Source: Psammoneis japonica (taxonomy: Eukaryota). From it: a stretch of 64,000 bases of DNA. The notes under the pieces are model-generated. The model saw only the letters and a list, made by a program, of their open reading frames with translations, had not been told where the DNA came from and did not search any database. A program made the position numbers and the translations under genes. Shown here piece after piece: positions 1 through 64,000 of the stretch. How positions within the stretch are numbered: the first letter of the stretch is position 1; every line of letters begins with the position of its first letter. The stretch covers positions 310,001 through 374,000 of the forward strand of contig QPGO01000031.1 in NCBI GenBank assembly GCA_008632985.1. Direction: 5' to 3'.

Positions 1-677
1 ACGATTTGCAAACATCCTTTCCAAACTCCATTTACCAACTCATCCACGTCTTTGAGTAGCCCATCAAACCGCCCAGCAGTCCATCGACGAGCCAAGGGAT
101 GAGAATCCGGTATCTGGACTCGCTGGGTAAGCAGAACGCACCGCAATTGGTACCTCTGGCTATTAAAAGGCACCCACATCTCATACCACCAATAGAGAAA
201 GCTATGAGCACTGTTCAGGAAGAAAGGGGTCATATACAACCATAGAGGTACGCCACCCGGGTCCTTGACGATTTCATTCGCAGTGTACCCAAGCAGAAAC
301 GTTCGAATTGGCGTGTATATGGTAATAGTTGCAATGATGAGTGTCACAGCATATGGCTTTGTATGAGTCCACATGAAGCGGAAGTAGTCCCAGACCTGAG
401 CGAATATTCCTAAATCATGAACGTTGCGACCCCACGGCCACACATTATGTTTCGGGTGCTTGTACTCTTTGACAGAATCTTGAAACAAAACGACCGGTTG
501 ACCAGGATCCTTAGCCCATATTCGATTCGTACTCAAGCGATTCCATTCTACCATGAAACTGCGTTCTCGTTCCAGCCCCTCCCGAGCATCCTCCTTGTCT
601 TTGTTACAATCATGAAGAAAAGCACGCTCTCTCTTATAGTATTGAGCACGAATGTGCTCGTCGCTCGGCTGAAGCAT
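1..677 (-). CDS. 5' part of a membrane protein running off the window edge, possibly an ABC-transporter transmembrane-like domain
   Basis: My translation from ATG 677 is open to base 1 (MLQPSDEHIRAQYY...PIRTFLLGY...RWTAGRFDGLLKDVDELV) and has hydrophobic segments. It is absent from the ORF track because it has no stop. The family guess is weak. Confidence 0.6.
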   Translation of the reverse strand, partial: MLQPSDEHIRAQYYKRERAFLHDCNKDKEDAREGLERERSFMVEWNRLSTNRIWAKDPGQPVVLFQDSVKEYKHPKHNVWPWGRNVHDLGIFAQVWDYFRFMWTHTKPYAVTLIIATITIYTPIRTFLLGYTANEIVKDPGGVPLWLYMTPFFLNSAHSFLYWWYEMWVPFNSQRYQLRCVLLTQRVQIPDSHPLARRWTAGRFDGLLKDVDELVNGVWKGCLQI

Positions 678-1244
678 TGAATAGTCTAAAACTCGATTGG
701 TTGGATTTCGGAGCTTGTACGGCTAGCAACCGTCGTCACCCGTCATTGTTGGTTTTGTCTCAAGGGTTTTGTGCTGCGATGACACGGATTCTAAGAAAAA
801 TCAAAATAGCATTCCTAAATATTCAGCGATGTATGTTGTTTTGATTGACATGCTTCGCTGTTGGTGATGGACAGCGAACGGCGACGGACATCGCACAGAC
901 GGAAGGAATGCACCATTGGCGGGAGATCTACTCTACATAGAGTCTACGCAGCCAGCCGGCGGCCAGATAGGAATAGTAGAGAGAGGAAGCTAGAAGCTAG
1001 GCCCTCTAGATTGAATATAGAGCAGAGAAGTGAAGTGCAGTAGCTGCCTATGACCAGATGAAAGGCAAGAGTTGCACCACCCGTTGACGAGTGAACTCTT
1101 TCATCATGCCAATAGATTCCCTCAAATGAGCAAGATTGGAAACCCAAATCCCCCACTGGTTGCATGTTATGATCAATTAAGCTCGGATGAACTGCACTGA
1201 CGAGCATCGTAAAGAAGAGTTCTTAGTCTTTATATTCTCTAGAG

Positions 1245-2309
1245 TCATAAATAAGTTCTACTCGTATGTCTATATCCTACCTTCGCCTGCTTTTCATCAC
1301 CGACATAACGACATGCAGGGGCGTTAACCGCCTCCGTAACCCCATTCGAATATTGCTTGGTGTTGAACTCAAGTAGCTTCTCGAAATGGCAGTTGCGATT
1401 AAATCCTAACCATTCAACGACTTGATTCAAGTGACTTACATCCGTAGTCCAGTCGGAACTGTTCATGAGCACAGCTCGATCACCAAGAATTTCTGCGAGA
1501 AACTCCATTCTTTCATTCTCGACCTTTAGGTAATGTGCCGCCCCGTCTTGCCCGAACGCCTTACTAAAGGAATCAGCTTGCTCTGTGACATTTCCAACCT
1601 CGCACACGGAAACATTTGAGTTGTCCAGTCTACCAATCTACTGATATTCTTTTTTGCGACATTGTTTAGAAACCTGACCGTTTTGAAACCAACGATAGTA
1701 TCGCTATCGTCCTCTACGAGTTCTCCTGCTTCATCTAGAATGGGAGGATTAATGGTTTCAATCATCTTCTGAGCAACACAAGCATAGGCTCCCTCTGGCA
1801 CGGGTGCATGTCCCCACGGTGCCTTTCTAGGCCCTAGAAGTGTCCTTCTGAAACGCGGGGTGGCTCTGAATGTTGTCCATCATTGTGTGAATCATTTTCA
1901 GTTCGTCGTTGTTTTCGCCAGCCATGCGGACTCCAGGTAAGCTGTCGAGCATGTATGTGAGCGTGGTTGACGCAGAACGGGGTGTGGCCAAGATCACCAA
2001 GAAGCGCCGTTTACATGGTTTGCACAAAGCACTGTTGTGGCATGTTGCAGAAGGACACCATTCAGATTTGGCATAGTCAGTGACACTTGTCGTCACGACC
2101 TTTCCCATTACACCATCTTTAGTTTGGATCTTTGATGACAAGGTGTGCTTGATGTTGCCTTGAGGTCCTTCCTTCAAGGAAAGATGAAGGCTCAGTCCCG
2201 CGATTGCGACAGCCAGAAAAGACGCGAGAAAGAGGACGAGAGTCACACCTTTGCTGCCACTCCCGTCACTCCTTGGACTTGACGCTTTCACACCATGCCT
2301 CGCAGCCAT
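1245..2309 (-). pseudogene. Frameshifted sulfotransferase-like (P-loop) gene, paralog of 11247-12251
   Basis: Three ORF pieces (1827-2309, 1526-1801, 1245-1607) align collinearly with the 334-aa ORF (ATPRSASTTL, GFKTVRF, LLEFNT). There is a 7-bp insertion at ~1830 and a short deletion at ~1600. Confidence 0.85.
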
Positions 2310-2879
2310 AGTCAGGCCGTTATCTTTGGGTCTTCATCAGTTTATCGGTTTCAAGTTTGAACTGTACAACGAACAACAACGACATCAAATTTCTGAATCT
2401 GAGATTTTGGATTTGGAGAGATTTGAATCATCATCCCTGCGCGCGCCTGCTCGTCGCTCGTCTTTCGGCATGTTGCGCGACGGCCAGAATGTGTGCCCCA
2501 GCTTCAGAGTTTTTGTTTCAGTTTCGACTCCATTGTGCAGCGCCCAGCACTGCCACATGCTCAGCTCTAGCTAGAGTGCCTGCTGCCAGCTAGAGGCTGG
2601 TTACAGCAGTGGTGAGAGCTGCCCACTGTGCAGCTCTGGGCAGCAGCAGGGCATGGCAAGCTGCGCTCATCGTTGGGGCCATTCAGGAGCGAAAAAACTT
2701 GGAGTGTCGTGCTGCATGCTTTGAGAGGAGAACAATGCTTTTCCACAGTCATTTTGTCCAGGGAAGCCGGTGCTGTCTTTTGTCCTTTTTCACTCTTTCA
2801 TGTGGTGATTGCATGAGCAACAGGTGTGCAGCAAAATTGATGAAAAGACTCAAATCATCTTTTGCTCTGGTGCCTCTCT

Positions 2880-4200
2880 CATTGCCGGCACATCGGCAGC
2901 CTGGGTCATCATGCAGCATTTCAGTGATCCCATTTGAGCATTGATTTGTGTTGAGCTCAAGCAGCTCCTTAAAACAACATTGCCAACTGAACCCCAGCCT
3001 GCCAATCAAATGGTTTGGCTGACTGCATGCAATGCACAGCTGCCAACAAGAGTTGGTGCATCACGGCGACGTGTCACAGCCTTTAAATGTCACAAAGGGC
3101 GTGACAAAAATGACCTTTTGTCTGCATGCATGCTGCATCATGAATTCACAGCGGAGTGGTTCATCGCAACCATTGGGCAGGAGGCCAGGGGTTCGAAACC
3201 CTGAGTGGGAGTTGTCTGCAGCAACGTTGATCACTGTCGAACGCGCAAAACTCTGTGCAGTTCTGCATGTTCCTTCGTGCGCACCCACACTGTTCTGCCA
3301 AAACCGTGCAGTGTCAGCACACGTTAGAGTAAAGAGCCGTGTGGACGCGTGACACATGGGGAGGAGTGCAACACACAGCTGCTGACAAGAGTTGATGTGT
3401 CACGGCGACGTGTTGCAGCCTTTAAATGTCACAAAGGGCATGACAAAAATGACCTTTTGTCTGCATGCATGCTGCGCGCAGTGCTGGTTAACCAACTGGA
3501 GCTGGCCACTTGACAGCGAAGCTCTGTCATTGATGGGTTCTTTGAGAATTTCCATTTTCTGGTTGAGAAACATCAGAAATTCAAATCTCCAATCAACAAC
3601 TTTGCACAAAATGTTCTCAGAGGCAGATTGTTCTGCCACACTGCCCTGGATGTTGATGACAAATTGCCCACATGGAAAAAAATTCCGCACAGCCCAAGAA
3701 TCTGCCGCGTTTTGCTGACACCTTTGACCTGCACATCAAGAAAGCAGGTCATTTTAAAAGTGACAATCATGTCAGTGTTGTTTTCTACAGCTGCACCTGC
3801 TTTTGTAAATTCAGGAGGATCAACAGTTTTGACCACACTTTGCACAACGCGGCCATCATCATGTGCCCCATCCGGGGCTGCAGCACTCCCCTGCACACTT
3901 CTTTTTGATGCCTGATCCTTGAAAGCATGATGTCCCACAAATGTTGTCAATCATTCTTTGGATGGCTCTTTGAGTTGGTCATTGTTTGCACAACCACTGT
4001 GCGCATTCCGGGCAAGAAACTGTCAAGCACACATGTGAGAGTGGTTGATGCAGAATGACCTGTTGCCAAGACAATCAAGAACCATTGACAACATGGTTTG
4101 CAAAGAGCACTGTCAAGGTGTGACACATTGGGGCATCATGCAAAATGAGTGCAATCTGCAGCACTCCTGGCTGTGCTTTTGCAGGGCAAAGGCTCAGTCA
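2880..4200 (-). pseudogene. Hypermutated third copy of the sulfotransferase-like gene, interrupted by a TRIM
   Basis: Nucleotides align to 11250-12090, e.g. ctcaagcagctccttaaaacaacattgccaactg vs ttcgagtagctccttaaaataacattgccgactg. Remnant peptides CCFKELLELNTN and FFPCGQFVINIQG. Confidence 0.85.
3028..3476 (+). mobile_element. TRIM-like miniature LTR element: 110-bp direct repeats, polypurine tract, tRNA-like internal segment
   Basis: Direct repeats at 3028-3137 and 3367-3476. GGGGAGGAG lies immediately before the second repeat. The flanks tgca/cgca may be a 4-bp TSD. The host pseudogene resumes after it. Confidence 0.7.
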
Positions 4201-4619
4201 TGTCATTTTTTTCTGTGAATGGTTGAAGATGAGTTGCTGCCCTGAGACAGCTCCTGCAAGTGAAAATTCATCAACAAAATGAACAAAGTGGGTGCACCAA
4301 AAATGAGTGTCATGAAGGTGACACATTTTCTGCAGCCAGCACATGTTTTCCTCATTTGAAAACTTTTCAGTTGTGAAGCAATTCTCTCCTGTGAATGTGT
4401 GAATGTTCCTTGTCAAATGTCTGCTGTGGATGACCTGAGTGGCTTTGTTTTGGGACAAGGCTTCTCCAATTCAAGATGATGATGCTGTGCAAATGCAGCC
4501 TGCTGGGGGTGTTGCACATCCCATGTCCACATGATGCAGGCCCTGCAAACATGTTCATTGCCCCCCACCATTTGCAGCAAGAGTGCAGTTTTTTTGTTCC
4601 CCCACTGTGGCCTGCCACC

Positions 4620-7600
4620 TCTTAGAGCAGAAGGAGCATGCACACCTGGAAGCCACAAAGAAAGCAATGGGAGCTGACGTGAGTCCAGTCTGGAGTCCAC
4701 AACCAAGGAATTTGATGAGACACATTCATGGCAAGATGATGCCCAAGATGGGTGCATGTGGGCTGCAGCCTGCAGCTGAGAATGAAACTTAGAACAAAAA
4801 CAACAAGAATCTTCTTGAGGTTGGAGCTGGTAAAAAAACAAGATTGGCAGGGTGAACAAGCAAGAAAGACAACTTGGAGGACTGGCTCACTCCAAAACAG
4901 TTGTTGATTTAAAACCCACTGCAACATGGTGATCCTCCCCACAGGAGATTTGTGATTTTACAAATTCAAATCCAGAGGATTCAGATGCAGTTGTTCCATC
5001 ACAATTGTTTTGGAACACCACCAACAAAACCATGGGAGAATGTGGGGTGGCAGTCAGCCACCCAGGGCATCATGTGTGGCTCCAAAGCCAAGTGAATGAG
5101 ACCAGCAGCAGCTTGATGAAGCCATTCAAGAACAAGAGTGGACTCAAGAAGGGACCACAGAGGACAAAAAGCAAGTTCAAGGGATGTGGAGGAGTGCTGT
5201 GGGACTTCACATGTTACAAAAGAGGAAGCCAACAGCAGCAAGCTGAGGCCTGCCTTTGCAAAACCAACTCAAGAAATCACTGCCAGAGCTGCACAGGACA
5301 ACACTTGGACTTTGGCAATTGTGTGAAAGCGACCATTGAACAACTCAAAAAGTTGACTTTGCCTGCAGCCCCAGTGAAAAACAAGATTGGGCTGGTGAAT
5401 GAAACAGATCAAAAGCCATCCACCAGGGCTGAAGAAATCAAGAGAGTTGTGCAAGAATGAAACAAAAGTGACAACAAAATGCAAAGAAGATGTGCACACT
5501 GATTTGGGGTCTTCAATGCAGCAACACAATGAGGTTGTTGGTGGAAGCCAATGATGATGACTGCGCCAGTGCTGTGAAAGAATTCAAGAATGTTGAGTGG
5601 CTGAAGACAATCAGATCAGTCATCACCTCCATGGTTGCAATGATGAGAAGATTGCAGTGCACATGAAGTGATGGGGAGTTTTTTGCCCACCAAGGGCATT
5701 TTGACTTGACTTGGTGCAAAACACTCCATGCATCAACCAATGCAACAACACTCATCAGCACAGCCATCATCAATCATCACAAGGCACTTCAAAAGGAAAA
5801 CTTGCACCACAAGGGAGATTGCACCAGAATTGGCATTGATTTCCAAGAGCAAGACAGCTCAAGCAGAGGCCAGGGAGGAATGCCTGGTGGCAGCATTTGT
5901 TCTAAAAAGTCAGCTGACAATGATGCAGCAAGCTGGACCTTGATGAATGACCAACTCACAGGAACCAACAACAACAACAACAACAACAGATGACCCAAAA
6001 CAATGGCACATGCACATGCAGAGCATGCTTTCCAGCTGGCAGGACAAGGTGAAGATGCCACAACTGGGCCCTGCTGGGGGCACAATGGTGCTGCATTCTT
6101 TGGCATCAGTGGGGACCCAAAAAAGAGTGGTGGAGGAAAGTCAGCAGAGCATGTTGCCTGTTTTGAGTGTGAAAAAAGGGACACTGTGCTTCAGGCTGCC
6201 CTGGGCTGTGTGGGTGGTCAAACAATTCATCAGACCAAGAGTGTTTCAATGCCATGACAAAGTCTCACCATGCCAACAGGAGGTGGCCAACTTTGTGCAT
6301 GTCATTGAGAGCAAAGAGCTGGATGACACCAAAGATGTGTCACTCCAGTTTTGCATTGCAACTGTGGGTTGTGGGTGGAGCAAACAAAAATGAAGCTTGT
6401 CACAGGTGCATCCAGCACAAGCAACTGGAAGGAACTGTGGACACCCCAATTGCTGCCCACTGCACAGTCAGTCTGCCTGCAATGTTTTTGTCAGTGGAGA
6501 CATGCCAAAGTTCACTCAGGAATCAGACAAGGTCTCAAATGGAAACACTGTGTGACCTGCAACAGTCACAGATCAAACTCTTTTGTTGCGCACAAGAGGA
6601 GTGGCAGCACTTGACAATTGAAGCAGCTGCCAACATTGCTGTGCTGTTGTGACACCAACCTAGAGCAGCAGCCAGCACCTTCAGTGCCAGCACTCCTCAT
6701 GAATGTTGTGGCTGAGAACAAGGCCAAGTGCTCAGCTTGAGACTTCAAGCAAGCACAGCTTGCAAGGATGATCCAGAAGACCATCAGGAGGCCAAGCAGC
6801 ATGAGGCAGTTCATTGAGATCATGCACAATGACAAGATTTTGAATTGCCTGACAACAGCACAAGATGGAACAGCTGTGGGGCACATCTGCAAACAAAATG
6901 TTGGGGTGTGATCAAAGAAGGCAAGACAATGAACAAGCAGTTGCCACAAGTGCAAGGTGCTGGAGCTTTTGGCATGTGCCAGCACAAGCAACAGGCTGTG
7001 CCAAGTCACATTCCTGTTTGGTGACAAAGATCAATGGCCTGCTGGTCATCATGGTCACAATGTTGCATCACATCAGGCTCAGAATGACCCAGCTTGTTTC
7101 TGACTGGAGGATCAACACACTGCTCAAGTGCACCAACCAATTGTGCAAAAGACGTGCAGGCAAGAAAGAGGATTTGACATCACTGTGGCCCACATGGATG
7201 GCCAATTTGAGGCGGCCATGCATGCAGGCCTGGCCATGGTGGGGATCACCCTCAAGGAAGGCTGCATTGCCTGAAGAGCATCTTGCAGAAGTGGAGCACC
7301 ATGTCTGGACAATCAAGGGCAGGTGTGCTCAGAGTGCAGTGCACTGGCTGTTGATCAAAATGGCACACTGGGGGCAGCATTCTGGCTGAACTGCTTCACA
7401 CAGCAAATGACGGGATTTTGGACAAAAATGCAGTTCTCAGGCCATTGTCATCTTGAGTTTGGACAACATGTGCAGCTGCATGAAGAGCATGATGACAGTC
7501 TGGTGAGCTGGCAATGACTGCACTGTGCCCCCAACTGGCAATGAGCAAGGCACGCACATTTGTGAGCCTGCCCATGGGCTCCCACATCAACAGGAAGCCC

Positions 7601-9660
7601 CAGGCATGGACAACCCTGTCAATGCCTGACACTGCAGTTCATTGGGTGCACCGTGTTGCCAGATGCAACAAGACCAAAAACAGCATCACTTTCCATGGCA
7701 AATCAGGCAACCTCCTCAACAATGCAAATTCTGAAAAAAAGATGAGCATCAGGAGGATTCAAACTCACAGCCATTACTTCCAGAGGATGTTGAAGATGAC
7801 AACTCCATTTGTGGGTCAGCTGACAATGACCATGATGGCAAAACTCCAGACATTTCTCTGGACCACCCACACAGTCATGGCATGCATGGCCACCAAGACC
7901 CTGGTCAATCCACAAGACACCCCCAAAAAATGGACTTGGTGCAGGAGTGGACCCACCAAGACACCAGCAAGACTGCAGGAATGGACCACAACAATGATGC
8001 CCATGATGAAAGCACAGGAATGGAAGACAGTCAAGACCAGATGCTCTGGATGATGTCAGGGAACAAGCCACGGCTGATGCTGACATTGCTCAAGAATGTG
8101 CCACAGATGCCAGCAACAGCAAGCCAGATGACAACAATGCAATTAAGAAGGGCATGGACAAGAAGCATGGTGAGAGAACCAGATCATGCTGCCTGCACCA
8201 ATGGAAGCCAAGTCATGCAACTGCCTTCACTTGGATCTCCTCAATGTTGGCTGCACACAGGGCCCAATGAAGAAGTTCCTCAAGGTGTTTGGCTCAAAGA
8301 GCGGGGGGCAGTCATGAGGAAAGAAGCAGAGCAACTGGAGGTCATGAATGTCCCAAAGGCTGTGAATGCTGACATGTTGACTGCATGATGCAAGAAGAGA
8401 AAGGAGCTGTGACATCTCATGTTTCTCAAACAAATGTTGTGGTCTGATCAAGGGACGGGGATGTGTCAATGTGCTGCATCCTCAAGAAGATCTGCACATC
8501 ATGCAAGGAAAACACATCCACCCCATCAACCATGCACACTGGCACAAATGAAGGAGGGACATGGCAACAGCAGATTTGCCAGGGTTCTTCAGGCAAACTG
8601 ACCAAGAAGGTGACATGCACCTTCATCCAAAAGGCACCATGATGCAGCTCAATCATGAAAAATGCACCAAACACATGGCACACAAGAAAGAACAAAGGAA
8701 AGTGCTGTGTCCACAGCTCTTGAAGGCCCCACATGATGGAAATGGTGATGGGGGAACACTGGCATGGAAGAAACTGCCCAGGATCCTCAAGAGCTGGGGA
8801 TTTGCCTTCTCATTGACAAGAAACAGCGCGCCATTCTTTGGCATGTGGGTGACCCAAAACTGTCCCATGTTCAACCAGAGGTGGTGACCAGCATCAGCAA
8901 GAGTCTCAAGTGCAAATGCACAATGCACTTTGGGCTCACTGTCACTTGGGGAACCTGCACAAACACCTTGGAGTGATGATCAACTGCAGTGACAAAAGAA
9001 AAGTGAAGTTGAGTGTGCTCCAATGCACCAACAATGTGTCAGAATGATGAGAGCACCATTGCGCTGGCAAAGAATGGTCAGATGTTCAGCACCAAGCATG
9101 CCAAGCTCATTGATGTTTGGTGATTTTCATGACTTCAAGGGTGACTTAACAGTCAGGGGCTGTCCAACCAAGGCACACTTGCCAATCATTCCATGAAACC
9201 ACTGAGGGGATTGCTGCTCATGAAGGTCAAAACCAAATCACAAGTGAGAACAACAATGCCCCATTTGAAGACACAGGCTGCTGCAGGAGTGTGTTGGGGT
9301 GCAAGGAGTGTGCACACCTGGAGGCCACAAAAAAAGCAATGGGAGGCATGGCAGAGCCAGCCCAGTGTCCACAACCAAAGAGTTGGGTGAGACACACTCA
9401 AGAAGAAGCAATGCTGAATGTGGCACAACATGTGGAGCTGCAGCTGGAACTGAAAACAAAAACAAAAGCAGCAAGAGTGCTCTTGGCATCAGGCAAAATG
9501 GCAAGATTGGCGAGGTGAGCAAGTGAGAAAGGTTGGTGGAATCAGCTCACTTCAAACAGCTGTTGATTTTGCCCCCCTTCAAAACACACTGATTCTCTCA
9601 ATGGGAGATTTGTGATTTTATGGATCAAAACCCAAAGAGTGGGTGTCATTGTTTCATTGG
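4620..9660 (+). mobile_element. Degenerate Ty1/copia (diatom CoDi-like) LTR retrotransposon
   Basis: Diverged direct repeats at ~4620-4980 and ~9292-9640, the latter preceded by caggagtg|tgttg. Integrase remnants EHLAEVEHHVWTIKGRC and HCHLEFGQHVQLHEEHD. RT remnants ATADLPGFF and AILWHVGDPKLSHV (cf. WHVDDLKISH). Order is IN then RT. Confidence 0.85.
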
Positions 9661-11100
9661 CCATGGATCAAACATTCATTTGTGAGTGGGCAACAAGTGA
9701 CACAAGGCATTTTTCTTGCCTGTTGTCACTGTCTGTCTGCTGAGAGCCAAAAGAGCTGTCATCGTCACACACACCATTGCCTGCACTGAGTCACTGATGA
9801 CAAGGCAAAGGCAGTGACATGTGAAAAGGTCCAGCAATCTGCTGGTTCAAGAGCAACAGGCAGTCTTGACAATGATCTGAAGTTGGAAAAAGTCTTCAAG
9901 GTGCCGCTCAGTGTTGACCAATGATCAACACAAAAGAGACATGTTGCAGCCAGCTGGCACTCTCCCCTTTGTGGGACAGGCTCTAACCCAGCTGTGTTGC
10001 AGAAACTCTGGACCAAAATCTGAAAAGGAAAAAAACACACAAGTCAGCCCAAAGCCAATCCCAAGCCAAGCACTGCTGGGAAGAAACATCAGCAGCTTGT
10101 GTTGCTTGCTCATCAAGAGGGGCAGGGGAGAGGAGCACTCTCTTTTGCTTCTGCTGTCCTGGTCACCTGCAAGCAGGCACACACATTTTCTGCTCATGTT
10201 GCTGGATTTGCTCTTGCTGCAATCTTGCATGCATTTGTGAATGTGATGACACTTCCCATCAGTTTGCCATCTTCTTGCTGCACTTTCTCTCTCTCTCTCT
10301 GCCTTGTGCATCTCTTTTTCACACATCTGGGCCAAGTGCCAGTGGGCAGCAGGCTCCAACACTTGAATTCATTGTCCACTGGAATGTCCACAAAGAGTTG
10401 CAGGACAAGTTAAAGTGCTTTGATCTGGGTGAAGTAGAGAGAAAAGACAAGTTTGACAAAAAAGGAGAAAGAGCTTGCCTGGGTTTCTGCCCTCATTCCT
10501 CATTTGAGAGGTGGCTGAGCACCCCCCAACAGCATTTCATTTCTCTTGGTTTCTCTGATGCAGTGCTGCCCTTTCCAGGAAAAGACACTTTTTGCTGCAC
10601 CACTTCCATGATGAACAAGTTTCTGCAGGTTTGCCACCCACCATGTCATTTTGAGGGCTGTGAGGGAACCACCCTTCTGCCTCTGCACTCTGCGCATGTC
10701 ACGCAGCAACACACAGCATGCTGCTGCTGCACCTCATTCAATGTTGCATGACTGGCAACTGTCACATGACATCATGCAACAGCCAGCCATGAATGTAAAG
10801 ACAATTGGCAGCAAAATGCTGGTGTGTTTGCATTGAAAGCTCTACTTGACCTTTGAGCATTGTGCACCCACAAACAAATGTTGCATCTCTCTGTCATGCT
10901 GCACACACCAGCCAAGGCTGCACCCTCCTCCTCCTCCTCCAAACCCACACAATGGAAGCAGCCATTCTTGCCTTGTGACACACCTGCAGCACTCCTCCCC
11001 CCAGGCTAATCTCTGGATGTGCTTGCATTCACAGATCACAGCCACAAGAAGGATCCCTGGTTAGTGCGTGCTGCAGGCAGATTTTTCATGTGCCAGCTCT
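9660..11100. other. TpA/CpG-depleted degenerate sequence, possibly an older retroelement (continuing at 4240-4620) into which the copia inserted
   Basis: Same composition as the neighbouring copia, with only faint pol-like peptide traces on the minus strand. Confidence 0.3.
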
Positions 11101-11246
11101 TTTTCGTTGATGTAGTAGCATTGTCGTAATCTAAGTCCAAGAACGAAGCTGGCATATTTTTTTGTTCCTCTTCTACTGCTTCATTGTGATTACTTGATAA
11201 ATGGAAAACACTTGGATGAAAAGAATGAGTAGTTTTCTAGCTTTGT

Positions 11247-12251
11247 TTATCCAACGTATCGGCAGTCTGGATCATGATGCAGTTCAGTGACCCCATGTGC
11301 ATATCGATTTGTGTTGAATTCGAGTAGCTCCTTAAAATAACATTGCCGACTGAACCCCAACCAATCAATTAAATGGTTTAACTGACTGGCATTCTTCAAC
11401 CAATTGGAACTATTTAATAGCAAAGCTCTGTCGCCGAGGAGGTCGGCGAGAGTTTCCATTTTCTCGTTGAGAAATGTTAGTAATTCTTCACTTCCCCGTT
11501 TGATGCGTTTGAACGATTTCTTCTGCGAGACAGATTGTTCTGTCACATTACCCCGGATATTAATGACGAATCGTGCACATGGAAACATTTCTACAATCCA
11601 GTCTGCCATTTCGCCAATATCCTTTCCCCGCACATCATTAAGAAAGCGGATCGTTTTAAAGCCAACAATCGTGTCGGCGTCTTCTTCCATGATGGCGCCT
11701 GCTTTCGTGAGATTAGGAGGATTGATAGTTTCCATCATACTCTGTGCAACACAGCTATATGCCCCCTCTGGGACTGGAGCATGTCCCCACGCATTTCTTC
11801 TCGATGCCGCTCGCTTAAAATTTTTATTCTTCCGAATGTTGTCAATCATTTTTCGGATGGCTTTTAGTTGGTCATTGTTTTCGCCCGCCATACGTACTCC
11901 AGGCAAACTGTCAAGCATATATGTGAGAGTGGTTGATGCGGAACGACCTGTCGCCAGGATAATTAAGAATCGTCTTCGACATGGTCTGCACAGAGCACTA
12001 TCGAGGCATGATGTATCGGGGCACCACGCGGAATGAGCGTAATCTGTGACATTCCTGTCTGCGCTTCTTCCGGGTAAAGGCTCCATCACCGTTGAAGTTC
12101 TATTTTTTGTACGAATGGTCGATGCTGAGCTACTACCCTGATGCAGTCCCCGTAAGTAAACATTCATTGACAATCCAAACAACGTGGATACGGTCAGAAC
12201 GGGTACCACGATGGCGAGGCATGTTCTGTAACCAGTGCTTGTTTTCCTCAT
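11247..12251 (-). CDS. Type II membrane sulfotransferase-like P-loop protein (intact copy)
   Basis: 334-aa ORF with an N-terminal TM helix, ATGRSASTTL (PAPS-binding-loop-like), GFKTIRF and ARFVINIR. Normal Tyr and TpA content. Confidence 0.8.
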   Translation of the reverse strand: MRKTSTGYRTCLAIVVPVLTVSTLFGLSMNVYLRGLHQGSSSASTIRTKNRTSTVMEPLPGRSADRNVTDYAHSAWCPDTSCLDSALCRPCRRRFLIILATGRSASTTLTYMLDSLPGVRMAGENNDQLKAIRKMIDNIRKNKNFKRAASRRNAWGHAPVPEGAYSCVAQSMMETINPPNLTKAGAIMEEDADTIVGFKTIRFLNDVRGKDIGEMADWIVEMFPCARFVINIRGNVTEQSVSQKKSFKRIKRGSEELLTFLNEKMETLADLLGDRALLLNSSNWLKNASQLNHLIDWLGFSRQCYFKELLEFNTNRYAHGVTELHHDPDCRYVG

Positions 12252-12767
12252 TAGACTTTCTAGTTTCAGCGGTAATTTCTTTCGTTCTCTTTCGAGGTTG
12301 TGACCGGCCTTTATCCGTTTGGGCCTTGTCGAGGTGGTCAGTTGTCAGTACCGTAGGCCCCTTGTTCTTTTCGGGCTTGATTTGCTTCCTTCTGAGTGAT
12401 TTTGTGAGACGAGCGTTGGAATGTTTCATACGTCCTTCATGTACGTAGGTTTTAGTTTCATGCGTTGACATAATTTCGGTCCCGCCTGTCCGTATGTACG
12501 GTAGTGTCCGCGAGGGATTTTTCATTTTTCGATTTTTTCAAGACACATCATAAATCATAGCCTTACCTCATAGGTACCGGTAGCACAGGTGACACAGCGG
12601 GAGATAGACGAGATAGATCGAAGGTGACATGTTACAGTACGTCCGGTGGGCACTCGGCACTCGGCATCCATTGAAGAACCGACCTAAGCCCTAAGCGAGA
12701 GATTGGCTCTCGTCTTTCTTGCTCCTGATCCCAAGGACTCGAGTTCACGCTTCACATGTAACAAAGC

Positions 12768-14646
12768 ATGATACCAACCCATCTTCAGTTGTTGTTCTGG
12801 GCACATCAATTACTTTTTTCTTCCCCGATACTCTTTCAGTCTACCTCCGCGTTCTGTCCCAGAATGTCTCTTGCTAGAGGAAAGTTTGTCTTCAGATACG
12901 TTGCGTCCACGAGGCGGATACAAATCGTTCGCCCATTGACAACAAAGATCAGCAAAGAACTGTTCAAAAGGAAACATCCGATACAACGAATCGATGGCCC
13001 AAGTTGTTTGTTCTTGTCGAGACCACATTCGAAAGAGAACGATACAAAGAATGATGATTTTCTTTCCGATGTTCAAAAGACACTCTGTCAGGACATTCTT
13101 CCAAATGTACTAAAAGAAGAACATGACAGGAGAATTCTGCTCGTGGTAGCTGTAAGCGGTGGATGTGACTCGGTTGGGCTCTTGCATGCCTTGCTACAAA
13201 TTCTGGAAAAGAGAGAGAACACTACCTATACGCTTAGATGTAGCAAGGATGAACACATTGATTGTGACGTACACGTAGCTCATTTTGATCATGAGCAACG
13301 GGGAAGCGAGAGCGACAAAGACCGTGAGTTCGTTCAAGACCTTTGCACCGAGATGGGCTTGCCCCTTACATGTTATTATTGGAGCCAATATGAAAACAAG
13401 CCAAGTACCTTTACACAAGAAGTGGCAAGAGATTGGAGACGAGCAAAACTCATGTCCTTGTTGGATCAGAACGAGGCGGATCAGGGAATCATTTTGACAG
13501 CACATCATTCAGACGATGACTTGGAGACGCTCTTGTTCAAACTGTTACGTGGAGTACACATTACCAACCTATCAGGAATGGAAGCTATGACTATCATTGG
13601 GGATAGGTATGTGTTTGCACGGCCAATGATCAATGTGAAAAAGGCAGATATCCTGTCGTTTTTGGAATCACAGGGGCTACAATGGCGGGAAGATAGCTCT
13701 AACGCATCCAACAAGTACAAGCGCAACCGTATACGAAATGAGCTTATTCCACTTTTGAATGACATTGTCGGCGGTGGAGATGTTCTACAGGTGAGTCGGA
13801 ACGTGATCCCGCATTCATCATTCAATAGAGATTTAAAGCTTCTCATGAAGAGTTTTGCTTGTAGAAACGGATGAGAATCTTTCGCAGCAATCTACAGAAA
13901 TAAAGCAGGATTTGACAACAAGAGCTCAGGCATATCTGGATGAAAAGGAGGAGAATCACTGCTTTTTTCTTCCTCCAGTCTTGACACTCACTCACAAGCA
14001 AGCAATGCACATATGGGCGGAAAAGCAGATGCGAGGGCGCGACGACACTACGTCAAGCTTTTCTTACGAGCAACAGGGTAGACTTTGGAATCAACTTCAG
14101 CAGCACCCGGCCAACAAGTCATGGATCCTCAACATGGGTAGTGGTTGGAATGTTGTGAGAACGGGCGACGTGTTAGAGTTGAACAGGGATAAAGAGGATG
14201 AAGAAAACGACGCAGCTGTGGAGTTTGAAGAGAAATCGGTACCATGGACTATTGTTGATACTTCTCACGAACCACAACACGACGAAGTTGTAATTCAGCT
14301 ACCATCCGCCATTCTCGAGCAAGTGGATTGGATGAAGACGTACAAATTCATGTTGTCGAACGTGGAACACAATCGCGAGCTCTTGTTCACCCCTGCGTGG
14401 AGACCAGACAGCAACATAAAGCTTGGACAGTTCCTACGTGGACAACATGTACCATTGCATCGACGTCGCCATGCTCCTCTGGTTGTTCTGGAGGGACCAA
14501 AATCCAAGGCAATTGTCGCCGTCTATGCCGAAAAGGATTCATGTTCTGAATCTCACGCGAAAGGGAAATGGATACTCGACGCAGAGTTTGACTTGCAGAA
14601 GTCGGACGATGGACCACTTGTTCTACTGCAGCTAAACAGTTGCTAA
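12768..14646 (+). CDS. tilS: tRNA(Ile)-lysidine synthase, probably organelle-targeted; intron 13791-13864 and an apparent 1-bp deletion near 13873
   Basis: Motifs AVSGGCDS, HFDH, TAHHSDD, RPM and EDSSN...RNRIR. N-terminal signal-like peptide with TSAF. GT-AG intron; restoring one G gives KRMENLSQQS. Confidence 0.88.
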
Positions 14647-14817
14647 CAACGCTGTCAACGTAAATAGAACTCTATAATGCATAAACTATTATGCAATCTC
14701 ATCACCATTGCGTGTCTTGTTCGACCGCAGCTAGACAGTTGCTATCAACGATGTCAACATAAACCAAACTCTAAAATGCATAAACCATTATGCAATCTCA
14801 TCACCATTGCGTGTCTC
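14630..14817. repeat. ~90-bp imperfect tandem duplication between convergent tilS and MATE genes
   Basis: cagcta(a/g)acagttgcta...ttatgcaatctcatcaccattgcgtgtct occurs at ~14630-14717 and ~14728-14816. Confidence 0.9.
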
Positions 14818-16500
14818 CGACGAGTCGTCAGAAGGAGACGACTCGGGATCCGTTGTCGCTTCGTCATTGCTCATCAAGAGCGGCTCGCTCAAATCGTTCT
14901 CTTGGTCGGCAATGGTGATGGCCGCTTCTTGCCGTTCTTGGGCTTCAACTGCACACTTATCCCAGTTGGCCCGCAAGAGGATAAAGATCACAATCACTAT
15001 TTCAATACCACCAGAGATTGCTTGCCACCAATACACGCCTAAAAGGTTGCCGTGAAAGTACAAAATATAGATCGCCACACCACCAATCGACAAGGGAAGC
15101 TCGAGACCAAAACTGAGAATCGTTGCAATAAATGGCTTCCCCATGCCCCCAAACACACCCGACGTGATGTTTCCAACCATGAGATTCAAGTAAGTCCCAA
15201 CCAGCATGGCTGGGATCAGCTTCGCTCCGAGCTTGAGAACGTCATCGTCGTCTGTCGCCACGTCAAGCACCCAGTGTCGAAAGGGCGATAGAAAAACGGC
15301 AGCCATGATAATATTAATGGCTGTAATGAAATACAGTACCAAATTTGCCGAAAGCCGAGCCGCTTTTCCATCTCCACGTCCCAAGTGGTATCCGACTCGG
15401 ACGCCAGAAATGGTGCTTGTGGTTGCCGAGAGTGATCCCGACCACGGAATGGTCACGGTCGAAAGAGCCGAAGACGCCGCAATGGACAATTCACCAAGTC
15501 TACCCACCAATACCGTGGTAGTCTGACTCGCCATGACTTGAAACAAGAGAGTGCCAATGTTGGGCAAACTCTGCTTCATAAATTCAAGGGTTCGCGACGC
15601 AGTGTGATTGGAAAGACTCCATCCACCGTCGGGCCACGTGTTTTTGTGATGCTTCTTGTAAACAAACATGTACAAAAAATAAGTGACGGACTGCATGGTT
15701 CGCGATATGGACAGCGAAATGGCTGCTCCAACAAAGCCAAATCCCGTCCATCCAAAGAGGTATCGAAAGGGTCCACCAAAGACGCAAATCCAATTCAACA
15801 GGCCATTCACGAAAAGAAAAATGATGTTGTTGTACATGGCTGGCCTTGGCAAACCCTGTGCTTGAAAATAAAATCTCATGCACTGATAGATTCCATTTGG
15901 CACCGGCCACAAAATGTTGTACATGGCATACGTTCCCGCAACTTTGCTCACATTATCAGGAAAGCTCAATAGTTTTAGAATGGCCTCCACGTGAAACAAC
16001 CCGATCATGCACGGCAGCATGGTGATAGAGAGCCAGAACATGGACTGCTGCAGCCAAATACCCGCCATTTTGGGATTCCCCGATCCCATGGATTGAGACA
16101 CGAGCGCATTGAGGACTTGATTAAACGCCAGTGGTGGCGTGATGAATACATTGACGCACATGTCCGATAAAACAGCGGCAGCCAAGTACGTTTCAGCCGA
16201 GTAGTGTTCGTCGTTGATGTGACCGACAAAACTGCTGTCGGTACTCGCCATGCCCATGCGACAAAAGAAGGATACAGCGAGCGGTAAACCCAGATTGACC
16301 ATTTCCCAAATCTCGGACCTTACGGAAAAGCATTCCGCCTGTTGGTCCTCTTCATCGTGACAGTTCGACTCTTCATCGTCATTACGATGCTCCTTGTAGT
16401 CAAACTCGCTACTGTATGGATTCGACGAGGACGACATGAGAGGCTTGTTTTGCGTCTCAGAGGAGACTCTGCCGTTGGAATCCGACTCGGTGGGGTTCAT
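14788..16500 (-). CDS. MATE-family multidrug/toxin efflux transporter
   Basis: 570-aa ORF with ~12 hydrophobic segments, LVSQSMGSGN, RFYFQAQG and RVGYHLGRGD. Confidence 0.92.
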   Translation of the reverse strand: MNPTESDSNGRVSSETQNKPLMSSSSNPYSSEFDYKEHRNDDEESNCHDEEDQQAECFSVRSEIWEMVNLGLPLAVSFFCRMGMASTDSSFVGHINDEHYSAETYLAAAVLSDMCVNVFITPPLAFNQVLNALVSQSMGSGNPKMAGIWLQQSMFWLSITMLPCMIGLFHVEAILKLLSFPDNVSKVAGTYAMYNILWPVPNGIYQCMRFYFQAQGLPRPAMYNNIIFLFVNGLLNWICVFGGPFRYLFGWTGFGFVGAAISLSISRTMQSVTYFLYMFVYKKHHKNTWPDGGWSLSNHTASRTLEFMKQSLPNIGTLLFQVMASQTTTVLVGRLGELSIAASSALSTVTIPWSGSLSATTSTISGVRVGYHLGRGDGKAARLSANLVLYFITAINIIMAAVFLSPFRHWVLDVATDDDDVLKLGAKLIPAMLVGTYLNLMVGNITSGVFGGMGKPFIATILSFGLELPLSIGGVAIYILYFHGNLLGVYWWQAISGGIEIVIVIFILLRANWDKCAVEAQERQEAAITIADQENDLSEPLLMSNDEATTDPESSPSDDSSETRNGDEIA

Positions 16501-16830
16501 CGTTGCGAATCTGCTAAATGCAACGCAACAGCAAGAACATGGATGGTCGCGGTTTGGAGGTTTTCGAATCGATTCAGTGCGGTTTTGACGTCAGCGTCGC
16601 GCACGCATCGTCATTCAGTTTTCGCAGGACCACGACATTAACGCGCGCCAATTTTTGGTCGAACGATTCGGAACGGATCATCCCGTTTGGCGAGTTCGAT
16701 CTCTCATTCACTGAAGAAAGGAGGGACTTATTCTATCATGTAACTATATGTATGAGACTCGTTACAGATACGACAGCAGAGAGTCCAGTTAAACTTTCTT
16801 CTATATGTTTCTGCTGAGAGTTTCGTTAAA

Positions 16831-19451
16831 CTACATCTTCCTCTCGGCACTCTCCGAGTTCATTCGTACAAGAGCCTCGTCTAAAATGTTGGCAATCTCA
16901 CGGGAGCTGGGACGCTTCGATGATTCACTCGTATAACATTTCAGCATCACGTCCCGAATGGCAACCAGTTCAGGATCGGTAGAATTCATAACGTCCTCGG
17001 GAATAAAGGGCAATTCGCCCCTTTGTACCTTGGCGTTCACCTCCTCCTTGGAAGGTTTGCCACCAGGCTCCAGTTTGTTCCACGGCTCATGGCCGCAAAT
17101 CAATCTGAAGAAAATATGACCCATCGAAAAGACGTCTACCTTTTCCGTCAAGTCCTGTTCGCCGCGAGCTTCCTCTGGTGATCGCCACTGTAGAGACAAA
17201 AAGCAAGAGGTGAGAACGACTGAAACACGAGAAAGCCAACAAAAGACAAACCAAGTCAATGGGCACCCACCTGAGGATTCGGGTATTGAGCAGGGAATCC
17301 GCATTGTTTGTTTGACGTGGTGTTCCATTTGAGCAGAATCCCAATGTTAAAATCGTTGAGCTTCAACCGGCCACCAATACTCACAACGTTCGCAGGGTTG
17401 ACATCCAAGTGGACAAAGGTCGCGTTGTTTTCGCCGTCAATCGTGTGCACATCCGCAAGACCCTCTGCAATATCTCGTGCAATCTTGAGACGAGCCAAAG
17501 GAGTCTTCTTGGACTTGTCCGCCAGCTCACCCAGACGTTTGCCGTCTGCATATTCGGTAAGCACCGAATGACCACAGAATCCAAAAACATTAATCACGTG
17601 CGGGGACGACGTCAACCTCTCCATTGCCACAGCATCAATACGGTCATGCTCAAAGTGAGCGTCCTCGAAATCGTGCTGAAACTTGAGGGTCTTCAATACA
17701 ACAGCGTCGTGCTCGATTGGATTGTCCAACTTCCACGCGTTTCGCCAATATCCTTTGGTACCAAAGAGACTAACATCATTACTATCCGACTCGCCCATGT
17801 GCTCCAACGCTAGCGAGTGCATGTCGTTACAAGACGGGTGGAAATTCGTTTGCCACTCTTGCATAGGAACACATTCGCCATCCGAATGTGGATCGCGCAT
17901 TTCCATTTTTGCAAGTGCCTCGTCATCCGAACTCAGAACGCCATAGAGCTGGGTATTGTCCAAAACAGGAGACGCGCCGCTTTCCACCTTCCGTTGTGGG
18001 TGTCGTTTCGCAGATTCGTGAAGAACCAATATTCGAGGAGATACTTCCTGCTTTGGACTCTTCCTGTAGTACATTCGCTCATCGTAACCAAAGGCTGCCA
18101 GGTTTTGTCCGCCGAGAAGGGGCGCCGTGAACCCTTTCAGATGAAGCTCTTGTTTCTTGAGAACGACTGGTTTCTTAGACTTCTGGTCATTCTTCTTCTT
18201 GTCATCGTGTTTCTTGTCCTTCTTCTTGGCGTCCTTCTTATGGTCGTCGCCGTGTTTCTTATCCTTGTGAGAGTCTTTCTTGTGTTCGTCGCCGTCTTTC
18301 TTGTCCTTGCGAGAATCCTTCTCGTGGTCCTTGTCCTTGTGGGAGTCCCTCTTCCTGAGCTGATCGTCGTGGTGCTTGGGAGGATCATGCTTGGAGGAAG
18401 GCTTCTTTCGTGACATACCACCTGGTATTCGAATGCCTGGTTTGACAGGTCTGTTATCAGGACGAAATGCATCCTTTTCCACAGGCACATCATTGGGAAT
18501 CACAGCCCGGCTTGTTAAAACCGTAACCAAGATCGAGCCCATGCCAAAGAGACTTAGAACAAGCATCAGTCGATTGGTTCGAATATGTTTCAACCGGCTT
18601 ACAAACGATAGTTCCGATTCTGGAGGAGGACTCATATGGCGCCGACGGCGGCGCTTGGACTCGGAGCGGTGGGGACTGGGACTCACGTCGGGAGAACTCT
18701 CTGAAGACGAGGAAGTCTCGGGGGTTACATCCACCAGCTTGCCTGTTGCAATATATGCTCCTGTAGGTGTCTTATGAAACGATCTCTGGCGGTGTAGAGA
18801 GGCGGAGCTTGATCGGCGACGCGTTGCATTGTCATTAATGATCCAGGGGTCGTCAGCCGAGTTCCCTGATTCTCGTCGACTATGGGCAGAACCCAAACTT
18901 GAAGTTCTGCCACTCGGAGAGAGGCAGGGATCAGAGTCTGTCGAGACACGCCGAATTGGGTATGGTCTGGGATCACAAGATGATGCGGAGCGGGTAGCCC
19001 TGGGCGAAAGCTGCTGTTGGTTGGGAAAGGGTGGAGGGGAAATTGCTCGTGGCGGTCGATCTTGTGGGGGCAGTGGAGTTGCAGTATCGTCTAAAAACAG
19101 TCGCGAACCTCCATACGGTCTGTTTGGTCTGTAATCAACTCGTACATCTTCCTCGCATGGTCCTCCTCGGGGAAACGGAGCTGTTGTCGGGGCTGTGCCT
19201 GGTTGTGACGACACTCGCGGCGATACTGCTTTTGGTTCTTCTGGGCTCACAGTCATGGGTGTCATGGGCTGAGTTGCAGCAGTAAGAGGAGCATCCTTAT
19301 TGTAGTAAGTAGATGGGGTAATAAATGAGGGACTCTGCAAGAAAGAGTTTGCAAGTCTCCGGATCGATGGGGTCTCTGTTTCATGTTGAATAGTAGTGGT
19401 AGTAGCCATCTTGTCTTCGTCATCCTTGTCAGGAGTAAATGAGGGCATCAT
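16831..19451 (-). CDS. Membrane-anchored protein kinase (PKDCC/secretory-kinase-like); intron 17189-17270
   Basis: Disordered N-terminus, one TM segment, then GTKGYWR, VVLKTLK, VHLDVNPANV and LKLNDFN. After splicing: WRSPEE, KVDVFSMG and KRPSS. Confidence 0.85.
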
Positions 19452-20899
19452 GACTGAAATCGAAATTCGCGACTTGTCTGTGCACGAAATACGCGATCAC
19501 TGTTCAGACACGGACAAGAAAAAGTGGGACCTGCGGTCGGTTCGGGATTGCTCAGGTGCTGTTGTATGAGACTGTCTCTCGTCAAAACAATGGCAGATTT
19601 CCAAAAAGTGCCACGCTGATGATGAGTCCGCGAGTAAACACGGTTACACTCCGCTTATACACTCCACGTCGTAACCGGTATTGCCGGAAACTCCACGCAC
19701 TTCAGAATCGAGCTGAGTTGACAGGATCGCAAATTGAGCCAGAACAACACCAATCAGCACCAGAACCGATAGCGACTATTGTATAATGACAGAGGGCGCT
19801 CTTATTGTAAACTGGTGTACAGCAGCTGTCTTTGTGTTGTTGTTGGTCAACAAACAACGTTGGTATGACAAGTAAGAAGTGATAGCTGCGTATTGCTTCT
19901 GCACACGCAACAACCCAACAGCACGTTAGTCGTTTGAGCTTTGTGGGAAATTTGTCATGCGCGTACCCACGTTTTGTTTATGCGCACATGCCAAAGACGT
20001 TATTTTGACAGTAAATTTCGATTTTGCTTAGCGTAACGGTTATTTGAACGTACAAACCGAAAATTTGAAACAAAATGATGTATCTACAAATCTAAATAAA
20101 ACGAATCATCTTTGAGGTTCAAAAAATGAAAATCAGCTGACAAGCGGATGAGTGGTATGTACCGTCGTGTGACGCTACGTGAGTTTGATGTTGATAGTCA
20201 TGTCCCGGCTGACTAAAATCGATAAGTGTTCATGTTATTCATACTCTTAGATGATAAAAAGGTTATATTTAAGTCCTATATTGCCCTAACCGTACACTCT
20301 GAGACAACCAAAATTTCATCTCAACGGCTGTTTTCATTCATGGTGGACAAACTTTTTTGTATTCTACAAAAATGGAGAAGTATATTCCGATGTAAAAGTT
20401 ATCGTTGTGGGTTCGACGCATATGAAGATATTTTTCAGTGTGTAAAAACATATCGACTGAAATTTTGTTATTGCCTACTGTATCAAATCTGTGTAGGGCC
20501 CTAGAGTAGATGTTCCAACGGTTCGTTTTGACCTGTACAGTACGGACGCCGAGCAGACTTCACGCAGACTGATCGCGCGCTCTCGCTCGCTCGCGCAAAC
20601 AGCTCATGTCCCACCCCGTGAAAGAGGTGCAATAGCCGTACCGTAGGCCCGGTACATTGTCTGTTCTTCAATCCGCCACGGTAAATACATGCCACGACTG
20701 ACGTAAGATCCCAGGCGCGGAGACAATTTTTTCCCGAGCGTGGATTTTTGGTTTTGGAGATGATGCGCAGCCGACCCACAATCCGCCTTGTTTGAGCCAT
20801 GCTCCATCGTTTTCGTTCATTAAAGATACGGACATTGCTTTTGGGAGATCTTGTTGTTGGGTGAGGCCCTTGGTTTGGCGAGAAACGGAGTTGTCATTG

Positions 20900-22260
20900 T
20901 GCAGAGTTCAAGTTTTTCTGCCATTTTTGCACAACAAAACCCACAATCCGATGTTTGTTCATTCATTTCACCTCCTCTGTTCAATGTCATTGCTTTCATC
21001 AACTTGCCACAGTTAAAAAAGACACACCATGTCTTTTGGGCATGATGTGGGTGGGGGCTCTGGCGAGAAACACCGGTCGCACTCGTGTGTGGTCTCGCAT
21101 CACAGCCATTTGTGATTGTCGCTGACCCATGCTTTGATGTTTGTTCATTCATTTCGTCTCTTCAATCAAACTTCTTTGATTGAACCTTTGATTTGTGGGT
21201 GCAAAAACATCATTCTCTCTTGGATTTGCTTTCAGTGGGAGCTGTGAAGAGAGCAAGAATCATCCATGCCAACGACGACATGCACCGATGCCTCTCCTCA
21301 CTTTGGGAGTTCCGAGAATGCATTTTCCCCATTTGTCCAATCTGTTGGACACCAATTGAGTCACAAAATAGAGTGGTGATGCCACACACATTTTTGCATT
21401 GTCTGAAGCTGTTGTTTCCTCTCGTTTTCATTGGCAGCATCACATGCTCCTTGGCTGTCGTGTGCTCATGAGTCGAGTGAAGACTGGAATTCTCATTTTG
21501 TTCAATGCCAGGGCATTCACTGGAAGAATCATGAGTGGAGAAGTTGCTTGATGAGCTGCAAGTGCTTTTGATTTCAACATTGATGAAAGGACCCCGACTC
21601 CATTTGTCAGCACTGGCACTCACATGAACGGCATCGGTGCTTGGTGCTTTCCTCAGTGGATGTGTCAACAATGGCCTTTGCTTGGCATTTCTTGGCAGGT
21701 CTGTTGCACTTCCACTGAAAGCAAATCCAAGAGAGGAAAATCTTTTTGCATCTGTGAGGTAAAGATTTGATCAAAGAAGTGTGAGCAAAGAGACGAAATG
21801 AATGAAAAACAAACAAAGCATGGGTCAGCGACAATCACAAACAGCTGTGACACGAGACCACACGAGTGTGACCAACGTCACTCACCACAGATCAAACACA
21901 CAGCATGCACAAGACAGGGGGATGCTTTTTGCATCCACAATGAAGAGATGCCAGCAATGGCGTGCAGCAGCAGAGGAGGTGCATTGAACGAGTGCACATC
22001 AAAGCATGGGTCGCGACAATTTCCCATTTTGTGGTGTTTCCTGTCAATGTGACAGTGCAGCACATCTTGCCACAGATCAAACAGACAGCATGCCCAAGAC
22101 ATGGGACACCTTTCATGACTTTGTTGAGTTGATGCAAGCCACGGGTGTCAACAGAGGAGGCAATGTGAACAAACAAACATCAGAGCATGGGTTTTTGACA
22201 GCAGGCGAATGTGGGTGAGTCAGAAAAATGCAAAAAAACACCACTCAAATCAAAACTTTG
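20900..22260. repeat. Large imperfect inverted repeat (foldback-like) built from ~190-bp units, TpA-depleted
   Basis: 21075-21275 is the reverse complement of ~21680-21875. ~20930-21040 matches the reverse complement of ~22085-22200. ~21885-22015 repeats directly at ~22070-22195. Confidence 0.75.
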
Positions 22261-23535
22261 AGGAGGAATTGCCACACAGTGTCCTTCTGCAGGGGACAAG
22301 AAAGCCTGCCACACCCCAATTCCTCCTCAATTGTCAACATTGACGACCTCGGAACAGCACACTCATCATGGTCGATGGCTTTTTTTTTTTCCACACAAAA
22401 AGCACGGAGAGAACGTGGATGACGGACAAGCAAAAAGCAAAAATGTTTAGTTGAATTGTTCCTTTCACACAGAACTTTCACGGAGTCGTCCGAGCATGAC
22501 TGCAAACTGACGATGGAGTTGCGCTCGCTTGCTGGCACAGCAGCTTGTGTTGCTTGAGGTGACAGACAACTGCAAATGGAGGCTTTACAAGCTGCAGACA
22601 GTGCCCCAAGTGTTCCATCTTCATTGTGGCTTTTTTGATGTGAGTTGCTGCTGAGGACAGAGGGAGATGACAGCTCCCTTGGCAGGAGCCTTTTTTCTCT
22701 TGTTTTCTTGAAGCAGCAGCACTGCCTTTTGCTGGCTTTGAGTTTGCATGCACTGCCCACCCTGTGGAAAAAGTTTTTTGTCATTCTCTTTTCTGCCTTG
22801 TTTTGTCACCTCCTCTCATGTGTTGTCAGAGCAGGCATGGCGCACCACCAATGGCACTGAGGAGGCAGCTCTCTTCTCGTGCACCGCTCCGCTGCTCGAG
22901 GCGCGACACAGAAGCTCTCAAACAAGTTTTTTGCCAAAAAGGTCACAGGCATGGATCCTCTGGTGGGGCTGTTGGTCTCCAAATGCAGACATTGCAACGG
23001 GTTCTTGGTGCCCCCAGCCGAGAGAAGTGTTGCTTTTCGACTTTGTGTGTGGAACAGGTCAAGAGGCAGGTGCTGTTGTCCTCTGTTGTTTGCGCGTGCC
23101 TGCGCTTTGAAATTCGATCTGTGCAAATTTCGCGCATGGCGTGCCGCCTTGATCAGGCTCTCCGGAGCCTGGGGGTTGGGGCCTCGGTGAGCGCCGGCCA
23201 CCGCGTGCATCAGCACCAAAACCTGCGCAGGCCCTTTCTGCTTGGGGGCAGGACATCATTCAATTATGGACGATGAAAGAACATTTGTTGATGACTTTTC
23301 AGTCACGATCAAAAAATGTCCGACAGTTTCACGTGACCCCTGACACTTGAGTGATCCGATGACGCGACGTTAAATGTTGTGAGACAACAAAAGCAGCGGC
23401 TTGACCGGCTTTTGGCCTTTCTTCTGGTGCATTTTTCACTGGGGGTCTACACGGGAGGATGGAAAAAATTGAAAACAAAAAATGCAGGGGCTGTGGAGTT
23501 GCAAAAACACAAAAAACACTCGACCTCCTTCAACC

Positions 23536-25647
23536 TCACACATCTTCCGATGGGAGAGGTTGGATGCGACGCGATCTTTTCTTCGGTCCTTGGGAGCGGT
23601 CGACCTTGCGGCGCTTGGCATCACTAGATTGAGCCTTGGAAGCATCGCACAATTGTCTGAGTGACACAGCACCTCTCTCCTCGTCAATCAGCCTTGCAGA
23701 TTCCTGGAGTGCAGCGGCACGGTCTGAAAAACCACGCACTCGCTCAGACCGTTTCAGAATCAAGCCATGCAGGTGTGAACGACGACTGAGCTGCACAGTG
23801 ACCCCACCCTGCCAATTCTTTTTGCTCACTCCTTTGTGCTGTTCCAACTGAAACTCCAGGTGCTCCTCCAACAATTTGGTCATTGTCTTTGGCATTTCTT
23901 TTGGAAAGTGTGGTTGAGCAGCACCTGACGGCGGCGGAGGCAGATGCTGAACGATGCGCGAGCGAGTTGGATTCGAGTCCAATGCGGCACGTGTCTGAAT
24001 CGCATTCCGACCACTCACAGCCATTCTGATGCTCTGCATCTGCTCACGTTGCTGCTGTTGTTGCTGCTGGTTTTGCCTCAGAATGATGTCAGTGAAATTT
24101 TGAACTTCTGCTGACAGTCGATCCATTTTCCCAACCAGAACCTGTGTGTCGGTGCGAACCGAGGAGAAAGCTGTCTGCGCAGCAATGTTCAGATTTTGAA
24201 TCTCGTCTTCTTCTGCAGTGTCCATGTCAGCCAACTCTTGAAGCCTGTCCCTTGCCCACTCAATGCACCTGCCGCCAAAAACACGAACCAACAGACGGGA
24301 CACTTCGTGCTGCGGATGCTCCGTGACCCAGTGGATGCCGTCTTGGCACAGGACGCGAGCGAAAAAAGGTAAGGTCCCACATAAAAAGTTTGTGCCGCAT
24401 GGCCACTTACGACCAACATTGTGTTGCTGTTTCCATGCAGGCAGTCTTGGCCACATCATCTCTGCCAACTCAGCATCAGCAACGTTTGGTTTTCCGGGAA
24501 CTAGTTCGCCGAAGGATGTGTTGGTACGAGGGACGTAGTGAACCTTCTCCCCATGCAGCTTAGAGAACCCGGCGGCAATCAACTGCACTTGTGGAGGGAT
24601 CTCAGGCAAGTGTGAGACGTCAAGTGAATCTTTTCCATGTTTCGTCTGCTGCTCAACATTTTGCTTGGTCGCCCCGCCCATGTTGCTGGAATCGATGCCG
24701 GCGGTGCGAAGGTGAGTGCACTTTGCCCACGACGTCTTTGTTGCCCTGTACACCCGTTGGTGTGCCTTACGGTGCGTGTCTAATGTTTTCCAACCCACCA
24801 GTTCATGCTTGTGCCAGTCCGGGAAACCGTCATGTTGATGCATGAAGTGGATTTCCGCATCGCTGTGAAACCTGCAGGCAGCGACGGCGGCGTTCATGCC
24901 GGTTCCGCATCGCTTCCAGTCGCGGTGCCGCCACATGCCTGCAACTCTTTTTTTGTGGGAACCTCGTTTGCCTGTAAACCGTTGCTCAATCAGAGCTGTC
25001 ATTGGACGTGCGACCGATTCGTTTGGGTTGCCGGGGCCGTGAGTTTCGTCACAGTGAACATCCGCACAGCGTGTAAGTCGGAGCTGATCGCCTCGTATCA
25101 TGGTCTGGCTGCAGCTGGTCCATGACACTACCAAGTTCTTCCAAGCAGCAGATTGAATAATGTGATTCAATGTCTCATCCTCAGCAACACGAGACAGAGT
25201 GTCCGCAGGCAGCTTGTCATGAGCTGATGCAAACGCAGTGAGCAAATTTTGGGTGTGTCGCTCCTTGTGTGCCACCAGAGCGACGTCAACTGCCTCTGAT
25301 CTCACAACGAATTTTGGATTGGGAGGTTTGTGCTCCTCCCAAGATGAGTGATGCTGCAGTGACCAAATGACACGCTTGGCCGACTTCGGCGTGACGTCTC
25401 GTTTCGACACTGCCTCCAAGAAGTGCCGGTCGACCTGGTCTCGCGTCAAGTAAGGCGGCCCCGACAGAGCCGGCGATTCATCCACCCACCTTTTGCATGC
25501 ATTCCACTCAGTGACATGAGTGCCATCCACCTTGGGTGGTGTGATGGTTTGGGCCAACAAGTCTCCCATGGAGACCTGAGACGCCATCTTGGGTCTGTTC
25601 TGCTCATTGTGATAGCCTCGAGGGATCGTCTTTTGGGGTGCACCCAC
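23536..25647 (-). CDS. Crypton/Ndc10-like tyrosine-recombinase-fold protein with a GCR1_C-like C-terminus, copy 1 (hypermutated)
   Basis: Motifs RGDQLR, RHRDWKRC, THLRTAG, SHLPEIP...AAGF and HYVPR recall Crypton/Ndc10 domain II. Very few Tyr and excess His/Cys. Confidence 0.7.
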   Translation of the reverse strand: MGAPQKTIPRGYHNEQNRPKMASQVSMGDLLAQTITPPKVDGTHVTEWNACKRWVDESPALSGPPYLTRDQVDRHFLEAVSKRDVTPKSAKRVIWSLQHHSSWEEHKPPNPKFVVRSEAVDVALVAHKERHTQNLLTAFASAHDKLPADTLSRVAEDETLNHIIQSAAWKNLVVSWTSCSQTMIRGDQLRLTRCADVHCDETHGPGNPNESVARPMTALIEQRFTGKRGSHKKRVAGMWRHRDWKRCGTGMNAAVAACRFHSDAEIHFMHQHDGFPDWHKHELVGWKTLDTHRKAHQRVYRATKTSWAKCTHLRTAGIDSSNMGGATKQNVEQQTKHGKDSLDVSHLPEIPPQVQLIAAGFSKLHGEKVHYVPRTNTSFGELVPGKPNVADAELAEMMWPRLPAWKQQHNVGRKWPCGTNFLCGTLPFFARVLCQDGIHWVTEHPQHEVSRLLVRVFGGRCIEWARDRLQELADMDTAEEDEIQNLNIAAQTAFSSVRTDTQVLVGKMDRLSAEVQNFTDIILRQNQQQQQQQREQMQSIRMAVSGRNAIQTRAALDSNPTRSRIVQHLPPPPSGAAQPHFPKEMPKTMTKLLEEHLEFQLEQHKGVSKKNWQGGVTVQLSRRSHLHGLILKRSERVRGFSDRAAALQESARLIDEERGAVSLRQLCDASKAQSSDAKRRKVDRSQGPKKRSRRIQPLPSEDV

Positions 25648-26366
25648 CTCACTGTCAAAAGAAAAGAGGTTTTTGAAATCAAACGCTCACTTGTGGCGTT
25701 CGACAAGTGGAGTCGTTTCGAATCATGTTGACATTCGAGTGGGAAGAAAGAACATTTCGACAAGTGGATTTTGTGTCTTGTCCTGTTCTGAAGGTTCTTA
25801 TCTTCACTGACCACAGGCCCATCCGGGGTCCGGGAACCGGTTCTGGGGGTGGTTCCGGCGCCGGCCTCCTACGGGCAGGAACCACTGAGGACTCCCCCCG
25901 GTTAGCGCGGTTAACCCGTGACGTCAGGGGGAAGCGCGCCCCCCAATCAGCGGTGGTCATTCCTGTTAACTGGTGTCGCGCGACCAGGCTCTCCGGAGCC
26001 TGGGGGTCAGGGCCTCGGTGAGCGCCGGTTGCCGCGTGCATCAGCACCAAAACCTGCGCAGGCCCTTTCTACTTAGGGGCAGGACATCATTCAATTACAG
26101 ACGATGAAAGAACATTTGTTGATGACTTTTCAGTCACGATCAAAAAATGTCCGACAGTTTCACGTGACCCCTGACACTTGAGTGATCCGATGACGCGACG
26201 TTAAATGTTGTGAGACAACAAAAGCAGCGGCTTGACCGGCTTTTAGCCTTTCTTCTGGCACATTTTTCACTGGGGGTCTACACGGGAGGATGGAAAAAAT
26301 TGAAAACAAAAAATGCAGGGGCTGTAGAGTTACAAAAACACAAAAAACACTCGACCTCCTTCAACC

Positions 26367-28478
26367 TCACACATCTTCCGATGGGAGAGGTTGGATGCGA
26401 TGCGATCTTTTCTTCGGTCCTTGGGAGCGGTCGACCTTGCGGCGCTTGGTGTCACTAGATTGAGCCTTGGAAGCATCACACAATTGTCTGAGTGACACAG
26501 CACCTCTCTCCTCGTCAATCAGCCTTGCAGATTCCTGGAGCACAGCGGCACGGTCTGAAAAACCACGCACTCGCTCAGACCATTTCAGAATCAAGCCACA
26601 CAGGCATGAACGACGACTGAGCTGCACAGTGACCCCACCCTGCCAATTCTTTTTGCTCACTCCTTTGTGCTGTTCCAACTGAAACTCCAGGTGCTCCTCC
26701 AACAATTTGGTCATTGTCTTTGGCATTTCTTTTGGAAAGCATGGTTGAGTGGCACCTGACGGCGGCGGAGGCAGATGCTGAACGATGCGCGAGCGAGTTG
26801 GATTCGAATCCAATGCGGTGCGTGTCTGAATCGCATTCCGACTGCTCACAGCCATTCTGATGCTCTGCATCTGCTCACGTTGCTGCTGTTGTTGCTGCTG
26901 GTTTTGCCTCAGAACAATGTCAGTGAAATTTTGAACTTCTGCTGACAGTCGATCCATTTTCCCAACCAGAACCTGTGTGTCGGTACGAACCGAGGAGAAA
27001 GCTGTCTGCGCAGCAATGTTCAGATTTTGAATCTCGTCTTCTTCTGCAGTGTCCATGTCAGCCAACTCTTGAAGCCTGTCCCTTGCCCACTCAATGCACC
27101 TGCCGCCAAAAACACGAACCAACAGACGGGACACTTCGTGCTGCGGATGCTCCGTGACCCAGTGGACACCGTCTTGGCACAGGACGCGAGCGAAAAAAGG
27201 TGAGGTCCCACATAAAAAGTTTGTGCCGCATGGCCACTTACGACCAACATTGTGTTGCTGTTTCCATGCAGGCAGTCTTGGCCACATCATCTCTGCCAAC
27301 TCAGTGTCAGCAACGTTTGGTTTTCCGGGAACTAGTTCGCCGAAGGATGTGTTGGTACGAGGGACGTAGTGAACCTTCTCCCCATGCAGCTTAGAGAACC
27401 CGGCGGCAATCAACTGCACTTGTGGAGGGATCTCAGGCAAGTGTGAGACGTCAAGTGAATCTTTTCCATGTTTCGTCTGCTGCTCAACATTTTGCTTGGT
27501 CGCCCTGCCCATGTTGCTAGAATCGATGCCGGCGGTGCGAAGGTGAGTGCACTTTGCCCACGACGTCTTTGTTGCCCTGTGCACCCGTTGGTGTGCCTTA
27601 CGGTGCGTGTCCAATGTTTTCCAACCCACCAGTTCATGCTTGTGCCAGTCCGGGAAACCGTCATGTTGATGCATGAAGTGGATTTCCGCATCGCTGTGAA
27701 ACCTGCAGGCGGCGACGGCGGCGTTCATGCCGGTTCCGCATCGCTTCCAGTCGCGGTGCCGCCACATGCCTGCAACTCTTTTTTTGTGGGAACCTCGTTT
27801 GCCTGTGAACCGTTGCTCAATCAGAGCTGTCATTGGACGTGCGACCGATTCGTTTGGGTTGCTGGGGCCGTGAGTTTCGTCACAGTGAACATCCGCACAG
27901 CGTGTGAGTCGGAGCTGATCGCCTCGCATCATGGTCTGGCTGCAGCTGGTCCATGACACTGCCAAGTTCTTCCAAGCAGCAGATTGAACAATGTGATTCA
28001 ATGTCTCATCCTCAGCAACACGAGACAGAGTGTCCGCAGGCAGCTTGTCATGAGCTGACACAAACGCAGTGAGCAAATTTTGGGTGCATCGCTCCTTGTG
28101 TGCCACCAGAGCGACGTCAACTGCCTCTGATCTCACAACGAATTTTGGATTGGGAGGTTTGTGCTCCTCCCAAGATGAGTGATGCTGCAGTGACCAAATG
28201 ACACGCTTGGCCGACTTCGGCGTGACGTCTTGTTTCGACACTGCCTCCAAGAAGTGCCGGTCGACCTGGTCTCGCGTCAAGTAAGGCGGCCCCGACAGAG
28301 CCGGCGATTCATCCACCCACCTTTTGCATGCATTCCACTCAGTGACATGAGTGCCATCCACCTTGGGTGGTGTGATGGTTTGGGCCAACAAGTCTCCCAT
28401 GGAGACCTGAGACGCCATCTTGGGTCTGTTCTGCTCATTATGATAGCCTCGAGGGATCGTCTTTTGGGGTGCACCCAC
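26367..28478 (-). CDS. Crypton/Ndc10-like protein, copy 2 (hypermutated)
   Basis: Near-identical 703-aa ORF; the differences are transitions at TA, CG, CA or TG sites. Confidence 0.7.
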   Translation of the reverse strand: MGAPQKTIPRGYHNEQNRPKMASQVSMGDLLAQTITPPKVDGTHVTEWNACKRWVDESPALSGPPYLTRDQVDRHFLEAVSKQDVTPKSAKRVIWSLQHHSSWEEHKPPNPKFVVRSEAVDVALVAHKERCTQNLLTAFVSAHDKLPADTLSRVAEDETLNHIVQSAAWKNLAVSWTSCSQTMMRGDQLRLTRCADVHCDETHGPSNPNESVARPMTALIEQRFTGKRGSHKKRVAGMWRHRDWKRCGTGMNAAVAACRFHSDAEIHFMHQHDGFPDWHKHELVGWKTLDTHRKAHQRVHRATKTSWAKCTHLRTAGIDSSNMGRATKQNVEQQTKHGKDSLDVSHLPEIPPQVQLIAAGFSKLHGEKVHYVPRTNTSFGELVPGKPNVADTELAEMMWPRLPAWKQQHNVGRKWPCGTNFLCGTSPFFARVLCQDGVHWVTEHPQHEVSRLLVRVFGGRCIEWARDRLQELADMDTAEEDEIQNLNIAAQTAFSSVRTDTQVLVGKMDRLSAEVQNFTDIVLRQNQQQQQQQREQMQSIRMAVSSRNAIQTRTALDSNPTRSRIVQHLPPPPSGATQPCFPKEMPKTMTKLLEEHLEFQLEQHKGVSKKNWQGGVTVQLSRRSCLCGLILKWSERVRGFSDRAAVLQESARLIDEERGAVSLRQLCDASKAQSSDTKRRKVDRSQGPKKRSHRIQPLPSEDV

Positions 28479-28819
28479 CTTGCTATCAAAAGAAAAGAGG
28501 TTTTTGAAATCAAACGCTCACTTGTGGCGTTCGACAAGTGGAGTCGTTTCGAATCATGTTGACATTCGAGTGGGAAGAAAGAACATTTCGACAAGTGGAT
28601 TTTATGTCTTGTCCTGTTCTGAAGGTTCTTATCTTCACTAACCACAGGCCTATCCGGGGTCCGGGAACCGGTTCCGGGGGTGGTTCCGGCGCCGGCCTCC
28701 TACGGGCAGGAACCACTGAGGACTCCCCCCGGTTAGCGCGGTTAACCCGTGACGTCAGGGGGAAGCGCGCCCCCCAATCAGCGGTGGTTATTCCTGTTAA
28801 CCGGTGTCGCGCGACCTGA

Positions 28820-29668
28820 GGCTCGGTCTACAGGCGGTGAACCGCGCCGGATCGGATCGCCGGATCGGATCGCGTCAGAATTCCGTTAGTCGACAGGTGG
28901 AACCGGATCGGATCGCGGATCGGATTCGACATTTTGATGAGTCGCAAAACGACGTAAGTTTCAAGATTCCAAATTCTCAAGAACAACAAAGCACTGAAAT
29001 AGCGAACAACAGAGAGAGTGTGGCCATGATGCTTCACATCTTGTCATAACGAGACAATATGACGACAGAACTATGCTGTTATTACTGCTTTACATACTTA
29101 CTTGACCGCATCATTGAGCATCATTGTCACTCAGTGTTTGCAGCACGCTGAGGAAGAAAAAGCTATCACTTTTGCAATTCAGAAACTGACGCTATGTTTT
29201 CGTATTGAAATTTCGAATTACATAATAAATACTTGTTATTTTGCTTATTTAATGTTTCTCCAACAAATCTTTACGGCATTATCGGTTTGACAAGCTATTC
29301 TATTGCCATACGACCTTTTTCATCTCCATTTCAAGCATGGGAAGAGTAAGGCTGTAATGCTAAGGAAGTTCTGTGCCCTTATGGCTGAATGTTATGCCGC
29401 CCTGTATCATAATCGTGTGATGTTGCGCCATTGTCGTGATGACGGCACGGAATCTTCCAAATTCGATCCGACATCCGATCCGGATTTTCGGATCGGACGG
29501 TCTTCGGAGCAAAATATTTTACTCCGAAGACCGTCCGATCCGAGATGGCGGATCAGTCCCACGAAGGCCACGGATCGACTTTTTGACTCGATGGACTAAT
29601 ATTTTAATGGGTTATGAAGGAGTCGATCCGGCGATCCGATCCGGCTCGGTTCACCTGTAGACCGAGCC
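28820..29668. mobile_element. Non-autonomous PIF/Harbinger-type MITE
   Basis: ~45-bp TIRs GGCTCGGTCTACAGG...CCTGTAGACCGAGCC, a 3-bp TSD TGA (28817-19 and 29669-71), many subterminal CGGATC/GATCCG motifs and an AT-rich non-coding core. Confidence 0.85.
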
Positions 29669-29792
29669 TGAGATCCCCAGATCGCACGTCGGCGGGCGGC
29701 AAGATCCGGCAGATCGATCGCATCCAAAAATAGACTGCAGTCACACAAAGAGGAAGCCAACAAAGCTGGAGGCAAGAAAAAAAAACACAAAC

Positions 29793-30356
29793 ATGGTTGA
29801 GGAGATTCAGCGGATGCAAGAATACAAGGGAACGTCCTTTCCGAATCCGATCGTTCCTTTGTCAGGATTGGTCGCAGCTCTGACTGTCCCGTGCGGAGTG
29901 TGCCGTGCATTGCCCGAGACGCAGGATCTGGGCGGTGCCGAATCTCTTTTGGAAGTCTTGAAAAGTTTTCTTTGTCTGAGTGCGCTTTTTCTGCTCGAGT
30001 TTGGCCTGGGAGCAGCAGCTCGATCAAAGTCACCCAAGGCGAGCTTTTCTCCGGCTGCTGCAACGGCTTCGAGCACCGCACCTTTTGGTGTTGTTCAATG
30101 CAACCGCATCCATCAGAACCACATTGAAAGTGTATGTATTTACGTACCTGCGGCTCTCTCGGCCACTGCCTTTGGGGGAGACTGTAGAATAATTGTGGCG
30201 ACGACAATTTCGTGGACACTTTTTCGACTTTGTTACCGCGTTGGGTATTGCTCTGCCAATCCATTCTGGAGAATTTTTGGCACGACAGCTTCGGTAATTC
30301 AAACATTTATTTGCTGGACTATTGTTGGTCTCGGCTTTCTCGCCTCTTCTAAGTAG
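29793..30356 (+). CDS. MAPEG-family membrane protein
   Basis: 187 aa with hydrophobic helices, NRIHQNHIE and FRLCYRVGY, matching the MAPEG RxxxNxxE and RxxY patterns. Confidence 0.7.
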   Translation: MVEEIQRMQEYKGTSFPNPIVPLSGLVAALTVPCGVCRALPETQDLGGAESLLEVLKSFLCLSALFLLEFGLGAAARSKSPKASFSPAAATASSTAPFGVVQCNRIHQNHIESVCIYVPAALSATAFGGDCRIIVATTISWTLFRLCYRVGYCSANPFWRIFGTTASVIQTFICWTIVGLGFLASSK

Positions 30357-31064
30357 AGATCTTAACCGCAATCCCTGATCGGATATTCTATGATACTGTA
30401 AAGTTTGTATTGCGCAACAATGGGCGCCGAAAGTAGTGATTGCCTTTTGAAGCGCTCAACCATCGAGGTGACATTTCCCTGCTGAAGCAACAGGTATATC
30501 AACATCGAGTCAACTTGACCAAACTAGGACCAACGATTTGCACTCACAACTTGGGTGGTGAGCTATGTGGCTAAACAGCATCCGGTTGTTGCAATGTTCT
30601 CGGATCAATTGCTCGTTGGTTGAACCAAGGTCTTGCAAGAGTTGCAAATCCAAGCTACGATGCCGTTCTAGAAACTCTTGCATGACGAATAGCGACATCC
30701 AATCGCTCGTTCAGGAACGCTGTAGGTCGATGGTGACTCCGATTCAACGTTCAGTGATGGTAGCGACTTTGATGCACCACTTTTCACACTTCTTGCGGTC
30801 TAGCTTTTTTGATTGCATAGGGCGGCCTTCTTTCTTCTTCAAAAAACTTTCATCGCCTTTGCTATGCGGTCTCTTTCAAGCGTGTCAGACATCTTTGAGA
30901 TTCGCCTTTGTCTCGGACCTCATTCATCATACCGGTACCGCTGCTTCGTTTCGAAGGCATCCCATACCGAGTCCCGATTTACTTGGCTTTGAGGGTTGAG
31001 AGTACACAACATATTACGAATATATCAATCATCGTCACTATACAGAGATCCAACAATATCTTCT

Positions 31065-32050
31065 CTACCATGACACACTGTTTCTCGCTCTCAAAGTAGT
31101 AGCAAATTCATCCACAACTCTCAGAAGATCGGGCGGAAGGAACTTCCTCACCCTTGCCGCCAATTCATCCTCCATTGGAGCGTAATAGGCCTCTGCAATA
31201 CTCCCTGCAATGCAGGCCTGCGTGTCAGAATCACCACCCAGACTTACGGCCAGCCGGACAGCCTCCTCTACAGAAGAACTCTCCAGAAAGCAAAGAATCG
31301 ATTCCGGCACTGAACCTTGACACGAAACGTCAAAGGTGTACCCTGGCCTAATGTCGTCCACGGTACGTGATGATAGGTCGTAATCAAACTTGTCTTCAAT
31401 CTCGTTTCGAATGGAAGCCTTACTAGCGCCGGTCCTTGCCAAGTATACCGCCAGAGCTGTGGCCTGAGCCCCCTTGATCCCCTCTGGATGATTGTGAGTG
31501 CATTCCGCGCTCATTCGTGCATGCTGCAAAACTGTTTCCTTTGAATCAAACGCCCATCCGATTGGACTAGGCAGTCAAATTTATCAATTGACAACAGTTG
31601 ATGAGGATTGACTAGGGCTGGCTCTTACTATATCAACATCACATGGCATACATACCTGACCCTCATGGCCGAACCGTTCCCCCAAGAATTGTAAGGCCCG
31701 GCTGCTTTATCGTGAGAGAACCAATTGATAAACGAAGCACCGTATCCTGCATTAGGGTATCTTCGACCATAGATCCGATAAGCTGATGAGTAATCAATAT
31801 TGCCCTTTGAGGGGTTGAGAATCGCAGCCATTGTTGCGACCGTCAAAACTGAATCGTCCGTAAAGTGACACCGGGAGTCGAGTAAAGGCTGAAAAGTTGA
31901 CGATTTGGTGGGCGAAACTTCGTAAAAGGAACCAATAACGTCGCCCGCGATTGCCCCAAGGATTGCTTTGGGCACGTCTGACGTACCGCTGCTGCTCTGT
32001 TGTTGAGGGGATGCCATGGAGAGAAGGATGCTGCGGCCTAGAAATCTCAT
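31065..32050 (-). CDS. ADP-ribosylglycohydrolase (DraG/ARH family); intron ~31568-31655
   Basis: Motifs GAIAGDVIGS, FTDDS, GNGSAMR|VSPIG, THNHPEG and GGDSDT. Confidence 0.92.
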
Positions 32051-33086
32051 GCGCGATCGTGACTGAGTTTTATGCCTTCTTCGACGGCAAGAATTCGAAC
32101 AAAACCACCAGATGAGCTTCGCTGTAGCTCTAGAGTAGAGAGGGCCCTACGGAACGTGGCATGTTGTTATGGCAGGAACTGTGATTGCCAATCCAGACGT
32201 GATACCGTGTATAATAGTCTATTCTACAATATTCTATTGAAAATTGGGGGCGGGTCCGCGTCTGGACAGCTGACAGCTGACAGCTGAAGCTGCTGTTCGA
32301 ACAATCTTCAATCTTGTCTTGCGCGGGGCTTCCGTCGTCCCAGCTTCGTGATGCCACGTGTAAAAATTAACCCCCCATTTTTAACCAAATGCCCCCACCT
32401 CGATCGACTGACAGCAACCAGACGCGACGTTCAGCACAGTTTGGGGGGCCTGGAGGGCCAGAAAGGGGGTGAACGTCAGTTGCCAACCAATCACTGAATG
32501 TTGACCGTGTAATACATAAAGGTGCTCCACAAAAAGTCGTTAGTTCTGTTTTGAAGTGCCAGATGCCATGAACAAGTTACATTCTCGCAAGACATCCGTT
32601 TAAAGAGTATGAGACCGACAATGCTCACATCTTGTGTGTTTTGTGGCTCTACTCTATGTAGAGCTGGGAGGAGTCTCTACTCTAGCTACTAGCTACCGGT
32701 AGAGCTAGAGCCAGCGTGCGGCCGGTTTGCGGCGCAAGTTGTCATAAAATCAGTGGAAATTCGCAAAAAGATAAAAAGCTTCGAAAAGGACCAAAATCGA
32801 ATGAAATTGCATCGGGATGTTTCATCGCCTCCCTGCTTTGAGGGACCAGGTCGAGGGCCGACTTCTTTCAAACACAACATGCTACTGTAAATCAATCGTG
32901 TAGTCCTACCTAGTACAGTCGAGATACTCTACTACTAGACGTTAGCTAGACCGACCGAGATCACAGTGTATTTCGAAACAAAATTCTAAGCATTTTTAAC
33001 TCAGCTCTGTACAATAATCTGTATTTGAAACACAAGACAGCGCATAGCAAAACCACAGCTACCTACAGGAAAGAATACAAAAGATC

Positions 33087-34007
33087 TCATAGAGATATTT
33101 CAATCTCGGTTGAATTGGCTTCGCTGTCTCTTGGCGACCCAAAGAAACCAGCTACCCAACTTGGGGACTCCCGACGATCACTCGTTTGGTGCGCGGTTTG
33201 CAATGGCGGTTTGGGAGGTAACAATTCATATTCAGTTACTGGATCCCAGTTCTTGCTGGATGCAAAAGGTGGTTTCTTCTTTCGAAAGTAAAGCTTTGGA
33301 CGTTGGCACTTTGGTCCGCAATTTTTCGTGGATTGCTCTCCGCAGTATTCGCACACCACTGGAACCGTATACATGCCCAGAGGAACAGTAGTGCGGGCCG
33401 TCGCATTGCCTTCTTCGCGCGAGTGATGAGCCACATTATTCAGAAACGGAAAGAACTCGAGCGGCTGGCGGCAATGCTGTACGCGTAATGAGCATTTTGG
33501 AGCCACACGGTGAGTACAGAAACTGAGCATACAGTATGAACTGACTAAGAAATTCAAACGTACCGTGATAACGTCTAATTGGTGTTCAATGGTTTGTTGA
33601 CAGCCCGACATTGGACTACACACATCGTCTGCAGCACTCGCGGCTACAGCAGCCTTGCTCTTTCTTAAAAAGCGATCAGACGCCGTGCTACTTGCGTGGG
33701 AATCTGTTCGATCAATCTTGGGAGGGGCAGACTGAGTTTTGGAAGCACACGGTGAGTCCACTGCTGTGTCGAATAACCTTTCCATGGCGGACACTTGCAT
33801 TTCTCCCATTTCACGGATATATAAACTCAAAGGAGATTCACCCATGCTTGCTTGTTGCTTTCCCTCTTTTGTCGTAATGTCGTCCTTGCTGGTGTTTTGC
33901 TGATGCTGTGAAGACATGCGTCTGCTGCCTGTGGTGGAATTGTCCTCACGCGATTCTTCTTGTGCTTTCAACGGCTTCAATCCGTCTACGCTTGTCGGGT
34001 CTGTCAT
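33087..34007 (-). CDS. Hypothetical protein with a small Cys cluster (CEYC...C...C); probable internal intron ~33489-33563
   Basis: 306-aa ORF. The middle part reads like an in-frame intron (gtacgt...cgtacag). Confidence 0.55.
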   Translation of the reverse strand: MTDPTSVDGLKPLKAQEESREDNSTTGSRRMSSQHQQNTSKDDITTKEGKQQASMGESPLSLYIREMGEMQVSAMERLFDTAVDSPCASKTQSAPPKIDRTDSHASSTASDRFLRKSKAAVAASAADDVCSPMSGCQQTIEHQLDVITVRLNFLVSSYCMLSFCTHRVAPKCSLRVQHCRQPLEFFPFLNNVAHHSREEGNATARTTVPLGMYTVPVVCEYCGEQSTKNCGPKCQRPKLYFRKKKPPFASSKNWDPVTEYELLPPKPPLQTAHQTSDRRESPSWVAGFFGSPRDSEANSTEIEISL

Positions 34008-34886
34008 TTTTGATCAAGTTTATTCCAGGTTTAGCGGCGAATATATTTCGTCTCTTCGGCGTTCACAAAAACAAAAAACAGTGCAGGTTTTTCAAGCTTT
34101 CTCCCTCTTTGATCAGCTCTATGACCTAATAAACGTCCGACCCGGCAAGAACACTGATTAAGGAACAGATAACACACTGAAACCTACAAAAAGGCAAGTG
34201 TTAACGACGATGAACGAAGGATCGTTCACCATTGTGGAGTGCGCCGCAGCCGCCGTGTGTCGCTCCGTCGCGCGTGTACGGCGCGCGCGGGCGTATCGCA
34301 CGCAATCCTGTCCGTGCTTCGTACAGTCTGCTCGCTCTAACATACTTTTTAGCATACGGTATACCCTCTCTATAACGTATACTAAAAATCCGGCCTGACC
34401 CCTCGGACGAAGGTCAGACTTCCCTGTTAACAGACAGACCGACAGACCATTTCGCGAATCCGTGATACGACTAGTTTGAGGCGATGAAACCATTAAGACT
34501 ACACTTACAACAACTGTAAACACCCTTGTTGACCATTATTTAACGCGAGCAGACTGTACTGTACCGGAACAAACCGCGACCGCGATCCGCGATTCTTTCA
34601 TTCGTGCTTTGTGTCGTCGAGGTCAGAACAAGAATCCATCCTCGTGAAGGTCAAAAACAAACACTGACGACTGAAGACTCACAACAAAGCTCTTATTTTG
34701 ATACCATTATCCACCGTTCTACTTTTGGCGTGTCGTTTCATCAGGTTCGTATCACACATGCTCCTGTCTTTAAAGGAGTCACCATCACACTTTGCCGCAG
34801 ATCACGAAGTGACATCTTGGTGACAAGCCACGACGCTAACACGTCTGAGAAACCTGCTTCTCTCTACCTTAGGTATTGCAAACAAA

Positions 34887-37174
34887 ATGTCATCGAAACG
34901 CAACGCAAAGAACTCACCAGCTTCGATTGACATCCCGTGCAGTTCAAAAGTTCCGATTTCCATCAATGGGCGAAGCCTGACTCTCACCTGTCCTCATGGG
35001 GCTCGTATTGAAGTTGTAGCTCGCTTGGTCGGTGAGGAGGACGCCTTGTTGACTGCGGAATTCTCCTGTATCGATGACCCTTATGAGCTCCGTATCGTTC
35101 GCGATGCCGAGTCCGCCAACTCGACGCCAACACAGCGTTCGAGTTATGAAGTGCCAAACACCGGCTACAAGCCACAACGACGACTGAAAACGCGCATGCA
35201 GGACGGAGCGGGCATTCCCTCCGCTCAAGCCATTCCGCCAAGAACAAACACCGAGCATTCAAGAAACAGCGGCAATGACTCTCCTCTTGACGCTGTTCTC
35301 GTCCATGATCCTGATTCTGCTGATTCATTGGCGTCTGATCAAGCCATCGCCCCTGTTCCAGCCATTCCGCCACTAGTTCCCACCGTACATGCTGGAGAAA
35401 ATGACATTGCGACTCTTCCTGAAGCCGTTCCAGTAAGCGATGCTTGTGAATTGGATTCATTGGCGTCTGATACAACAAGTGAGAGGACAGTGGACTGGGA
35501 ATCTACTTCATACGAATCAAGCCTTGCACTCTCATCTTGTATGGACTCGAGGATCACCTATGGTCAGCACGGATGGGTACGCGTGCTTCGTGATGATAAC
35601 AGATTCCACTGGGAGGTCAATAACCCTCCCGAGAGGTTCGATATTTCCTCGGCCTTTGTGCGCAATCTCGAATTCAAGCCAGGCGACGATCCGAGAATCC
35701 GGGCAGGAATTATCAGCCTTGTACCTGCCAGCGAAGGAGCTGTGGACACCAAGATAAAGAATGTTGAAGGCCGTGACTTGGTATCATACTCTGACATTGT
35801 CCGAGCACAAATCAAAACCTTTGAAGAAAAGGCCCAGTGGTTCCAGGATACTTGCGCTCAGCTTTGTGTCGAGTGGAACGAAGGTCACGTGCGTATGAAC
35901 ATCCGTCGTGCATTCTTGTTGGGAGATTCCGTCGATGCCGTCATGAGTCTGAGTCGCAAGGATTTGCGCAAGTTGTGGAGATTTGAGTTTATTGGTGAGA
36001 TGGGTATTGATGCTGGTGGACTAGCCAGAGAATGGTTTCAGCTCGTTACAGAAGAAATCTTTGATCCTGACATGGGTCTTTGGCAATCCAGTGCGGTCAA
36101 CCAAATGTCCATGCAAGTCAATCCTGCTTCAGGTGAGTTCAGAAAGAAAATATCGTTTAGCTAGCTACTTCTGTCTTCTCTACACTCTAATGTACCTGTT
36201 TATTCTGCTTTTTTCCACAGAATTTTGTTGCGAGGACCACTTGGTGTACTATCGCTTCTTGGGTCGCGTTATGGGAAAGGCCCTCTTTGATCGCCAGTTG
36301 TGTTCGGGTCACATGGTGCAGTACATTTACAAGCACATGCTCGGCTGGCCCGTGACATTCGAAGATCTGAAAAGCGTGGACGAGGGATGTTACAACGAAC
36401 TTAAGCAGCTCCGAGATATGGAGGCAGCTGGTGAAGACTTGTCCATGATGTGTCTGGACTTTACGATCACAACCGAAGTTTTGGGAAAGAAGAAGGAGAT
36501 TGAGCTTATTCCTGGAGGAGCCGATGTTGCATTGGACAACGACAACTTTCCCGAGTACCTCGAGGCTTACCTTAAATACAAGTTGCTCAATGCTGTCAAA
36601 CCCCAGATCACTGAGTTGCTCTTGGGGTTCTTCGATGTCATTCCAGAGCCTCTTCTAACCATTTTCGACTTTGAGGAATTACAGTTGCTCATGTGCGGGC
36701 AACCCGAAATCGATATGGATGATTGGAAGACCCACACGGAGTACTCCGGCGAATACGATGGAGATCCAGACCATCCTGCCTGCCATTGGTTCTGGGAAGT
36801 TGTTACGGACTTTGATCACGAAATGAAGGCCCGTCTCCTTCAGTTTGTCACGGGAACTTCGGGTGTGCCGTCGCGAGGCTTTGGTGTGTTGCAGGGAAAC
36901 GACGGAAATATTCGAAAATTCACAGTGCACGGCGTTCCAGTTGGCGTCTGCCTTTACCCTCGCGCACAGTAAGTACTGTAGAGGAAATGGGGAGAGATTT
37001 CGTTCTCATGTTGATGCGACCTCTCGCCTAACTTTCACGCTTGATCTTTTGTTACGTCGTAGCACCTGCTTCAATCGGATTGATCTTCCAATGTATGAAT
37101 CTAAGGAGGAGCTGGAGAAGAAGTTGAGGCTTGCTGTTACGATGGCTTCGAAAGGCTTCGACATTGAGTACTAG
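34887..37174 (+). CDS. HECT-domain E3 ubiquitin ligase (NEDD4-like HECT), intact; introns 36133-36220 and 36969-37062
   Basis: DAGGLAREWF, YRFLGRVMGKALFD and LLQFVTGTS, plus the spliced catalytic PRAHTCFNRIDLP. Confidence 0.93.
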
Positions 37175-37969
37175 CAACCCGGCAGTGCTTTTTTGTGCGT
37201 ATTTGGAGCTTAAGCAATTAGAGAAATAGTTGCGTGTTCTGGCCAAGTGCCACTGCACCGTAAGACTCACTCCGTCTAGTAGGTTTCTTGGAGCAGAAGC
37301 AATTCTTTATTCGAAAATTTTCAATCCATGTCTTCCCAAATTAACCCTTGGGCACAGCAAGAATTGCAGAGGAAATTTAGAGGTATTATCTAATACGACT
37401 TCTTTGTCTAACTCTGGAGACCGCTACTTAGTCATGGCACCTGTACCGGTACAATCGGGTCCATCTTCCGACGCACGAATCACCGAAGGAACTGGAGGAG
37501 ATGCTGAGGCGTGCGATGATGTGGTTGTGATGATCTAAATTTATAGCAGTTTGTCTTGCAAGCTTGGCTCTACAGAGTTTTAGGTGGAAATCGTCGGCAT
37601 TGTAGGACCACCTGTTTGTTTACCTATTGTCACAAAATGCCGCTCGTGTTGAACGTTGAAACCAGACTCTGCAAAGGAACAACGAGTAGAACCGGTCTAC
37701 TCTGCCAGCACTCTCTATTCTCTCTAGAGAGAGTCTCTACTCAAGCTTGAGTAGACCTACTCTCTACACGCTCTAGCTAGAGAGAGGAGTTCACGTTCGT
37801 TAGCATTTGCCGCACGGTGTCTGGCTGCGCTGACGTTCAAAGTCCATGACGTCATGATGGCTAAAACGCGTTCCTTTCAGTCGTGGGTCGTGGCACAAAA
37901 ACGTACCGGTGCACTGCAATGCCATGGAAACATTGAGAATGGCGTCAAAAAGTAAAATGAACATCCATC

Positions 37970-40150
37970 ATGACGCCACAACGAAAACCTTGGAGACGGA
38001 ACCTTGTGCTGAGATTGTTTGCGCAATTAAGGAGAGCATGCACCATGTGTTTCAAGAGACCTGACAACACTGTTGTGTTTCGGGTCACGACACCCGCCAG
38101 TGTGAAACCGGGTGAGGAATTCAAAGTCTGTGCCGGCATCAACATGATTGCTGTCAAATGTCCTTCTTCCTTGAGTGCAGGAGAAAGCTTCCAAATGAGG
38201 GTGCCACAGAAGCTTCTGTTGGATCCCCCGAATGTCCAAGCAATTGACGGAGACACCCACTCGGTGTCCATTCCCAAAGGCGTGTTGCCGGGACAACGTT
38301 TTCTTGCTTCGATCCGTGGACAGTGACATGTCCTGAAAATGCCACGCAAACTAAAGTGCATTTTCTGCCTTCAAAGTGTGACTCGCAGTTTTATGAAGTT
38401 GAGGTTCCAGAGGGAGTGGAGCCGGGAGAAAGGTTTCTCGCTTCGGCTGGTGGTGTCTGTGCACTGGTGACTTATCCCAAGAATGCATCTGCCGGCACAC
38501 GGGTGCGCTTTGTTGTGCCAAAAAGCGCCGGACAAATGATGGATGTAGAGGAAATGCCACCAGAATCCATTCAACTCTCCTGCCACAAGGCCGGTGGGTG
38601 GGCGCGCACAATTAGACTCTCGGATGTGAAATTTCAGTGGATCCGGGACAAGCACTTGTGCTTGAAAACGAAGGCCTGCGTTCGTAAAATCGAATGTGGG
38701 ATGGAAGACAATTCCGTTCTTCACACTGGAAGCTTGTGTCTTGCACCCATCAGCAAAGAAATGATTGACTCAAAGATTTGTGGGAGAGACGGCTGGGTCG
38801 TTGCCTCGCACGCGGACATTGCCAAAGTTCAAGGAAAACCGTTTGAAGAAAAGTGCCAATGGTTTCAAGACACCTGTGCACAGCCATGTGTCGAATTGAA
38901 CGAAGGGCACGTGCATGTGAATGTCTCCCGTGCATTTTTGTTACAAGACTCGGTAGATGCAGCAATGAGTCTGAGTCGCAAAGACTTTTGCAAGTTGTGG
39001 AGATTTGAGTTCATTGGTGAAATGAATGTTGAAGCCGGCGGACTGACAAGAGATTGGTTTCAACTCGTTTCGGAAGACATGTTTGATCCTGACATGGGTC
39101 TTTGGCAATTCAGTGAGGCCAATCGCAACCTCATGCAAATGATTCCAACTTCGGGTGAGTTCACATGAGAGGCATGCGCAGCTCCTGAGTTCTTCTTTGT
39201 TGGCACTTATCCAGACAACTCTTCGACCTTTTTCTTCATCAATGTTAGAGTTCTGCTGCAAGGACAAGTTGGTTCACTGCAGATTCTTGGATCGTGTCAT
39301 GGGAAAGGCCCTTTTTGATCGCCAGCTGTGTTCCAGCCACATGACGCCGCACATGCACAAGCACGTGCTCGGCTGGCCCGTGGCATTTGAAGACCTTAAA
39401 TTCGTGGACAAGGAGCATTGCACCAGTCTCAAGCAGCTGGAGACGGTGAAGAGTGGCGAAGACTTGTCAAAGCTTTGTCTGGACTTTACGACCACGACAG
39501 AAGTTTCGGGAAAGACGAAAGAAATTGAGTTGATTCCTGGAGGTGCCGACGTTGAATTGAACAATGACAACTTCCCCGAACACCTTGAGGCCTGTCTCAA
39601 ACACAAGCTGCTCGACAACATCAAGCCCCAGCTCTTTGAGTTGCTCTTCGGGTTCTATGATGTAGTGCCCGAGCCTCTCTTTGCCGTTTTCGACTTTGAG
39701 GAATTGGAGCTGCTCATGTGTGGGCAGCCCGAAATCGACATGGATCAATGGAAGACCCGCGCAGAGCACAAATGGCGAGCACCGTGGAAATCCTGACCAT
39801 CCTGTTTGCCGTTGGTTTTGGGAGGTTGTGACCGATTTCGAGTGCGAAACGAAAGTCAGCCTCCTTAAGTTTGTCGCAGGAAAGTCAAGCACCCCGACAC
39901 TAGCTTGCAGGAAAACGATGGAAACATTCGAAAATTCACAGTGCACGGCGTTCCAGTTTCCAGTTGGTGTCTGCCTTCACCCTCGTGCACAGTGAGTTTG
40001 GTCGATGTAAAAGCAGCGCTCCTTTGCCTCTACGCTTGTGACCTCTTTTCTAACTGCTGCACTGACTGTGCTTGATTTCTTTTTGCATCCAACATGCATA
40101 ATGTACAGTGGCACCAGCTTCAATCAGACAGAGCATGTACGAATGAAATC
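37970..40150 (+). pseudogene. Tandem HECT E3 ligase paralog, frameshifted and Tyr>His/Cys hypermutated
   Basis: Collinear with the intact gene and has the same intron positions. Frameshifts at ~38325, ~39770 and ~39900. EHLEACLKHKL vs EYLEAYLKYKL. Confidence 0.9.
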
Positions 40151-40432
40151 ATCGAAGGAGGAGCTTCAATTCAGACGAGAAGGTTGCCGCTTGTGCTGCA
40201 GCGTGATTGTAAAAGTACATAAAATTCGATAGTAGATTGCCGTTGAAAAAGTATATTTATTTGGTGACCTATACATCATAGATCGTCCCCTTTACTACAT
40301 AGAGCGCATTCCAAAAAATTCGAAAGAAGCCAACACTCAGGCCAAGCAAACGCTCCATGCGCCATGAGGCGTGAAGGTGAAGGAGGCGACAGTGATAATA
40401 CTGAAGCAAACTGCCAAACCTGACGTACCATA

Positions 40433-41083
40433 ATGTCGACAATAGCACCCGCATTTGCAGCCGCACCACTCATTCACAGCAGGCATGTCACCGCCTTTGC
40501 CGCAACGATCTTATCTCAACAGTTTCAACAAGCGACATGCTCACGGCCACGTGTCACCTTGTATGCAAACCGTGAACCGCAGCAAGAGGAGGATGTGATC
40601 TTTTCAGTGTTGGACAAGATCACACAGGTCTTTTCAGCTCCAACACCAGGATTTAACTCGCTTGCATTGGGATACCCACTGGCGCTCTTGGCGTCTACGG
40701 CGTTTTTACCCTTGACCACTTCGATTTTTTCAATGGGTTTCTTCGTTGCTTACGCGAGTTTGGGTCGAAGTATTGTCGTGGGAACCGAGAACGATCAAGA
40801 CTTTGAGAGTACGAATACTTTGGATTTGGCATGCTTCTTGGGGGCGATTGCGTCGGCGGGAATTCTTTCGCCGAGTGGTTTCGGAGATGGAAATGGCATG
40901 CCAATTACGTTGTTGTCGGGATCCAGTCTACTTGGCGTTCTTGGAGTTGTGCTAGTCGGATTGGCTGTGGCATCTACAGTCCTTTCTCCTAAAGAAGTGG
41001 GTGAAGACTTCTCTTCTACCTCTGTCGATAAAAGGCTTTTAGACATGTGGGATGAGCGGTTCAGACAAGACGATGAATTGTGA
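40433..41083 (+). CDS. Hypothetical membrane protein, possibly plastid-targeted
   Basis: 216-aa ORF with several hydrophobic segments and an Ala/Thr/Ser-rich N-terminus. Confidence 0.65.
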   Translation: MSTIAPAFAAAPLIHSRHVTAFAATILSQQFQQATCSRPRVTLYANREPQQEEDVIFSVLDKITQVFSAPTPGFNSLALGYPLALLASTAFLPLTTSIFSMGFFVAYASLGRSIVVGTENDQDFESTNTLDLACFLGAIASAGILSPSGFGDGNGMPITLLSGSSLLGVLGVVLVGLAVASTVLSPKEVGEDFSSTSVDKRLLDMWDERFRQDDEL

Positions 41084-41776
41084 CATAATGCCTTCCGGCC
41101 CGATGTGGTCAGTAGGCTTAGCTACTTCATTAGTGTGAAATAGATGTATAGACAAGGGCTTTGCGCCGGTGATTTTGAAACGTCTTTCTTCTTCCTTGGG
41201 TTGCTGGAAACAGGGCGGCTGGGCAATTATTGATACAGTATTATACGTACTGAGATTCTCTCCGAACTAGTCGTAGAGACATTGCTGCATTTTACCGATG
41301 GCTACAGTAAGCTGCTAGCAACTTAGATTGACTCTCCATTTCTTGTCGAGTTCTTCACCTACCGATACCTACCTTGCTTTTGATTCCTAGCTACTGCACT
41401 TGCCGACAACTCTCTTCAACCTAAACATGCGACCTACCTCAGGGAAACATGCAAGAGCAAGTTACAAATGGTGAAACATCGAGCAAGTAACTGTTTCGCC
41501 TATTTCAAATGAGGAAAAAGCTGTTTATAGAATTTTCTTTTCGTCAAATCATACAACTACTTCTCCTGTAGAGACGGACCCCATCAAGGTTATACATATG
41601 TCGCGTGTCGTTTCTACAGCATCAGGATTGCGTTCCAAACAGCTCGTCGTAACTATTTTCCCAAGCCGTGGTTACTTTAGTTATGACCTTCGTTTGACGG
41701 GAGTGAGGACCTTAAAAGGCACCGTCTTACTTGAATAATTCCCCTTCCCCCCTCTCAGTGGTCTCTCTTTGAAGAA

Positions 41777-43671
41777 CTATTTGCTCTCCTTGCCAAAAAA
41801 CTTGGAAAGAAGAGACACAAGCGACATGACTGACTGTTCCAACCCCAACGGCACAGTCTCTCCAGAGTGTTTCAATGTTGTCAACGTTTGGTGAAAGACC
41901 TCTGCAACACGCAAGGCTCGTTCCCCCGCCTTGGCACCAAAGAGGCCAGCCGCGTACTTTTCCGGAAAGCCGTCCTTGGTAAAGAGACCGTGAAGAAACT
42001 CTGTGCAGGCTCCAATTTCATCCACGTCACTACTCGCAATGGCTCCCAAGAACTCTTCTTCATCGTGTTTCATTTCTCGAAGCATTTGTGCCTTGGCCTT
42101 TTTGTCCAAATGGGAGTAACCCTTTCGAATCCGGACGGGTTCGTATCTTGGCCCATAGTCGACAAAGATTTCCGTCTCGGTAGTTCCGTCCGCTGGAATA
42201 CAAAGTTCCTTATTGCCAGTGACAATGCCAAGCAAGTAGTGTACATTGCCCTCGGGATCACTCTCGGCTCGAATCGTTGCCACTTGTTCCGTCCCGCCGC
42301 CGCACTCGTTGACATAGGAAGGAATGTGGCAACGAGCAAGCTCGTGCACGTCGCCCGTGACATCGTCTGTAATGTCAAGCTCATAGTCTTCCTGTTTGGC
42401 TTCAAAGGTCCATTCTTCGCATTTGAAGGAATGAATGTAATTCTTCAAAAAGTAAACGCACGTTTCCTTCTTGTCCTCCTTGCAAAAGGGAGCGTAGACG
42501 CCCAAGTCCAACAACTCACCAGCCTCCAACACAAACTTGTTGTTGTTGGACATTCCACCAAGAGACAAGACCGGAGTAGCCTTGACAAAGACACCATAAC
42601 CAGCATCTGGTATGGTGGACTCTTTGACGTTGAATTCCAAATGATAACCTCGAAAAGTGAGTGTCAAACGAGGCAGTTCGACAATGCCAACTTGCACCAT
42701 TTTCTCAGTGCGGAATTGGGGTGTGAGCCACATCCAACTCGATTTCGTTGCAATCTTTTTAGGAACGGGTTCACCCATTAATGTTGCAAACGACAGACAA
42801 GCACCCGCCGCCAATTCGTAGGAAATCTTGCCAGTCTCGGGGACACTTGTCCCACAGACATTGGCAACAGAATTGACGTGGTATAACGACTCTTTATCGT
42901 ACTCAATCACAACCACATCCTTGCTGTCTTCTTCTTCATCATCACTAGTACTATACTCCAAACCTTGAACGGTCCCATACACGATTTTGGTACGTCCTTC
43001 CACGTCCGTCCATTGCTGCAACGTACCCAGTCCAATCAAGGCCGAGTAGTTGCGACTTTTATCGCGCTTGGTTTTCTTGTTGTTGCGTTGCTGCGCATAA
43101 TGACGAGGAGGAGGCGCCTTTCCATACACCCTGCGGTACGACTGAACGGTACAAACGTGGTGTTGCATCATACCGTCCAAGTAGTCTCCGTCATCGAATT
43201 TTACCTGACATACATAGACACATCAAAAAACAACTTTTTGTTGTAAGGCAAACGTGTGTCAACAATCAACAAAAGCAGATAGAGTACTCTGTCATGTCCA
43301 TACGCACTTACAGCATAAAGAATAGCTTTACCGCGATGCGTCTTTTTCTCAATGGTTCCCCAATACCATTCGTTATTGTTCCACTTGCAAAACACACGAG
43401 ATCCCACCTCTCGCTGATTCTCTGGATGGCTTTCATCATTGGCAACAAGTAGTGAAGAGGGCGTCGTGATGACGGCCTTCCTCTTTGAACCACCTGCCTG
43501 GGACGGACTTGCATGTGTTGACTGGGCTACTCGGCCCCCGTCCCTCTTGGTATTTCCTCTCCGAGCGCTAGCAAACGGCGTCATGGTGACTTCTGGAGCG
43601 TTCGTTGGATGATGTTGTGTGATGTTGAATGTGTGTTGTGTGTCGGATCTTTTGGACTTTGGACGCGCCAT
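41777..43671 (-). CDS. Tudor-like plus divergent SET-like domain protein; intron 43205-43311
   Basis: Spliced VGSRVFCKW...WYWGTI...LYA|VKFDDGD is Tudor-like. VKESTIPDAGYGVF, SYVNE and EIFVDYGPRY are SET-like. Confidence 0.65.
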
Positions 43672-43819
43672 TTTTTCGAGCGATCATTCTGTTTTGGGTT
43701 GCTGTGCTTCATGCTCAATGCTCACAGATAGATGTAGATAGAACAGAACGGTGCTTTGCTGGTTCTACTCTAGAGTGGCAGCTACTTAGCAGCCACTGGC
43801 TAGCTGCCACTAGAGTGGC

Positions 43820-45880
43820 TGTTCATGCCAATCTCTTTCGCATTGCATTGACATTTTTGGGGGGTCCGGTTTCCCCAAACAACGAACGCTGGCATCTGTT
43901 TTCTGCTGACTCTGGGTTGTCAATTGTCTTTGCGCAGTCCACCCCGCCATGTTCTTGTGTCTGGCATCTCCTGCTGGCTCAAACACTGCATGCATGAAGC
44001 ACAGCACAACTGCTGTGTTCACCCCAGGCAAGGGAAAGAGATCTGCAGCAAAGCATCACAACCATCTTTTTGCGCATCATTGTCAACCAGCCAACTCATC
44101 TTCACCACGGCAACACATTTTTCCCCAAGAATGAGTGACACACGCAAGTCTCTGGTCATTGTTGTGGAAATGAAAGTTGTTTCCTTGTCAACAACCTGGA
44201 CAACTGCACATTTCTCTTGATGGCCCCAAATGCTGCAAGCACCCCGCTGTTGAGGCCACCCCTGTTGTTTTTTTTCTGCCACTGGGAGATGGTTGTTTGG
44301 GGCATTGTTGTTGGTTGGCATGTCACAAGCTTTGCTGTGGACCAACCAGCCTTCCTCTTCACAATGTCAACCAACCCCTGTGCAAAAAATTGAAAGCAAT
44401 TGCGCTCAAGCTTCCAAGTGGGATGACACAGTGTGCTGCAAAGCACCAAGGTTGCTTTGCAAAACAACTGTTGGTGTTTGCATTGGGGACACTAGCTTCT
44501 CCCCAAAGAAACCATTTTGCAGTTGTTTCAAAAAAGCCAAGATTGGACCACTGCAAAAGGATGCTGTGAAATTCGCCAGTTCAGCAAGCTGCACATGGGG
44601 ACACATTGCTCTGTTTGTGGGGAAAAAAGCTGAGAAAAAGAATCAAGAGAAACACATGCAAAGGAGCTGCAAAAGCAAGGGGCATTGGCAGATTTGACAG
44701 TGTGCGCACCATGATTGCACATCATCTTTTTCTCCTGGTGCAGTGCAGACAAGGTGAGATGATGGACAAAGAAAAAGAAAACAAAAGTTGAGAAAATCAG
44801 GTGTGAGCCTTCTTTGACCATGTTCCAACCATGCCAGGATTTCTTCTCTTTGCACCCAAAATCAATGACTTGTTGCAGTCAACTTTGCCAAACTTGTTTG
44901 CTTTTTTGGCTGCTGCTGAAGAACATTGATGGTTGATGAGGTGGCCATCACAGCTGTTGGATGCTCCCAGATTTGTGTGGGGTGCAATTCTGTGCAAGCG
45001 CCCACAGGGTTGTCCCTTGTGAGAGTGTGGCGGTGTGCACTTTGGGGTGCTGGGCCATTCCGCCAATGACAGAGAAACCTGAGGCATCGGAAGGGAGATG
45101 CTCTGTTGTGCCAGCGTTCGCGAGGTGTGGTGCCACCATGGTGTTGCATCTCTTTTCATTTTCCTCCCAATTTTAGTGTCTTTTCTGCATGAAATTCCAC
45201 ACGATTCAGTCAGCAATGTCCAAGTGTCAGTTCCTTCTGCACAAGTTTCATGTGCATTTCTACGCGTTCAGCCAGAATTTCGAGTCGACGACTGTGCTGG
45301 GTTCATCCTCTTGTTCTTCTCACCAACGCACTTCCTCTGAGTTTTCTTTCCAACAGACTGCAATTTATGATGGATGTTCCATGGCATTCCCAAGTGGGCT
45401 TTCATGAGTCTTCCAAGTGAGCAGCATTTCCAAGTCGTGGTGTTTGCTTCTCTCGCACTTCGATGCTGCAGCTTCCGCGCACAATTTCTCTGCACTGTTC
45501 TGCGCATGATGGAATTTTCACCCAACAATCCCGATCATCATTTCCTTTCCTTTGTTGGGGTCCTTGTTGGACTTTCCTGGATGTTTTTCATCCCAGGAAC
45601 TTCTCTCACATTCTGTTCAAGCACATTGTCTTCAGAGACAGACGCGTGCTCAGTTTTCTGCAATGTTCATTTTTGGTGTCTCTCCCACATGGTGTGGCTG
45701 GGCTCATCCATTCTTTGAGGCACAGCAGCTGTGGTTGCCGTGCAACAAGCATCCAGTTGGTTGCCATTTTGACTTTGACAATGAGTTGAACAGCTGTCAA
45801 ATTGTCCCTGTCGCTCTTTGTGAGTGCTGGGGAGCCTGGGTCTGCTGTGGTCGGCGTTGGTGTGGGTGGCAGCGAGGCAG
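43820..45880. other. TpA-depleted degenerate element of unidentified family
   Basis: Only a few TA in ~2 kb, and Tyr-free His/Cys-rich ORFs in all frames. Confidence 0.55.
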
Positions 45881-46147
45881 CGGTAAAATAGATTTCGTTT
45901 TCGTAGTTTATGTGGGATGGATGAGCATCATGCACTCGGGATTTCGCGCTAAATGTCCCATCGTCATGAGCCATCAACGCGAGAGAAAATCAAGCAAAAA
46001 CTTGCAAAAACATCGCCGGCCCGAGCTCCGAGCTCGCCGGAAAAAGCATACTGAGTCTTACATGCGCAGTTTTCGGTAGTTTTCTCACGTGGCGCCCACC
46101 GACGAAAAAAATCTTCCGAAACAGCCGCAATGCCACACAATTGCTGC

Positions 46148-47063
46148 ATGCCAACCATGTTGCCCGCAACCGTCATGCGTCGTGCCTTGTTGCAACAACA
46201 CGGTAGAAAGAGCCGGTAAGTTCTTGTCCTACAAGATGGTTTTCTTGAAGATTTGGAAAATGACACATGTGTCTGCTCACATGACGCAAAATACGGGGTT
46301 ACAAAAACGATCGCCTCATTCATGTTGTGTACGATTTTCTCGTTTGAGAGATTCTCACGTGCGGCCTTGTTGTTTTGCTTCTTTTTTTTTTTAGTCTCCT
46401 CTTGTCATTCTCCAAAAGCACACATTTCGCTCGCACATCCGTCTCGTTTTACAGCAGCACGAGTGTACAATACGATTTACCCTATCACATTGTAGTCGGC
46501 ATGCCGGCCTTGTCTCCCACCATGGAAATGGGCACGCTGGCAGAATGGAATGTTGGCGAGGGTGAATCCTTTGTGGCGGGTGATTCTCTTGCCAAGATTG
46601 AAACCGACAAGGCCACGATTGATTTTGAAGCACAAGACGATGGACATGTGGCCAAACTCTTGGTCGAGGCGGGAACACCCGATGTCGCTGTCGGCGTACC
46701 ATCATGGTGACGGTGGAAGAAGAAGAAGATGTAGCGGCATTTGCCAATTATGAAGCGCCTGCTGTAGAAGCAGCTGTAGAGGAAGAAGAAGAATCGGCTG
46801 TGGCTGCTGCACCAAAAGAAGAAGCAGCTGCTGCACCGCCGCCTCCTCCTCCCACACCAGAACCCGTTGTGGCTGCTGCTGCACCCGAGCCAGTCGTTGC
46901 GCCCCCAACTCCAACACCACCCGCCGAGCCCGTTGCTGTTGCGACAATGTCACCCGCGTGGGGTCAAATGGCCAAGATGTCTTCACCCATTGCCAAGACG
47001 CTTGCCGCTCAACAAAAGGCATACATTGAAAAGTATGGAACAACCGGACAAGTGCCATTGTAA
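46148..47063 (+). CDS. Mitochondrial single lipoyl-domain protein (PDH E2/E3BP-like N-terminus only); intron 46216-46394 and a 1-bp frameshift ~46700
   Basis: Transit-peptide-like exon 1, then MPALSPTME, IETDKAT and an Ala/Pro/Glu linker. One added base gives VGVPIMVTVEE. Confidence 0.82.
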
Positions 47064-47511
47064 AAACGAGTGCTAATAAGGATGGTGCTCGAACGTTTTT
47101 GAAATAAATTGAAAATTTAATTTATGCAAGATAAATGTATCATGTGTACAAAATCGTTGGACGATCTCTCTACAAACAAGGCAGAGCTTGTGTATTGACA
47201 GTATATAACGTTCGTTCAGAGCCTCCTCTCGTAGAGCTGAAAAATTGCGTCCGCAGTAGCATAAGGTAGCCGGAATTCATCGACAAAGGACTTCCAATCC
47301 AAACTAGAGAAAAAGAGAGAGAAACAAAACAAGGGGGGGTGTGGAGCAATGCCTTGTAATGTCGCAGACTTGATACTGTTGTGTACTCGTATTCGTGGAG
47401 AGAAGAGTATCGAAAAACGTACCAAACCAAAAAGAATAGACATGGCATCTTGATGTTTTGCTCTCTTGTGTATATCTCTCTCTCTCAAGTTCTTGTCTTG
47501 TCTTCTTCTTC

Positions 47512-48483
47512 TTACATGAGTTCCTCTTCTTCCTTCTTTTGCTTTTCCAGCAAATCTTGAAGAGCTTCTTCGAGTCGAAACCTCTTGGTAAGTTCCGGTC
47601 GGACATCGTCCATATCATTTAATTCATGAAGTAAATCGACAACATGCGTCAATGTATTATCCGATGGATCATCGTAAAAATTGGAAACCAAAATGCCATT
47701 GGCAGGATTGGCTAAAAAGCTGAGTGGATTGTTATCCACCAAGACGGTTCGATGAGATCGTGTATTGGGCAAATCGAGATTGGCCAAATCCTTAACGTAG
47801 GCTCCGGTGGATTCATCAAAGGCACACGATTCACGATACCATCGTTTGGCAAAGCGTGTACCGTATGGATCCAAATTGTCTAGCACGGGTGATGCGTACA
47901 CCTCCATGGCAGCGGTAAAAACGTGTGTTTCATACGTCGATGTGACTTGTTCGAGAAACTCTTCGAGATAGGGGCGTTTATTGACTTGAACCAAATCACC
48001 GTCGGGTAAGGAAATACGAAAACTCTCGACACGACCCATGGGATGAAAGTCACCATTAAACAGAGAATCATTGCGGCGTCTTGCAACTTGATGAGCCCAC
48101 TTGGCAGCAACATCGTGACGAGACATGAATTGTGAATGAATCAAACATTCATCCATATCCAATACGACAATCAAATCCGAATCAAACGTGCGTGGTTCGA
48201 CTTGTTGTTTCTCGATGGAATCATACACCAACGCCGCAGCAGCCGAAGCGCTGCGAGTGTTATTGCCTGGAATGAGTGATTCTTCTTCTTCTAATAGCAC
48301 TGCTTCATAATCACGACGTTGTTTGTGATTAGGCTGTTGCATAATGAGATTGGGTCGTTTGGGTTGCTGAATCAAATTGGGTCTTGATGATGAGACGGGT
48401 GGAGATGCCATGGTAGACAACACCCGCGCTCGAAGAACTGGCGAGCGTGCACCCCATTTTGCAACACGAACTAACAACGCCAT
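47512..48483 (-). CDS. CTD small phosphatase-like / NIF (FCP1-homology) HAD protein
   Basis: Motifs VVLDMDECLIHS, KRPYL, VFTAAMEVYA, YVKDL and VLVDNNP. Confidence 0.9.
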   Translation of the reverse strand: MALLVRVAKWGARSPVLRARVLSTMASPPVSSSRPNLIQQPKRPNLIMQQPNHKQRRDYEAVLLEEEESLIPGNNTRSASAAAALVYDSIEKQQVEPRTFDSDLIVVLDMDECLIHSQFMSRHDVAAKWAHQVARRRNDSLFNGDFHPMGRVESFRISLPDGDLVQVNKRPYLEEFLEQVTSTYETHVFTAAMEVYASPVLDNLDPYGTRFAKRWYRESCAFDESTGAYVKDLANLDLPNTRSHRTVLVDNNPLSFLANPANGILVSNFYDDPSDNTLTHVVDLLHELNDMDDVRPELTKRFRLEEALQDLLEKQKKEEEELM

Positions 48484-49827
48484 GGATCACTACTAGAATC
48501 AATTGGAAACAGAAACAAGAGTGTGTCGTAGGAATGTTATAAAGGAGAGTAGTAGTGTGGGTGTTAGTTGTGGATCGTGGACAGGAGAGAGTGATGTACG
48601 TTTGATGGATACTACTCGTAATACGATTGATCACGCACAGCTGGTGTGTTTTTGTGTGTGTGGAATGATTTTTCCGGGATTTCTGCGTGTTGTGCTTTGC
48701 TGGTACAAAATCTACGGAAAATTGTACGAGACCGTGACTTTGTGATCCTGAAATTGCGTCTCGTAGCTTTTCAGTACAGTTTGGTACTAAATTCTACGAG
48801 GCAATATCGTAGAGTCAACGAAATATAACATTCATTTTGAATATATTTATTACTATTTTTTGTCCATTCCACGTCAAGTCAATCAGTACTAATTTCGGGC
48901 GACCTTTCTAAATTCCTTCCAAAATTCCGGAAGTTTGACTTGTCCATAAGTAACTCCTTCAATGAGAATTTGGGTGACGTCACGTGTAACGATGAAAATG
49001 CAAAAATTGGGTGCCAAACGTCAGCGTCAATTCCAGAGAAACAAATATAATATTAAGGGATGGATATTACGAATATAAATAAAATCCATAACCCGTTGCA
49101 AATGATGCATACGAGAATGGAGATAAATGTTTTTTGATGTGGGTCGATCTTTAGAAACAACATTTGAAATTATGTGTCATCGTATGTTCTTTATGTGTAG
49201 AGAGTGGAAAACACCGACAGCAGCACAGTGTCCCAACGTCGAACGAACAAGAACTCCCTCATGCAATGAGATGGCATTTTGACTTGCCCCCAACACCAAC
49301 ACTGCACCATGATTGATGGTTGCCACATGTGAGTCTTGCCAATCCTGTTCTTTGATGTCCACAAAATCTGCAAAGTGACAAGAAGAGGGGGGAGCAGATG
49401 CAGAGGTGTGCGCCGCTGTCAAGGGACGAGACAAGCGCCAGTGAAAACAATTGACTTGTGTGGTGGCTGGCACTCTTTGATGACAATTGGACATTGCAGC
49501 AGCTGGCTTGTTGTTGAGCAGCAGCTCTTTTGCTTGGGAGGGGGGTGTCATGCTGCCCTCGAGATCAGCAGCCCACACACATGTGGCAGCACTCTCTCAG
49601 ATGGACACGAGAGTCTGCACGTGCTGCTGCTGCTGGCAGCTGTGCTCAAAACAACCTGGTTGTTTTCCTCCTTGCTCCCACAAAAATGGAATTTTCAATC
49701 AATGGCCACTGCACAGACTGACCCACTTTCCCTCTCAACACTCAAGTCACACCCCCACACATGCCAGTCTGTTGCAAGAGAAAGATTGTGCTTGGTTTTG
49801 TGTGTTTTTTCCTTGGGGTGGTTGAGC

Positions 49828-52800
49828 TGTTGGAGAACATCTCCTGGATCACAAAAAATGTGAGAAACCTGGACATGTTGAAGAGAACACACTGCAGCTC
49901 CTGGCATTTGGTGAGACTCTTTCTGACTGAGATTTTGTTGTCTCAATGATCTCTCTCACCTTTCAGCTCATCACACATCTCATTCTTTTGGGGAGCAAGG
50001 TGTTCAGTTTGCACAATTGTGTCATCATTGGCAACATGAGGTGTCCTGTTGCATCACAAATTTGAAGTTTGTCCAAAACAACTTTTGGGCAACGCCCATG
50101 GCCACTGCAAGCAGCAGCAGCCAAGGCCAGCACATCATTGAGTGGCACAGGAGGAAGCCGAGCAGGGCTCCCTTTGTGGCGACATTCTTGACTTGCTGGT
50201 TTTCAACACATGCTCCAAAACAGTCTCTGGTTGGAACTTCATTTGGTGCTCAAAGGCTCCGTCCAGCATTCTGTTGATTGGGCACTGAATGTGCCTGCAC
50301 AATGAGTTGCACAGAAAGTGGCAGATCAAACAACCCAGGCCAAGGATGTGGTCCTCATGGTGGTGGCAGAGGTGATGAGAGTCACACAGCAGGTCCTGTA
50401 ACCCAAAAAAAAGACCAACATCACTGAGGAAGTGCTTTCAGCCTGAGATGAAGTTTCATTGCATTTCATCACTGAAAACAGCAGCACTTGCAATGCTGTG
50501 CATGAAGCCATCAAAGAGAAGATCCTCATCCACAATGTGTGCAGATCTGCAAAGGACACATGAAACACAAGGACTTTGGATCTGAGGTGTGGCTGCCTGA
50601 GGTGCATGCATCCACAACAACAGTGCCAGAGTCATCACAGCTGCAGATTTGTCAGCACACCAAGCTGGAGTTCAAATGGCACAAAGACAAAGAGCTGGAA
50701 CATCAGTGCAAAGGAGTGGAGCCAGCACTTGAGTGCAACAACAAAGTGTGAGGCAGTTCAAAGAGAACAAGACAACCGCGCTTGCCAAAATCCAAATGAC
50801 TGCTGCACCACCAAGCTGTGATGAAGCAGAGAGTGAAAGGTGACCTCAGTTGCCCAAACACCAGGGATGACCTGACCAAGTTGTTGACCCTTCAACCACC
50901 AGACTTGAGCAAATCTCCACACATGACATTTTTGTGCCATGTTCATTGCATCATTGTAAAAGTGCATGACACGTCACAAATCCTCAAGTGGAGCAAATCC
51001 CCTGGTGGTTGAAGGGCCAAAACTGATCCAGCCCCTTCTTGTGCTTGACTCAACAAAAGAGGTTGACACCCGTTTCACACACTTGGTGCCAGCACTTCCC
51101 TGCAGAACATGCTTGATGTGAAGCAACAAGAGAATGAATTGCTGAATGACCACCTGTCAAGATTCAAAAATCAGAAAGATGCTGCAAGCAAAGGTCTGGG
51201 AGACAAAGTGCCAGATGGACTCATTTCCAACAAGGAGGAGTGCAAGGAAGGCACTGCAAGAGTCCAGACTGTGCCACAATGAGAGACAGCATTCAAGACA
51301 TGGATGACATTCCTGCTCATGGAAAACAGCAACAACTGCCACCACAAGAGCTTGAAGAAGAGCTTTTGAGAGACTGCAGCCTGGGTGACAAAGACACCCA
51401 TCTGAAGACCCAGACAAGGCAATGAATGTGCTGCTGAATCATCCAAAAGATTGCAACCCTCATGAAAGACACAGCAAGAGGAACAATGAGAGTGTGCAAA
51501 CAACAAGAACAAGAATGAAAAGTCTGGCAATCCAAAGGACCAGAGCCATGCTCACCAGAAGGGTGGTCAGAGCAGCGCTGCAGCACATCACTGTTGCGGT
51601 GAATTGAGCCACAAATCCCCAGACATCAAGCATCAAAATGACATTGCACTTGACCATTGGCTCAAGAAAGCCAGAAAGAAGCCAGATGCCAGGGGACAGA
51701 GTCACACACAAACACAAGATGAGGGCCACTCATTCATGGATGGTGATGACAGGAGCGTTGACACCACCAGATCCAACCAATCAACCCACCCCACCAGCCA
51801 AAGCAGGAGCACTGCTGCATGACATGGTGTGGATCACAACTGGCAAATGAGATGCCAGAGAGACAAGCACAAACCAAACCAACAAAGATGTTGATGTGAG
51901 CGAGATCATCCTCAACAATGGCTCCACCCTTTGCATGGCAGCAAGCAAGCTGGAGACACCGCCAGTGCACAAGGTGCAGCTGGCCAAGACCAAGATCAAT
52001 CCATCCCCAAGTGGCGCAGGAGTAGACACTTTAGACAAAGACTGCAACACCACACCTGGATGGGGGGCATGGAGCTTGGATCACAGAATGCAGCAGCAGT
52101 GAACATCCTCAGTTTGAAGGATGTGAAGAGCAAGCACCACACAACTTGTGACAACCAAGTGGCAGACGAGCACCGACTGCCAGAAAAGAAGACTGGCAAG
52201 CAAGTTTTGGTGTTCAAAGTGAATGACGTTGGACTGTGTGCCATTGTGCCAAACCAGAAGCACAAAAGTGAGTCACACATGAGCATGCTGTCAAAGAACA
52301 AGAGCAACAAGAGTCACAGGAGTGCACCTGGAACTGTGGCTCTAGCAGCAGAACAGAGCTCCACAGGCAAACTCTGCAGGCTGCATCAAGAGGGAGGCAG
52401 CAAGTTCCAAGCAAGCAATTGGACTGTGCTGCAAGGCCGGAATGCCCAACATGAGAGATTTCAAGCTGTTTTTGCGCTCCAGTTGGGTGAAGAACTTGTC
52501 CATTGCACCTGAACACGTGGACAGGATGGTGGCCATTTGGGGCCACCAACAGATGTGCTTGAAGGCAAGACCAAGTGTGCACACCATTCCCATGTGAGAG
52601 GAACAACATTGTTGCTGTTCCATCTGAGACATGCAAGAAGCAGAGAGAAGGCATGATCCTCTGCGTTGATGCCATGGAAGAATGCAGTGTTAAGTTGCTG
52701 CACATGACAGACAAGAGATCAAGCACCAATTGAGTGTGACACTTAAGTCCAAGAAGCACGTTGACACATTTTTTCAATTCACTGGAGACATGATTCTCTG

Positions 52801-55800
52801 ACAGCAAAACATGGCTCTGTCCAAGATTGACTTTGTAAAGTGCAATCCGGAGTTCAAGGCTGTGCCAGTGGAAGTCACAGATGGTGCAAATGTGGAGCTG
52901 ATGTCCATGAATGCAAATGACCACACATTTCTGAAGTTGGGCAGAGCATCCAGACCATCACAAAAAACCCAAGTTGATCTGCAAGCATGCTGTGGTCAAG
53001 AACACTGTCATGTCGAACATGCACCCACAGAGGGAGAGAATTTTTGACACTTGCAGTCCTCACACCATTGTGCAATGAAGGAACCTTGGCCACAACAAAC
53101 ACTTCTTTGAGCTCACATTCTGGGAATTTGTGTTTTCCTGTGCAGAGAACAAACCAACAAACACCATGGATGCGCATGTGGTGTTGACAGCATCCACCTG
53201 CAACTGCATTTTGACATGCCCCAGGGCGAACACTGCACTGTGAACTTGCACACAGGCAAGCTTTTCAATCCAAGCAAGTGCACTGCTGTGCCCTTGGACA
53301 ACATGTGCGTGCAAGCTGTTGAGAAGATGGCCACATTGCAAGGCATCAAAGAACCAAAATTCATGGGCAAATGTGGAGATGATCTGCATGATGCTGATTG
53401 AACTGCAGAAGTGGACAATGATGAAAGCAAAAGTGAAAGCAAAAGCAACAGCGACAGAGAAGACAAAGACAAAAATGAACATGATGACACTGACTGCATG
53501 GAAAGTCAGAAGAAAAGGGCTGTGAAGATGAAGCTCCTGACTCAGATGATGAGCATGAAAAAGCAAACAAGATCCCAGGCAATGAAAGATCCAGCCACAA
53601 TCAACAGCATCAGGGCTGAGAAACTGAGGAAAAAGAGACTGGGAACATCACAGAGAAGATGAAGCATTTGAAGAAGATGATGATTCCCAAGAAGACCAGA
53701 GATGGAAAGGAGAAAGATCAGAAGAAGAGGCAAGAGTCTTGTCTCTGGCAGAAAATCAAGGAGCAGCAGCCACATCATTCAGTGCATCCTTCAACATCAA
53801 ATCATGCAAACACAGAGAAAAGAAAGTTCAATTTGCAGGAGTGTGGCAGACACCAACAAAGTGGAACAAGAACAAAACAGGCTCAATGCTGCCATTGTTC
53901 ACAAACAAACATGAGCCCCAATCCAGGAGATGACTTTGAATGTGACATGGCAACAGGAGCAGCACTGGCACAATTCATGTGCAAGATCAGTGTCAACTCC
54001 AATCAGGAAAGGGTGTTTCCTTTGCCCAACAGCATTTGCTGCATGAAGGCCCAACAGTGTTTGGCCAGAGGGGGCATGATCTGTCAGAAAAAAGAAGGTT
54101 GGACAACTCCATGATGGGGTGTGCTTTGCACCAACATCAGTCAAATGCGTGACTCTGACTGAGAGGGAAAATGATGTGGTCACCTTGATGTTCCCAGTGG
54201 AGAAGCGAGACAGTCACACAACAGGGCAAATGGTTTGTGATGGAAAACCAACCAGAGAATGGCTGAACAAGAGGATTTGTCAGCCAGCCTGACAGCATCA
54301 TTGGAGGAAGGAACACCAGCAACAGCTGTTGTTGACACTGTGGAAGGGTGCAACATGATGAGTGCTGATGCACCAAATGCGCTCTCACAGAAGTTGACTC
54401 TGGAGCCTGAGGAAGGCAAAAACTGGATCATGATGAAGATTGCAGGAGTGTTGGTCAACCTGCCAGTGAGCATTGATCCCAACCTGCAGGGGCCATGTGT
54501 GGTCATGGAAAAGGGGAAGGGAGCCATCCACATCCAAGCAATTGGAGCCATGTGTGGCATGTTGGTTGCAGCTCTGCTGTGGTGCAAGCAACTTTGCAAG
54601 GATTTGGAGAAAATGGGGTTTAAGTTCAACCTGTGCGACCCATGCATTGCAAATCAAACAGTCAATGGCAAGCAGCACGCAGCATGTTTCCACATGGATG
54701 ACCTGCTGTGGAGCCACAAGAGTTCAAAGGCAAACAAAAAATTTTTAAGCTGGCTGAACAAGATGTGTGGAAGCCATGGTGAAGTTGTTGCAACACAATG
54801 GAAGAGAAACGACTGTCTTGCATGACTGTGGACTTCAGCTGCAAGGGCAAGGTCAACGTTGACACGCCCAGCTGTGCCCACAAGATGATTGATCAGTTCC
54901 CAGAAAAGATCAAGAGAGCAGACACTGCAACCATGATGCCAGCTGGAGAGAACATGTTTGACACCAGCAGCACTGGATTGCCAATCAACAAAGCAAAGAC
55001 ATTCCATGCATGGGCAGTCAAAGGACTGCTTGTGTCCAAGAGAGGCCATGTGGATGTGAGCGCTGCTGTCACAGCATTGTGAGCATGAGTTGGAGAGCCT
55101 GCCAACAAGGGTTGGGAAAGCCAGTCCACTGTCTCAAGCATTTGAACTGGACATGAAACAAAGGAGTCTCCACATTGAGCGCAAAGGACCTCCAAGTCAC
55201 CCAAGTGGCACGTGGGTGCATCGTTCACAGTGCATCTAGATTTCAAGAGCCACACAGCAGGAGGAGGAGTTGTCGCCATGGGCAGCTGAGCAGTGCAGGC
55301 CACATTGACTGAACTTGCAGGAGTTGATGACACAACGACCATGATTCTGTGGACAAAGCTGTTCATGGAGCATCAGGGGCAGGGCATCCAATCAACAAGA
55401 ACATCCTGCATCAGAACAACAAGAGCTCCACGCTGTTAGAAACCAGTGGATGCAGGAGTGTCAGAAAGCAATCCAGAGCACTCAGCATTCGGCGTTTCTT
55501 TGTTGCCAATGTCAGCCAGATCAAGAAGGGCAATCTCAGATCACAGCATCATCCAACCCCAGCAACATGCTTGGAGACTTCATGACTGAGTCAGTGCAGG
55601 GTGAGAAGTTTCAAAAATTTAAACAAGCCATCATGGGCTGTCAACTTCAAGCATGACAGTGGCATTTCCTGTTTGTGACATCAGATGAGAGTTCTGATGT
55701 GTGCAAGTGAAAGATCCCTGCAACTGGGAATGGGTGATGAGCCACACACTTTTTGACCAACCACAATTTGTTCTTCAGAACAACTGTCAACAATGAGCAA

Positions 55801-57247
55801 GAACAACAAGAATGAACTCAGTGTGCTGCACAACATGATGACCCAGTGGTGGCCATTGGACTGCTGGCCTGTGTTTCAACAGAGACTTTTGGGTTTGATT
55901 GTGAAAGAAGATTGCTGCACAGCAATGAGAAAGAGAAAACACCGCAGCGGTGCTAAAGCAGGAAGAAGAAGCTGGCTTGTGACCCTCGCGTCTGCTGAGA
56001 CACCACAGATCCCTCCCAGGTGCTCAACATCATCAAAGAAATGAAAAAAGAGTCTGTGGATGATGCACTTTCACACTGGGGGGACACAGAATCAAAGGGC
56101 TCATGGAAAAAGGACTGTGGTTGATTGGGTGCAAGTCAATGAAAGCAGCACACAAAGAAAGGGCACAACAGAGCCTCAAAGTGCACAAGCATGTCTCAGC
56201 CACTGTGCCAATGTTCTCCATCTACAACATGCCAAGGGGAGCATCTGAGTCTGAATGACATGCTTGCGAAGCATGCAAGACCAAAGAATTTTGGCAAATT
56301 GTTGGAAGCTGAGCCTCAAGGCAAGGCAAACTGTGTTGTCTCAGGCAACATGGCAGCAAGAAAGGGTGCATCAGAGATGAGCACATTTGCCAGATCAAGG
56401 GGCATTGATTTTGAGTTCACCCTGGACAAGAACAACATCCTGCCTGTGGTGTGGGCAGGTGTGGGGAATGTGGTCCCCTTGCAAAGCTCATCAAAATCCC
56501 AGCTGCAACATTGCACAGAGTTGCTGCAGACTTGTGTGAGGGATGCAGATGGCACTGTGTGTGATGCAAGGAAGTTGGCACATTGTTCTTCCACCATCAT
56601 GACACCACCTGTGTGAGCACCTTGTGTGGGTGGCTCTGCAATGACATGGAGCTCTTTGATTTGACTCCCAAGACAGTCAACAGTTGGGTTGTGGACATGA
56701 TTGACATGGTCTGGAGAGATTTTGTTGTTCTTGTTTGGAGTGTTTTGTGAAGTGTGTCTGTGACACATCAAACTCATTTGATGACATGGTTGATTTTTTC
56801 TGCCAATGGACAGAACAATGCCAGCTTGCACACTGCTGATTTGAAGGATGTTGGCAATGAGGCAACATGACAGAGGGAGCCATTTCCCCTTGAGACCAGC
56901 TGGACCTGTCTGGCAAGCAAAACTGCAATGCAAGTGGCAGGAGTGTGTTGGAACAGCTGGATCATGGCAAAACACAAGAAGCCCAGGTGCATTGAAGAGA
57001 AGATGCTGTGGATCCTGATGCTGCAGATTCAGCAACTCTTTGTGATTGAGATTTCACAATCAACAGTCTCTCTCACCTTTCAGCTCATCTCACTCTTTGC
57101 AGTGAATTGTTTGGTTTGTGCAATTTTGTGTCATTGGTTTCACCAGTTTTCTGTTGCACCACAAGTTTGAAGCTTCTCTGACAACTTCTGGGCATCCCAC
57201 AGCTGCTGCAAGCAACCAAGGCAAGCACATTGACTTGCTGGTTCAAC
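49828..57247 (+). mobile_element. Degenerate Ty1/copia (CoDi-like) LTR retrotransposon
   Basis: Direct repeats start TGTTGG at 49828 and 56946 (the latter after caggagtg), with similarity to ~50208/57247. Protease IILNNGST; RT AMCGMLVAALLWCK, FNLCDPC and FHMDDL; RNase H KWHVGASFTVHLDFKSHT and ILHQNNKS. Confidence 0.88.
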
Positions 57248-57249
57248 AC

Positions 57250-60200
57250 GAGTCCCTCAAAAAGAAGAGAGGAGCCTCTCTTTGTTGTTGTGTTTTTGCA
57301 AGGCTGGCATCAGAAGGGAAGAGAGAGTCTCTTGCTCTCCCCTCCCCACCCCAGCTCTTCTTCCTCCAAGATCTTCAGATCCAGTGGCCTTGGAGCAGAT
57401 GATTCCAGAAACCTTTTCATGAAGCCAGAAAGAGCTGGCATCATTTGTTGGTGTTGGGGAGGAGACATGGCAGGTGATGTTGGAGCCTGAGTCAGAGAAA
57501 ACATCATGCTGGGAGTGTGCTGGCTGGGCTTGACATGGGAGCTGAAGTCACTGGCACACAGCAGCTGTTGTGCCAACTGGGCTCAAAATGGGAGATTTGC
57601 AATGTCAGAGCCAGAGCTGTCACAGAGCTGGTTGGCAATGCAGCTGGTGCTGTGCCAGCTGGACTCACATCAAAAATGGGAGCCAGAGTTGCTGTTCTTG
57701 GTGTCAGTGAAGGAGCCTCCAGATCATGCTCAGCTCCTGTGCAAATGATGTGACATTGCTCACCTTTGTCAAAATGTTGGATGAAAGAAATGTGGCAGAT
57801 TGGGCACATCAAAGCACTTGTCAGACATCCTCAAAATGGGCCACAAGAGCCCAAGTGTTGGCTTGGCAGCTGTCAATGATGTTGTGTTGTGAGCTCATCC
57901 AAAGAGATCTGGAATGGTCCCACAGGCGCAGCTGGAGAGCTGACCAACTTCAAGATCTGTGGTGGAAATGACAGTGTGTTGTTGTCCTCAATGATGACAA
58001 GATTTGGCACCAGACAGCAGGTCAGGGGGTGTGTGCCAGCAAGTGAGGGCCACTTGACAGACAAATGATTGGGCACCCACTTGTTTGAAGTGCTCCCACA
58101 GAGTTGTTTGTTTTTCAATCAACACACCCCAACAAGCCCCAACAATGCACAGGGAGTGAAAGTTGACACTTGAATTTTGACAGAGTCTGTGTGGGGCAGA
58201 ACAAGGGTCAGACAATTTTGGTGGTCAGGATGTTTGATGATGGGTTCCTTCATGGCCGCCATTTCCAGGGATGATGTTTTGGGAAAGCACCATCTTCTCA
58301 TCCTTCTTGTCTGTGACAATTTTCTTGTTGAGGCGTGTTCCAAGGTTAAATCAGAGAGCAGGTGTTGTTGTGCCATGTTGAGCCAGAGTTCCCCAGCTTC
58401 CTCCCAACTTGCAATTGTCTGAGTTGCTGCCAAGGGCTCTGACAGCAATGTTGACAACATGTCATGAAACAATGGTGAGAAACATCTGGTCAATTGGGCT
58501 GGTTGCCAAAAATGCCAAAGACCAGAAAATCAGATTGTGCTTTTCATCTTCTCAGCTCTCTGGCACTTCATTTGTCACCTGCTGCTCTGGAGCTGCAGCT
58601 GCAGGTTTTCACTTCTTCTTCAATGCCATTGAGCTGCAGCAGCTGCAAAGAAAGATGAAAGAAGGGGCAGCAGCACAAGTGGCTTTTGGAGCAATGGTGC
58701 TGTTGGCACAGCTGATTGCTTTGCTCAGTCTTCAAAACTGGTGGTTGTCACTGAGCATGATGACAAGCCACACTGGTCAACTGTCGGCTCTCTGCTTCCA
58801 GAAAAAAAATGTTGGGATCAAAGCTGCACTCTTTTTTGTTGAGCAACAGCGCAACATGGTGGAGAGAACATTGAAGAGGGTTGCAAGAGCAAGACAATGT
58901 GTGCTCTGCACTGTTCCTTTGGATCCAACCAAGTTCTTTGCTTGGGGGTGTTCATCTGTCATGCACAGCTGGAGCCAAAGAACACACACACACACATGTG
59001 GCACAGGTGCGCTGACTGTGCATCATCTGCCTCCTGCCACCTCTCACCCAGATTGTGCAAACTTTCAGCTGCTTGCAGCTCTGCAATGTTGTGGCAGCAA
59101 AGTTGCTCTGGAAAATGCCACTTGCAGGGGCTTTGGAGGACACACGTTGGCCCTGTCTTCCAAGACTTGCAAGAATGAGGTGACATCTCATTTGATTTTT
59201 CCCATGATGTTGTCAGTGCCCTGCTGTGCACCAATGTGAGACCCAATCAAGTCAGAAAACAAACAGCTGCTTGAAGCCTTGCACCAATTTGCAGGCTTGT
59301 TGCAAGTTCTTTTTGCACAAGCTTTGAGACAACACTCTTGTTTGCTCTGTGGCAGGCTGGAAAATGGCTGTCTTGTGCTCAGCAGACCATCACCTCAGAT
59401 CTCATCCTGGTTTCCAACAAGCACTCAAGAATCAACAAATGTGCAAAGATGTTGTTCTGTTGGGTGATTTTTGGATTGGTGTGGGAGACCTTGATGGGCC
59501 ACCTCTTGTTTCTCCCATGTGTGGGGTGCCACCTGAGTGTCATGAGAAGACCTTGCCTGTTTTTCATTCATTGCAACCAAGCATCCTGCCTGCAAGTGCA
59601 GTGTGGTGCCAACCAACCATCAAACAAGTGAGTCTGAAGAAGAGATTCATGCATGCCTGTGGACAGCAGTCATGAGTTGACAAGCTTTTCACTGTGCAAG
59701 ATGCCGCGCCAATGACAAGCAAAGAAGAAGGCGAAACTGAGGCAGAACAAAACAGGGAAGAGGGGGCCACGAGCCAGGCAGATGATCTGTCATTGATGCA
59801 AATGACAAATGGGAAAAGACAATGGGGTGGGTGCATGGAATTCTGCTGCAGAAGATCGACCATGCATTTTTGTGTTTTGCGTCGACGACCCCATGGCCTC
59901 CTGAGTGGGCTTTGTCACTGCAGTGTTTGCATCTGTCACTGTGTTTCACAAGACAATTGATTGAAGTTGAGGCATCAGAGTTGATCTAGCTAGAACCATG
60001 AGAACATCCATGTCATGTTTCTGCTTGATGCTTCCTTGTGGTGAAGTGATTCGTCTGTGGCTGTGGAGAGACATGGAGCACTTGGCTGTCTTCTGTCATG
60101 TGAGTCCTGCACTCTGCTGCGGGCAGTCCGCTGAGAGAGACCTGCTCTGAGTCTACCCACTGTGACAAGTGCTGCAGAAGCCATTGGGACCCAAGTGGCG

Positions 60201-61103
60201 TGCATCCTTTTAGAATGAGCTGCGGCGTTGCCATCTTCTTGACAGACGTGCGCGGTCTGTCTCCAACAAAGACAAGACTTTGAAGAGTGCCATGAAGTCA
60301 TCTGCAATCTGCGTGTGAGAGATGTGCTGACTCTGTTTTGGACATCCCATTTTCTAAAAACCCCATTGTGCACGAATCGTCTTCCCTTTCGAAACTTGGC
60401 ACATTGGCAAGTGGTGGGTGGTGGATGGACTTGTTTCAGAGGTGAAACAATGACTGTCTGCTGTCGGCGCTGACGGCGCACAGAGGAGGAGTGCCGGGAT
60501 GGTTGTCGTTGTCATCGTGAGGGCGGCGACGAGCAGCCGCTCTCTGTCCATGCCGTGTGGCATTGTCTTGAGAGTCCTCCAAGGAAGATGAAGTGACAAC
60601 GGTGGGGTGAGTGATGAGGAAACTTTCACGGAAAGTTTCTTGGACTCTGAATGCCAGCAGCCGCGACACAAGCTGAAACTGTGGAGTGTCAGCTTGTCGA
60701 AGTTCATCAAAGGTAACATCAGAGCATCGCAGATGGTGAAGCATGCTGCGGGTCTGACAAGGTGGTGGTGCAGGGGCGCGAACTCGCAACCAAAGAGGTG
60801 AACTTCGGAACGCACCAAACAGCGACTGCACAAGACCAAACACACAACTTCCACCCCGGTTGTTTGGTGCGAAATCTGACATGTGGCCTTCATTTGTTGG
60901 GTTGATTGGAGCAGTCCACACTTCCTCAGCCCTGCGAATGTCGTCTTGATGCCGCTGCTGCCTGTCCACCCTTCATTGCTTTCGCTTTCGCCGACGCGCT
61001 GCCCCTCTTTGAGATCTCTCACGTTCTTCCTCTGAGCCCCAACCCACAAACCCCACCCGTCTTGACTCGACTGAGGACATGCCAGTGGCGGGGCAGAGTC
61101 GCT

Positions 61104-61140
<37 letters not shown>

Positions 61141-61150
61141 CTGTTGTCGG
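57250..61150. other. TpA-depleted degenerate sequence of unidentified family, probably two elements split at ~59990
   Basis: TA is nearly absent throughout. CpG is nearly absent before ~59700 but common after ~60000. Confidence 0.5.
61101..61146 (+). repeat. (GCT/GTT)n microsatellite
   Basis: gctgttgctgctgctgttgctgctgct... Confidence 0.9.
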
Positions 61151-61486
61151 TGTCGTTGTTTCATTTAATTAGGGTTGTTGCTGCCATGCTAGCAGCTAGC
61201 TCTGCCGCTGTTTGCGTTTCGTGAATGCACCGTTTTTGCGCGGAGCGCGAGATGTCCATTGTCCGTTGAAAACCTGTATAAAATATATTTGACAACGTGC
61301 ATATATTTATCTTATACAACACCGATAGAGCACATTGTCCCAAAGCCGAACAACGCAACACGCTAACAATGGCACTTTGTGACGACTTTTGCCGTCTCTA
61401 CAATAGTACCTTAGAGAGCGTGTCGTTCATCCCATTCCTTTGTTGTTAACCTCTGCATTAAGAGAGTAATTTTTACTCTATCGACA

Positions 61487-62742
61487 ATGCCCCAATTACA
61501 ATTGCTCTTGATTCCATCTCCGGGAGCCAAACCCGAGTTTCTCGCCACGCTCGATCCCTCTCCACCCAATTTTCCAGAAAAGGTCGTTTTGGAGGGATAT
61601 ACGCGTGATGATTGGGCGATTCATCCAGAAAAGGGACTGTTTCAATCCACATTGTGCAAGAGCGACGACAAGAAACAAAAGCTAGGTGGGTTTTTGTCGT
61701 ACCTAAAGGAACGAAAAAAGGCCGCGTACGGGCGATTTGGGAGTGACGGCATGATGGTGATTGGATCGGTACAACCACCCTCGAAACCAGGTTCGACGAG
61801 TATTTTGTGTCGATATACTCTGACACTCTCGCAAGTACCCAATTGTCCCTTTGCAAAAAAGAAACATGCAGCTACTGCACCTTCCAAACCAGGTGCTCCG
61901 GCAAAACAACCAAAAGCACCAGGCGGAGGTAGTGGTTTGTTGGGCAACTTGTTGGGAGCACAGCGTCGAACCAATCAGCACGTGATGAATTCAGTACAAC
62001 AACCCAAACAGCAACAAAAGCCTGCTACTACTACAGCAGCTGCACAAGCAGAAAATACGGAAGCTACTACTACTACAGCTACTTCAGAATCAAAAACAAG
62101 TCAACAAGTTTTGGCCGACTTTCGACAAGAAATGGAGCAAAAAATGCTAGACTTTGACATTGCATCCGACACGGTTTTAAAAATTCCCATTTCGCTTTCC
62201 AAACACACGGCTGGACTCCTCGAAGGAGATGACAAGAATAAAGTGACCATGGAAATTTTAAAATATATAGTCTATGAACAAGCGGATGAAATCAATGAAG
62301 AGTGGGTGGCGGCCAAAGAACCGAGTGAATTCATGGATGAAGCCGTTATAGCTATTTACAAGGAGGGACATGCTCCACCTGAAGTGTTGGAGGATTTAAA
62401 CAAGGTGAGTTTTGGTAGTGTAGTATGAATTTTGGCGTGATAAATTTTTGTTGTTCTCTTTAAACTTATTCACGTTTTGTTGTTGTTTATGTTTTTCAGG
62501 GCGACTTGCCGGATGAGATTCGTGGACAACAACGCGCGGTTCAAGATGCGATTCGAAAGCAAGAGGAAATGAAACAGTCCAAGATTGATGCCGAAAATTT
62601 GAAGCAGGCGCACCAGGGAGCCCATGACGATGAAGACTTGGCGACACTCAACACGGTCAAGCGGGATCGACGAACAATTGAAGAGATTCAACGAGAAATG
62701 AATCAGGAGAACGATGGAAGTAAGCGACAAAAGACTGAGTAG
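61487..62742 (+). CDS. Hypothetical protein; intron ~62405-62499
   Basis: The 313-aa ORF is joined to the 62506-62742 frame through aag|gtgag...tttcag. Normal composition. Confidence 0.75.
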
Positions 62743-62797
62743 TAGCAACTTTTGAGACTTGACGTATTAATCTAAACCTTACGGAGCTCGCAGCACA

Positions 62798-63019
62798 ATA
62801 CAATATACCGCGATGAGTGACATTGTTGCGTAGACTCCGTTAGCATCGCCGCGACGATCGAACTATACAAGCAAAAGTCAGAGTAGTACTCTGTTGAGAT
62901 TTGATGTAAAGCTAAACCTCACGAATCTCTGCTTGCAGCAAGATACAATATACCGCGATGAGTGACATTGTTGCGTAGGATCCGTTTGCATCATCGCCGC
63001 GACGATCGAACTATACAAG
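62798..63019. repeat. Two ~75-bp direct repeats in the convergent intergenic region
   Basis: atacaatataccgcgatgagtgacattgttgcgtag...gacgatcgaactatacaag at ~62798 and ~62943. Confidence 0.9.
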
Positions 63020-63088
63020 TAGCAGGATCATACCTTTAAATTATAGCTAGCTTAGCAAGTTGTTAACAAAAACTGTGTTGTGAGTGTA

Positions 63089-64000
63089 TCATATTCCACT
63101 CTCTGGGAGCAAATATTGATGTTCCATGGCCCAACTTGTCAAAACATCAAACATGGCCAACGTGACGCCAAACTGTGGTGCCGATCGAATCACTCGTTCA
63201 AACCATCCACTAAACAAAACTTCAGGTCCCTCTTGTTGGATTATTGATTTTGCGACACCCACAAAGCTGTCAGACGTTCCTGTTGCCGTATAGTCCATGG
63301 CCATGGCTGGAACTCCTAGTCTGTCTTTTTTGGCGGATTGAATGCGGGTTTTGCAAACATCTGCCGGTGTCGAGAAAAAGGCAGCGGGTGCCGCTGCCAG
63401 GGTGCCGGCAATCATGTTGGCCCAAAACGTGTCGGCACCACCCGCGTCTCCCAAAGCGGACGCGGCCAACATGGATGCAATAATGATTTTGCCGTGTGAA
63501 TACAAGGGAAACAAAATGGCAGAAAAGAGCGCATCTCGCAATACACAGGCTTCGGCGCCTTCGTACAAATCCACCAATCCCTCCACTTGCGACAAGGCTT
63601 CCTTAATGGACAATGGTTCTCCTGACAGTGAAGAAGTTTGTACTCTTGTTTTTACAACCTGGGAAAAAAGAGATGAAGATAAGAAAAGGTAAAAAGAGTA
63701 AAGACGAAGAAAATTGACTGCAGACTACAGGAACACTAGACACACCTCAAGTGGATTTGTAACGATGACTTGTGTCATTCCTGCTACACCACCGGCAACG
63801 ACCTCACCAATCACAGGCAGACCTCCAAAGTGAGCTCGAATGACTTCTCGCATTACGTCATTTACTGATAATTTGATTGTCTTTTCGGGAGCCACGCCGG
63901 CAACATTCACCATGGCTCCTCGATACAGTCCAAGCGGTCCGTCATTTTTCAATACATCATAGGCAGCTTGCAAACCTCCACTGTATTTACTCCGACCCTC
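63089..64000 (-). CDS. 3' part of a mitochondrial carrier (SLC25, glutamate/aspartate-carrier-like); intron ~63625-63745
   Basis: Motifs GLYRG, GVAPEKTIKLSVND, TNPLE, TPADVCKTRIQ and RSAPQFGVTL. Confidence 0.9.

Follow-up and report, generated by a model that had tools for sequence, protein, structure and literature searches.

The 64-kb window analyzed here, by which we mean the whole stretch of DNA under study, contains discrete domains in which TpA steps have been replaced by TpG or CpA. The ancestral state at these steps is TA, the change is confined to discrete domains, and the resulting sequence is supported by reads. These features most probably reflect a TpA>TpG/CpA mutation process that acts in place on particular, presumably silenced, stretches of the nuclear genome. 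Using a per-kb dinucleotide profile and segmentation of this one window, we delimited six TA-poor segments (32,150 nt) that hold 125 TA, compared with 1,318 TA in the remaining 31,850 nt; at the outside rate, 1,330 would be expected inside them. The observed/expected ratio (o/e) of TA amounts to 0.06 in the domains against 0.60 in the rest of the window, and TG (1.76 vs 1.17) and CA (1.71 vs 1.16) are each about 1.5-fold higher inside. CG is lowered as well (0.35 vs 1.00), while the inside-outside shift of the remaining 12 dinucleotides is at most 0.11, with GC (1.17 vs 1.00) as the sole exception, and G+C content is the same in domains and flanks. The flanking DNA has a TA o/e of 0.39-0.76 and a CG o/e of about 1, in agreement with the preliminary description, which had reported ordinary TA there. 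That description had also counted five TA-poor domains: the depletion is real, but the count is six, the second domain being split by a TA-bearing stretch at 25.9-26.3 kb.

The longest TA-free gap spans 2,124 nt, compared with at most 517 nt across 200 first-order Markov simulations, and 21 of the 64 one-kb windows contain five TA or fewer, whereas not one such window arose in any simulation; TG and CA o/e in these windows reach 1.5-2.0. Domain borders can be placed to within tens of bases, and the example originally quoted for their abruptness is exact, with a TA at 49198 and the next one at 50399. In the two large domains, both TA and CG are almost absent, the loss of CG being a feature that the preliminary description had not mentioned. 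Domain 1 (2601-11100; 29 TA; o/e TA 0.05, CG 0.12, TG 1.98, CA 1.82) contains, besides a sulfotransferase pseudo-copy, the degraded remains of a copia-like element, and domain 5 (49201-61150; 22 TA; o/e TA 0.03, CG 0.18, TG 1.90, CA 1.78) contains a degraded Ty1/copia retrotransposon along with further unidentified sequence. CpG is partly lost from domain 4 (43801-45900; 8 TA; o/e TA 0.06, CG 0.35), mostly retained in domain 2a (20701-25900; TA 0.10, CG 0.69) and retained in domain 2b (26301-28600; TA 0.125, CG 0.79); domain 3, which holds a HECT gene copy on the forward strand (37901-40000), has o/e values of 0.14 for TA and 0.78 for CG. All 41 CG-low 500-nt windows are also TA-low, whereas the converse fails, since 12 TA-low windows have normal CG.

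Residual TA inside the domains are enriched in the YTAR context (fraction of normal density: TTAA 0.31, TTAG 0.26, CTAG 0.23) and near nil in RTAY (ATAT 0, ATAC 0.009, GTAT 0.011, GTAC 0.045), figures that derive from small counts and are confounded by new TA from ordinary mutation. A CTAG-rich palindromic motif lies at a domain border (43766-43822), with seven matches at up to two mismatches where 1.3 are expected, a number reached in none of 100 shuffles. Words similar to this motif occur at 2571-2583 and 61180-61192. A (GCT)14 repeat at 61101-61143 also sits on a domain border, other tandem repeats being unremarkable, and a search of the 64-kb window for tRNA genes found none.

The timing of the change can be read from a tandem duplication at 23151-28824, the units of which (23151-25991 and 25982-28824) are 97.5% identical. 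Each unit carries, on the reverse strand, a Crypton/Ndc10-like ORF of 716 aa (copy 1, 23536-25686, with a TGA stop codon; copy 2, 26367-28517), whose relatives carry PF16787 (41-44% identity). Among the 69 positions that differ between the units, 66 are interchanges among TA, CG, TG and CA, corresponding to 18 TG/CA doublets, 21 sites with TA in one unit and TG or CA in the other, and nine with CG facing TG or CA, so that 39 sites involve TA; elsewhere, there are three substitutions in 2,841 aligned bases. From these counts we estimate that each copy has undergone, since duplication, about 0.6 changes for every ancestral TA, against 0.026 for every CG and about 0.0005 for any other base. Given that two tandem DNA copies have diverged at TA sites, the change took place in situ, and it continued after the local duplication. 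The copies share 18 TA where a homogeneous-rate model predicts about three, indicating either that sites differ in susceptibility or that part of the unit is exempt. Single events on the sense strand of the Crypton copies favor TA>CA (16 vs 5). Across 53 polarised sites, the choice between TG and CA followed no clear rule with respect to flanking bases (16 vs 11 in the informative class), and runs tests for strand-coordinated outcomes were negative (P 0.27 and 0.59); these outcomes thus point to no particular enzyme.

The encoded proteins give the direction of the change. At 25 columns where Tyr is present in at least 2/3 relatives, copy 1/copy 2 read His/His in nine, Cys/Cys in three, His/Cys in three, Tyr/His in one and Tyr/Tyr in one. 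Tyr content is 0.6% in copy 1 and 0.4% in copy 2, compared with 3.0-4.8% in the relatives of the alignment, and has a median of 3.4% (5th percentile 2.1%) over 153 family members. Because the conserved Tyr of relatives are His or Cys here, the change is polarised, with TA as the ancestral state. Only two of the 153 relatives, P0105 and P0048, are Tyr-poor (0.6% each); P0105 is a 170-aa sequence, 65% identical over 121 aa, with 5.3% His and 5.3% Cys. A metagenome scan based on the Crypton-like alignment produced 90 pattern matches, which came down to two loci, both with normal TA (o/e 0.57-0.61).

A similar replacement is seen in domain 5, where a copia-type reverse transcriptase remnant (53791-55653, forward strand; relatives carry PF07727, 45-51% identity) has kept none of nine consensus Tyr columns, seven of which are now Cys or His, and where Cys, Trp or Gln stand in place of six consensus Arg. 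Domain 1 gives a weak copia reverse transcriptase match at 8555-8970. Elements in the large domains were identified solely by word-based protein search and tblastn: Pfam recognized no family in six-frame read-through translations of both domains, and nothing below E 0.006 in 20 stop-free pieces. The only internal repeats of these two domains, 4631-4960/9303-9620 and 49916-50135/57035-57230, were considered as LTR pairs and rejected as too short and diverged (69-71% identical); they hold 12 and eight TG/CA doublets, respectively. Dead copies in the domains are full of TGA stops, and the depletion extends to non-coding DNA, while related elements elsewhere have ordinary Tyr and TA.

Host-gene copies are affected as well. 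A normal HECT gene (34824-36972, forward strand; PF00632, E 3e-67; TA o/e 0.46-0.66 over 34-37 kb) serves as unmutated reference for its hypermutated downstream tandem duplicate, located on the same strand within 37901-40000, in which 38835-39997 is 75% identical to 35814-36974 and the amino-acid identity is 54% over 191 residues. The normal copy has 37 TA, of which 25 are CA or TG in the depleted one and a single one is retained. Likewise, a normal sulfotransferase-like gene (11247-12344, reverse strand; PF13469; TA o/e 0.60-0.69) can be compared with a hypermutated paralog at 3490-4359 (reverse strand; 69% identity to 11398-12255), where 32 of 37 TA have become CA or TG and one is retained, with no strand bias of the TA outcome found in this pseudo-copy; of 50 CG, 41 are TG or CA and one remains. 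The paralogs in the window thus display the replacement of TA by TG or CA that had been noted. Such pairs are old (69-75% identical) and partly saturated, and in a normal-vs-normal control pair 14 of 33 TA are also seen as TG or CA, so that on their own they are weak evidence. Together with the tandem copies and the Tyr-to-His/Cys replacements, they agree with the earlier proposal of a local, in-place conversion of TpA to TpG or CpA on either strand.

The TA-poor sequence is reproduced by sequencing reads. Run X1 contains 0.92 of 1,084 sampled words from 47000-56999. Its contigs, built by exact 31-mer from accurate reads of one sample in one study (possibly the assembly's own sample, library type unrecorded), show no differing letter over 50970-52663, 52635-53260 and 55624-56305 and one over 56301-61091, at a depth of 67-71 in the domain compared with 55-66 for the listed contigs mostly in flanking DNA. 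Since these contigs reproduce the domain sequence at flank-like depth, it is not a base-calling artefact. Modified bases cause transition-type miscalls on nanopore platforms, and miscalling of modified heterochromatin bases could in principle mimic the spectrum; yet the X1 contigs span the domains with at most one difference each, the tandem copies hold fixed, different outcomes, and an unresolved modification would yield half-depth alternative words, which makes a sequencing or assembly artefact extremely improbable. Between X1 and the window, over 43-50.3 kb, there are 12 listed single-contig differences, a small sample in which seven are CpG to TpG/CpA interchanges in one or the other direction and one is a TA>TG at 44494. 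Many similar read contigs match 45.0-46.3 kb, in domain 4. Contigs of a further run, X2, fall on flanking genes only, with no cover of the domains, and leave out 43201-43307 and 62403-62497, a pattern expected of introns; we do not take them as evidence on expression.

The preliminary description had regarded this mutational spectrum as undescribed. The text available from a preprint by Mettrop et al. (bioRxiv 10.64898/2026.01.13.699255, 14 Apr 2026) nevertheless describes this TpA-only spectrum in Bigelowiella natans, where it emerged de novo in silent inserts of viral origin: in two such inserts, 230 of the 231 new mutations are A>G or T>C, all at TpA, at a rate of ~6e-7 in the inserts vs 3.5e-10 elsewhere. 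According to the same text, the B. natans genome holds 124 clusters that are TpA-poor and CpA+TpG-rich, reverse transcriptase and DDE transposase are overrepresented among its low-TpA genes, the process is on in only 11 of 15 lines, and its target is single-copy. Before April 2026 no such spectrum had been described within the literature searched, where we found it only in this preprint, and where nothing on TpA-directed hypermutation turned up for diatoms or other stramenopiles. These data also bear on targeting, which had been described as directed to repeats. That part of the proposal is not supported: hypermutation has reached a single HECT copy and a single one of the three sulfotransferase copies, the sulfotransferases at 1.3-2.1 and 11.2-12.3 kb and the other HECT gene being normal. 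Given this asymmetry and the single-copy target in B. natans, targeting looks domain- or element-based, suggesting that it follows chromatin or silencing state rather than sequence redundancy.

Several other causes could be considered for such a loss of TpA. GC-biased gene conversion was rejected, as G+C is unchanged and there is no excess of W>S changes outside TA: apart from TA and CG, W>S transitions amount to 0.14-0.16 per site and S>W to 0.13-0.15. Selection on elements to avoid UpA and CpG in their RNA, and so escape host nucleases or sensors, would recall the joint CpG/UpA suppression known, from the portions available of PMC3829696 and PMC7879557, in RNA viruses and cytoplasmic RNAs. 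It would have to explain a depletion to o/e 0.02-0.06 that extends to non-coding DNA and to dead copies full of TGA stops, while related elements elsewhere keep normal Tyr and TA; the destruction of conserved catalytic-domain Tyr already contradicts it, and we give it almost no credence. Hyper-editing of retroelement RNA or cDNA before integration by an ADAR- or APOBEC-like activity, so that copies arrive mutated, would suit the copia-type retroelements of the largest domains and the sharp borders expected of whole pre-mutated elements. ADAR, however, edits A after A too, and AA is unaffected here (1.16 vs 1.15). Moreover, the Crypton-like element is a DNA element, and tandem duplicates diverged at TA after duplication; this divergence, together with the hypermutation of tandem and dispersed host-gene copies, already contradicts pre-integration editing for domains 2 and 3. 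As the available preprint text also places the B. natans mutations in integrated DNA, we consider this explanation very improbable.

An in-place process is our preferred reading, and its chemical step is likely enzymatic. Our leading guess, offered tentatively and at rather less than even chances, is that adenine in 5'-TA-3' DNA may be deaminated to hypoxanthine, which would be copied as G. The lesion might lie instead on thymine, if, in silenced elements, a TET/JBP-type dioxygenase oxidised the T of TpA to 5-hydroxymethyluracil (5hmU) or 5-formyluracil (5fU); mispairing of these bases with G would yield T>C. This route would rely on 5hmU and 5fU being mutagenic. Dinoflagellates share membership of the SAR group with diatoms and chlorarachniophytes. 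In a dinoflagellate, as far as the available text of PMC11572971 goes, 5hmU preferentially replaces T in TA and TC and, made by a TET/JBP homolog, silences transposable elements. The sense-strand bias in the Crypton copies, with Tyr>His prevailing over Cys, weakly fits a lesion on the non-transcribed strand. But TC is not depleted (o/e 1.00 inside vs 1.11 outside) and the sulfotransferase pseudo-copy has no strand bias, so that a thymine lesion appears unlikely, if worth keeping in mind. We find it distinctly less probable still that short-patch mismatch repair is biased in methylated domains, with a T:G-directed glycosylase or endonuclease resolving TpA replication mismatches to C:G. Very-short-patch repair in E. 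coli, which depletes CTAG, offers an analogy, and the occurrence of TA loss and CpG decay in the same domains would fit an activity recruited to methylated DNA. Nevertheless, TA loss is near complete where CpG still stands at ~0.7-0.8 of expectation, a gain of about a thousand-fold equals or exceeds the most that replication errors and their misdirected repair could yield, and the B. natans process, on in a subset of lines in the available preprint text, looks like an active, regulated mutator.

Based on the in-place reading, we propose the following model. TpA would be converted to TpG or CpA, through A:T>G:C changes affecting either of its two bases, at a rate roughly a thousand-fold above that of neighboring positions, in copia and Crypton-like transposons and in non-functional host-gene duplicates, all assumed to be silenced. 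Deamination of methylated CpG (CG>TG/CA) would be layered on top, only within TA-poor DNA, and would lag far behind TA loss wherever the two can be compared; together, both processes would leave the oldest domains nearly free of TA and CG, with TG and CA at twice the expected level and G+C unchanged. As TA>TG/CA never makes an in-frame stop, genes would be disabled by other routes, namely missense changes (Tyr>His/Cys, Ile>Met/Thr, Leu>Pro/Ser) and erasure of TA-containing signals such as TATA, AATAAA and TAA/TAG stops. It is conceivable, though somewhat short of an even bet, that this represents a dedicated genome-defence pathway that diatoms and chlorarachniophytes, two distant lineages of SAR, have in common and that is perhaps more widespread, in which a DNA-modifying enzyme recruited to silenced chromatin would act on the symmetric TpA, as a functional mirror image of fungal RIP that relies on another chemistry. 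Invaders would then be permanently disarmed by the loss of Tyr codons, TATA, poly(A) signals and TAA/TAG stops, and not by nonsense codons.

If the footprint proves genome-wide, TpA-specific DNA hypermutation would be known from a second organism, the first among stramenopiles; given that the best named relatives of the window are diatoms, the window would represent a second lineage, here near saturation. A second, distant carrier opens a route to the enzyme by comparative genomics, through deaminase-fold or dioxygenase genes that co-occur with the footprint, and diatoms include transformable, CRISPR-ready model species. There are practical consequences as well. Hypermutated elements escape profile-based annotation of transposable elements, as with the 20 kb of element DNA in which Pfam found nothing, and long ORFs in such DNA are no proof of function, since the process cannot create stop codons. 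Silenced transgenes in such algae may be mutated, beyond being merely switched off. Should the proposed chemistry be true, a natural TpA adenine deaminase acting on double-stranded DNA would be of interest for base editing.

Compared with known systems, the process is like fungal RIP (RID, DIM-2) in its outcome: both leave irreversible, dinucleotide-specific transitions in mobile or duplicated DNA, sharply bounded and with a compositional scar. RIP, however, is C>T mainly at CpA, raises TpA and produces stop codons, whereas here TpA is destroyed (0.06), CpA and TpG are raised (1.7-1.8), the reverse of the RIP index, and no stops are made. RIP also mutates both members of a duplicate, while here a single HECT and a single sulfotransferase copy are hit and the paralogs at 34.8-37.0 kb and at the two sulfotransferase loci are intact. 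Methyl-CpG decay is present, as CG>TG/CA loss in four of the six segments and in the same DNA only, and diatom transposable elements are CpG-methylated according to the accessible part of PMC9998398. It cannot remove TpA, explains none of the TA loss, and is slower here (~0.026 per CG vs ~0.6 per TA since duplication). With TpA at 0.06 of expectation and TA-low windows that keep normal CG, the earlier view that neither RIP nor 5mC deamination suffices is upheld. APOBEC3 (on cDNA) and ADAR (on dsRNA) are likewise host activities that hypermutate selfish nucleic acids and prefer certain nearest neighbors, but their substrates are replication intermediates rather than DNA residing in the chromosome; APOBEC causes C>T changes and ADAR is metazoan. 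An RNA-level activity accepting 5' A as well as U is at odds with the TA divergence after duplication and the unchanged AA, ADAR favoring a 5' U according to the discussion in the available text of bioRxiv 10.64898/2026.01.13.699255. The dinoflagellate 5hmU system, formed by a TET/JBP homolog, is alike in being a TA-preferring thymine modification on transposable elements of another SAR lineage, but the available text of PMC11572971 describes it as an epigenetic mark and not a mutator, and its additional preference for TC has no counterpart in the window.

The closest parallel is the B. natans process, as far as the available preprint text describes it. Both show a TpA>TpG/CpA spectrum with an excess of about a thousand-fold, confined to discrete regions that include foreign or mobile DNA, leaving clustered windows of TpA loss and CpA/TpG gain, and in neither need the target be repeated. 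Accordingly, changes between the tandem units are nearly all interchanges among TA, CG, TG and CA (the 66 of 69), with 39 sites involving TA, nine involving CG and three substitutions elsewhere, low-TpA windows rich in CpA and TpG are clustered (the 21 of 64), and the rate is raised by orders of magnitude in discrete regions (~0.6 vs ~0.0005). The two also differ. B. natans is a chlorarachniophyte (Rhizaria), while the window's best named relatives are diatoms; its large viral region is mildly depleted (Rho TpA 0.45), compared with near saturation here (0.03-0.14); and de novo events were observed there, whereas the window is known from its sequence footprint. Besides copia reverse transcriptase and Crypton-like genes, targets in the window include tandem and dispersed host-gene duplicates, and decay of CpG is overlaid on the TpA loss, the preprint text available using neither the word CpG nor the word diatom. 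Taken together, these comparisons suggest, by analogy, that the process in the window is of the same kind as that in B. natans.

The TA profile of the window, taken per kilobase, shows blocks with 0–16 TA per kb (observed/expected frequency, o/e, 0.00–0.30) compared with 21–54 per kb (o/e 0.36–0.76) elsewhere. Segmentation yielded six TA-poor stretches, namely domain 1 (2601–11100), domain 2a (20701–25900), domain 2b (26301–28600), domain 3 (37901–40000), domain 4 (43801–45900) and domain 5 (49201–61150), with 125 TA in their 32,150 nt and 1,318 in the other 31,850 nt. The longest gap without TA is 2,124 nt, while the maximum in 200 first-order Markov simulations was 517; 21 of the 64 one-kb windows contain five TA or fewer, and the same simulations produced no such window. 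Profile, segmentation and simulations thus confirm the TA-poor domains claimed in the preliminary description, whose example of an abrupt border is exact: a TA lies at 49198, at the left edge of domain 5, and the next only at 50399. TA is dense up to the borders (17 in the final 150 nt before 49198), and at this inspected border no gradient of TA density was visible.

Among the 16 dinucleotides, only four shift much in o/e between the inside and the outside of the domains: TA (0.06 vs. 0.60), CG (0.35 vs. 1.00), TG (1.76 vs. 1.17) and CA (1.71 vs. 1.16). AA is unchanged (1.16 inside, 1.15 outside) and G+C content is steady at ~0.48–0.53. CpG, whose loss was absent from the preliminary description, is nearly gone from both large domains (o/e 0.12 in domain 1 and 0.18 in domain 5). 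When the window was cut into 500-nt segments, 41 were low in both TA and CG, 12 were low in TA with normal CG, and none was low in CG with normal TA. This nesting of CpG loss within TA loss suggests either an order of events or one silencing state with two layers; the TpA process precedes or outpaces CpG decay.

If a modified base were miscalled, TA might be read as TG on one strand and as CA on the other, which would create such domains artificially. We therefore compared the window with the 31-letter words and contigs of a sequencing run, X1. Against an artefact, X1 contains 0.92 of the 1,084 words sampled from 47000–56999, where ~7.8 kb belong to a depleted domain; its contigs show no differing letter on 50970–52663, 52635–53260 and 55624–56305, and one on 56301–61091. 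Among the contigs listed, those of domain 5 have a depth of 67–71, compared with 55–66 for mostly flanking ones. Neither half-resolved modification nor noisy reads would be expected to yield exact-word contigs of full depth. X1 represents one sample and study and may be the assembly's own source, so that it provides accurate-read support rather than an independent isolate; it is not merely an identical consensus, since it differs from the window at 12 of the single-contig positions listed. Our conclusions cover one 64-kb window, with read support from this one sample. Many similar X1 contigs stack on 50.3–57.7 kb and 45.0–46.3 kb and a single one on 57.7–61.0 kb, which, short of proof, suggests that a portion of domain 5 lacks a close copy elsewhere.

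Three independent lines of evidence, from tandem copies, protein polarity and host-gene paralogs, show that the sequence originally had TA and was changed at its present location. The first is a tandem repeat (23151–28824) with two 716-aa ORFs on the minus strand (23536–25686 and 26367–28517), both ending in TGA, whose relatives (41–44% identity) carry PF16787 (Ndc10/CBF3 domain-2), a family typical of Crypton-like elements. Its two units (23151–25991 and 25982–28824) are 97.5% identical, and 66 of their 69 differing aligned positions are interchanges among TA, CG, TG and CA: 18 sites read TG in one copy and CA in the other, 21 retain TA in one copy opposite TG or CA, and nine have CG opposite TG or CA. 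A TG/CA doublet requires two hits on one dinucleotide, and CG changed in only ~2.6% per copy, so that the ancestor of the doublets is TA.

Protein polarity points the same way. Tyr is shared by two or more of three relatives in 25 alignment columns; there, the two window copies read His/His in nine, Cys/Cys in three, His/Cys in three, Tyr/His in one and Tyr/Tyr in one, the His/Cys and Tyr/His columns indicating independent hits after the tandem duplication. Tyr makes up 0.4–0.6% of the window copies, compared with a median of 3.4% and a 5th percentile of 2.1% in 153 members of the Crypton-like family. Similarly, a Ty1/copia reverse transcriptase at 53.8–55.65 kb (relatives with PF07727, 45–51% identity) keeps none of nine consensus Tyr and has Cys or His at seven of them, while six consensus Arg are replaced by Cys, Trp or Gln, a CpG signature. 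A separate protein, P0105, a 170-aa fragment with 65% identity over 121 aa to the Crypton-like protein of the window, likewise has little Tyr and much His and Cys (0.6%, 5.3% and 5.3%, respectively); it may be a further hypermutated copy, of this organism or another.

Host-gene paralogs provide the third line. One of 37 TA present in the normal copy is kept in the depleted copy in both the HECT pair (34824–36972 vs. domain 3) and the sulfotransferase pair (11247–12344 vs. the copy at 3490–4359), with 25 and 32, respectively, now reading CA or TG; 41 of 50 CG in the sulfotransferase pair also became TG or CA. Old pairs are noisy, as a control pair of two normal copies shows, where 14 of 33 TA read TG or CA and seven are kept, with symmetric exchange. 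GC-biased gene conversion was excluded, because an AT>GC bias is absent outside TA and CG. The preliminary description, which proposed a TpA-specific A:T>G:C mutator acting in place, was right in substance.

We estimate ~75 ancestral TA in the tandem unit, made up of 18 kept in both copies, 21 altered in one copy, 18 doublets with discordant outcomes and a similar number with concordant ones. From these counts, we infer that, after the duplication, ~0.6 of the TA-site copies were altered, compared with 0.026 for CG and ~0.0005 for the remaining bases (three substitutions over 2,841 aligned positions in two copies), which would place the TpA rate roughly 1000 times above background and 20 times above the CpG rate. 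Susceptibility is uneven among sites, given that the copies share 18 TA when a single-rate model predicts ~3. Residual TA across all domains stands at 0.12–0.31 of normal density in YTAR contexts (TTAA, TTAG, CTAG, CTAA) and at 0–0.045 in RTAY contexts (ATAT, ATAC, GTAT, GTAC). The sulfotransferase paralogs show 16 TG-versus-CA differences, suggesting repeated cycling in the oldest domains, with TG or CA drifting to TA or CG and then quickly pushed back.

The domains contain both elements and host-gene duplicates. Profile searches on the element DNA recovered no family, indicating that the proteins of these elements have been far rewritten; a weak reverse transcriptase remnant lies at 8555–8970. 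Domain 3 represents the downstream member of a tandem HECT ubiquitin-ligase gene pair (offset ~3,022 nt, 75% DNA and 54% protein identity). The upstream copy (34824–36972) has ordinary composition and the downstream one (37901–40000) is TA-depleted, a natural contrast for what marks one copy for hypermutation. Domain 1 includes a copy of a sulfotransferase-like gene that has two further paralogs in the window, both normal. Since one HECT and one sulfotransferase copy were mutated while their paralogs were spared, the process is independent of redundancy as such, and the triggering by repeats proposed in the preliminary description is probably incorrect.

Flanking genes (PP-loop/TilS-like, MatE, HECT, NIF phosphatase) have ordinary composition. 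Of the relatives of the TilS-like protein, the four with eukaryote names all come from diatoms (Amphora coffeaeformis, Seminavis robusta, Fragilaria crotonensis and a Bacillariaceae MAG), and no hit is above 53% identity. Long single-exon ORFs and two intron-like contig skips of ~100 nt fit a diatom and not Bigelowiella natans, whose genes are intron-rich. Within DNA of normal composition, a 99-nt unit occurs twice (14617–14816, 89% match) between an ORF (13849–14646) and the MatE ORF (14788–16590), into whose start it reaches. At three of the ten domain borders (43766–43822, 2571–2583 and 61180–61192) lies a CTAG-rich palindromic word (GCTGCCACTCTAG-like), which forms a hairpin at 43.8 kb; it has seven matches with up to two mismatches, compared with 1.3 expected, a number reached in 0 of 100 shuffles. 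This word may represent the end of an element, a target for insertion or a boundary element. A (GCT)14 microsatellite (61101–61143) sits exactly at the right border of domain 5.

The process is dinucleotide-specific and symmetric, as sister copies show both outcomes at one site, and its substrate is chromosomal DNA already in place, with borders defined to within tens of bases. We looked for strand-coordinated runs of outcomes and for a flanking-base rule determining which base of the TA step changes, and found neither. TA>CA is weakly preferred on the sense strand in the Crypton copies (16 vs. 5 single events) and the HECT copy (17 vs. 8), with no such preference in the sulfotransferase copy. 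Given the genetic code, no in-frame stop can arise from TA>TG/CA (TAA yields TGA or CAA, TAG yields TGG or CAG), so that ruined genes retain long ORFs, and a long ORF in such a domain does not indicate function; the damage consists of missense changes and loss of TA-bearing signals instead of nonsense codons. Mechanistically, an enzyme recruited to silenced chromatin would modify one base of TpA, our leading guess being deamination of adenine to hypoxanthine. The main alternative is thymine oxidation in TpA by a TET/JBP dioxygenase, because 5hmU of one dinoflagellate prefers TA and silences transposable elements, according to the available text of PMC11572971.

Adenine deamination is also what was proposed, without test, for the closest known system: the available text of a bioRxiv preprint on B. 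natans (14 April 2026; 10.64898/2026.01.13.699255) suggests an ADAT2-like DNA adenine deaminase. As described there, two silent integrated viral regions in mutation-accumulation lines changed at ~6e-7 per site per generation compared with 3.5e-10 elsewhere, in only 11 of 15 lines; 230 of 231 changes were A>G or T>C, all at TpA, and the large target region is single-copy. The B. natans genome contains 124 clusters of windows poor in TpA and rich in CpA+TpG, and its low-TpA genes are enriched in reverse transcriptase and DDE transposase domains. Spectrum and footprint in the window match those of B. natans, and we thus assign the window to this kind, so that the system, first taken as undescribed, is no longer so. 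In outcome it is also like fungal RIP, but the window lacks what defines RIP, namely C>T changes at CpA, increased TpA and the mutation of every copy. The function of the RID-related diatom DNMT4 is not known according to the available part of a review of diatom DNA methyltransferases (PMC9998398), and our literature search on diatoms and stramenopiles found no report of hypermutation directed at TpA; neither “CpG” nor “diatom” appeared in a term search of the available preprint text. Compared with these systems, the window adds a second, distant host lineage for a TpA-specific mutator, a footprint near saturation with host-gene duplicates among its targets, a coupling with CpG decay, and evidence of change after duplication in a natural tandem repeat.

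Follow-up and report, generated by a model that had tools for sequence, protein, structure and literature searches.

Sequence analysis of the window, the whole stretch of 64,000 nucleotides, revealed a head-to-tail dimer of a Crypton-type element (positions 23151-28812, exact period 2831 bp) that very probably lies in a silenced, repeat-rich, diatom-like stretch subject to local TpA to TpG/CpA hypermutation plus slower CpG decay. The hypermutation was evident from the pattern, polarity, locality, and relative rates of the observed changes: TA was ancestral according to contigs, related proteins, host gene pairs, and rates, and TpA had undergone A to G or T to C change.

Architecture and Identity of the Twin Element

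The two copies (23151-25991 aligned with 25982-28824) were 97.5% identical, differing by 69 mismatches and a single gap, copy B abutting copy A head-to-tail with zero spacer (Table 1). The GAYC word at the left end was repeated as GACC at the A/B junction (25982-25985) and just beyond copy B (28813-28816), making it a candidate crossover site, and no inverted repeats were reported within the 2831-bp units. A circular form recombining into a resident copy would fit the head-to-tail arrangement. The left flank is probably an older element.

Table 1. Window coordinates of the twin element, its reading frames, and its left flank.
Feature	Position	Strand	Remarks
Crypton-type unit, copy A	23151..25981	-	2831 bp; TA o/e 0.17, CG o/e 0.82
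Crypton-type unit, copy B	25982..28812	-	2831 bp; TA o/e 0.20, CG o/e 0.81
ORF A, 703 aa	23536..25647	-	listed start GTG; ATG at residue 21; stop TGA; only 4 Tyr codons left
ORF B, 703 aa	26367..28478	-	23 residues unlike ORF A; 3 Tyr codons left
Codon 346, ORF A	24610..24612	-	CAC (His)
Codon 346, ORF B	27441..27443	-	CAC (His)
GATC, left end	23151..23154	+	short terminal direct repeat
Left flank, same TA-depleted domain	20751..23150	.	TA o/e 0.04, CG o/e 0.49; 162-nt inverted repeat

The AlphaFold model of the 703-aa protein (mean pLDDT 80.2) predicts a tyrosine-recombinase fold, with Ndc10 (4aco, E 6.6e-5), Cre, Flp, Tn1549 integrase, and XerH as the top Foldseek matches. Of the 36 aligned family members, 21 had an NDC10_II domain and four had Phage_int_SAM_4. 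The two window proteins themselves matched no Pfam family, a GCR1_C domain was not detected in the element protein, and a sequence search of solved structures with the single protein gave no match. The sole match of the family profile against solved structures, a haemagglutinin at E 0.1, was rejected as a chance coiled-coil. Each unit held one ORF and neither a reverse transcriptase nor another transposase, and this gene content suggests transposition via excised circular DNA with no RNA intermediate.

Crypton transposons reportedly go back to Goodwin et al. in 2003. The element resembled Cryptons as described by Kojima and Jurka 2011 (PMC3212892) and in the report on the active CryptonF-1_cRei of Chlamydomonas (PMC9977147) in its single recombinase ORF, its NDC10_II-like relatives, its several genomic copies, and its 4-bp terminal direct repeat without terminal inverted or long terminal repeats; direct repeats of 4-6 bp are given for Crypton termini (PMC3212892). 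It differed in lacking a detectable GCR1_C and an intact catalytic tetrad R-H-R-Y, for which mapping of the first His and both Arg was not rigorous and the presumed catalytic Tyr was His in both window copies.

This presumed nucleophile, codon 346, was Tyr in 30 of 30 relatives and TAC in a higher-depth contig. The column lies nine residues past the conserved His337, and the resulting H337-x8-Y346 spacing is that of Cre, lambda Int, and XerD, from which we take position 346 to be the nucleophile. With His in both copies the twins would be incapable of self-mobility, such that the two window copies appear to be dead members of a family that as such retains the Tyr.

Differences Between the Twin Copies

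All 69 substitutions were transitions (38 A/G and 31 C/T) with no transversions. The first-pass annotation had stated that the copies differ almost only at TA/TG/CA/CG sites, and indeed 66 of the 69 lay at sites that were YpR in both copies, such positions making up only 48.6% (P=1.6e-17); the remaining three were at 23153, 23198, and 23977. Among the YpR sites, 18 were TA in both copies, 21 were TA in one copy only (eight retained in copy A and 13 in copy B), and 18 were reciprocal CA/TG, while CG stood in both copies at 160 sites and in one at nine, and TA was never paired with CG. The reciprocal residue pairs listed earlier (ERHT/ERCT, QPHF/QPCF, and SHLHG/SCLCG) were all located in the two 703-aa minus-strand ORFs, and the pairs with TA kept in one copy (VYR/VHR, MIR/MMR, LVV/LAV, TLP/TSP, and IIQ/IVQ) were likewise recovered from the comparison of both ORFs.

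Retention of TA in one or other copy ran in blocks (5 runs over 21 sites, shuffle P=0.0045). Each copy had 12-22 TG and 9-14 CA outcomes, and the occurrence of both indicates that both strands were hit. Losses in a single copy were skewed to TG (16 TG to 5 CA), with the 13 losses in copy A at 11:2 (binomial P=0.02), and runs tests gave no significant strand coordination of the changes along each copy (P=0.27 and 0.60). Compared with a uniform rate, there were 18 TA/TA sites (expected ~11) and 21 single-copy sites (expected ~35), a misfit that points to site or regional heterogeneity. The codon changes comprised 23 nonsynonymous and 16 synonymous.

Ancestral State of the Variable Sites

The contigs used for polarity came from a public run and had a word depth of 350-820 versus 58-69 on the unique flanks, depth being a rough guide to copy number and not a count. 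The run may be the sample behind the window assembly and supports base calls and copy variants rather than an independent strain. Forty of 185 difference rows were listed, and those in the dimer were all on copy A. At 21 of 21 differing places listed there, the higher-depth contigs had TA where copy A had CA or TG. Four of these were reciprocal sites (23619/20, 23710/11, 23768/9, and 23774/5), i.e., all four that were covered and four of the 18 in total, and 17 were sites at which both twins share the same CA or TG. The assumption in the first-pass annotation that TA, not CG, was the original state at the reciprocal sites thus held as far as a consensus was feasible.

Outgroup comparison was by proteins only, with 34 relatives in the alignment; a metagenome scan for DNA of the relatives matched 335 pattern stretches, none of which encoded a relative. 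At positions for which the TA model calls for Tyr, Ile, or Leu, the 34 related proteins had these residues. Ten columns were Tyr-conserved (at least 60% of the 27-32 relatives with a residue), of which the twins kept Tyr in one and had His/His in six, Cys/Cys in one, and His/Cys in two; they retained Trp in 10/10 columns and His in 7/8. The Tyr content of the twin proteins was 0.4-0.6% versus 3.3% in 25 full-length relatives. At the conserved reciprocal codons 131, 438, 625, and 627, 81 outgroup residues were as predicted from TA versus three from CG, and across 13 reciprocal nonsynonymous sites the TA-predicted residue won at nine, lost at two, and tied at two.

TpA Depletion Across the Window and in Silent Host Gene Duplicates

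Five TA-depleted blocks with sharp edges were identified, 63 of the 128 500-bp bins having TA o/e <0.25 and 60 being normal, so that about half of the window was affected in discrete domains with normal neighboring DNA. Non-coding parts of the units and the flank were depleted as well. In the blocks at 4001-10000 and 50001-60000, TA o/e was 0.03 and CG o/e 0.06-0.11. The contrast drawn by the first-pass annotation between CpG-rich twins and old copia elements lacking both dinucleotides was upheld for composition (CG o/e 0.81-0.82 in the twins), whereas the copia label was not verified: no Pfam family was found in these blocks among 33 ORF pieces and six frame translations with stops as X, and the sole retroelement-like trace in them was an LTR-like direct repeat pair (4631-4960 and 9303-9620, 71% identity).

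Comparison of a HECT gene with its downstream duplicate showed CA/TG in the duplicate at 25 of 27 TA sites of the gene and the reverse at one, with symmetric CpG changes (21 versus 19). The copy of a sulfotransferase gene at 3490-4359 had lost 32/33 TA and 41/42 CG, and changes were symmetric for a third copy outside the depleted blocks in the same host gene comparison. Pooling the host gene pairs gave 57 sites with TA in the gene and CA/TG in the silent duplicate versus three in reverse. The TA o/e was 0.48 for the working HECT gene and 0.65 for the sulfotransferase versus 0.13 and 0.05 for their silent copies. As silent duplicates of two host genes were affected, the process extends beyond transposons. 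Its targeting would follow silent chromatin rather than repetition.

Rates and Order of Dinucleotide Loss

Loss per copy was 0.50-0.62 for TpA versus 0.027 for CpG. TpA loss was ~26-36 times faster, in line with the earlier statement that the mutation outpaces CpG decay, and at this slower rate CpG is still present in the twins. The claim that TpA is lost before CpG also extended to the entire window, as zero of the 128 500-bp bins had lost CpG with normal TA, while 24 had low TA with CpG of at least 0.3 o/e and 39 had lost both. CpG decay nevertheless occurred in the element, with CG ancestral by outgroups at codons 83 (16/27 Arg), 325 (27/30 Gly), 633 (12/30 Arg), and 693 (8/8 Arg); the exception among sites with CG in one copy was 23646, a CpG gain in copy A according to the contig.

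Same-state sites outnumbered reciprocal sites by 17:4 among the contig rows listed and by 7:2 in conserved Tyr columns. Most of the TpA loss in the twins therefore predates duplication, and the dimer was built from an already mutated copy. The first-pass annotation had placed the mutation after duplication, which stands for the 18 reciprocal and 21 single-copy sites but does not apply to this larger, earlier share. Sites changed once: TA/CG pairs numbered 0 in the twins and 1/27 and 0/33 in the gene pairs. No preference for the 3' neighbor of the changed A was found in 112 polarized events (chi-square P=0.53).

Proposed Mechanism and Alternative Explanations

The proposed mechanism is a local DNA hypermutation of TpA to TpG or CpA, equivalent to A to G on either strand, in which each site would be hit only once because the first change abolishes the TpA context. 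The founding copy would have been stripped of most TpA, including the presumed catalytic Tyr codon, ahead of duplication. Hypermutation would then have continued independently in each copy, producing the sites of opposite outcome (Tyr codons turned into His in one copy and Cys in the other) and those changed in one copy. Decay of CpG, most likely methylated, would act in the same domain, and the end state would be that of the older blocks with nearly no TA or CG and TG/CA at twice the expected frequency. Action is suggested to be on chromosomal DNA in place and the chemistry may be adenine deamination in DNA, as proposed for Bigelowiella natans.

It is very improbable that all CA/TG differences arose from deamination of methylated CpG on opposite strands in the two copies, with TA derived at CpA/TpG by a RIP-like C to T change. 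A CG ancestor is formally consistent with the absence of transversions and with CA/TG pairs considered by themselves, CpG decay is real here at the four codons given above, and the handful of outgroup matches for codons 577 and 646 fit the CG prediction (0 versus 1 and 0 versus 2), although codon 646 was TA in the contig. However, 160 intact CpG against nine lost once predict 0.06 double hits where 18 reciprocal sites were seen (P=1e-38), Tyr was the family residue for the His/Cys of the twins, and TA o/e in the depleted blocks is the opposite of the TA excess of RIP. An initial reading as C to T change, either RIP-like or driven by CpG alone, was dropped based on the contig polarity and the host gene pairs. 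Similarly, the dimer is unlikely to be an assembly artifact of two alleles or dispersed paralogous copies stitched head to tail, a reading favored by the several family copies in the run, by the presence of only 43% of the sampled words of the dimer in the best run, and by the lack of a contig spanning the dimer or bridging the A/B junction under the 31-letter rule among those listed for the public run. A contig of depth 192 that extends 35 letters or more to both sides of 25971 reached ~25 letters past the junction, a hint that falls below this rule. The seamless end-to-start junction bears the same GAYC as both outer junctions and requires junction-containing reads, as an assembler cannot invent one; the contigs of the flank and of single-copy variants had a depth of 58-83 with no half-depth sign of haplotypes; and head-to-tail multimers would be expected from a circle recombining into a resident copy, judging from the Crypton model in two papers (PMC3212892; PMC9977147). 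If the dimer were an artifact, polarity and hypermutation would stand and only the action after duplication and in place would fall.

The local hypermutation at TpA might instead proceed without adenine deamination through a modified thymine (5-hydroxymethyluracil or further, TET/JBP-type) that is miscopied or misrepaired as C, a route considered less likely. As TpA is its own reverse complement, a T to C change on one strand looks identical to A to G on its complement, and the lack of a 3' neighbor preference gives nothing in favor of a deaminase-like context. In dinoflagellate DNA, 5-hydroxymethyluracil is enriched at TpA. The sole published proposal for the signature is a putative ADAT2-like adenine deaminase, put forward in the B. 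natans preprint (bioRxiv 10.64898/2026.01.13.699255). The sequence by itself reads the same under the adenine and the thymine chemistry. Scarcely credible is ADAR-like RNA editing fixed by reverse transcription, or codon or dinucleotide selection. ADAR favors U before the edited A according to the same preprint (bioRxiv 10.64898/2026.01.13.699255) and the old blocks may be retroelements, but the unit has a recombinase-fold ORF as its only gene, non-coding DNA was depleted, both strands were hit, and DNA-level host gene duplicates were affected, while the ratio of nonsynonymous to synonymous changes gave no sign of selective shaping.

Comparison With Known Systems

Mutation-accumulation lines of B. 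natans had 231 mutations in two integrated viral regions, 230 of them A to G or T to C changes that Mettrop et al. assign to TpA; the targets are integrated giant-virus and virophage DNA, 124 clusters were found in ~95 Mb, and reverse transcriptase and DDE transposase domains are overrepresented in TpA-poor coding sequences (bioRxiv 10.64898/2026.01.13.699255). Both systems share TpA to TpG/CpA change in local domains, patchiness in time and space, long-term TpA depletion, and a gain of CpA plus TpG. In the preprint, the mutations were measured directly in lines, the demonstrated targets were viral insertions present as single copies, and a viral region had a TA o/e of 0.45, compared with a pattern read from sequence, a transposon dimer with other repeats and silent host gene duplicates, and a far deeper 0.03 in the window, about half of which is affected. 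Its text contains zero mentions of CpG or Crypton, whereas the domains here that lose TpA go on to lose CpG.

The host of the earlier system is a rhizarian (chlorarachniophyte), while the relatives of the host genes in the window were diatom proteins. All 11 organism-named sulfotransferase relatives among the 120 listed were from diatoms, the named relatives including Nitzschia, Seminavis, Chaetoceros, and Epithemia plus MMETSP records starting with "Thala" and "Gra/Gram", which argues for a second lineage with TpA hypermutation. Beyond B. natans, and especially in diatoms, a search of open-access literature and bioRxiv for this signature returned only fungal RIP and unrelated matches.

Fungal RIP is likewise local, transition-only, dinucleotide-specific, and strongly skewed, ruins transposon copies, and typically has tandem duplicates as substrates. 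RIP converts CpA to TpA, enriching TA, and mutates both members of a duplication. The polarity here is the opposite, with TpA destroyed to a TA o/e of 0.03-0.20, only the silent copies of the HECT and sulfotransferase genes were hit and the working copies were untouched, and several TA-intact family copies appear from the contigs to coexist. APOBEC3 and ADAR, acting on animal retroviruses and retroelements, resemble the process in deaminase-type, context-specific clusters of transitions that disable invaders, but act on single-stranded cDNA or on RNA and mark a single strand, whereas here both strands of a DNA element and genomic duplicates were affected. Decay of methyl-CpG shares the CG to TG/CA changes in the same domains (nine twin sites and nearly CpG-free older blocks) and is only a minor, slower component that can account for neither the TpA loss nor the reciprocal sites. 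Diatom transposons are CpG-methylated, in Phaeodactylum in a DNMT5a-dependent manner (PMC9998398).

The one published account of TpA-directed hypermutation is the 2026 preprint on the rhizarian alga, and its far more advanced signature here suggests more than a one-species curiosity. A tentative extension is that diatoms, like Bigelowiella, might run a chromatin-targeted DNA-editing defense that rewrites every silenced TpA and would represent an old, overlooked eukaryotic defense system. Integrated viruses would then be targeted just as transposons and silent duplicates of genes are, atop CpG methylation, two distant SAR branches would share a dedicated enzyme modifying DNA adenine (or thymine), and the Crypton dimer would serve as natural reporter of a process still running in patches of ~0.5-1 kb with one change per site. 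The mechanism becomes more testable with the genetic tools that exist in diatoms.

Consequences for Dating and Annotation

The twins and host gene duplicates constitute a polarized, internally controlled record of a process with one hit per site on both strands, patchiness, and a speed ~30 times that of CpG decay. Dating of transposons is unreliable here, since the 2.4% divergence of the twins was nearly all hypermutation. Annotation fails for the affected proteins, which are Tyr-poor, His/Cys-rich, and below Pfam thresholds. By codon logic, TpA loss erases TAA and TAG without being able to generate any stop codon, and open reading frames in this DNA are no proof of function; 94-95% of the stop triplets in the depleted blocks were TGA.

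Identity of the dimer

Self-alignment resolved a dimer of a 2831-bp unit, present as assembled in two copies (A and B), each with one long ORF (Table). The left junction of the dimer (GCCTT followed by GATCAGGCTC), the junction between A and B (CGCGC followed by GACCAGGCTC), and the right junction past copy B (CGCGC followed by GACCTGAGGC) place a 4-bp direct repeat, GAYC, at the bounds of the unit and show that the copies abut without a spacer. No read spanning the dimer was seen in the contigs of the public sequencing runs X1-X3. The encoded proteins matched no Pfam family; 418 relatives were recovered at E<=0.001 from a representative library of 1.84 billion proteins, the best with 36-48% identity across long stretches. 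Among 36 aligned family members (the two copy proteins plus 34 relatives), 21 carried NDC10_II, the Crypton/Ndc10 recombinase-like domain, and four a phage-integrase SAM-like domain. An AlphaFold model (mean pLDDT 80.2) gave Foldseek matches to Ndc10, Cre, Flp, the Tn1549 integrase, and XerH. The single recombinase gene and short terminal direct repeat, together with the lack of reverse transcriptase and terminal inverted repeats, correspond to Crypton features given in PMC3212892, and an active Crypton is described elsewhere as both ending in and targeting a 5-bp word (PMC9977147). The unit is a Crypton-type transposon. Many metagenomic relatives, including P0161, P0164, P0166, and P0167, lie on contigs of ~2.8-3.0 kb, near the unit length; these could represent complete elements, or circular forms, that were assembled by themselves.

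Coordinates of the dimer, its reading frames, and the host-gene duplicates (o/e, observed/expected)
Feature	Position	Strand	TA o/e	CG o/e	Remark
Dimer of 2831-bp unit	23151-28812				head-to-tail, two copies
Long ORF, copy A	23536-25647	minus			703 aa as listed
Long ORF, copy B	26367-28478	minus			703 aa as listed
HECT ubiquitin-ligase gene, 3' part	35814-36974		0.48
HECT downstream duplicate	38835-39997		0.13	0.78	75% identity
Sulfotransferase paralogue, intact gene	11247-12344 (including 11398-12255)
Sulfotransferase copy in depleted block	3490-4359		0.05	0.20
Third sulfotransferase copy	1333-2085				in normal DNA

Ancestral state of the variable sites

The copies differed at 69 positions by transitions only (38 A/G, 31 C/T), and 66 of these fell in sites that are pyrimidine-purine dinucleotides (YpR) in both copies, a class making up 48.6% of positions (P=1.6e-17). 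The first-pass annotation had described the copies as differing almost only at TA, TG, CA, and CG sites, which these counts bear out, and every peptide pair it quoted was found in the two ORFs. TA was held by both copies at 18 sites and by one at 21, which leaves 26 TpA in copy A and 31 in copy B; CG by both at 160 and by one at nine; 18 sites were reciprocal (CA in one copy, TG in the other) and no TA was paired with CG. The copies had CpG o/e of 0.81-0.82 and TA o/e of 0.17-0.20. Codon differences counted from the codon table comprised 23 nonsynonymous and 16 synonymous changes, a split with no clear sign of constraint.

Reciprocal sites could descend from TA or from CG, and the contigs, relatives, rates, and independent loci agree on TA, as that annotation had proposed. 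Runs X1-X3 are contigs of one sample from one study, possibly the sample behind the window assembly, and the comparison covered 40 of 185 difference rows, those inside the dimer all on copy A. Contigs of the unique flanks had a word depth of 58-69 and 0-1 differences from the window; those of the element reached 350-820, which as a rough guide suggests several copies with common words, perhaps 5-13. The higher-depth contigs departed from copy A at 21 listed places, in every case with TA against CA or TG in copy A; these include four reciprocal sites (23619/20, 23710/11, 23768/9, and 23774/5), the other 17 being places where A and B share the derived state. Their translation gave Tyr at codons 194, 296, 346, 370, 423, 604, 625, 627, and 667, where the copies encode His or Cys.

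Database relatives pointed the same way. At ten columns with Tyr conserved in the relatives, the copies kept Tyr in one and had His/His in six, Cys/Cys in one, and His/Cys in two, while conserved Trp was retained in 10/10 columns and His in 7/8. The residue predicted from TA at reciprocal codons 131, 438, 625, and 627 occurred in 17, 26, 22, and 16 relatives and that predicted from CG in 1, 2, 0, and 0, respectively. Of the 13 reciprocal sites that are nonsynonymous, nine favored TA and two were tied; the remaining two favored CG on minimal counts (0 v 1 and 0 v 2), with codon 646, one of this pair, being TA in the contig. At one-copy sites the relatives supported TA as ancestral for Ile184 (8/28 relatives), Tyr300 (13/31), and Leu426 (27/31), and CG as ancestral for Arg83, Gly325, Arg633, and Arg693. 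With 160 CpG intact and nine lost in one copy (per-copy loss 0.027), CpG decay would yield 0.06 reciprocal double hits compared to the 18 observed (P=1e-38).

The window carries ordinary eukaryotic genes (MatE, HECT, NIF phosphatase, PP-loop ATPase, and sulfotransferase), two of which, HECT and sulfotransferase, provided independent loci. TA in the HECT gene had become CA or TG in its duplicate at 25 of 27 aligned sites, with one change in the reverse direction, and CpG differences were symmetric (21 vs 19). The sulfotransferase copy in the depleted block had lost TA at 32/33 and CG at 41/42 sites of the intact gene, and differences in the third copy were symmetric. Duplicates other than transposons are thus also subject to TpA loss. 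Among 120 sulfotransferase relatives listed, all 11 named by organism were diatoms (37-45% identity) and the other best matches had 51-56% identity. On this one gene family the host is probably a diatom or something closely related, and not Bigelowiella. The HECT duplicate is also a second 'early stage' case outside transposons, with most TpA gone and CpG retained.

Order and rate of TpA and CpG loss

Per-copy TpA loss since duplication was 0.50-0.62 at polarised sites, giving a TpA:CpG loss rate ratio of ~26-36. Among the 128 500-bp bins of the whole window, 60 were normal, five had intermediate TA (0.25-0.4) with normal CpG, and 63 had TA o/e <0.25 in five sharp-edged blocks; the low-TA bins comprised 18 with CpG >=0.6, six with intermediate CpG, and 39 with both lost, and none of the 128 had lost CpG with normal TA. 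TpA was therefore lost first and CpG after it in the same domains, the order that the first reading of the sequence had put forward. Its contrast of CpG-rich copies with old blocks lacking both dinucleotides also matched the composition, since blocks 4001-10000 and 50001-60000 had CG o/e of 0.06-0.11, TA of 0.03, and TG/CA near 1.8-2.1.

Loss of TpA destroys TAA and TAG or converts TAA to TGA and is incapable of creating a stop; the intact 703-codon frames are therefore not evidence of function. Both ORFs terminate in TGA. The share of TGA among stop triplets was 94-95% in depleted blocks (350/371 in 4001-10000 and 541/572 in 50001-60000) compared to 51-57% in normal DNA.

History of the two copies

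Derived sites were in the same state in both copies rather than reciprocal by 17:4 according to the contigs (P=0.007 against 1:1) and by 7:2 at the conserved Tyr columns, and therefore most TpA loss preceded the duplication and the dimer arose from an already damaged copy. Both copies were hit again afterward, such that the proposed mutation after duplication stands for the later part of the loss and not for most of it; with such corrections the earlier interpretation is supported. Column 346, nine residues after a conserved His, was Tyr in 30/30 relatives and His in both copies, and this His was already present in the copy that was duplicated. In Cre, lambda Int, and XerD the nucleophile Tyr likewise follows the His/Trp by nine residues, a spacing by which the column 346 Tyr presumably fits the nucleophile position. 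Because the duplicated copy already had His there, duplication presumably relied on host recombination or on recombinase made by undamaged members of the family. Contigs of single-copy depth showed that one or more additional mutated copies lie elsewhere, with different outcomes again (23492-23495 and 24147-24148).

The copy still holding TA at one-copy sites followed the order BBBBBBABAAAAAAABBBBBB along the unit (shuffle P=0.0045), and this block-wise retention indicates a process acting in patches of ~0.5-1 kb. On the plus strand, opposite to the ORF, one-copy losses (23239-25958) gave TG 16 times and CA five times, with TG:CA of 11:2 where copy A was the one to lose TA (13 sites, binomial P=0.02) and 5:3 where copy B was (eight sites). 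Strand choice was not clustered along the copies (runs tests, P=0.27 and 0.60), nor did it vary with the 3' neighbor (112 events, P=0.53). Two changes were off-rule: at 23646-47 copy A carries a CpG gain by comparison with copy B and the higher-depth contig, and position 23136 is G in a single-copy contig and A in the window (CG vs CA).

Relation to known systems

The same signature was reported in 2026 from mutation-accumulation lines of Bigelowiella natans (bioRxiv 10.64898/2026.01.13.699255), so a process of this type has been on record from that year for a different lineage. According to that text, 230 of 231 mutations in an integrated giant-virus region and a virophage region were A to G or T to C changes, which its authors assign to TpA; the rate was ~6e-7 per site per generation, with mutations in some lines only; TpA-poor coding sequences were enriched in reverse transcriptase and DDE domains; and an ADAT2-like adenine deaminase was proposed as a hypothetical agent (10.64898/2026.01.13.699255). 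Its text mentions neither CpG nor Cryptons, and the copies and window add the coupling of TpA loss to CpG decay. A literature search of open-access papers and bioRxiv for the signature beyond B. natans, diatoms included, gave only unrelated work or fungal RIP, in which the change runs in the opposite direction to TpA loss. The two copies are a clean natural record of the TpA process under way.

The recombinase has its nearest database relatives in P0038 and P0008 (64% and 48% identity over fragments), which share one 3160-nt public contig and were the two most Tyr-poor of 172 proteins compared (0.6% Tyr each), with 10.6% His+Cys in P0038. Their source is probably a genome with the same TpA process, and their composition suggests another hypermutated Crypton of this or a related organism.

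Targeting and surroundings

Repetition as such is not the trigger, because family sequence of higher depth that retains TA occurs alongside the mutated copies and because the working HECT and sulfotransferase genes were spared while their silent duplicates were hit. The dimer lies within a single depleted domain from 20751 to ~28800, the right edge of which is the end of copy B. The occurrence of CpG decay in exactly the same domains suggests silent, methylated chromatin as the target, and diatom transposons are described as carrying CpG methylation (PMC9998398).

LTR-like direct repeats at 4631-4960 and 9303-9620 (71% identical) enclose a 4.3-kb block with TA o/e of 0.03 and CG of 0.06; the divergence of this pair is unusable as an age, and no Pfam domains were recovered from this block or the 10-kb block 50001-60000, so that the copia identity which the first reading gave the old blocks is putative. 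The left flank of the dimer (20751-23150; TA o/e 0.04, CG 0.49) is depleted as well and probably represents an older element that received the Crypton insertion. It contains a 162-nt inverted repeat (21080-21241 and 21709-21870, 81% complementary), and 22381-23183 was at single-copy depth in the run.

Follow-up and report, generated by a model that had tools for sequence, protein, structure and literature searches.

Evidence for in-place TpA hypermutation of a broken HECT ligase paralog in a probable diatom

In the 64-kb window, by which we mean the whole stretch of DNA that was analysed, an intact HECT E3 ligase gene (HECT-A) and a broken paralog (HECT-B) lie 795 bp apart, and within this pair the loss of TA dinucleotides is confined to the segment with the broken copy, while HECT-A and the flanks have TA counts at background. 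The change runs from TA by T>C or A>G, is restricted to TpA, affects either strand and is independent of CpG decay. We consider it probable that, as a whole, this is explained by a gene-sized domain around HECT-B in which TpA was converted in place to CpA or TpG (A:T to G:C), presumably by a deaminase directed to the domain.

HECT-A is located at 34887–37174 on the forward strand with the exons 34887–36132, 36221–36968 and 37063–37174, and its ATG (34887), stop codon (37172–37174) and catalytic Cys codon (TGC at 37067–37069) were all verified. Contigs of run X2 jump from 36129 to 36218 (cut shifted by +3) and from 36968 to 37063 with GT..AG ends, and Pfam recognises the HECT domain in exon 2 (E = 3.1e-67) and exon 3 (E = 8.5e-10). 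With its open frame, the C-terminal catalytic Cys, the TCFNR motif and the confirmed splice sites, HECT-A is a regular member of the HECT family (PF00632). HECT-B covers 37970–40215 on the same strand with an ATG at 37970; its exon 1' ends at 39154, exon 2' spans 39249–39991 and exon 3' begins at 40112, so that introns 1 and 2 of HECT-A are retained at identical positions. Intron 1' (39155–39248), which agrees with intron 1 of HECT-A in position and phase in the alignment, has 2 TA in 94 bp compared to 8 in 88 bp of its counterpart. From 38069 to 40009 HECT-B can be aligned with a 902-aa homologue from Skeletonema (P0131) including the N-terminal modules, and judged from this alignment it is a full-length member of a diatom HECT family. 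Six derived residues are common to HECT-A and HECT-B among 173 conserved columns, showing that HECT-B is native, and no flanking repeats were found around this tandemly arranged copy.

Although its HECT domain is still recognised (E = 9e-38 and 7.2e-8, split over two frames), HECT-B cannot be regarded as a functional member of the family, as it carries a Cys to Ser exchange and three frameshifting indels. The catalytic codon is AGC (Ser, 40116–40118) at a column that is Cys in 31 of the 31 outgroups covering it, and within the same stretch (40109–40118) the acceptor reads TGG where HECT-A has TAG. The alignment places a +1 insertion in the conserved EYSGEY stretch (39765–39775), where the frame switches from the ORF 39143–39796 to the ORF 39666–39995; the gap that the preliminary description had read here as EH-NGEH is in fact this frameshift. 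A 10-bp deletion (~39903) and a 7-bp insertion (~39951–39957) follow within 39900–39957. Residue changes polarised by outgroups are derived in HECT-B in 50 cases and in HECT-A in 8.

Using blastn, HECT-A 35814–36974 aligns to HECT-B 38835–39997 with 75.5% identity over 1188 columns. The 38 aligned TA of HECT-A face only 1 TA in HECT-B together with 17 CA, 8 TG, 5 GA, 4 TT and 3 other dinucleotides, and the reverse change, CA or TG in HECT-A facing TA in HECT-B, was found only twice (binomial p = 6e-6). For each of the remaining 15 dinucleotides, retention in HECT-B is 43–77% (674/1117 in total) compared to 1/38 for TA (Fisher p = 8e-14). T>C or A>G accounts for 25 of the 37 lost TA, and the remaining divergence between the two genes is ordinary; the 9 of 38 lost TA that became GA or TT are not explained by TA>CA/TG and may reflect ordinary divergence or changes on the HECT-A branch. 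Both products occur on one strand of HECT-B, with a bias towards CA (17 versus 8 TG) that is not significant. The direction of CA/TG change on the coding strand of the sulfotransferase copy described below is opposite to that of HECT-B. As already stated in the preliminary description, CpG is still plentiful in the mutated copy, with 55 in HECT-B versus 58 in HECT-A; exchanges between CG and CA/TG are symmetric (20 versus 20), and the CpG loss that marks methyl-CpG decay was not seen in HECT-B.

In order to polarise these changes we used 60 protein outgroups out of 120 listed proteins and codon outgroups from 20 of 53 metagenome loci, one of which was dropped for a stop, giving 523 of 738 polarisable sites. 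Conserved Tyr residues are kept in HECT-B in 0 of 10 columns compared to 121/155 for other conserved residues (p = 8e-7, 60 protein outgroups), and the 13 Tyr codons of HECT-A that align to HECT-B face 9 His, 3 Cys, 1 Lys and no Tyr at all. The codon alignment and the branch-specific dinucleotide counts, which had been proposed earlier as a check, place the T>C changes of the HECT-B branch at TA (10/15 TA sites versus 7/115 other T, p = 1.7e-7), while A>G was found at 2/16 TA sites and 10/113 sites elsewhere. On the HECT-A branch T>C at TA amounts to 0/15, synonymous sites included, and A>G to 1/16, in agreement with the description of HECT-A as untouched and HECT-B as the only affected copy of the pair. 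From the 11 Tyr>His/Cys changes that had been cited nine are cleanly derived in HECT-B: two in VYY>VHC, the second Tyr of QYIY, CY>HC, EY, KY, EY, EY and LY. An ancestral His or Cys, which would speak against Tyr loss, was looked for, and at these 9 of 11 sites Tyr is ancestral. The other two do not hold: for EAY>EAC the polarity is reversed, as Cys is present in 56/60 outgroups and Tyr was therefore gained by HECT-A, and for the first Tyr of QYIY the outgroups are divided (27 His, 19 Tyr and 9 Phe) and the polarity is ambiguous. At the C>H column of CYN>HCT 59/60 outgroups have Tyr, so that both copies must have changed there and HECT-A carries one TA>TG of its own. That the ancestor was TA and not CG is borne out by the outgroup proteins and codons and, independently, by the tandem repeat described below. 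As a control, 0 of 1317 500-bp windows in the 53 related metagenome loci (349 kb) were TA-poor and CA/TG-rich.

The TA-poor block around HECT-B, defined by TA counts, extends from 37954 to 40007 (2054 bp) with CpG kept, and contains 17 TA compared to 85.7 expected from the normal regions of the window (Poisson p = 1.5e-19). Its edges are sharp to within ~75 bp; the flank 37000–37960 is normal with 46 TA, and the segment 37960–40010 holds 98 CG. The two large exons of HECT-A have 24–29 TA per kb, equal to background, compared to 7–8 per kb in the HECT-B exons. Inside the block, 636 bp of HECT-B without nucleotide similarity to HECT-A have 7.9 TA per kb, a depletion equal to that of the exons homologous to HECT-A (7.1 and 8.1 per kb). 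Beyond ~40007 TA density is normal, both in intron 2' and in the short final exon of HECT-B; as the block ends before HECT-B does, domain and gene do not coincide exactly.

The same TA-poor signature covers 32.6 of the 64 kb, non-coding blocks included, with 4.05 TA per kb compared to 41.7 in the remainder. TA observed/expected is 0.03–0.13 in the blocks and 0.45–0.87 in the background, and the level of HECT-A equals that of other genes. The large blocks, in which no Pfam matches were found, have lost CpG as well (CG observed/expected 0.16–0.19), whereas HECT-B and a tandem repeat retain it at 0.72–0.78. This repeat, a 2.84-kb tandem duplicate at 23151–28824 on the reverse strand, encodes an open Crypton-like ORF of 716 aa per copy, the homologues of which carry PF16787. 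Its copies are 97.5% identical and all substitutions between them are transitions (69/69), with 18 TG/CA doublets, 21 sites where just one copy has TA and 18 TA common to both, compared to only 9 single CpG differences among ~170 CpG; 2 and 1 of 14 conserved Tyr are retained in the two copies. Comparison of the two sequences indicates that both copies were mutated independently, after duplication, in place and in patches. The claim that only one copy is hit thus applies to the HECT pair but is no general rule. Two sulfotransferase paralogs identified by tblastn complete the picture, the intact S1 (11250–12344) and the broken S2 (2884–4403, reverse strand), which has lost both TA and CG: of the 37 TA of S1, S2 retains 1 and has CA at 19 and TG at 14, and of the 50 CG it retains 1 and has CA at 19 and TG at 22. 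As a control, S1 and a third paralog, S3 (1299–2204), are both TA-normal (35 versus 30 TA). The full-length HECT-B and the broken sulfotransferase paralog with the same TA loss bear out the earlier suggestion that host gene duplicates are substrates too.

The strongest competitor is a process like fungal RIP, in which pairing senses duplicates and mutates them, the intact partners being survivors of selection. We regard it as unlikely, even if, of the five TA-poor blocks in the window, three hold a second copy of a nearby sequence, the 97.5% identical tandem repeat is mutated in both of its copies and mutation of an essential copy would be hidden by selection. Fungal RIP requires roughly 80% identity across some 400 bp, and against this stand the 75% identity of HECT-A and HECT-B and the 636 bp of HECT-B that are dissimilar to HECT-A and still equally depleted. 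T>C at TA is 0/15 on the HECT-A branch even with synonymous sites included, S1 and S3 are both TA-normal, and only 2 CA/TG>TA back-changes are found in HECT-B despite ~25% divergence, which suggests repeated action long after pairing was possible. Moreover, the hypermutated NCLDV insert of Bigelowiella natans is single-copy according to the preprint (10.64898/2026.01.13.699255). The preliminary description had inferred that pairing is not involved because only one copy was hit; this argument is weakened by survivorship bias, as a lineage with HECT-A also mutated would be purged by selection, and it is the dissimilar 636 bp, the 75% identity and the two TA-normal sulfotransferase paralogs that speak for its conclusion. 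Pairing with HECT-A is therefore an unlikely trigger, but HECT-B possibly had a nearly identical partner in the past that is now lost or located elsewhere.

The other explanations have far less in their favour than pairing. Composition or selection instead of mutation, be it codon usage, UA-cleaving RNases or acquisition from a TA-poor, for instance viral, donor, could refer to the under-representation of TA in most genomes, including the background here, yet it is very improbable for a broken gene with conserved Tyr replaced, an affected intron, tenfold depletion with sharp edges, native origin and non-coding blocks showing the same signature. We give slightly less credit still to ADAR-like A-to-I editing at the RNA level, with the edited transcript then reverse-transcribed and reinserted: the 5' U preference of ADAR would fit TA, as the preprint also mentions (10.64898/2026.01.13.699255), and the larger blocks could be retroelements, but HECT-B retains both introns at the positions of HECT-A with intron 1' depleted too, stands in tandem with HECT-A without flanking repeats and shows T>C and A>G on one strand, and the copies of the tandem repeat were altered in place after duplication and patchily. 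A sequencing or base-calling artefact, with modified bases at TA misread regionally as G or C, is just as hard to believe. Contigs of run X1, possibly from the source sample, differ by only 5 letters over 37072–39955 and 3 over 39929–45334, HECT-B also differs by indels and, at invariant residues, by changes outside TA, and the tandem copies differ in product (TG versus CA) at one and the same site 18 times, which a systematic miscall would not produce. Two of the differences to the X1 contigs are at residual TA (39209 and 44494, TA>TG) and possibly represent ongoing activity; the independent mutation of the two tandem copies is a further hint of de novo change. Least probable of all is the reverse polarity, in which RIP-type C>T gave HECT-A its TA from CA/TG and HECT-B is ancestral; one column fits it (outgroups Cys, TGY; HECT-A TAC), but it is refuted by the outgroups with Tyr at 9/11 cited sites, the TA level of HECT-A is that of other genes and its branch has no more than 7 non-CpG changes of the C>T or G>A type.

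For the preferred reading, TpA conversion in a domain, a similar process has been described by Mettrop et al. (10.64898/2026.01.13.699255) in the chlorarachniophyte B. natans. In its mutation-accumulation lines, two silent viral inserts, one of them single-copy, acquired 231 new mutations, of which 230 were A>G or T>C, and the GC-biased ones all fell on TpA; an adenine deaminase is proposed as agent. As here, the changes reported there are exclusively TpA>CpA/TpG and regional with neighbouring DNA at background, and the clusters are TA-depleted and CA+TG-enriched with no dependence on copy number. Our host is in contrast, judged from named relatives of one gene, a probable diatom, hence a stramenopile, and TA observed/expected of 0.03–0.13 is near saturation compared to 0.45 in the B. 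natans NCLDV insert; half of the 64-kb window is affected compared to 124 clusters in a 95-Mb genome (10.64898/2026.01.13.699255). Our case is further distinguished from B. natans by targets that comprise a Crypton-like element and two paralogs of host genes and by older blocks that have also lost CpG, and while mutations arose there de novo in lines, the process is read here from sequence alone.

By analogy with B. natans, a putative enzyme would deaminate the adenine of 5'-TA-3' on either DNA strand, the inosine would be read as G, and the strand acted on would determine whether CpA or TpG results. Purine-TA-pyrimidine contexts are apparently preferred, judged from the surviving TA, some of which are possibly new mutations. 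The target would be a chromosomal domain, such as silent or marked chromatin, and not sequence similarity, the targeting by silenced state put forward in the preliminary description being one such possibility, and recurrent action would remove newly arising TA again. Through TA>CA/TG, Tyr becomes His or Cys, and TAA/TAG stops and TA-containing signals are lost, as in the acceptor TAG>TGG. As no stop can arise from a sense codon in this way, HECT-B was disabled via missense changes and indels, and affected ORFs elsewhere stay open.

RIP of Neurospora and other fungi is likewise transition-only, dinucleotide-specific and regional, disables repeated or foreign DNA and is seen via dinucleotide indices, but it makes TpA from CpA and creates stops, while here TpA is destroyed and stops cannot arise. 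RIP also needs paired duplicates and mutates both; this holds for the tandem repeat but not for the HECT pair, where HECT-A is unaffected and the TA-poor block reaches beyond the homologous region. Methyl-CpG decay in silenced repeats gives the same products (TpG/CpA) and co-occurs in the large blocks and S2, but HECT-B and the tandem repeat retain CpG with TA gone. Thus, the two processes are separable, with TA loss occurring first or alone. APOBEC3 and ADAR editing of retroelements and viruses in animals is also hypermutation with a fixed neighbour preference against selfish DNA, acting however on single-stranded cDNA or double-stranded RNA while the element replicates, whereas here an intron-containing chromosomal copy was altered in place.

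In summary, repeats that are CA/TG-rich and poor in TA and CG can have CpG or TpA as source, and the HECT pair with its outgroups shows that it is TpA here. A mutation process for which one 2026 preprint on a chlorarachniophyte has been the only source is thus found in a second lineage, a probable diatom, where its substrates go beyond viral or mobile DNA and include host-gene paralogs. TA-only versus TA-plus-CG blocks, the flanking-base preference, the sharp edges and the pairs of affected and unaffected paralogs offer handles for finding the enzyme and its targeting rule, and for annotation it matters that such regions retain long open frames, lose Tyr and evade profile searches. More tentatively, and with somewhat less than even confidence, we propose that diatoms possess a DNA-editing defence, directed to domains, by which TpA, preferably in purine-TA-pyrimidine contexts, is erased from silenced DNA ahead of CpG-methylation decay and independently of it, and which treats dead or redundant host-gene copies like transposons. 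If true, the same signature in a rhizarian alga would point to a possibly ancient system with a broad distribution across the SAR supergroup, and it would be the mirror image of fungal RIP, disabling genes without stop codons.

Two HECT E3 ligase paralogs lie head to tail on the forward strand of the window, which is eukaryotic in character with a GC content of about 0.48 and short introns with GT..AG ends. The intact copy (HECT-A) runs from the ATG at 34887 to the stop codon at 37172–37174 in three exons (34887–36132, 36221–36968 and 37063–37174) and encodes a HECT domain recognized by Pfam (E = 3.1e-67). Both of its introns are skipped exactly, with GT..AG ends, in contigs of the sequencing run X2, which is recorded as 'DNA?'. 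Its broken and TA-poor neighbour (HECT-B) extends from an ATG at 37970, 795 bp downstream of the HECT-A stop, to about 40215. As a 902-aa homologue from Skeletonema (P0131) aligns to 38069–40009 including the N-terminal repeated modules, HECT-B was once a full-length member of the family and not a fragment. Both intron positions and 6 derived residues among 173 conserved columns are common to the two genes, which are native paralogs that have arisen at the DNA level. The named relatives of the HECT domain are the diatoms Thalassiosira pseudonana, Ditylum brightwellii and Skeletonema japonicum with 66–70% identity, and the organism is therefore probably a diatom. Further contigs of X2 and of a second run, X1, which are at least 90% like HECT-A, differ from it at 35834 and 36996–37054 and retain the Tyr codon of LYP; they come either from a third HECT copy that is closer or from a divergent allele. 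No X2 contig matched HECT-B or the block at 43.6–46.1 kb, which says nothing about expression, and the X1 depths over HECT-B do not amount to a copy number.

HECT-B itself is a dead gene. Three indels distinguish it from HECT-A, namely a +1 insertion close to 39770, a deletion of 10 bp close to 39903 and an insertion of 7 bp close to 39951. Its second acceptor is TGG where HECT-A has TAG, and the codon of its catalytic Cys is AGC. At 39749–39750, within a Trp codon conserved in HECT-A, the window reads TG and an X1 contig CA, which could go back to G>A followed by TA>CA or to a 2-bp inversion. Using blastn the two genes were aligned over 1188 columns with 75.5% identity, and in 1162 aligned bases HECT-A has 38 TA and HECT-B 10, with little difference in the remaining dinucleotides. 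Only one of the 38 TA of HECT-A is also TA in HECT-B, the others being CA (17), TG (8), GA (5), TT (4) or something else (3), compared to a retention of 43–77% for the other 15 dinucleotides (674/1117; p = 8e-14). In the reverse direction TA in HECT-B lies opposite CA or TG of HECT-A only twice (p = 6e-6), and exchanges between CG and CA/TG amount to 20 in each direction. None of the 13 aligned HECT-A Tyr codons encodes Tyr in HECT-B (His 9, Cys 3, Lys 1), and from the ten Tyr common to HECT-A and at least 80% of the outgroups not one is kept, compared to 121 of 155 other residues conserved in the same way (p = 8e-7).

The preliminary description had proposed that Tyr became His or Cys in HECT-B by loss of an ancestral TA and that HECT-A was spared, an observation that is confirmed with two of its examples corrected. 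Using 60 of the 120 listed protein outgroups and scoring residue differences where at least 20 of them cover the column, 97 differences between the two genes could be scored, from which 50 are derived in HECT-B, 8 in HECT-A and 39 are ambiguous. Nine of the 11 Tyr examples are cleanly derived in HECT-B, while EAY>EAC is reversed, with Cys in 56/60 outgroups, and for the first Tyr of QYIY the polarity is ambiguous. The C of CYN corresponds to Tyr in the outgroups (59/60), so that one TA>TG change must have taken place in HECT-A itself. For branch-specific counts exon 2 was codon-aligned with 19 nucleotide outgroups (20 of 53 related metagenome loci, minus one with a stop), which allowed a polarity to be assigned at 523 of 738 sites. 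On the HECT-B branch T>C is found at 10/15 TA sites and 7/115 sites elsewhere (p = 1.7e-7) and A>G at 2/16 and 10/113, respectively, and outside CpG C>T is found at 5/56 and G>A at 11/107 sites. The corresponding values for the HECT-A branch are 0/15 and 5/115 for T>C and 1/16 and 5/113 for A>G. With His and Cys not being ancestral and the pseudogene branch being strongly context-dependent, neither an inverted polarity nor context-independent transitions agree with the data, and the polarity as well as the sparing of HECT-A are supported.

The TA-poor block around HECT-B, delimited by its TA positions, spans 37954–40007 and contains 17 TA versus 85.7 expected (p = 1.5e-19). There are 7.9 TA per kb in its first 636 bp, a part without nucleotide similarity to HECT-A, and the homologous exons within the block are equally depleted (7.1 and 8.1 TA per kb). 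Intron 1' of HECT-B has 2 TA compared to 8 in HECT-A, and the TA density is normal in intron 2' and in the small final exon. The target would be a chromosomal domain and not pairing with HECT-A, and targeting by the silenced state, as put forward in the preliminary description, is a reasonable, putative explanation. Around HECT-B neither terminal inverted nor long direct repeats as ends of a mobile element were detected, none of seven antisense ORFs across both genes showed a Pfam family and Rfam gave no match for 33–42 kb of the window. The signature was found in 0 of 1317 500-bp windows of the 53 related metagenome loci (349 kb), which serves as a control and is no proof that relatives lack the process, since the assembly of repeats from metagenomes is poor. 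Short palindromes of the CTCTAGAG type, repeats with retained TA, are located at 37719–37789, just upstream of HECT-B, and near 32690, and an X1 contig links 32692 to 37762 via similar letters, suggesting that this element may be a dispersed small repeat.

A tandem duplicate with a 2.84-kb unit (23151–25991 and 25982–28824, 97.5% identity between the copies) fixes the polarity without an outgroup. All 69 substitutions between the copies are transitions; TG in one copy is opposite CA in the other at 18 sites, and TA is present in one copy only at 21 sites and in both at 18. With differences at only 9 of about 170 CpG, independent double CpG hits would be expected about 0.06 times versus the 18 doublets seen, and the TG/CA doublets thus derive from TA. 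Independent TA hits account for nearly all that separates the two copies, and these hits are unevenly spread over the unit. Each copy contains an open 716-aa ORF whose only homologues carry PF16787 (NDC10_II), which we take to be the mark of Crypton-type elements. From 14 Tyr invariant in three homologues of this ORF 2 and 1 are kept in the two copies, and in two Tyr columns one copy has His where its counterpart has Cys.

Host paralogs as substrates, also proposed before, are supported by HECT-B and by a broken sulfotransferase gene. Three sulfotransferase paralogs are encoded on the reverse strand, S3 (1299–2204) and the intact S1 (11250–12344) being TA-normal and the broken S2 (2884–4403), at the edge of a large block, having lost TA and CG. 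Relative to S1, S2 has kept 1/37 TA (19 CA, 14 TG) and 1/50 CG; the comparison of S1 and S3 is symmetric (35 vs 30 TA). Altogether five TA-poor blocks cover 32.6 of the 64 kb with 4.05 TA per kb versus 41.7 per kb elsewhere, and CA and TG are about doubled in them. The large blocks (2100–11000, 43820–45890 and 49200–61160) show observed/expected ratios of 0.03–0.06 for TA and 0.16–0.35 for CG, and the HECT-B block and the block at 20.8–28.4 kb have kept their CpG (0.72–0.78). As two blocks keep CpG and three have lost it as well, TA loss is separable from CpG decay and either precedes it or occurs alone. A retroelement reading of the large blocks finds no support, since a six-frame Pfam search of 49201–61200 (X at stops) gave no family and 54160–54990, by look a copia-type reverse transcriptase, gave no Pfam match at E <= 1. 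A PP-loop or TilS-like gene is located at 12762–13871 (Pfam ATP_bind_3, E = 5.6e-44). Its closest clusters in the Atlas are bacterial without exception, and it is probably an algal gene related to an organelle.

Taken together, these data show a process that acts at the DNA level and in place, changes A:T to G:C specifically at TpA and is confined to domains. Either strand can be hit, the changes follow duplication, and copies of mobile elements as well as of host genes are affected. Its chemistry would be an adenine deamination within 5'-TA-3', as proposed for the chlorarachniophyte Bigelowiella natans. Mutagenesis of the polymerase-eta type, which has WA as its motif, could be ruled out because AA is unaffected in HECT-B (49/76 kept). 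Transcription coupling was dropped, as the ratios of CA to TG products on the forward strand (17:8 in HECT-B, 19:14 in S2) are both not significant and, with respect to the coding strand, the biases point in opposite directions. Fungal RIP differs in having the opposite direction, and its pair rule fails for HECT-A and HECT-B. The TpA-specific process would furthermore recur, as only 2 possible CA/TG>TA back-changes are found in HECT-B despite about 25% divergence and the residual TA at 39209 and 44494 are TG in an X1 contig. ATAT, ATAC, ATAG and GTAC are almost absent from the TA-poor blocks (poor/normal region counts 0/91 for ATAT, 1/205 for ATAC and 5/109 for GTAC) and CTAG (15/56) and TTAA (23/65) are present at 27–35% of their count in the similar-sized normal regions, which suggests purine-TA-pyrimidine as the most mutable context; some of the surviving TA may be new mutations. 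In the genetic code TA>CA/TG never makes a stop from a sense codon, only TAA>TGA being possible, and TAA and TAG are removed. This explains why the 716-aa frames are open and why the lesions of HECT-B are missense changes and indels.

In the literature on TpA hypermutation we found only the B. natans preprint and nothing for diatoms; PMC9258296, which matches diatom and hypermutation, deals with immunoglobulins in the part available. According to the Results and Discussion of the preprint, which mention neither paralogs nor diatoms, the same signature arises de novo in mutation-accumulation lines, is present in a pair of silent viral inserts, of which one is single-copy, and forms 124 TA-depleted clusters genome-wide (10.64898/2026.01.13.699255). 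It is unlikely that the window comes from B. natans, as its HECT relatives are diatoms and its normal TA frequency is lower than that given there (4.2% vs 6.0% of dinucleotides). In summary, this kind of process has been described once before and now extends to a new lineage, where its density is far greater.
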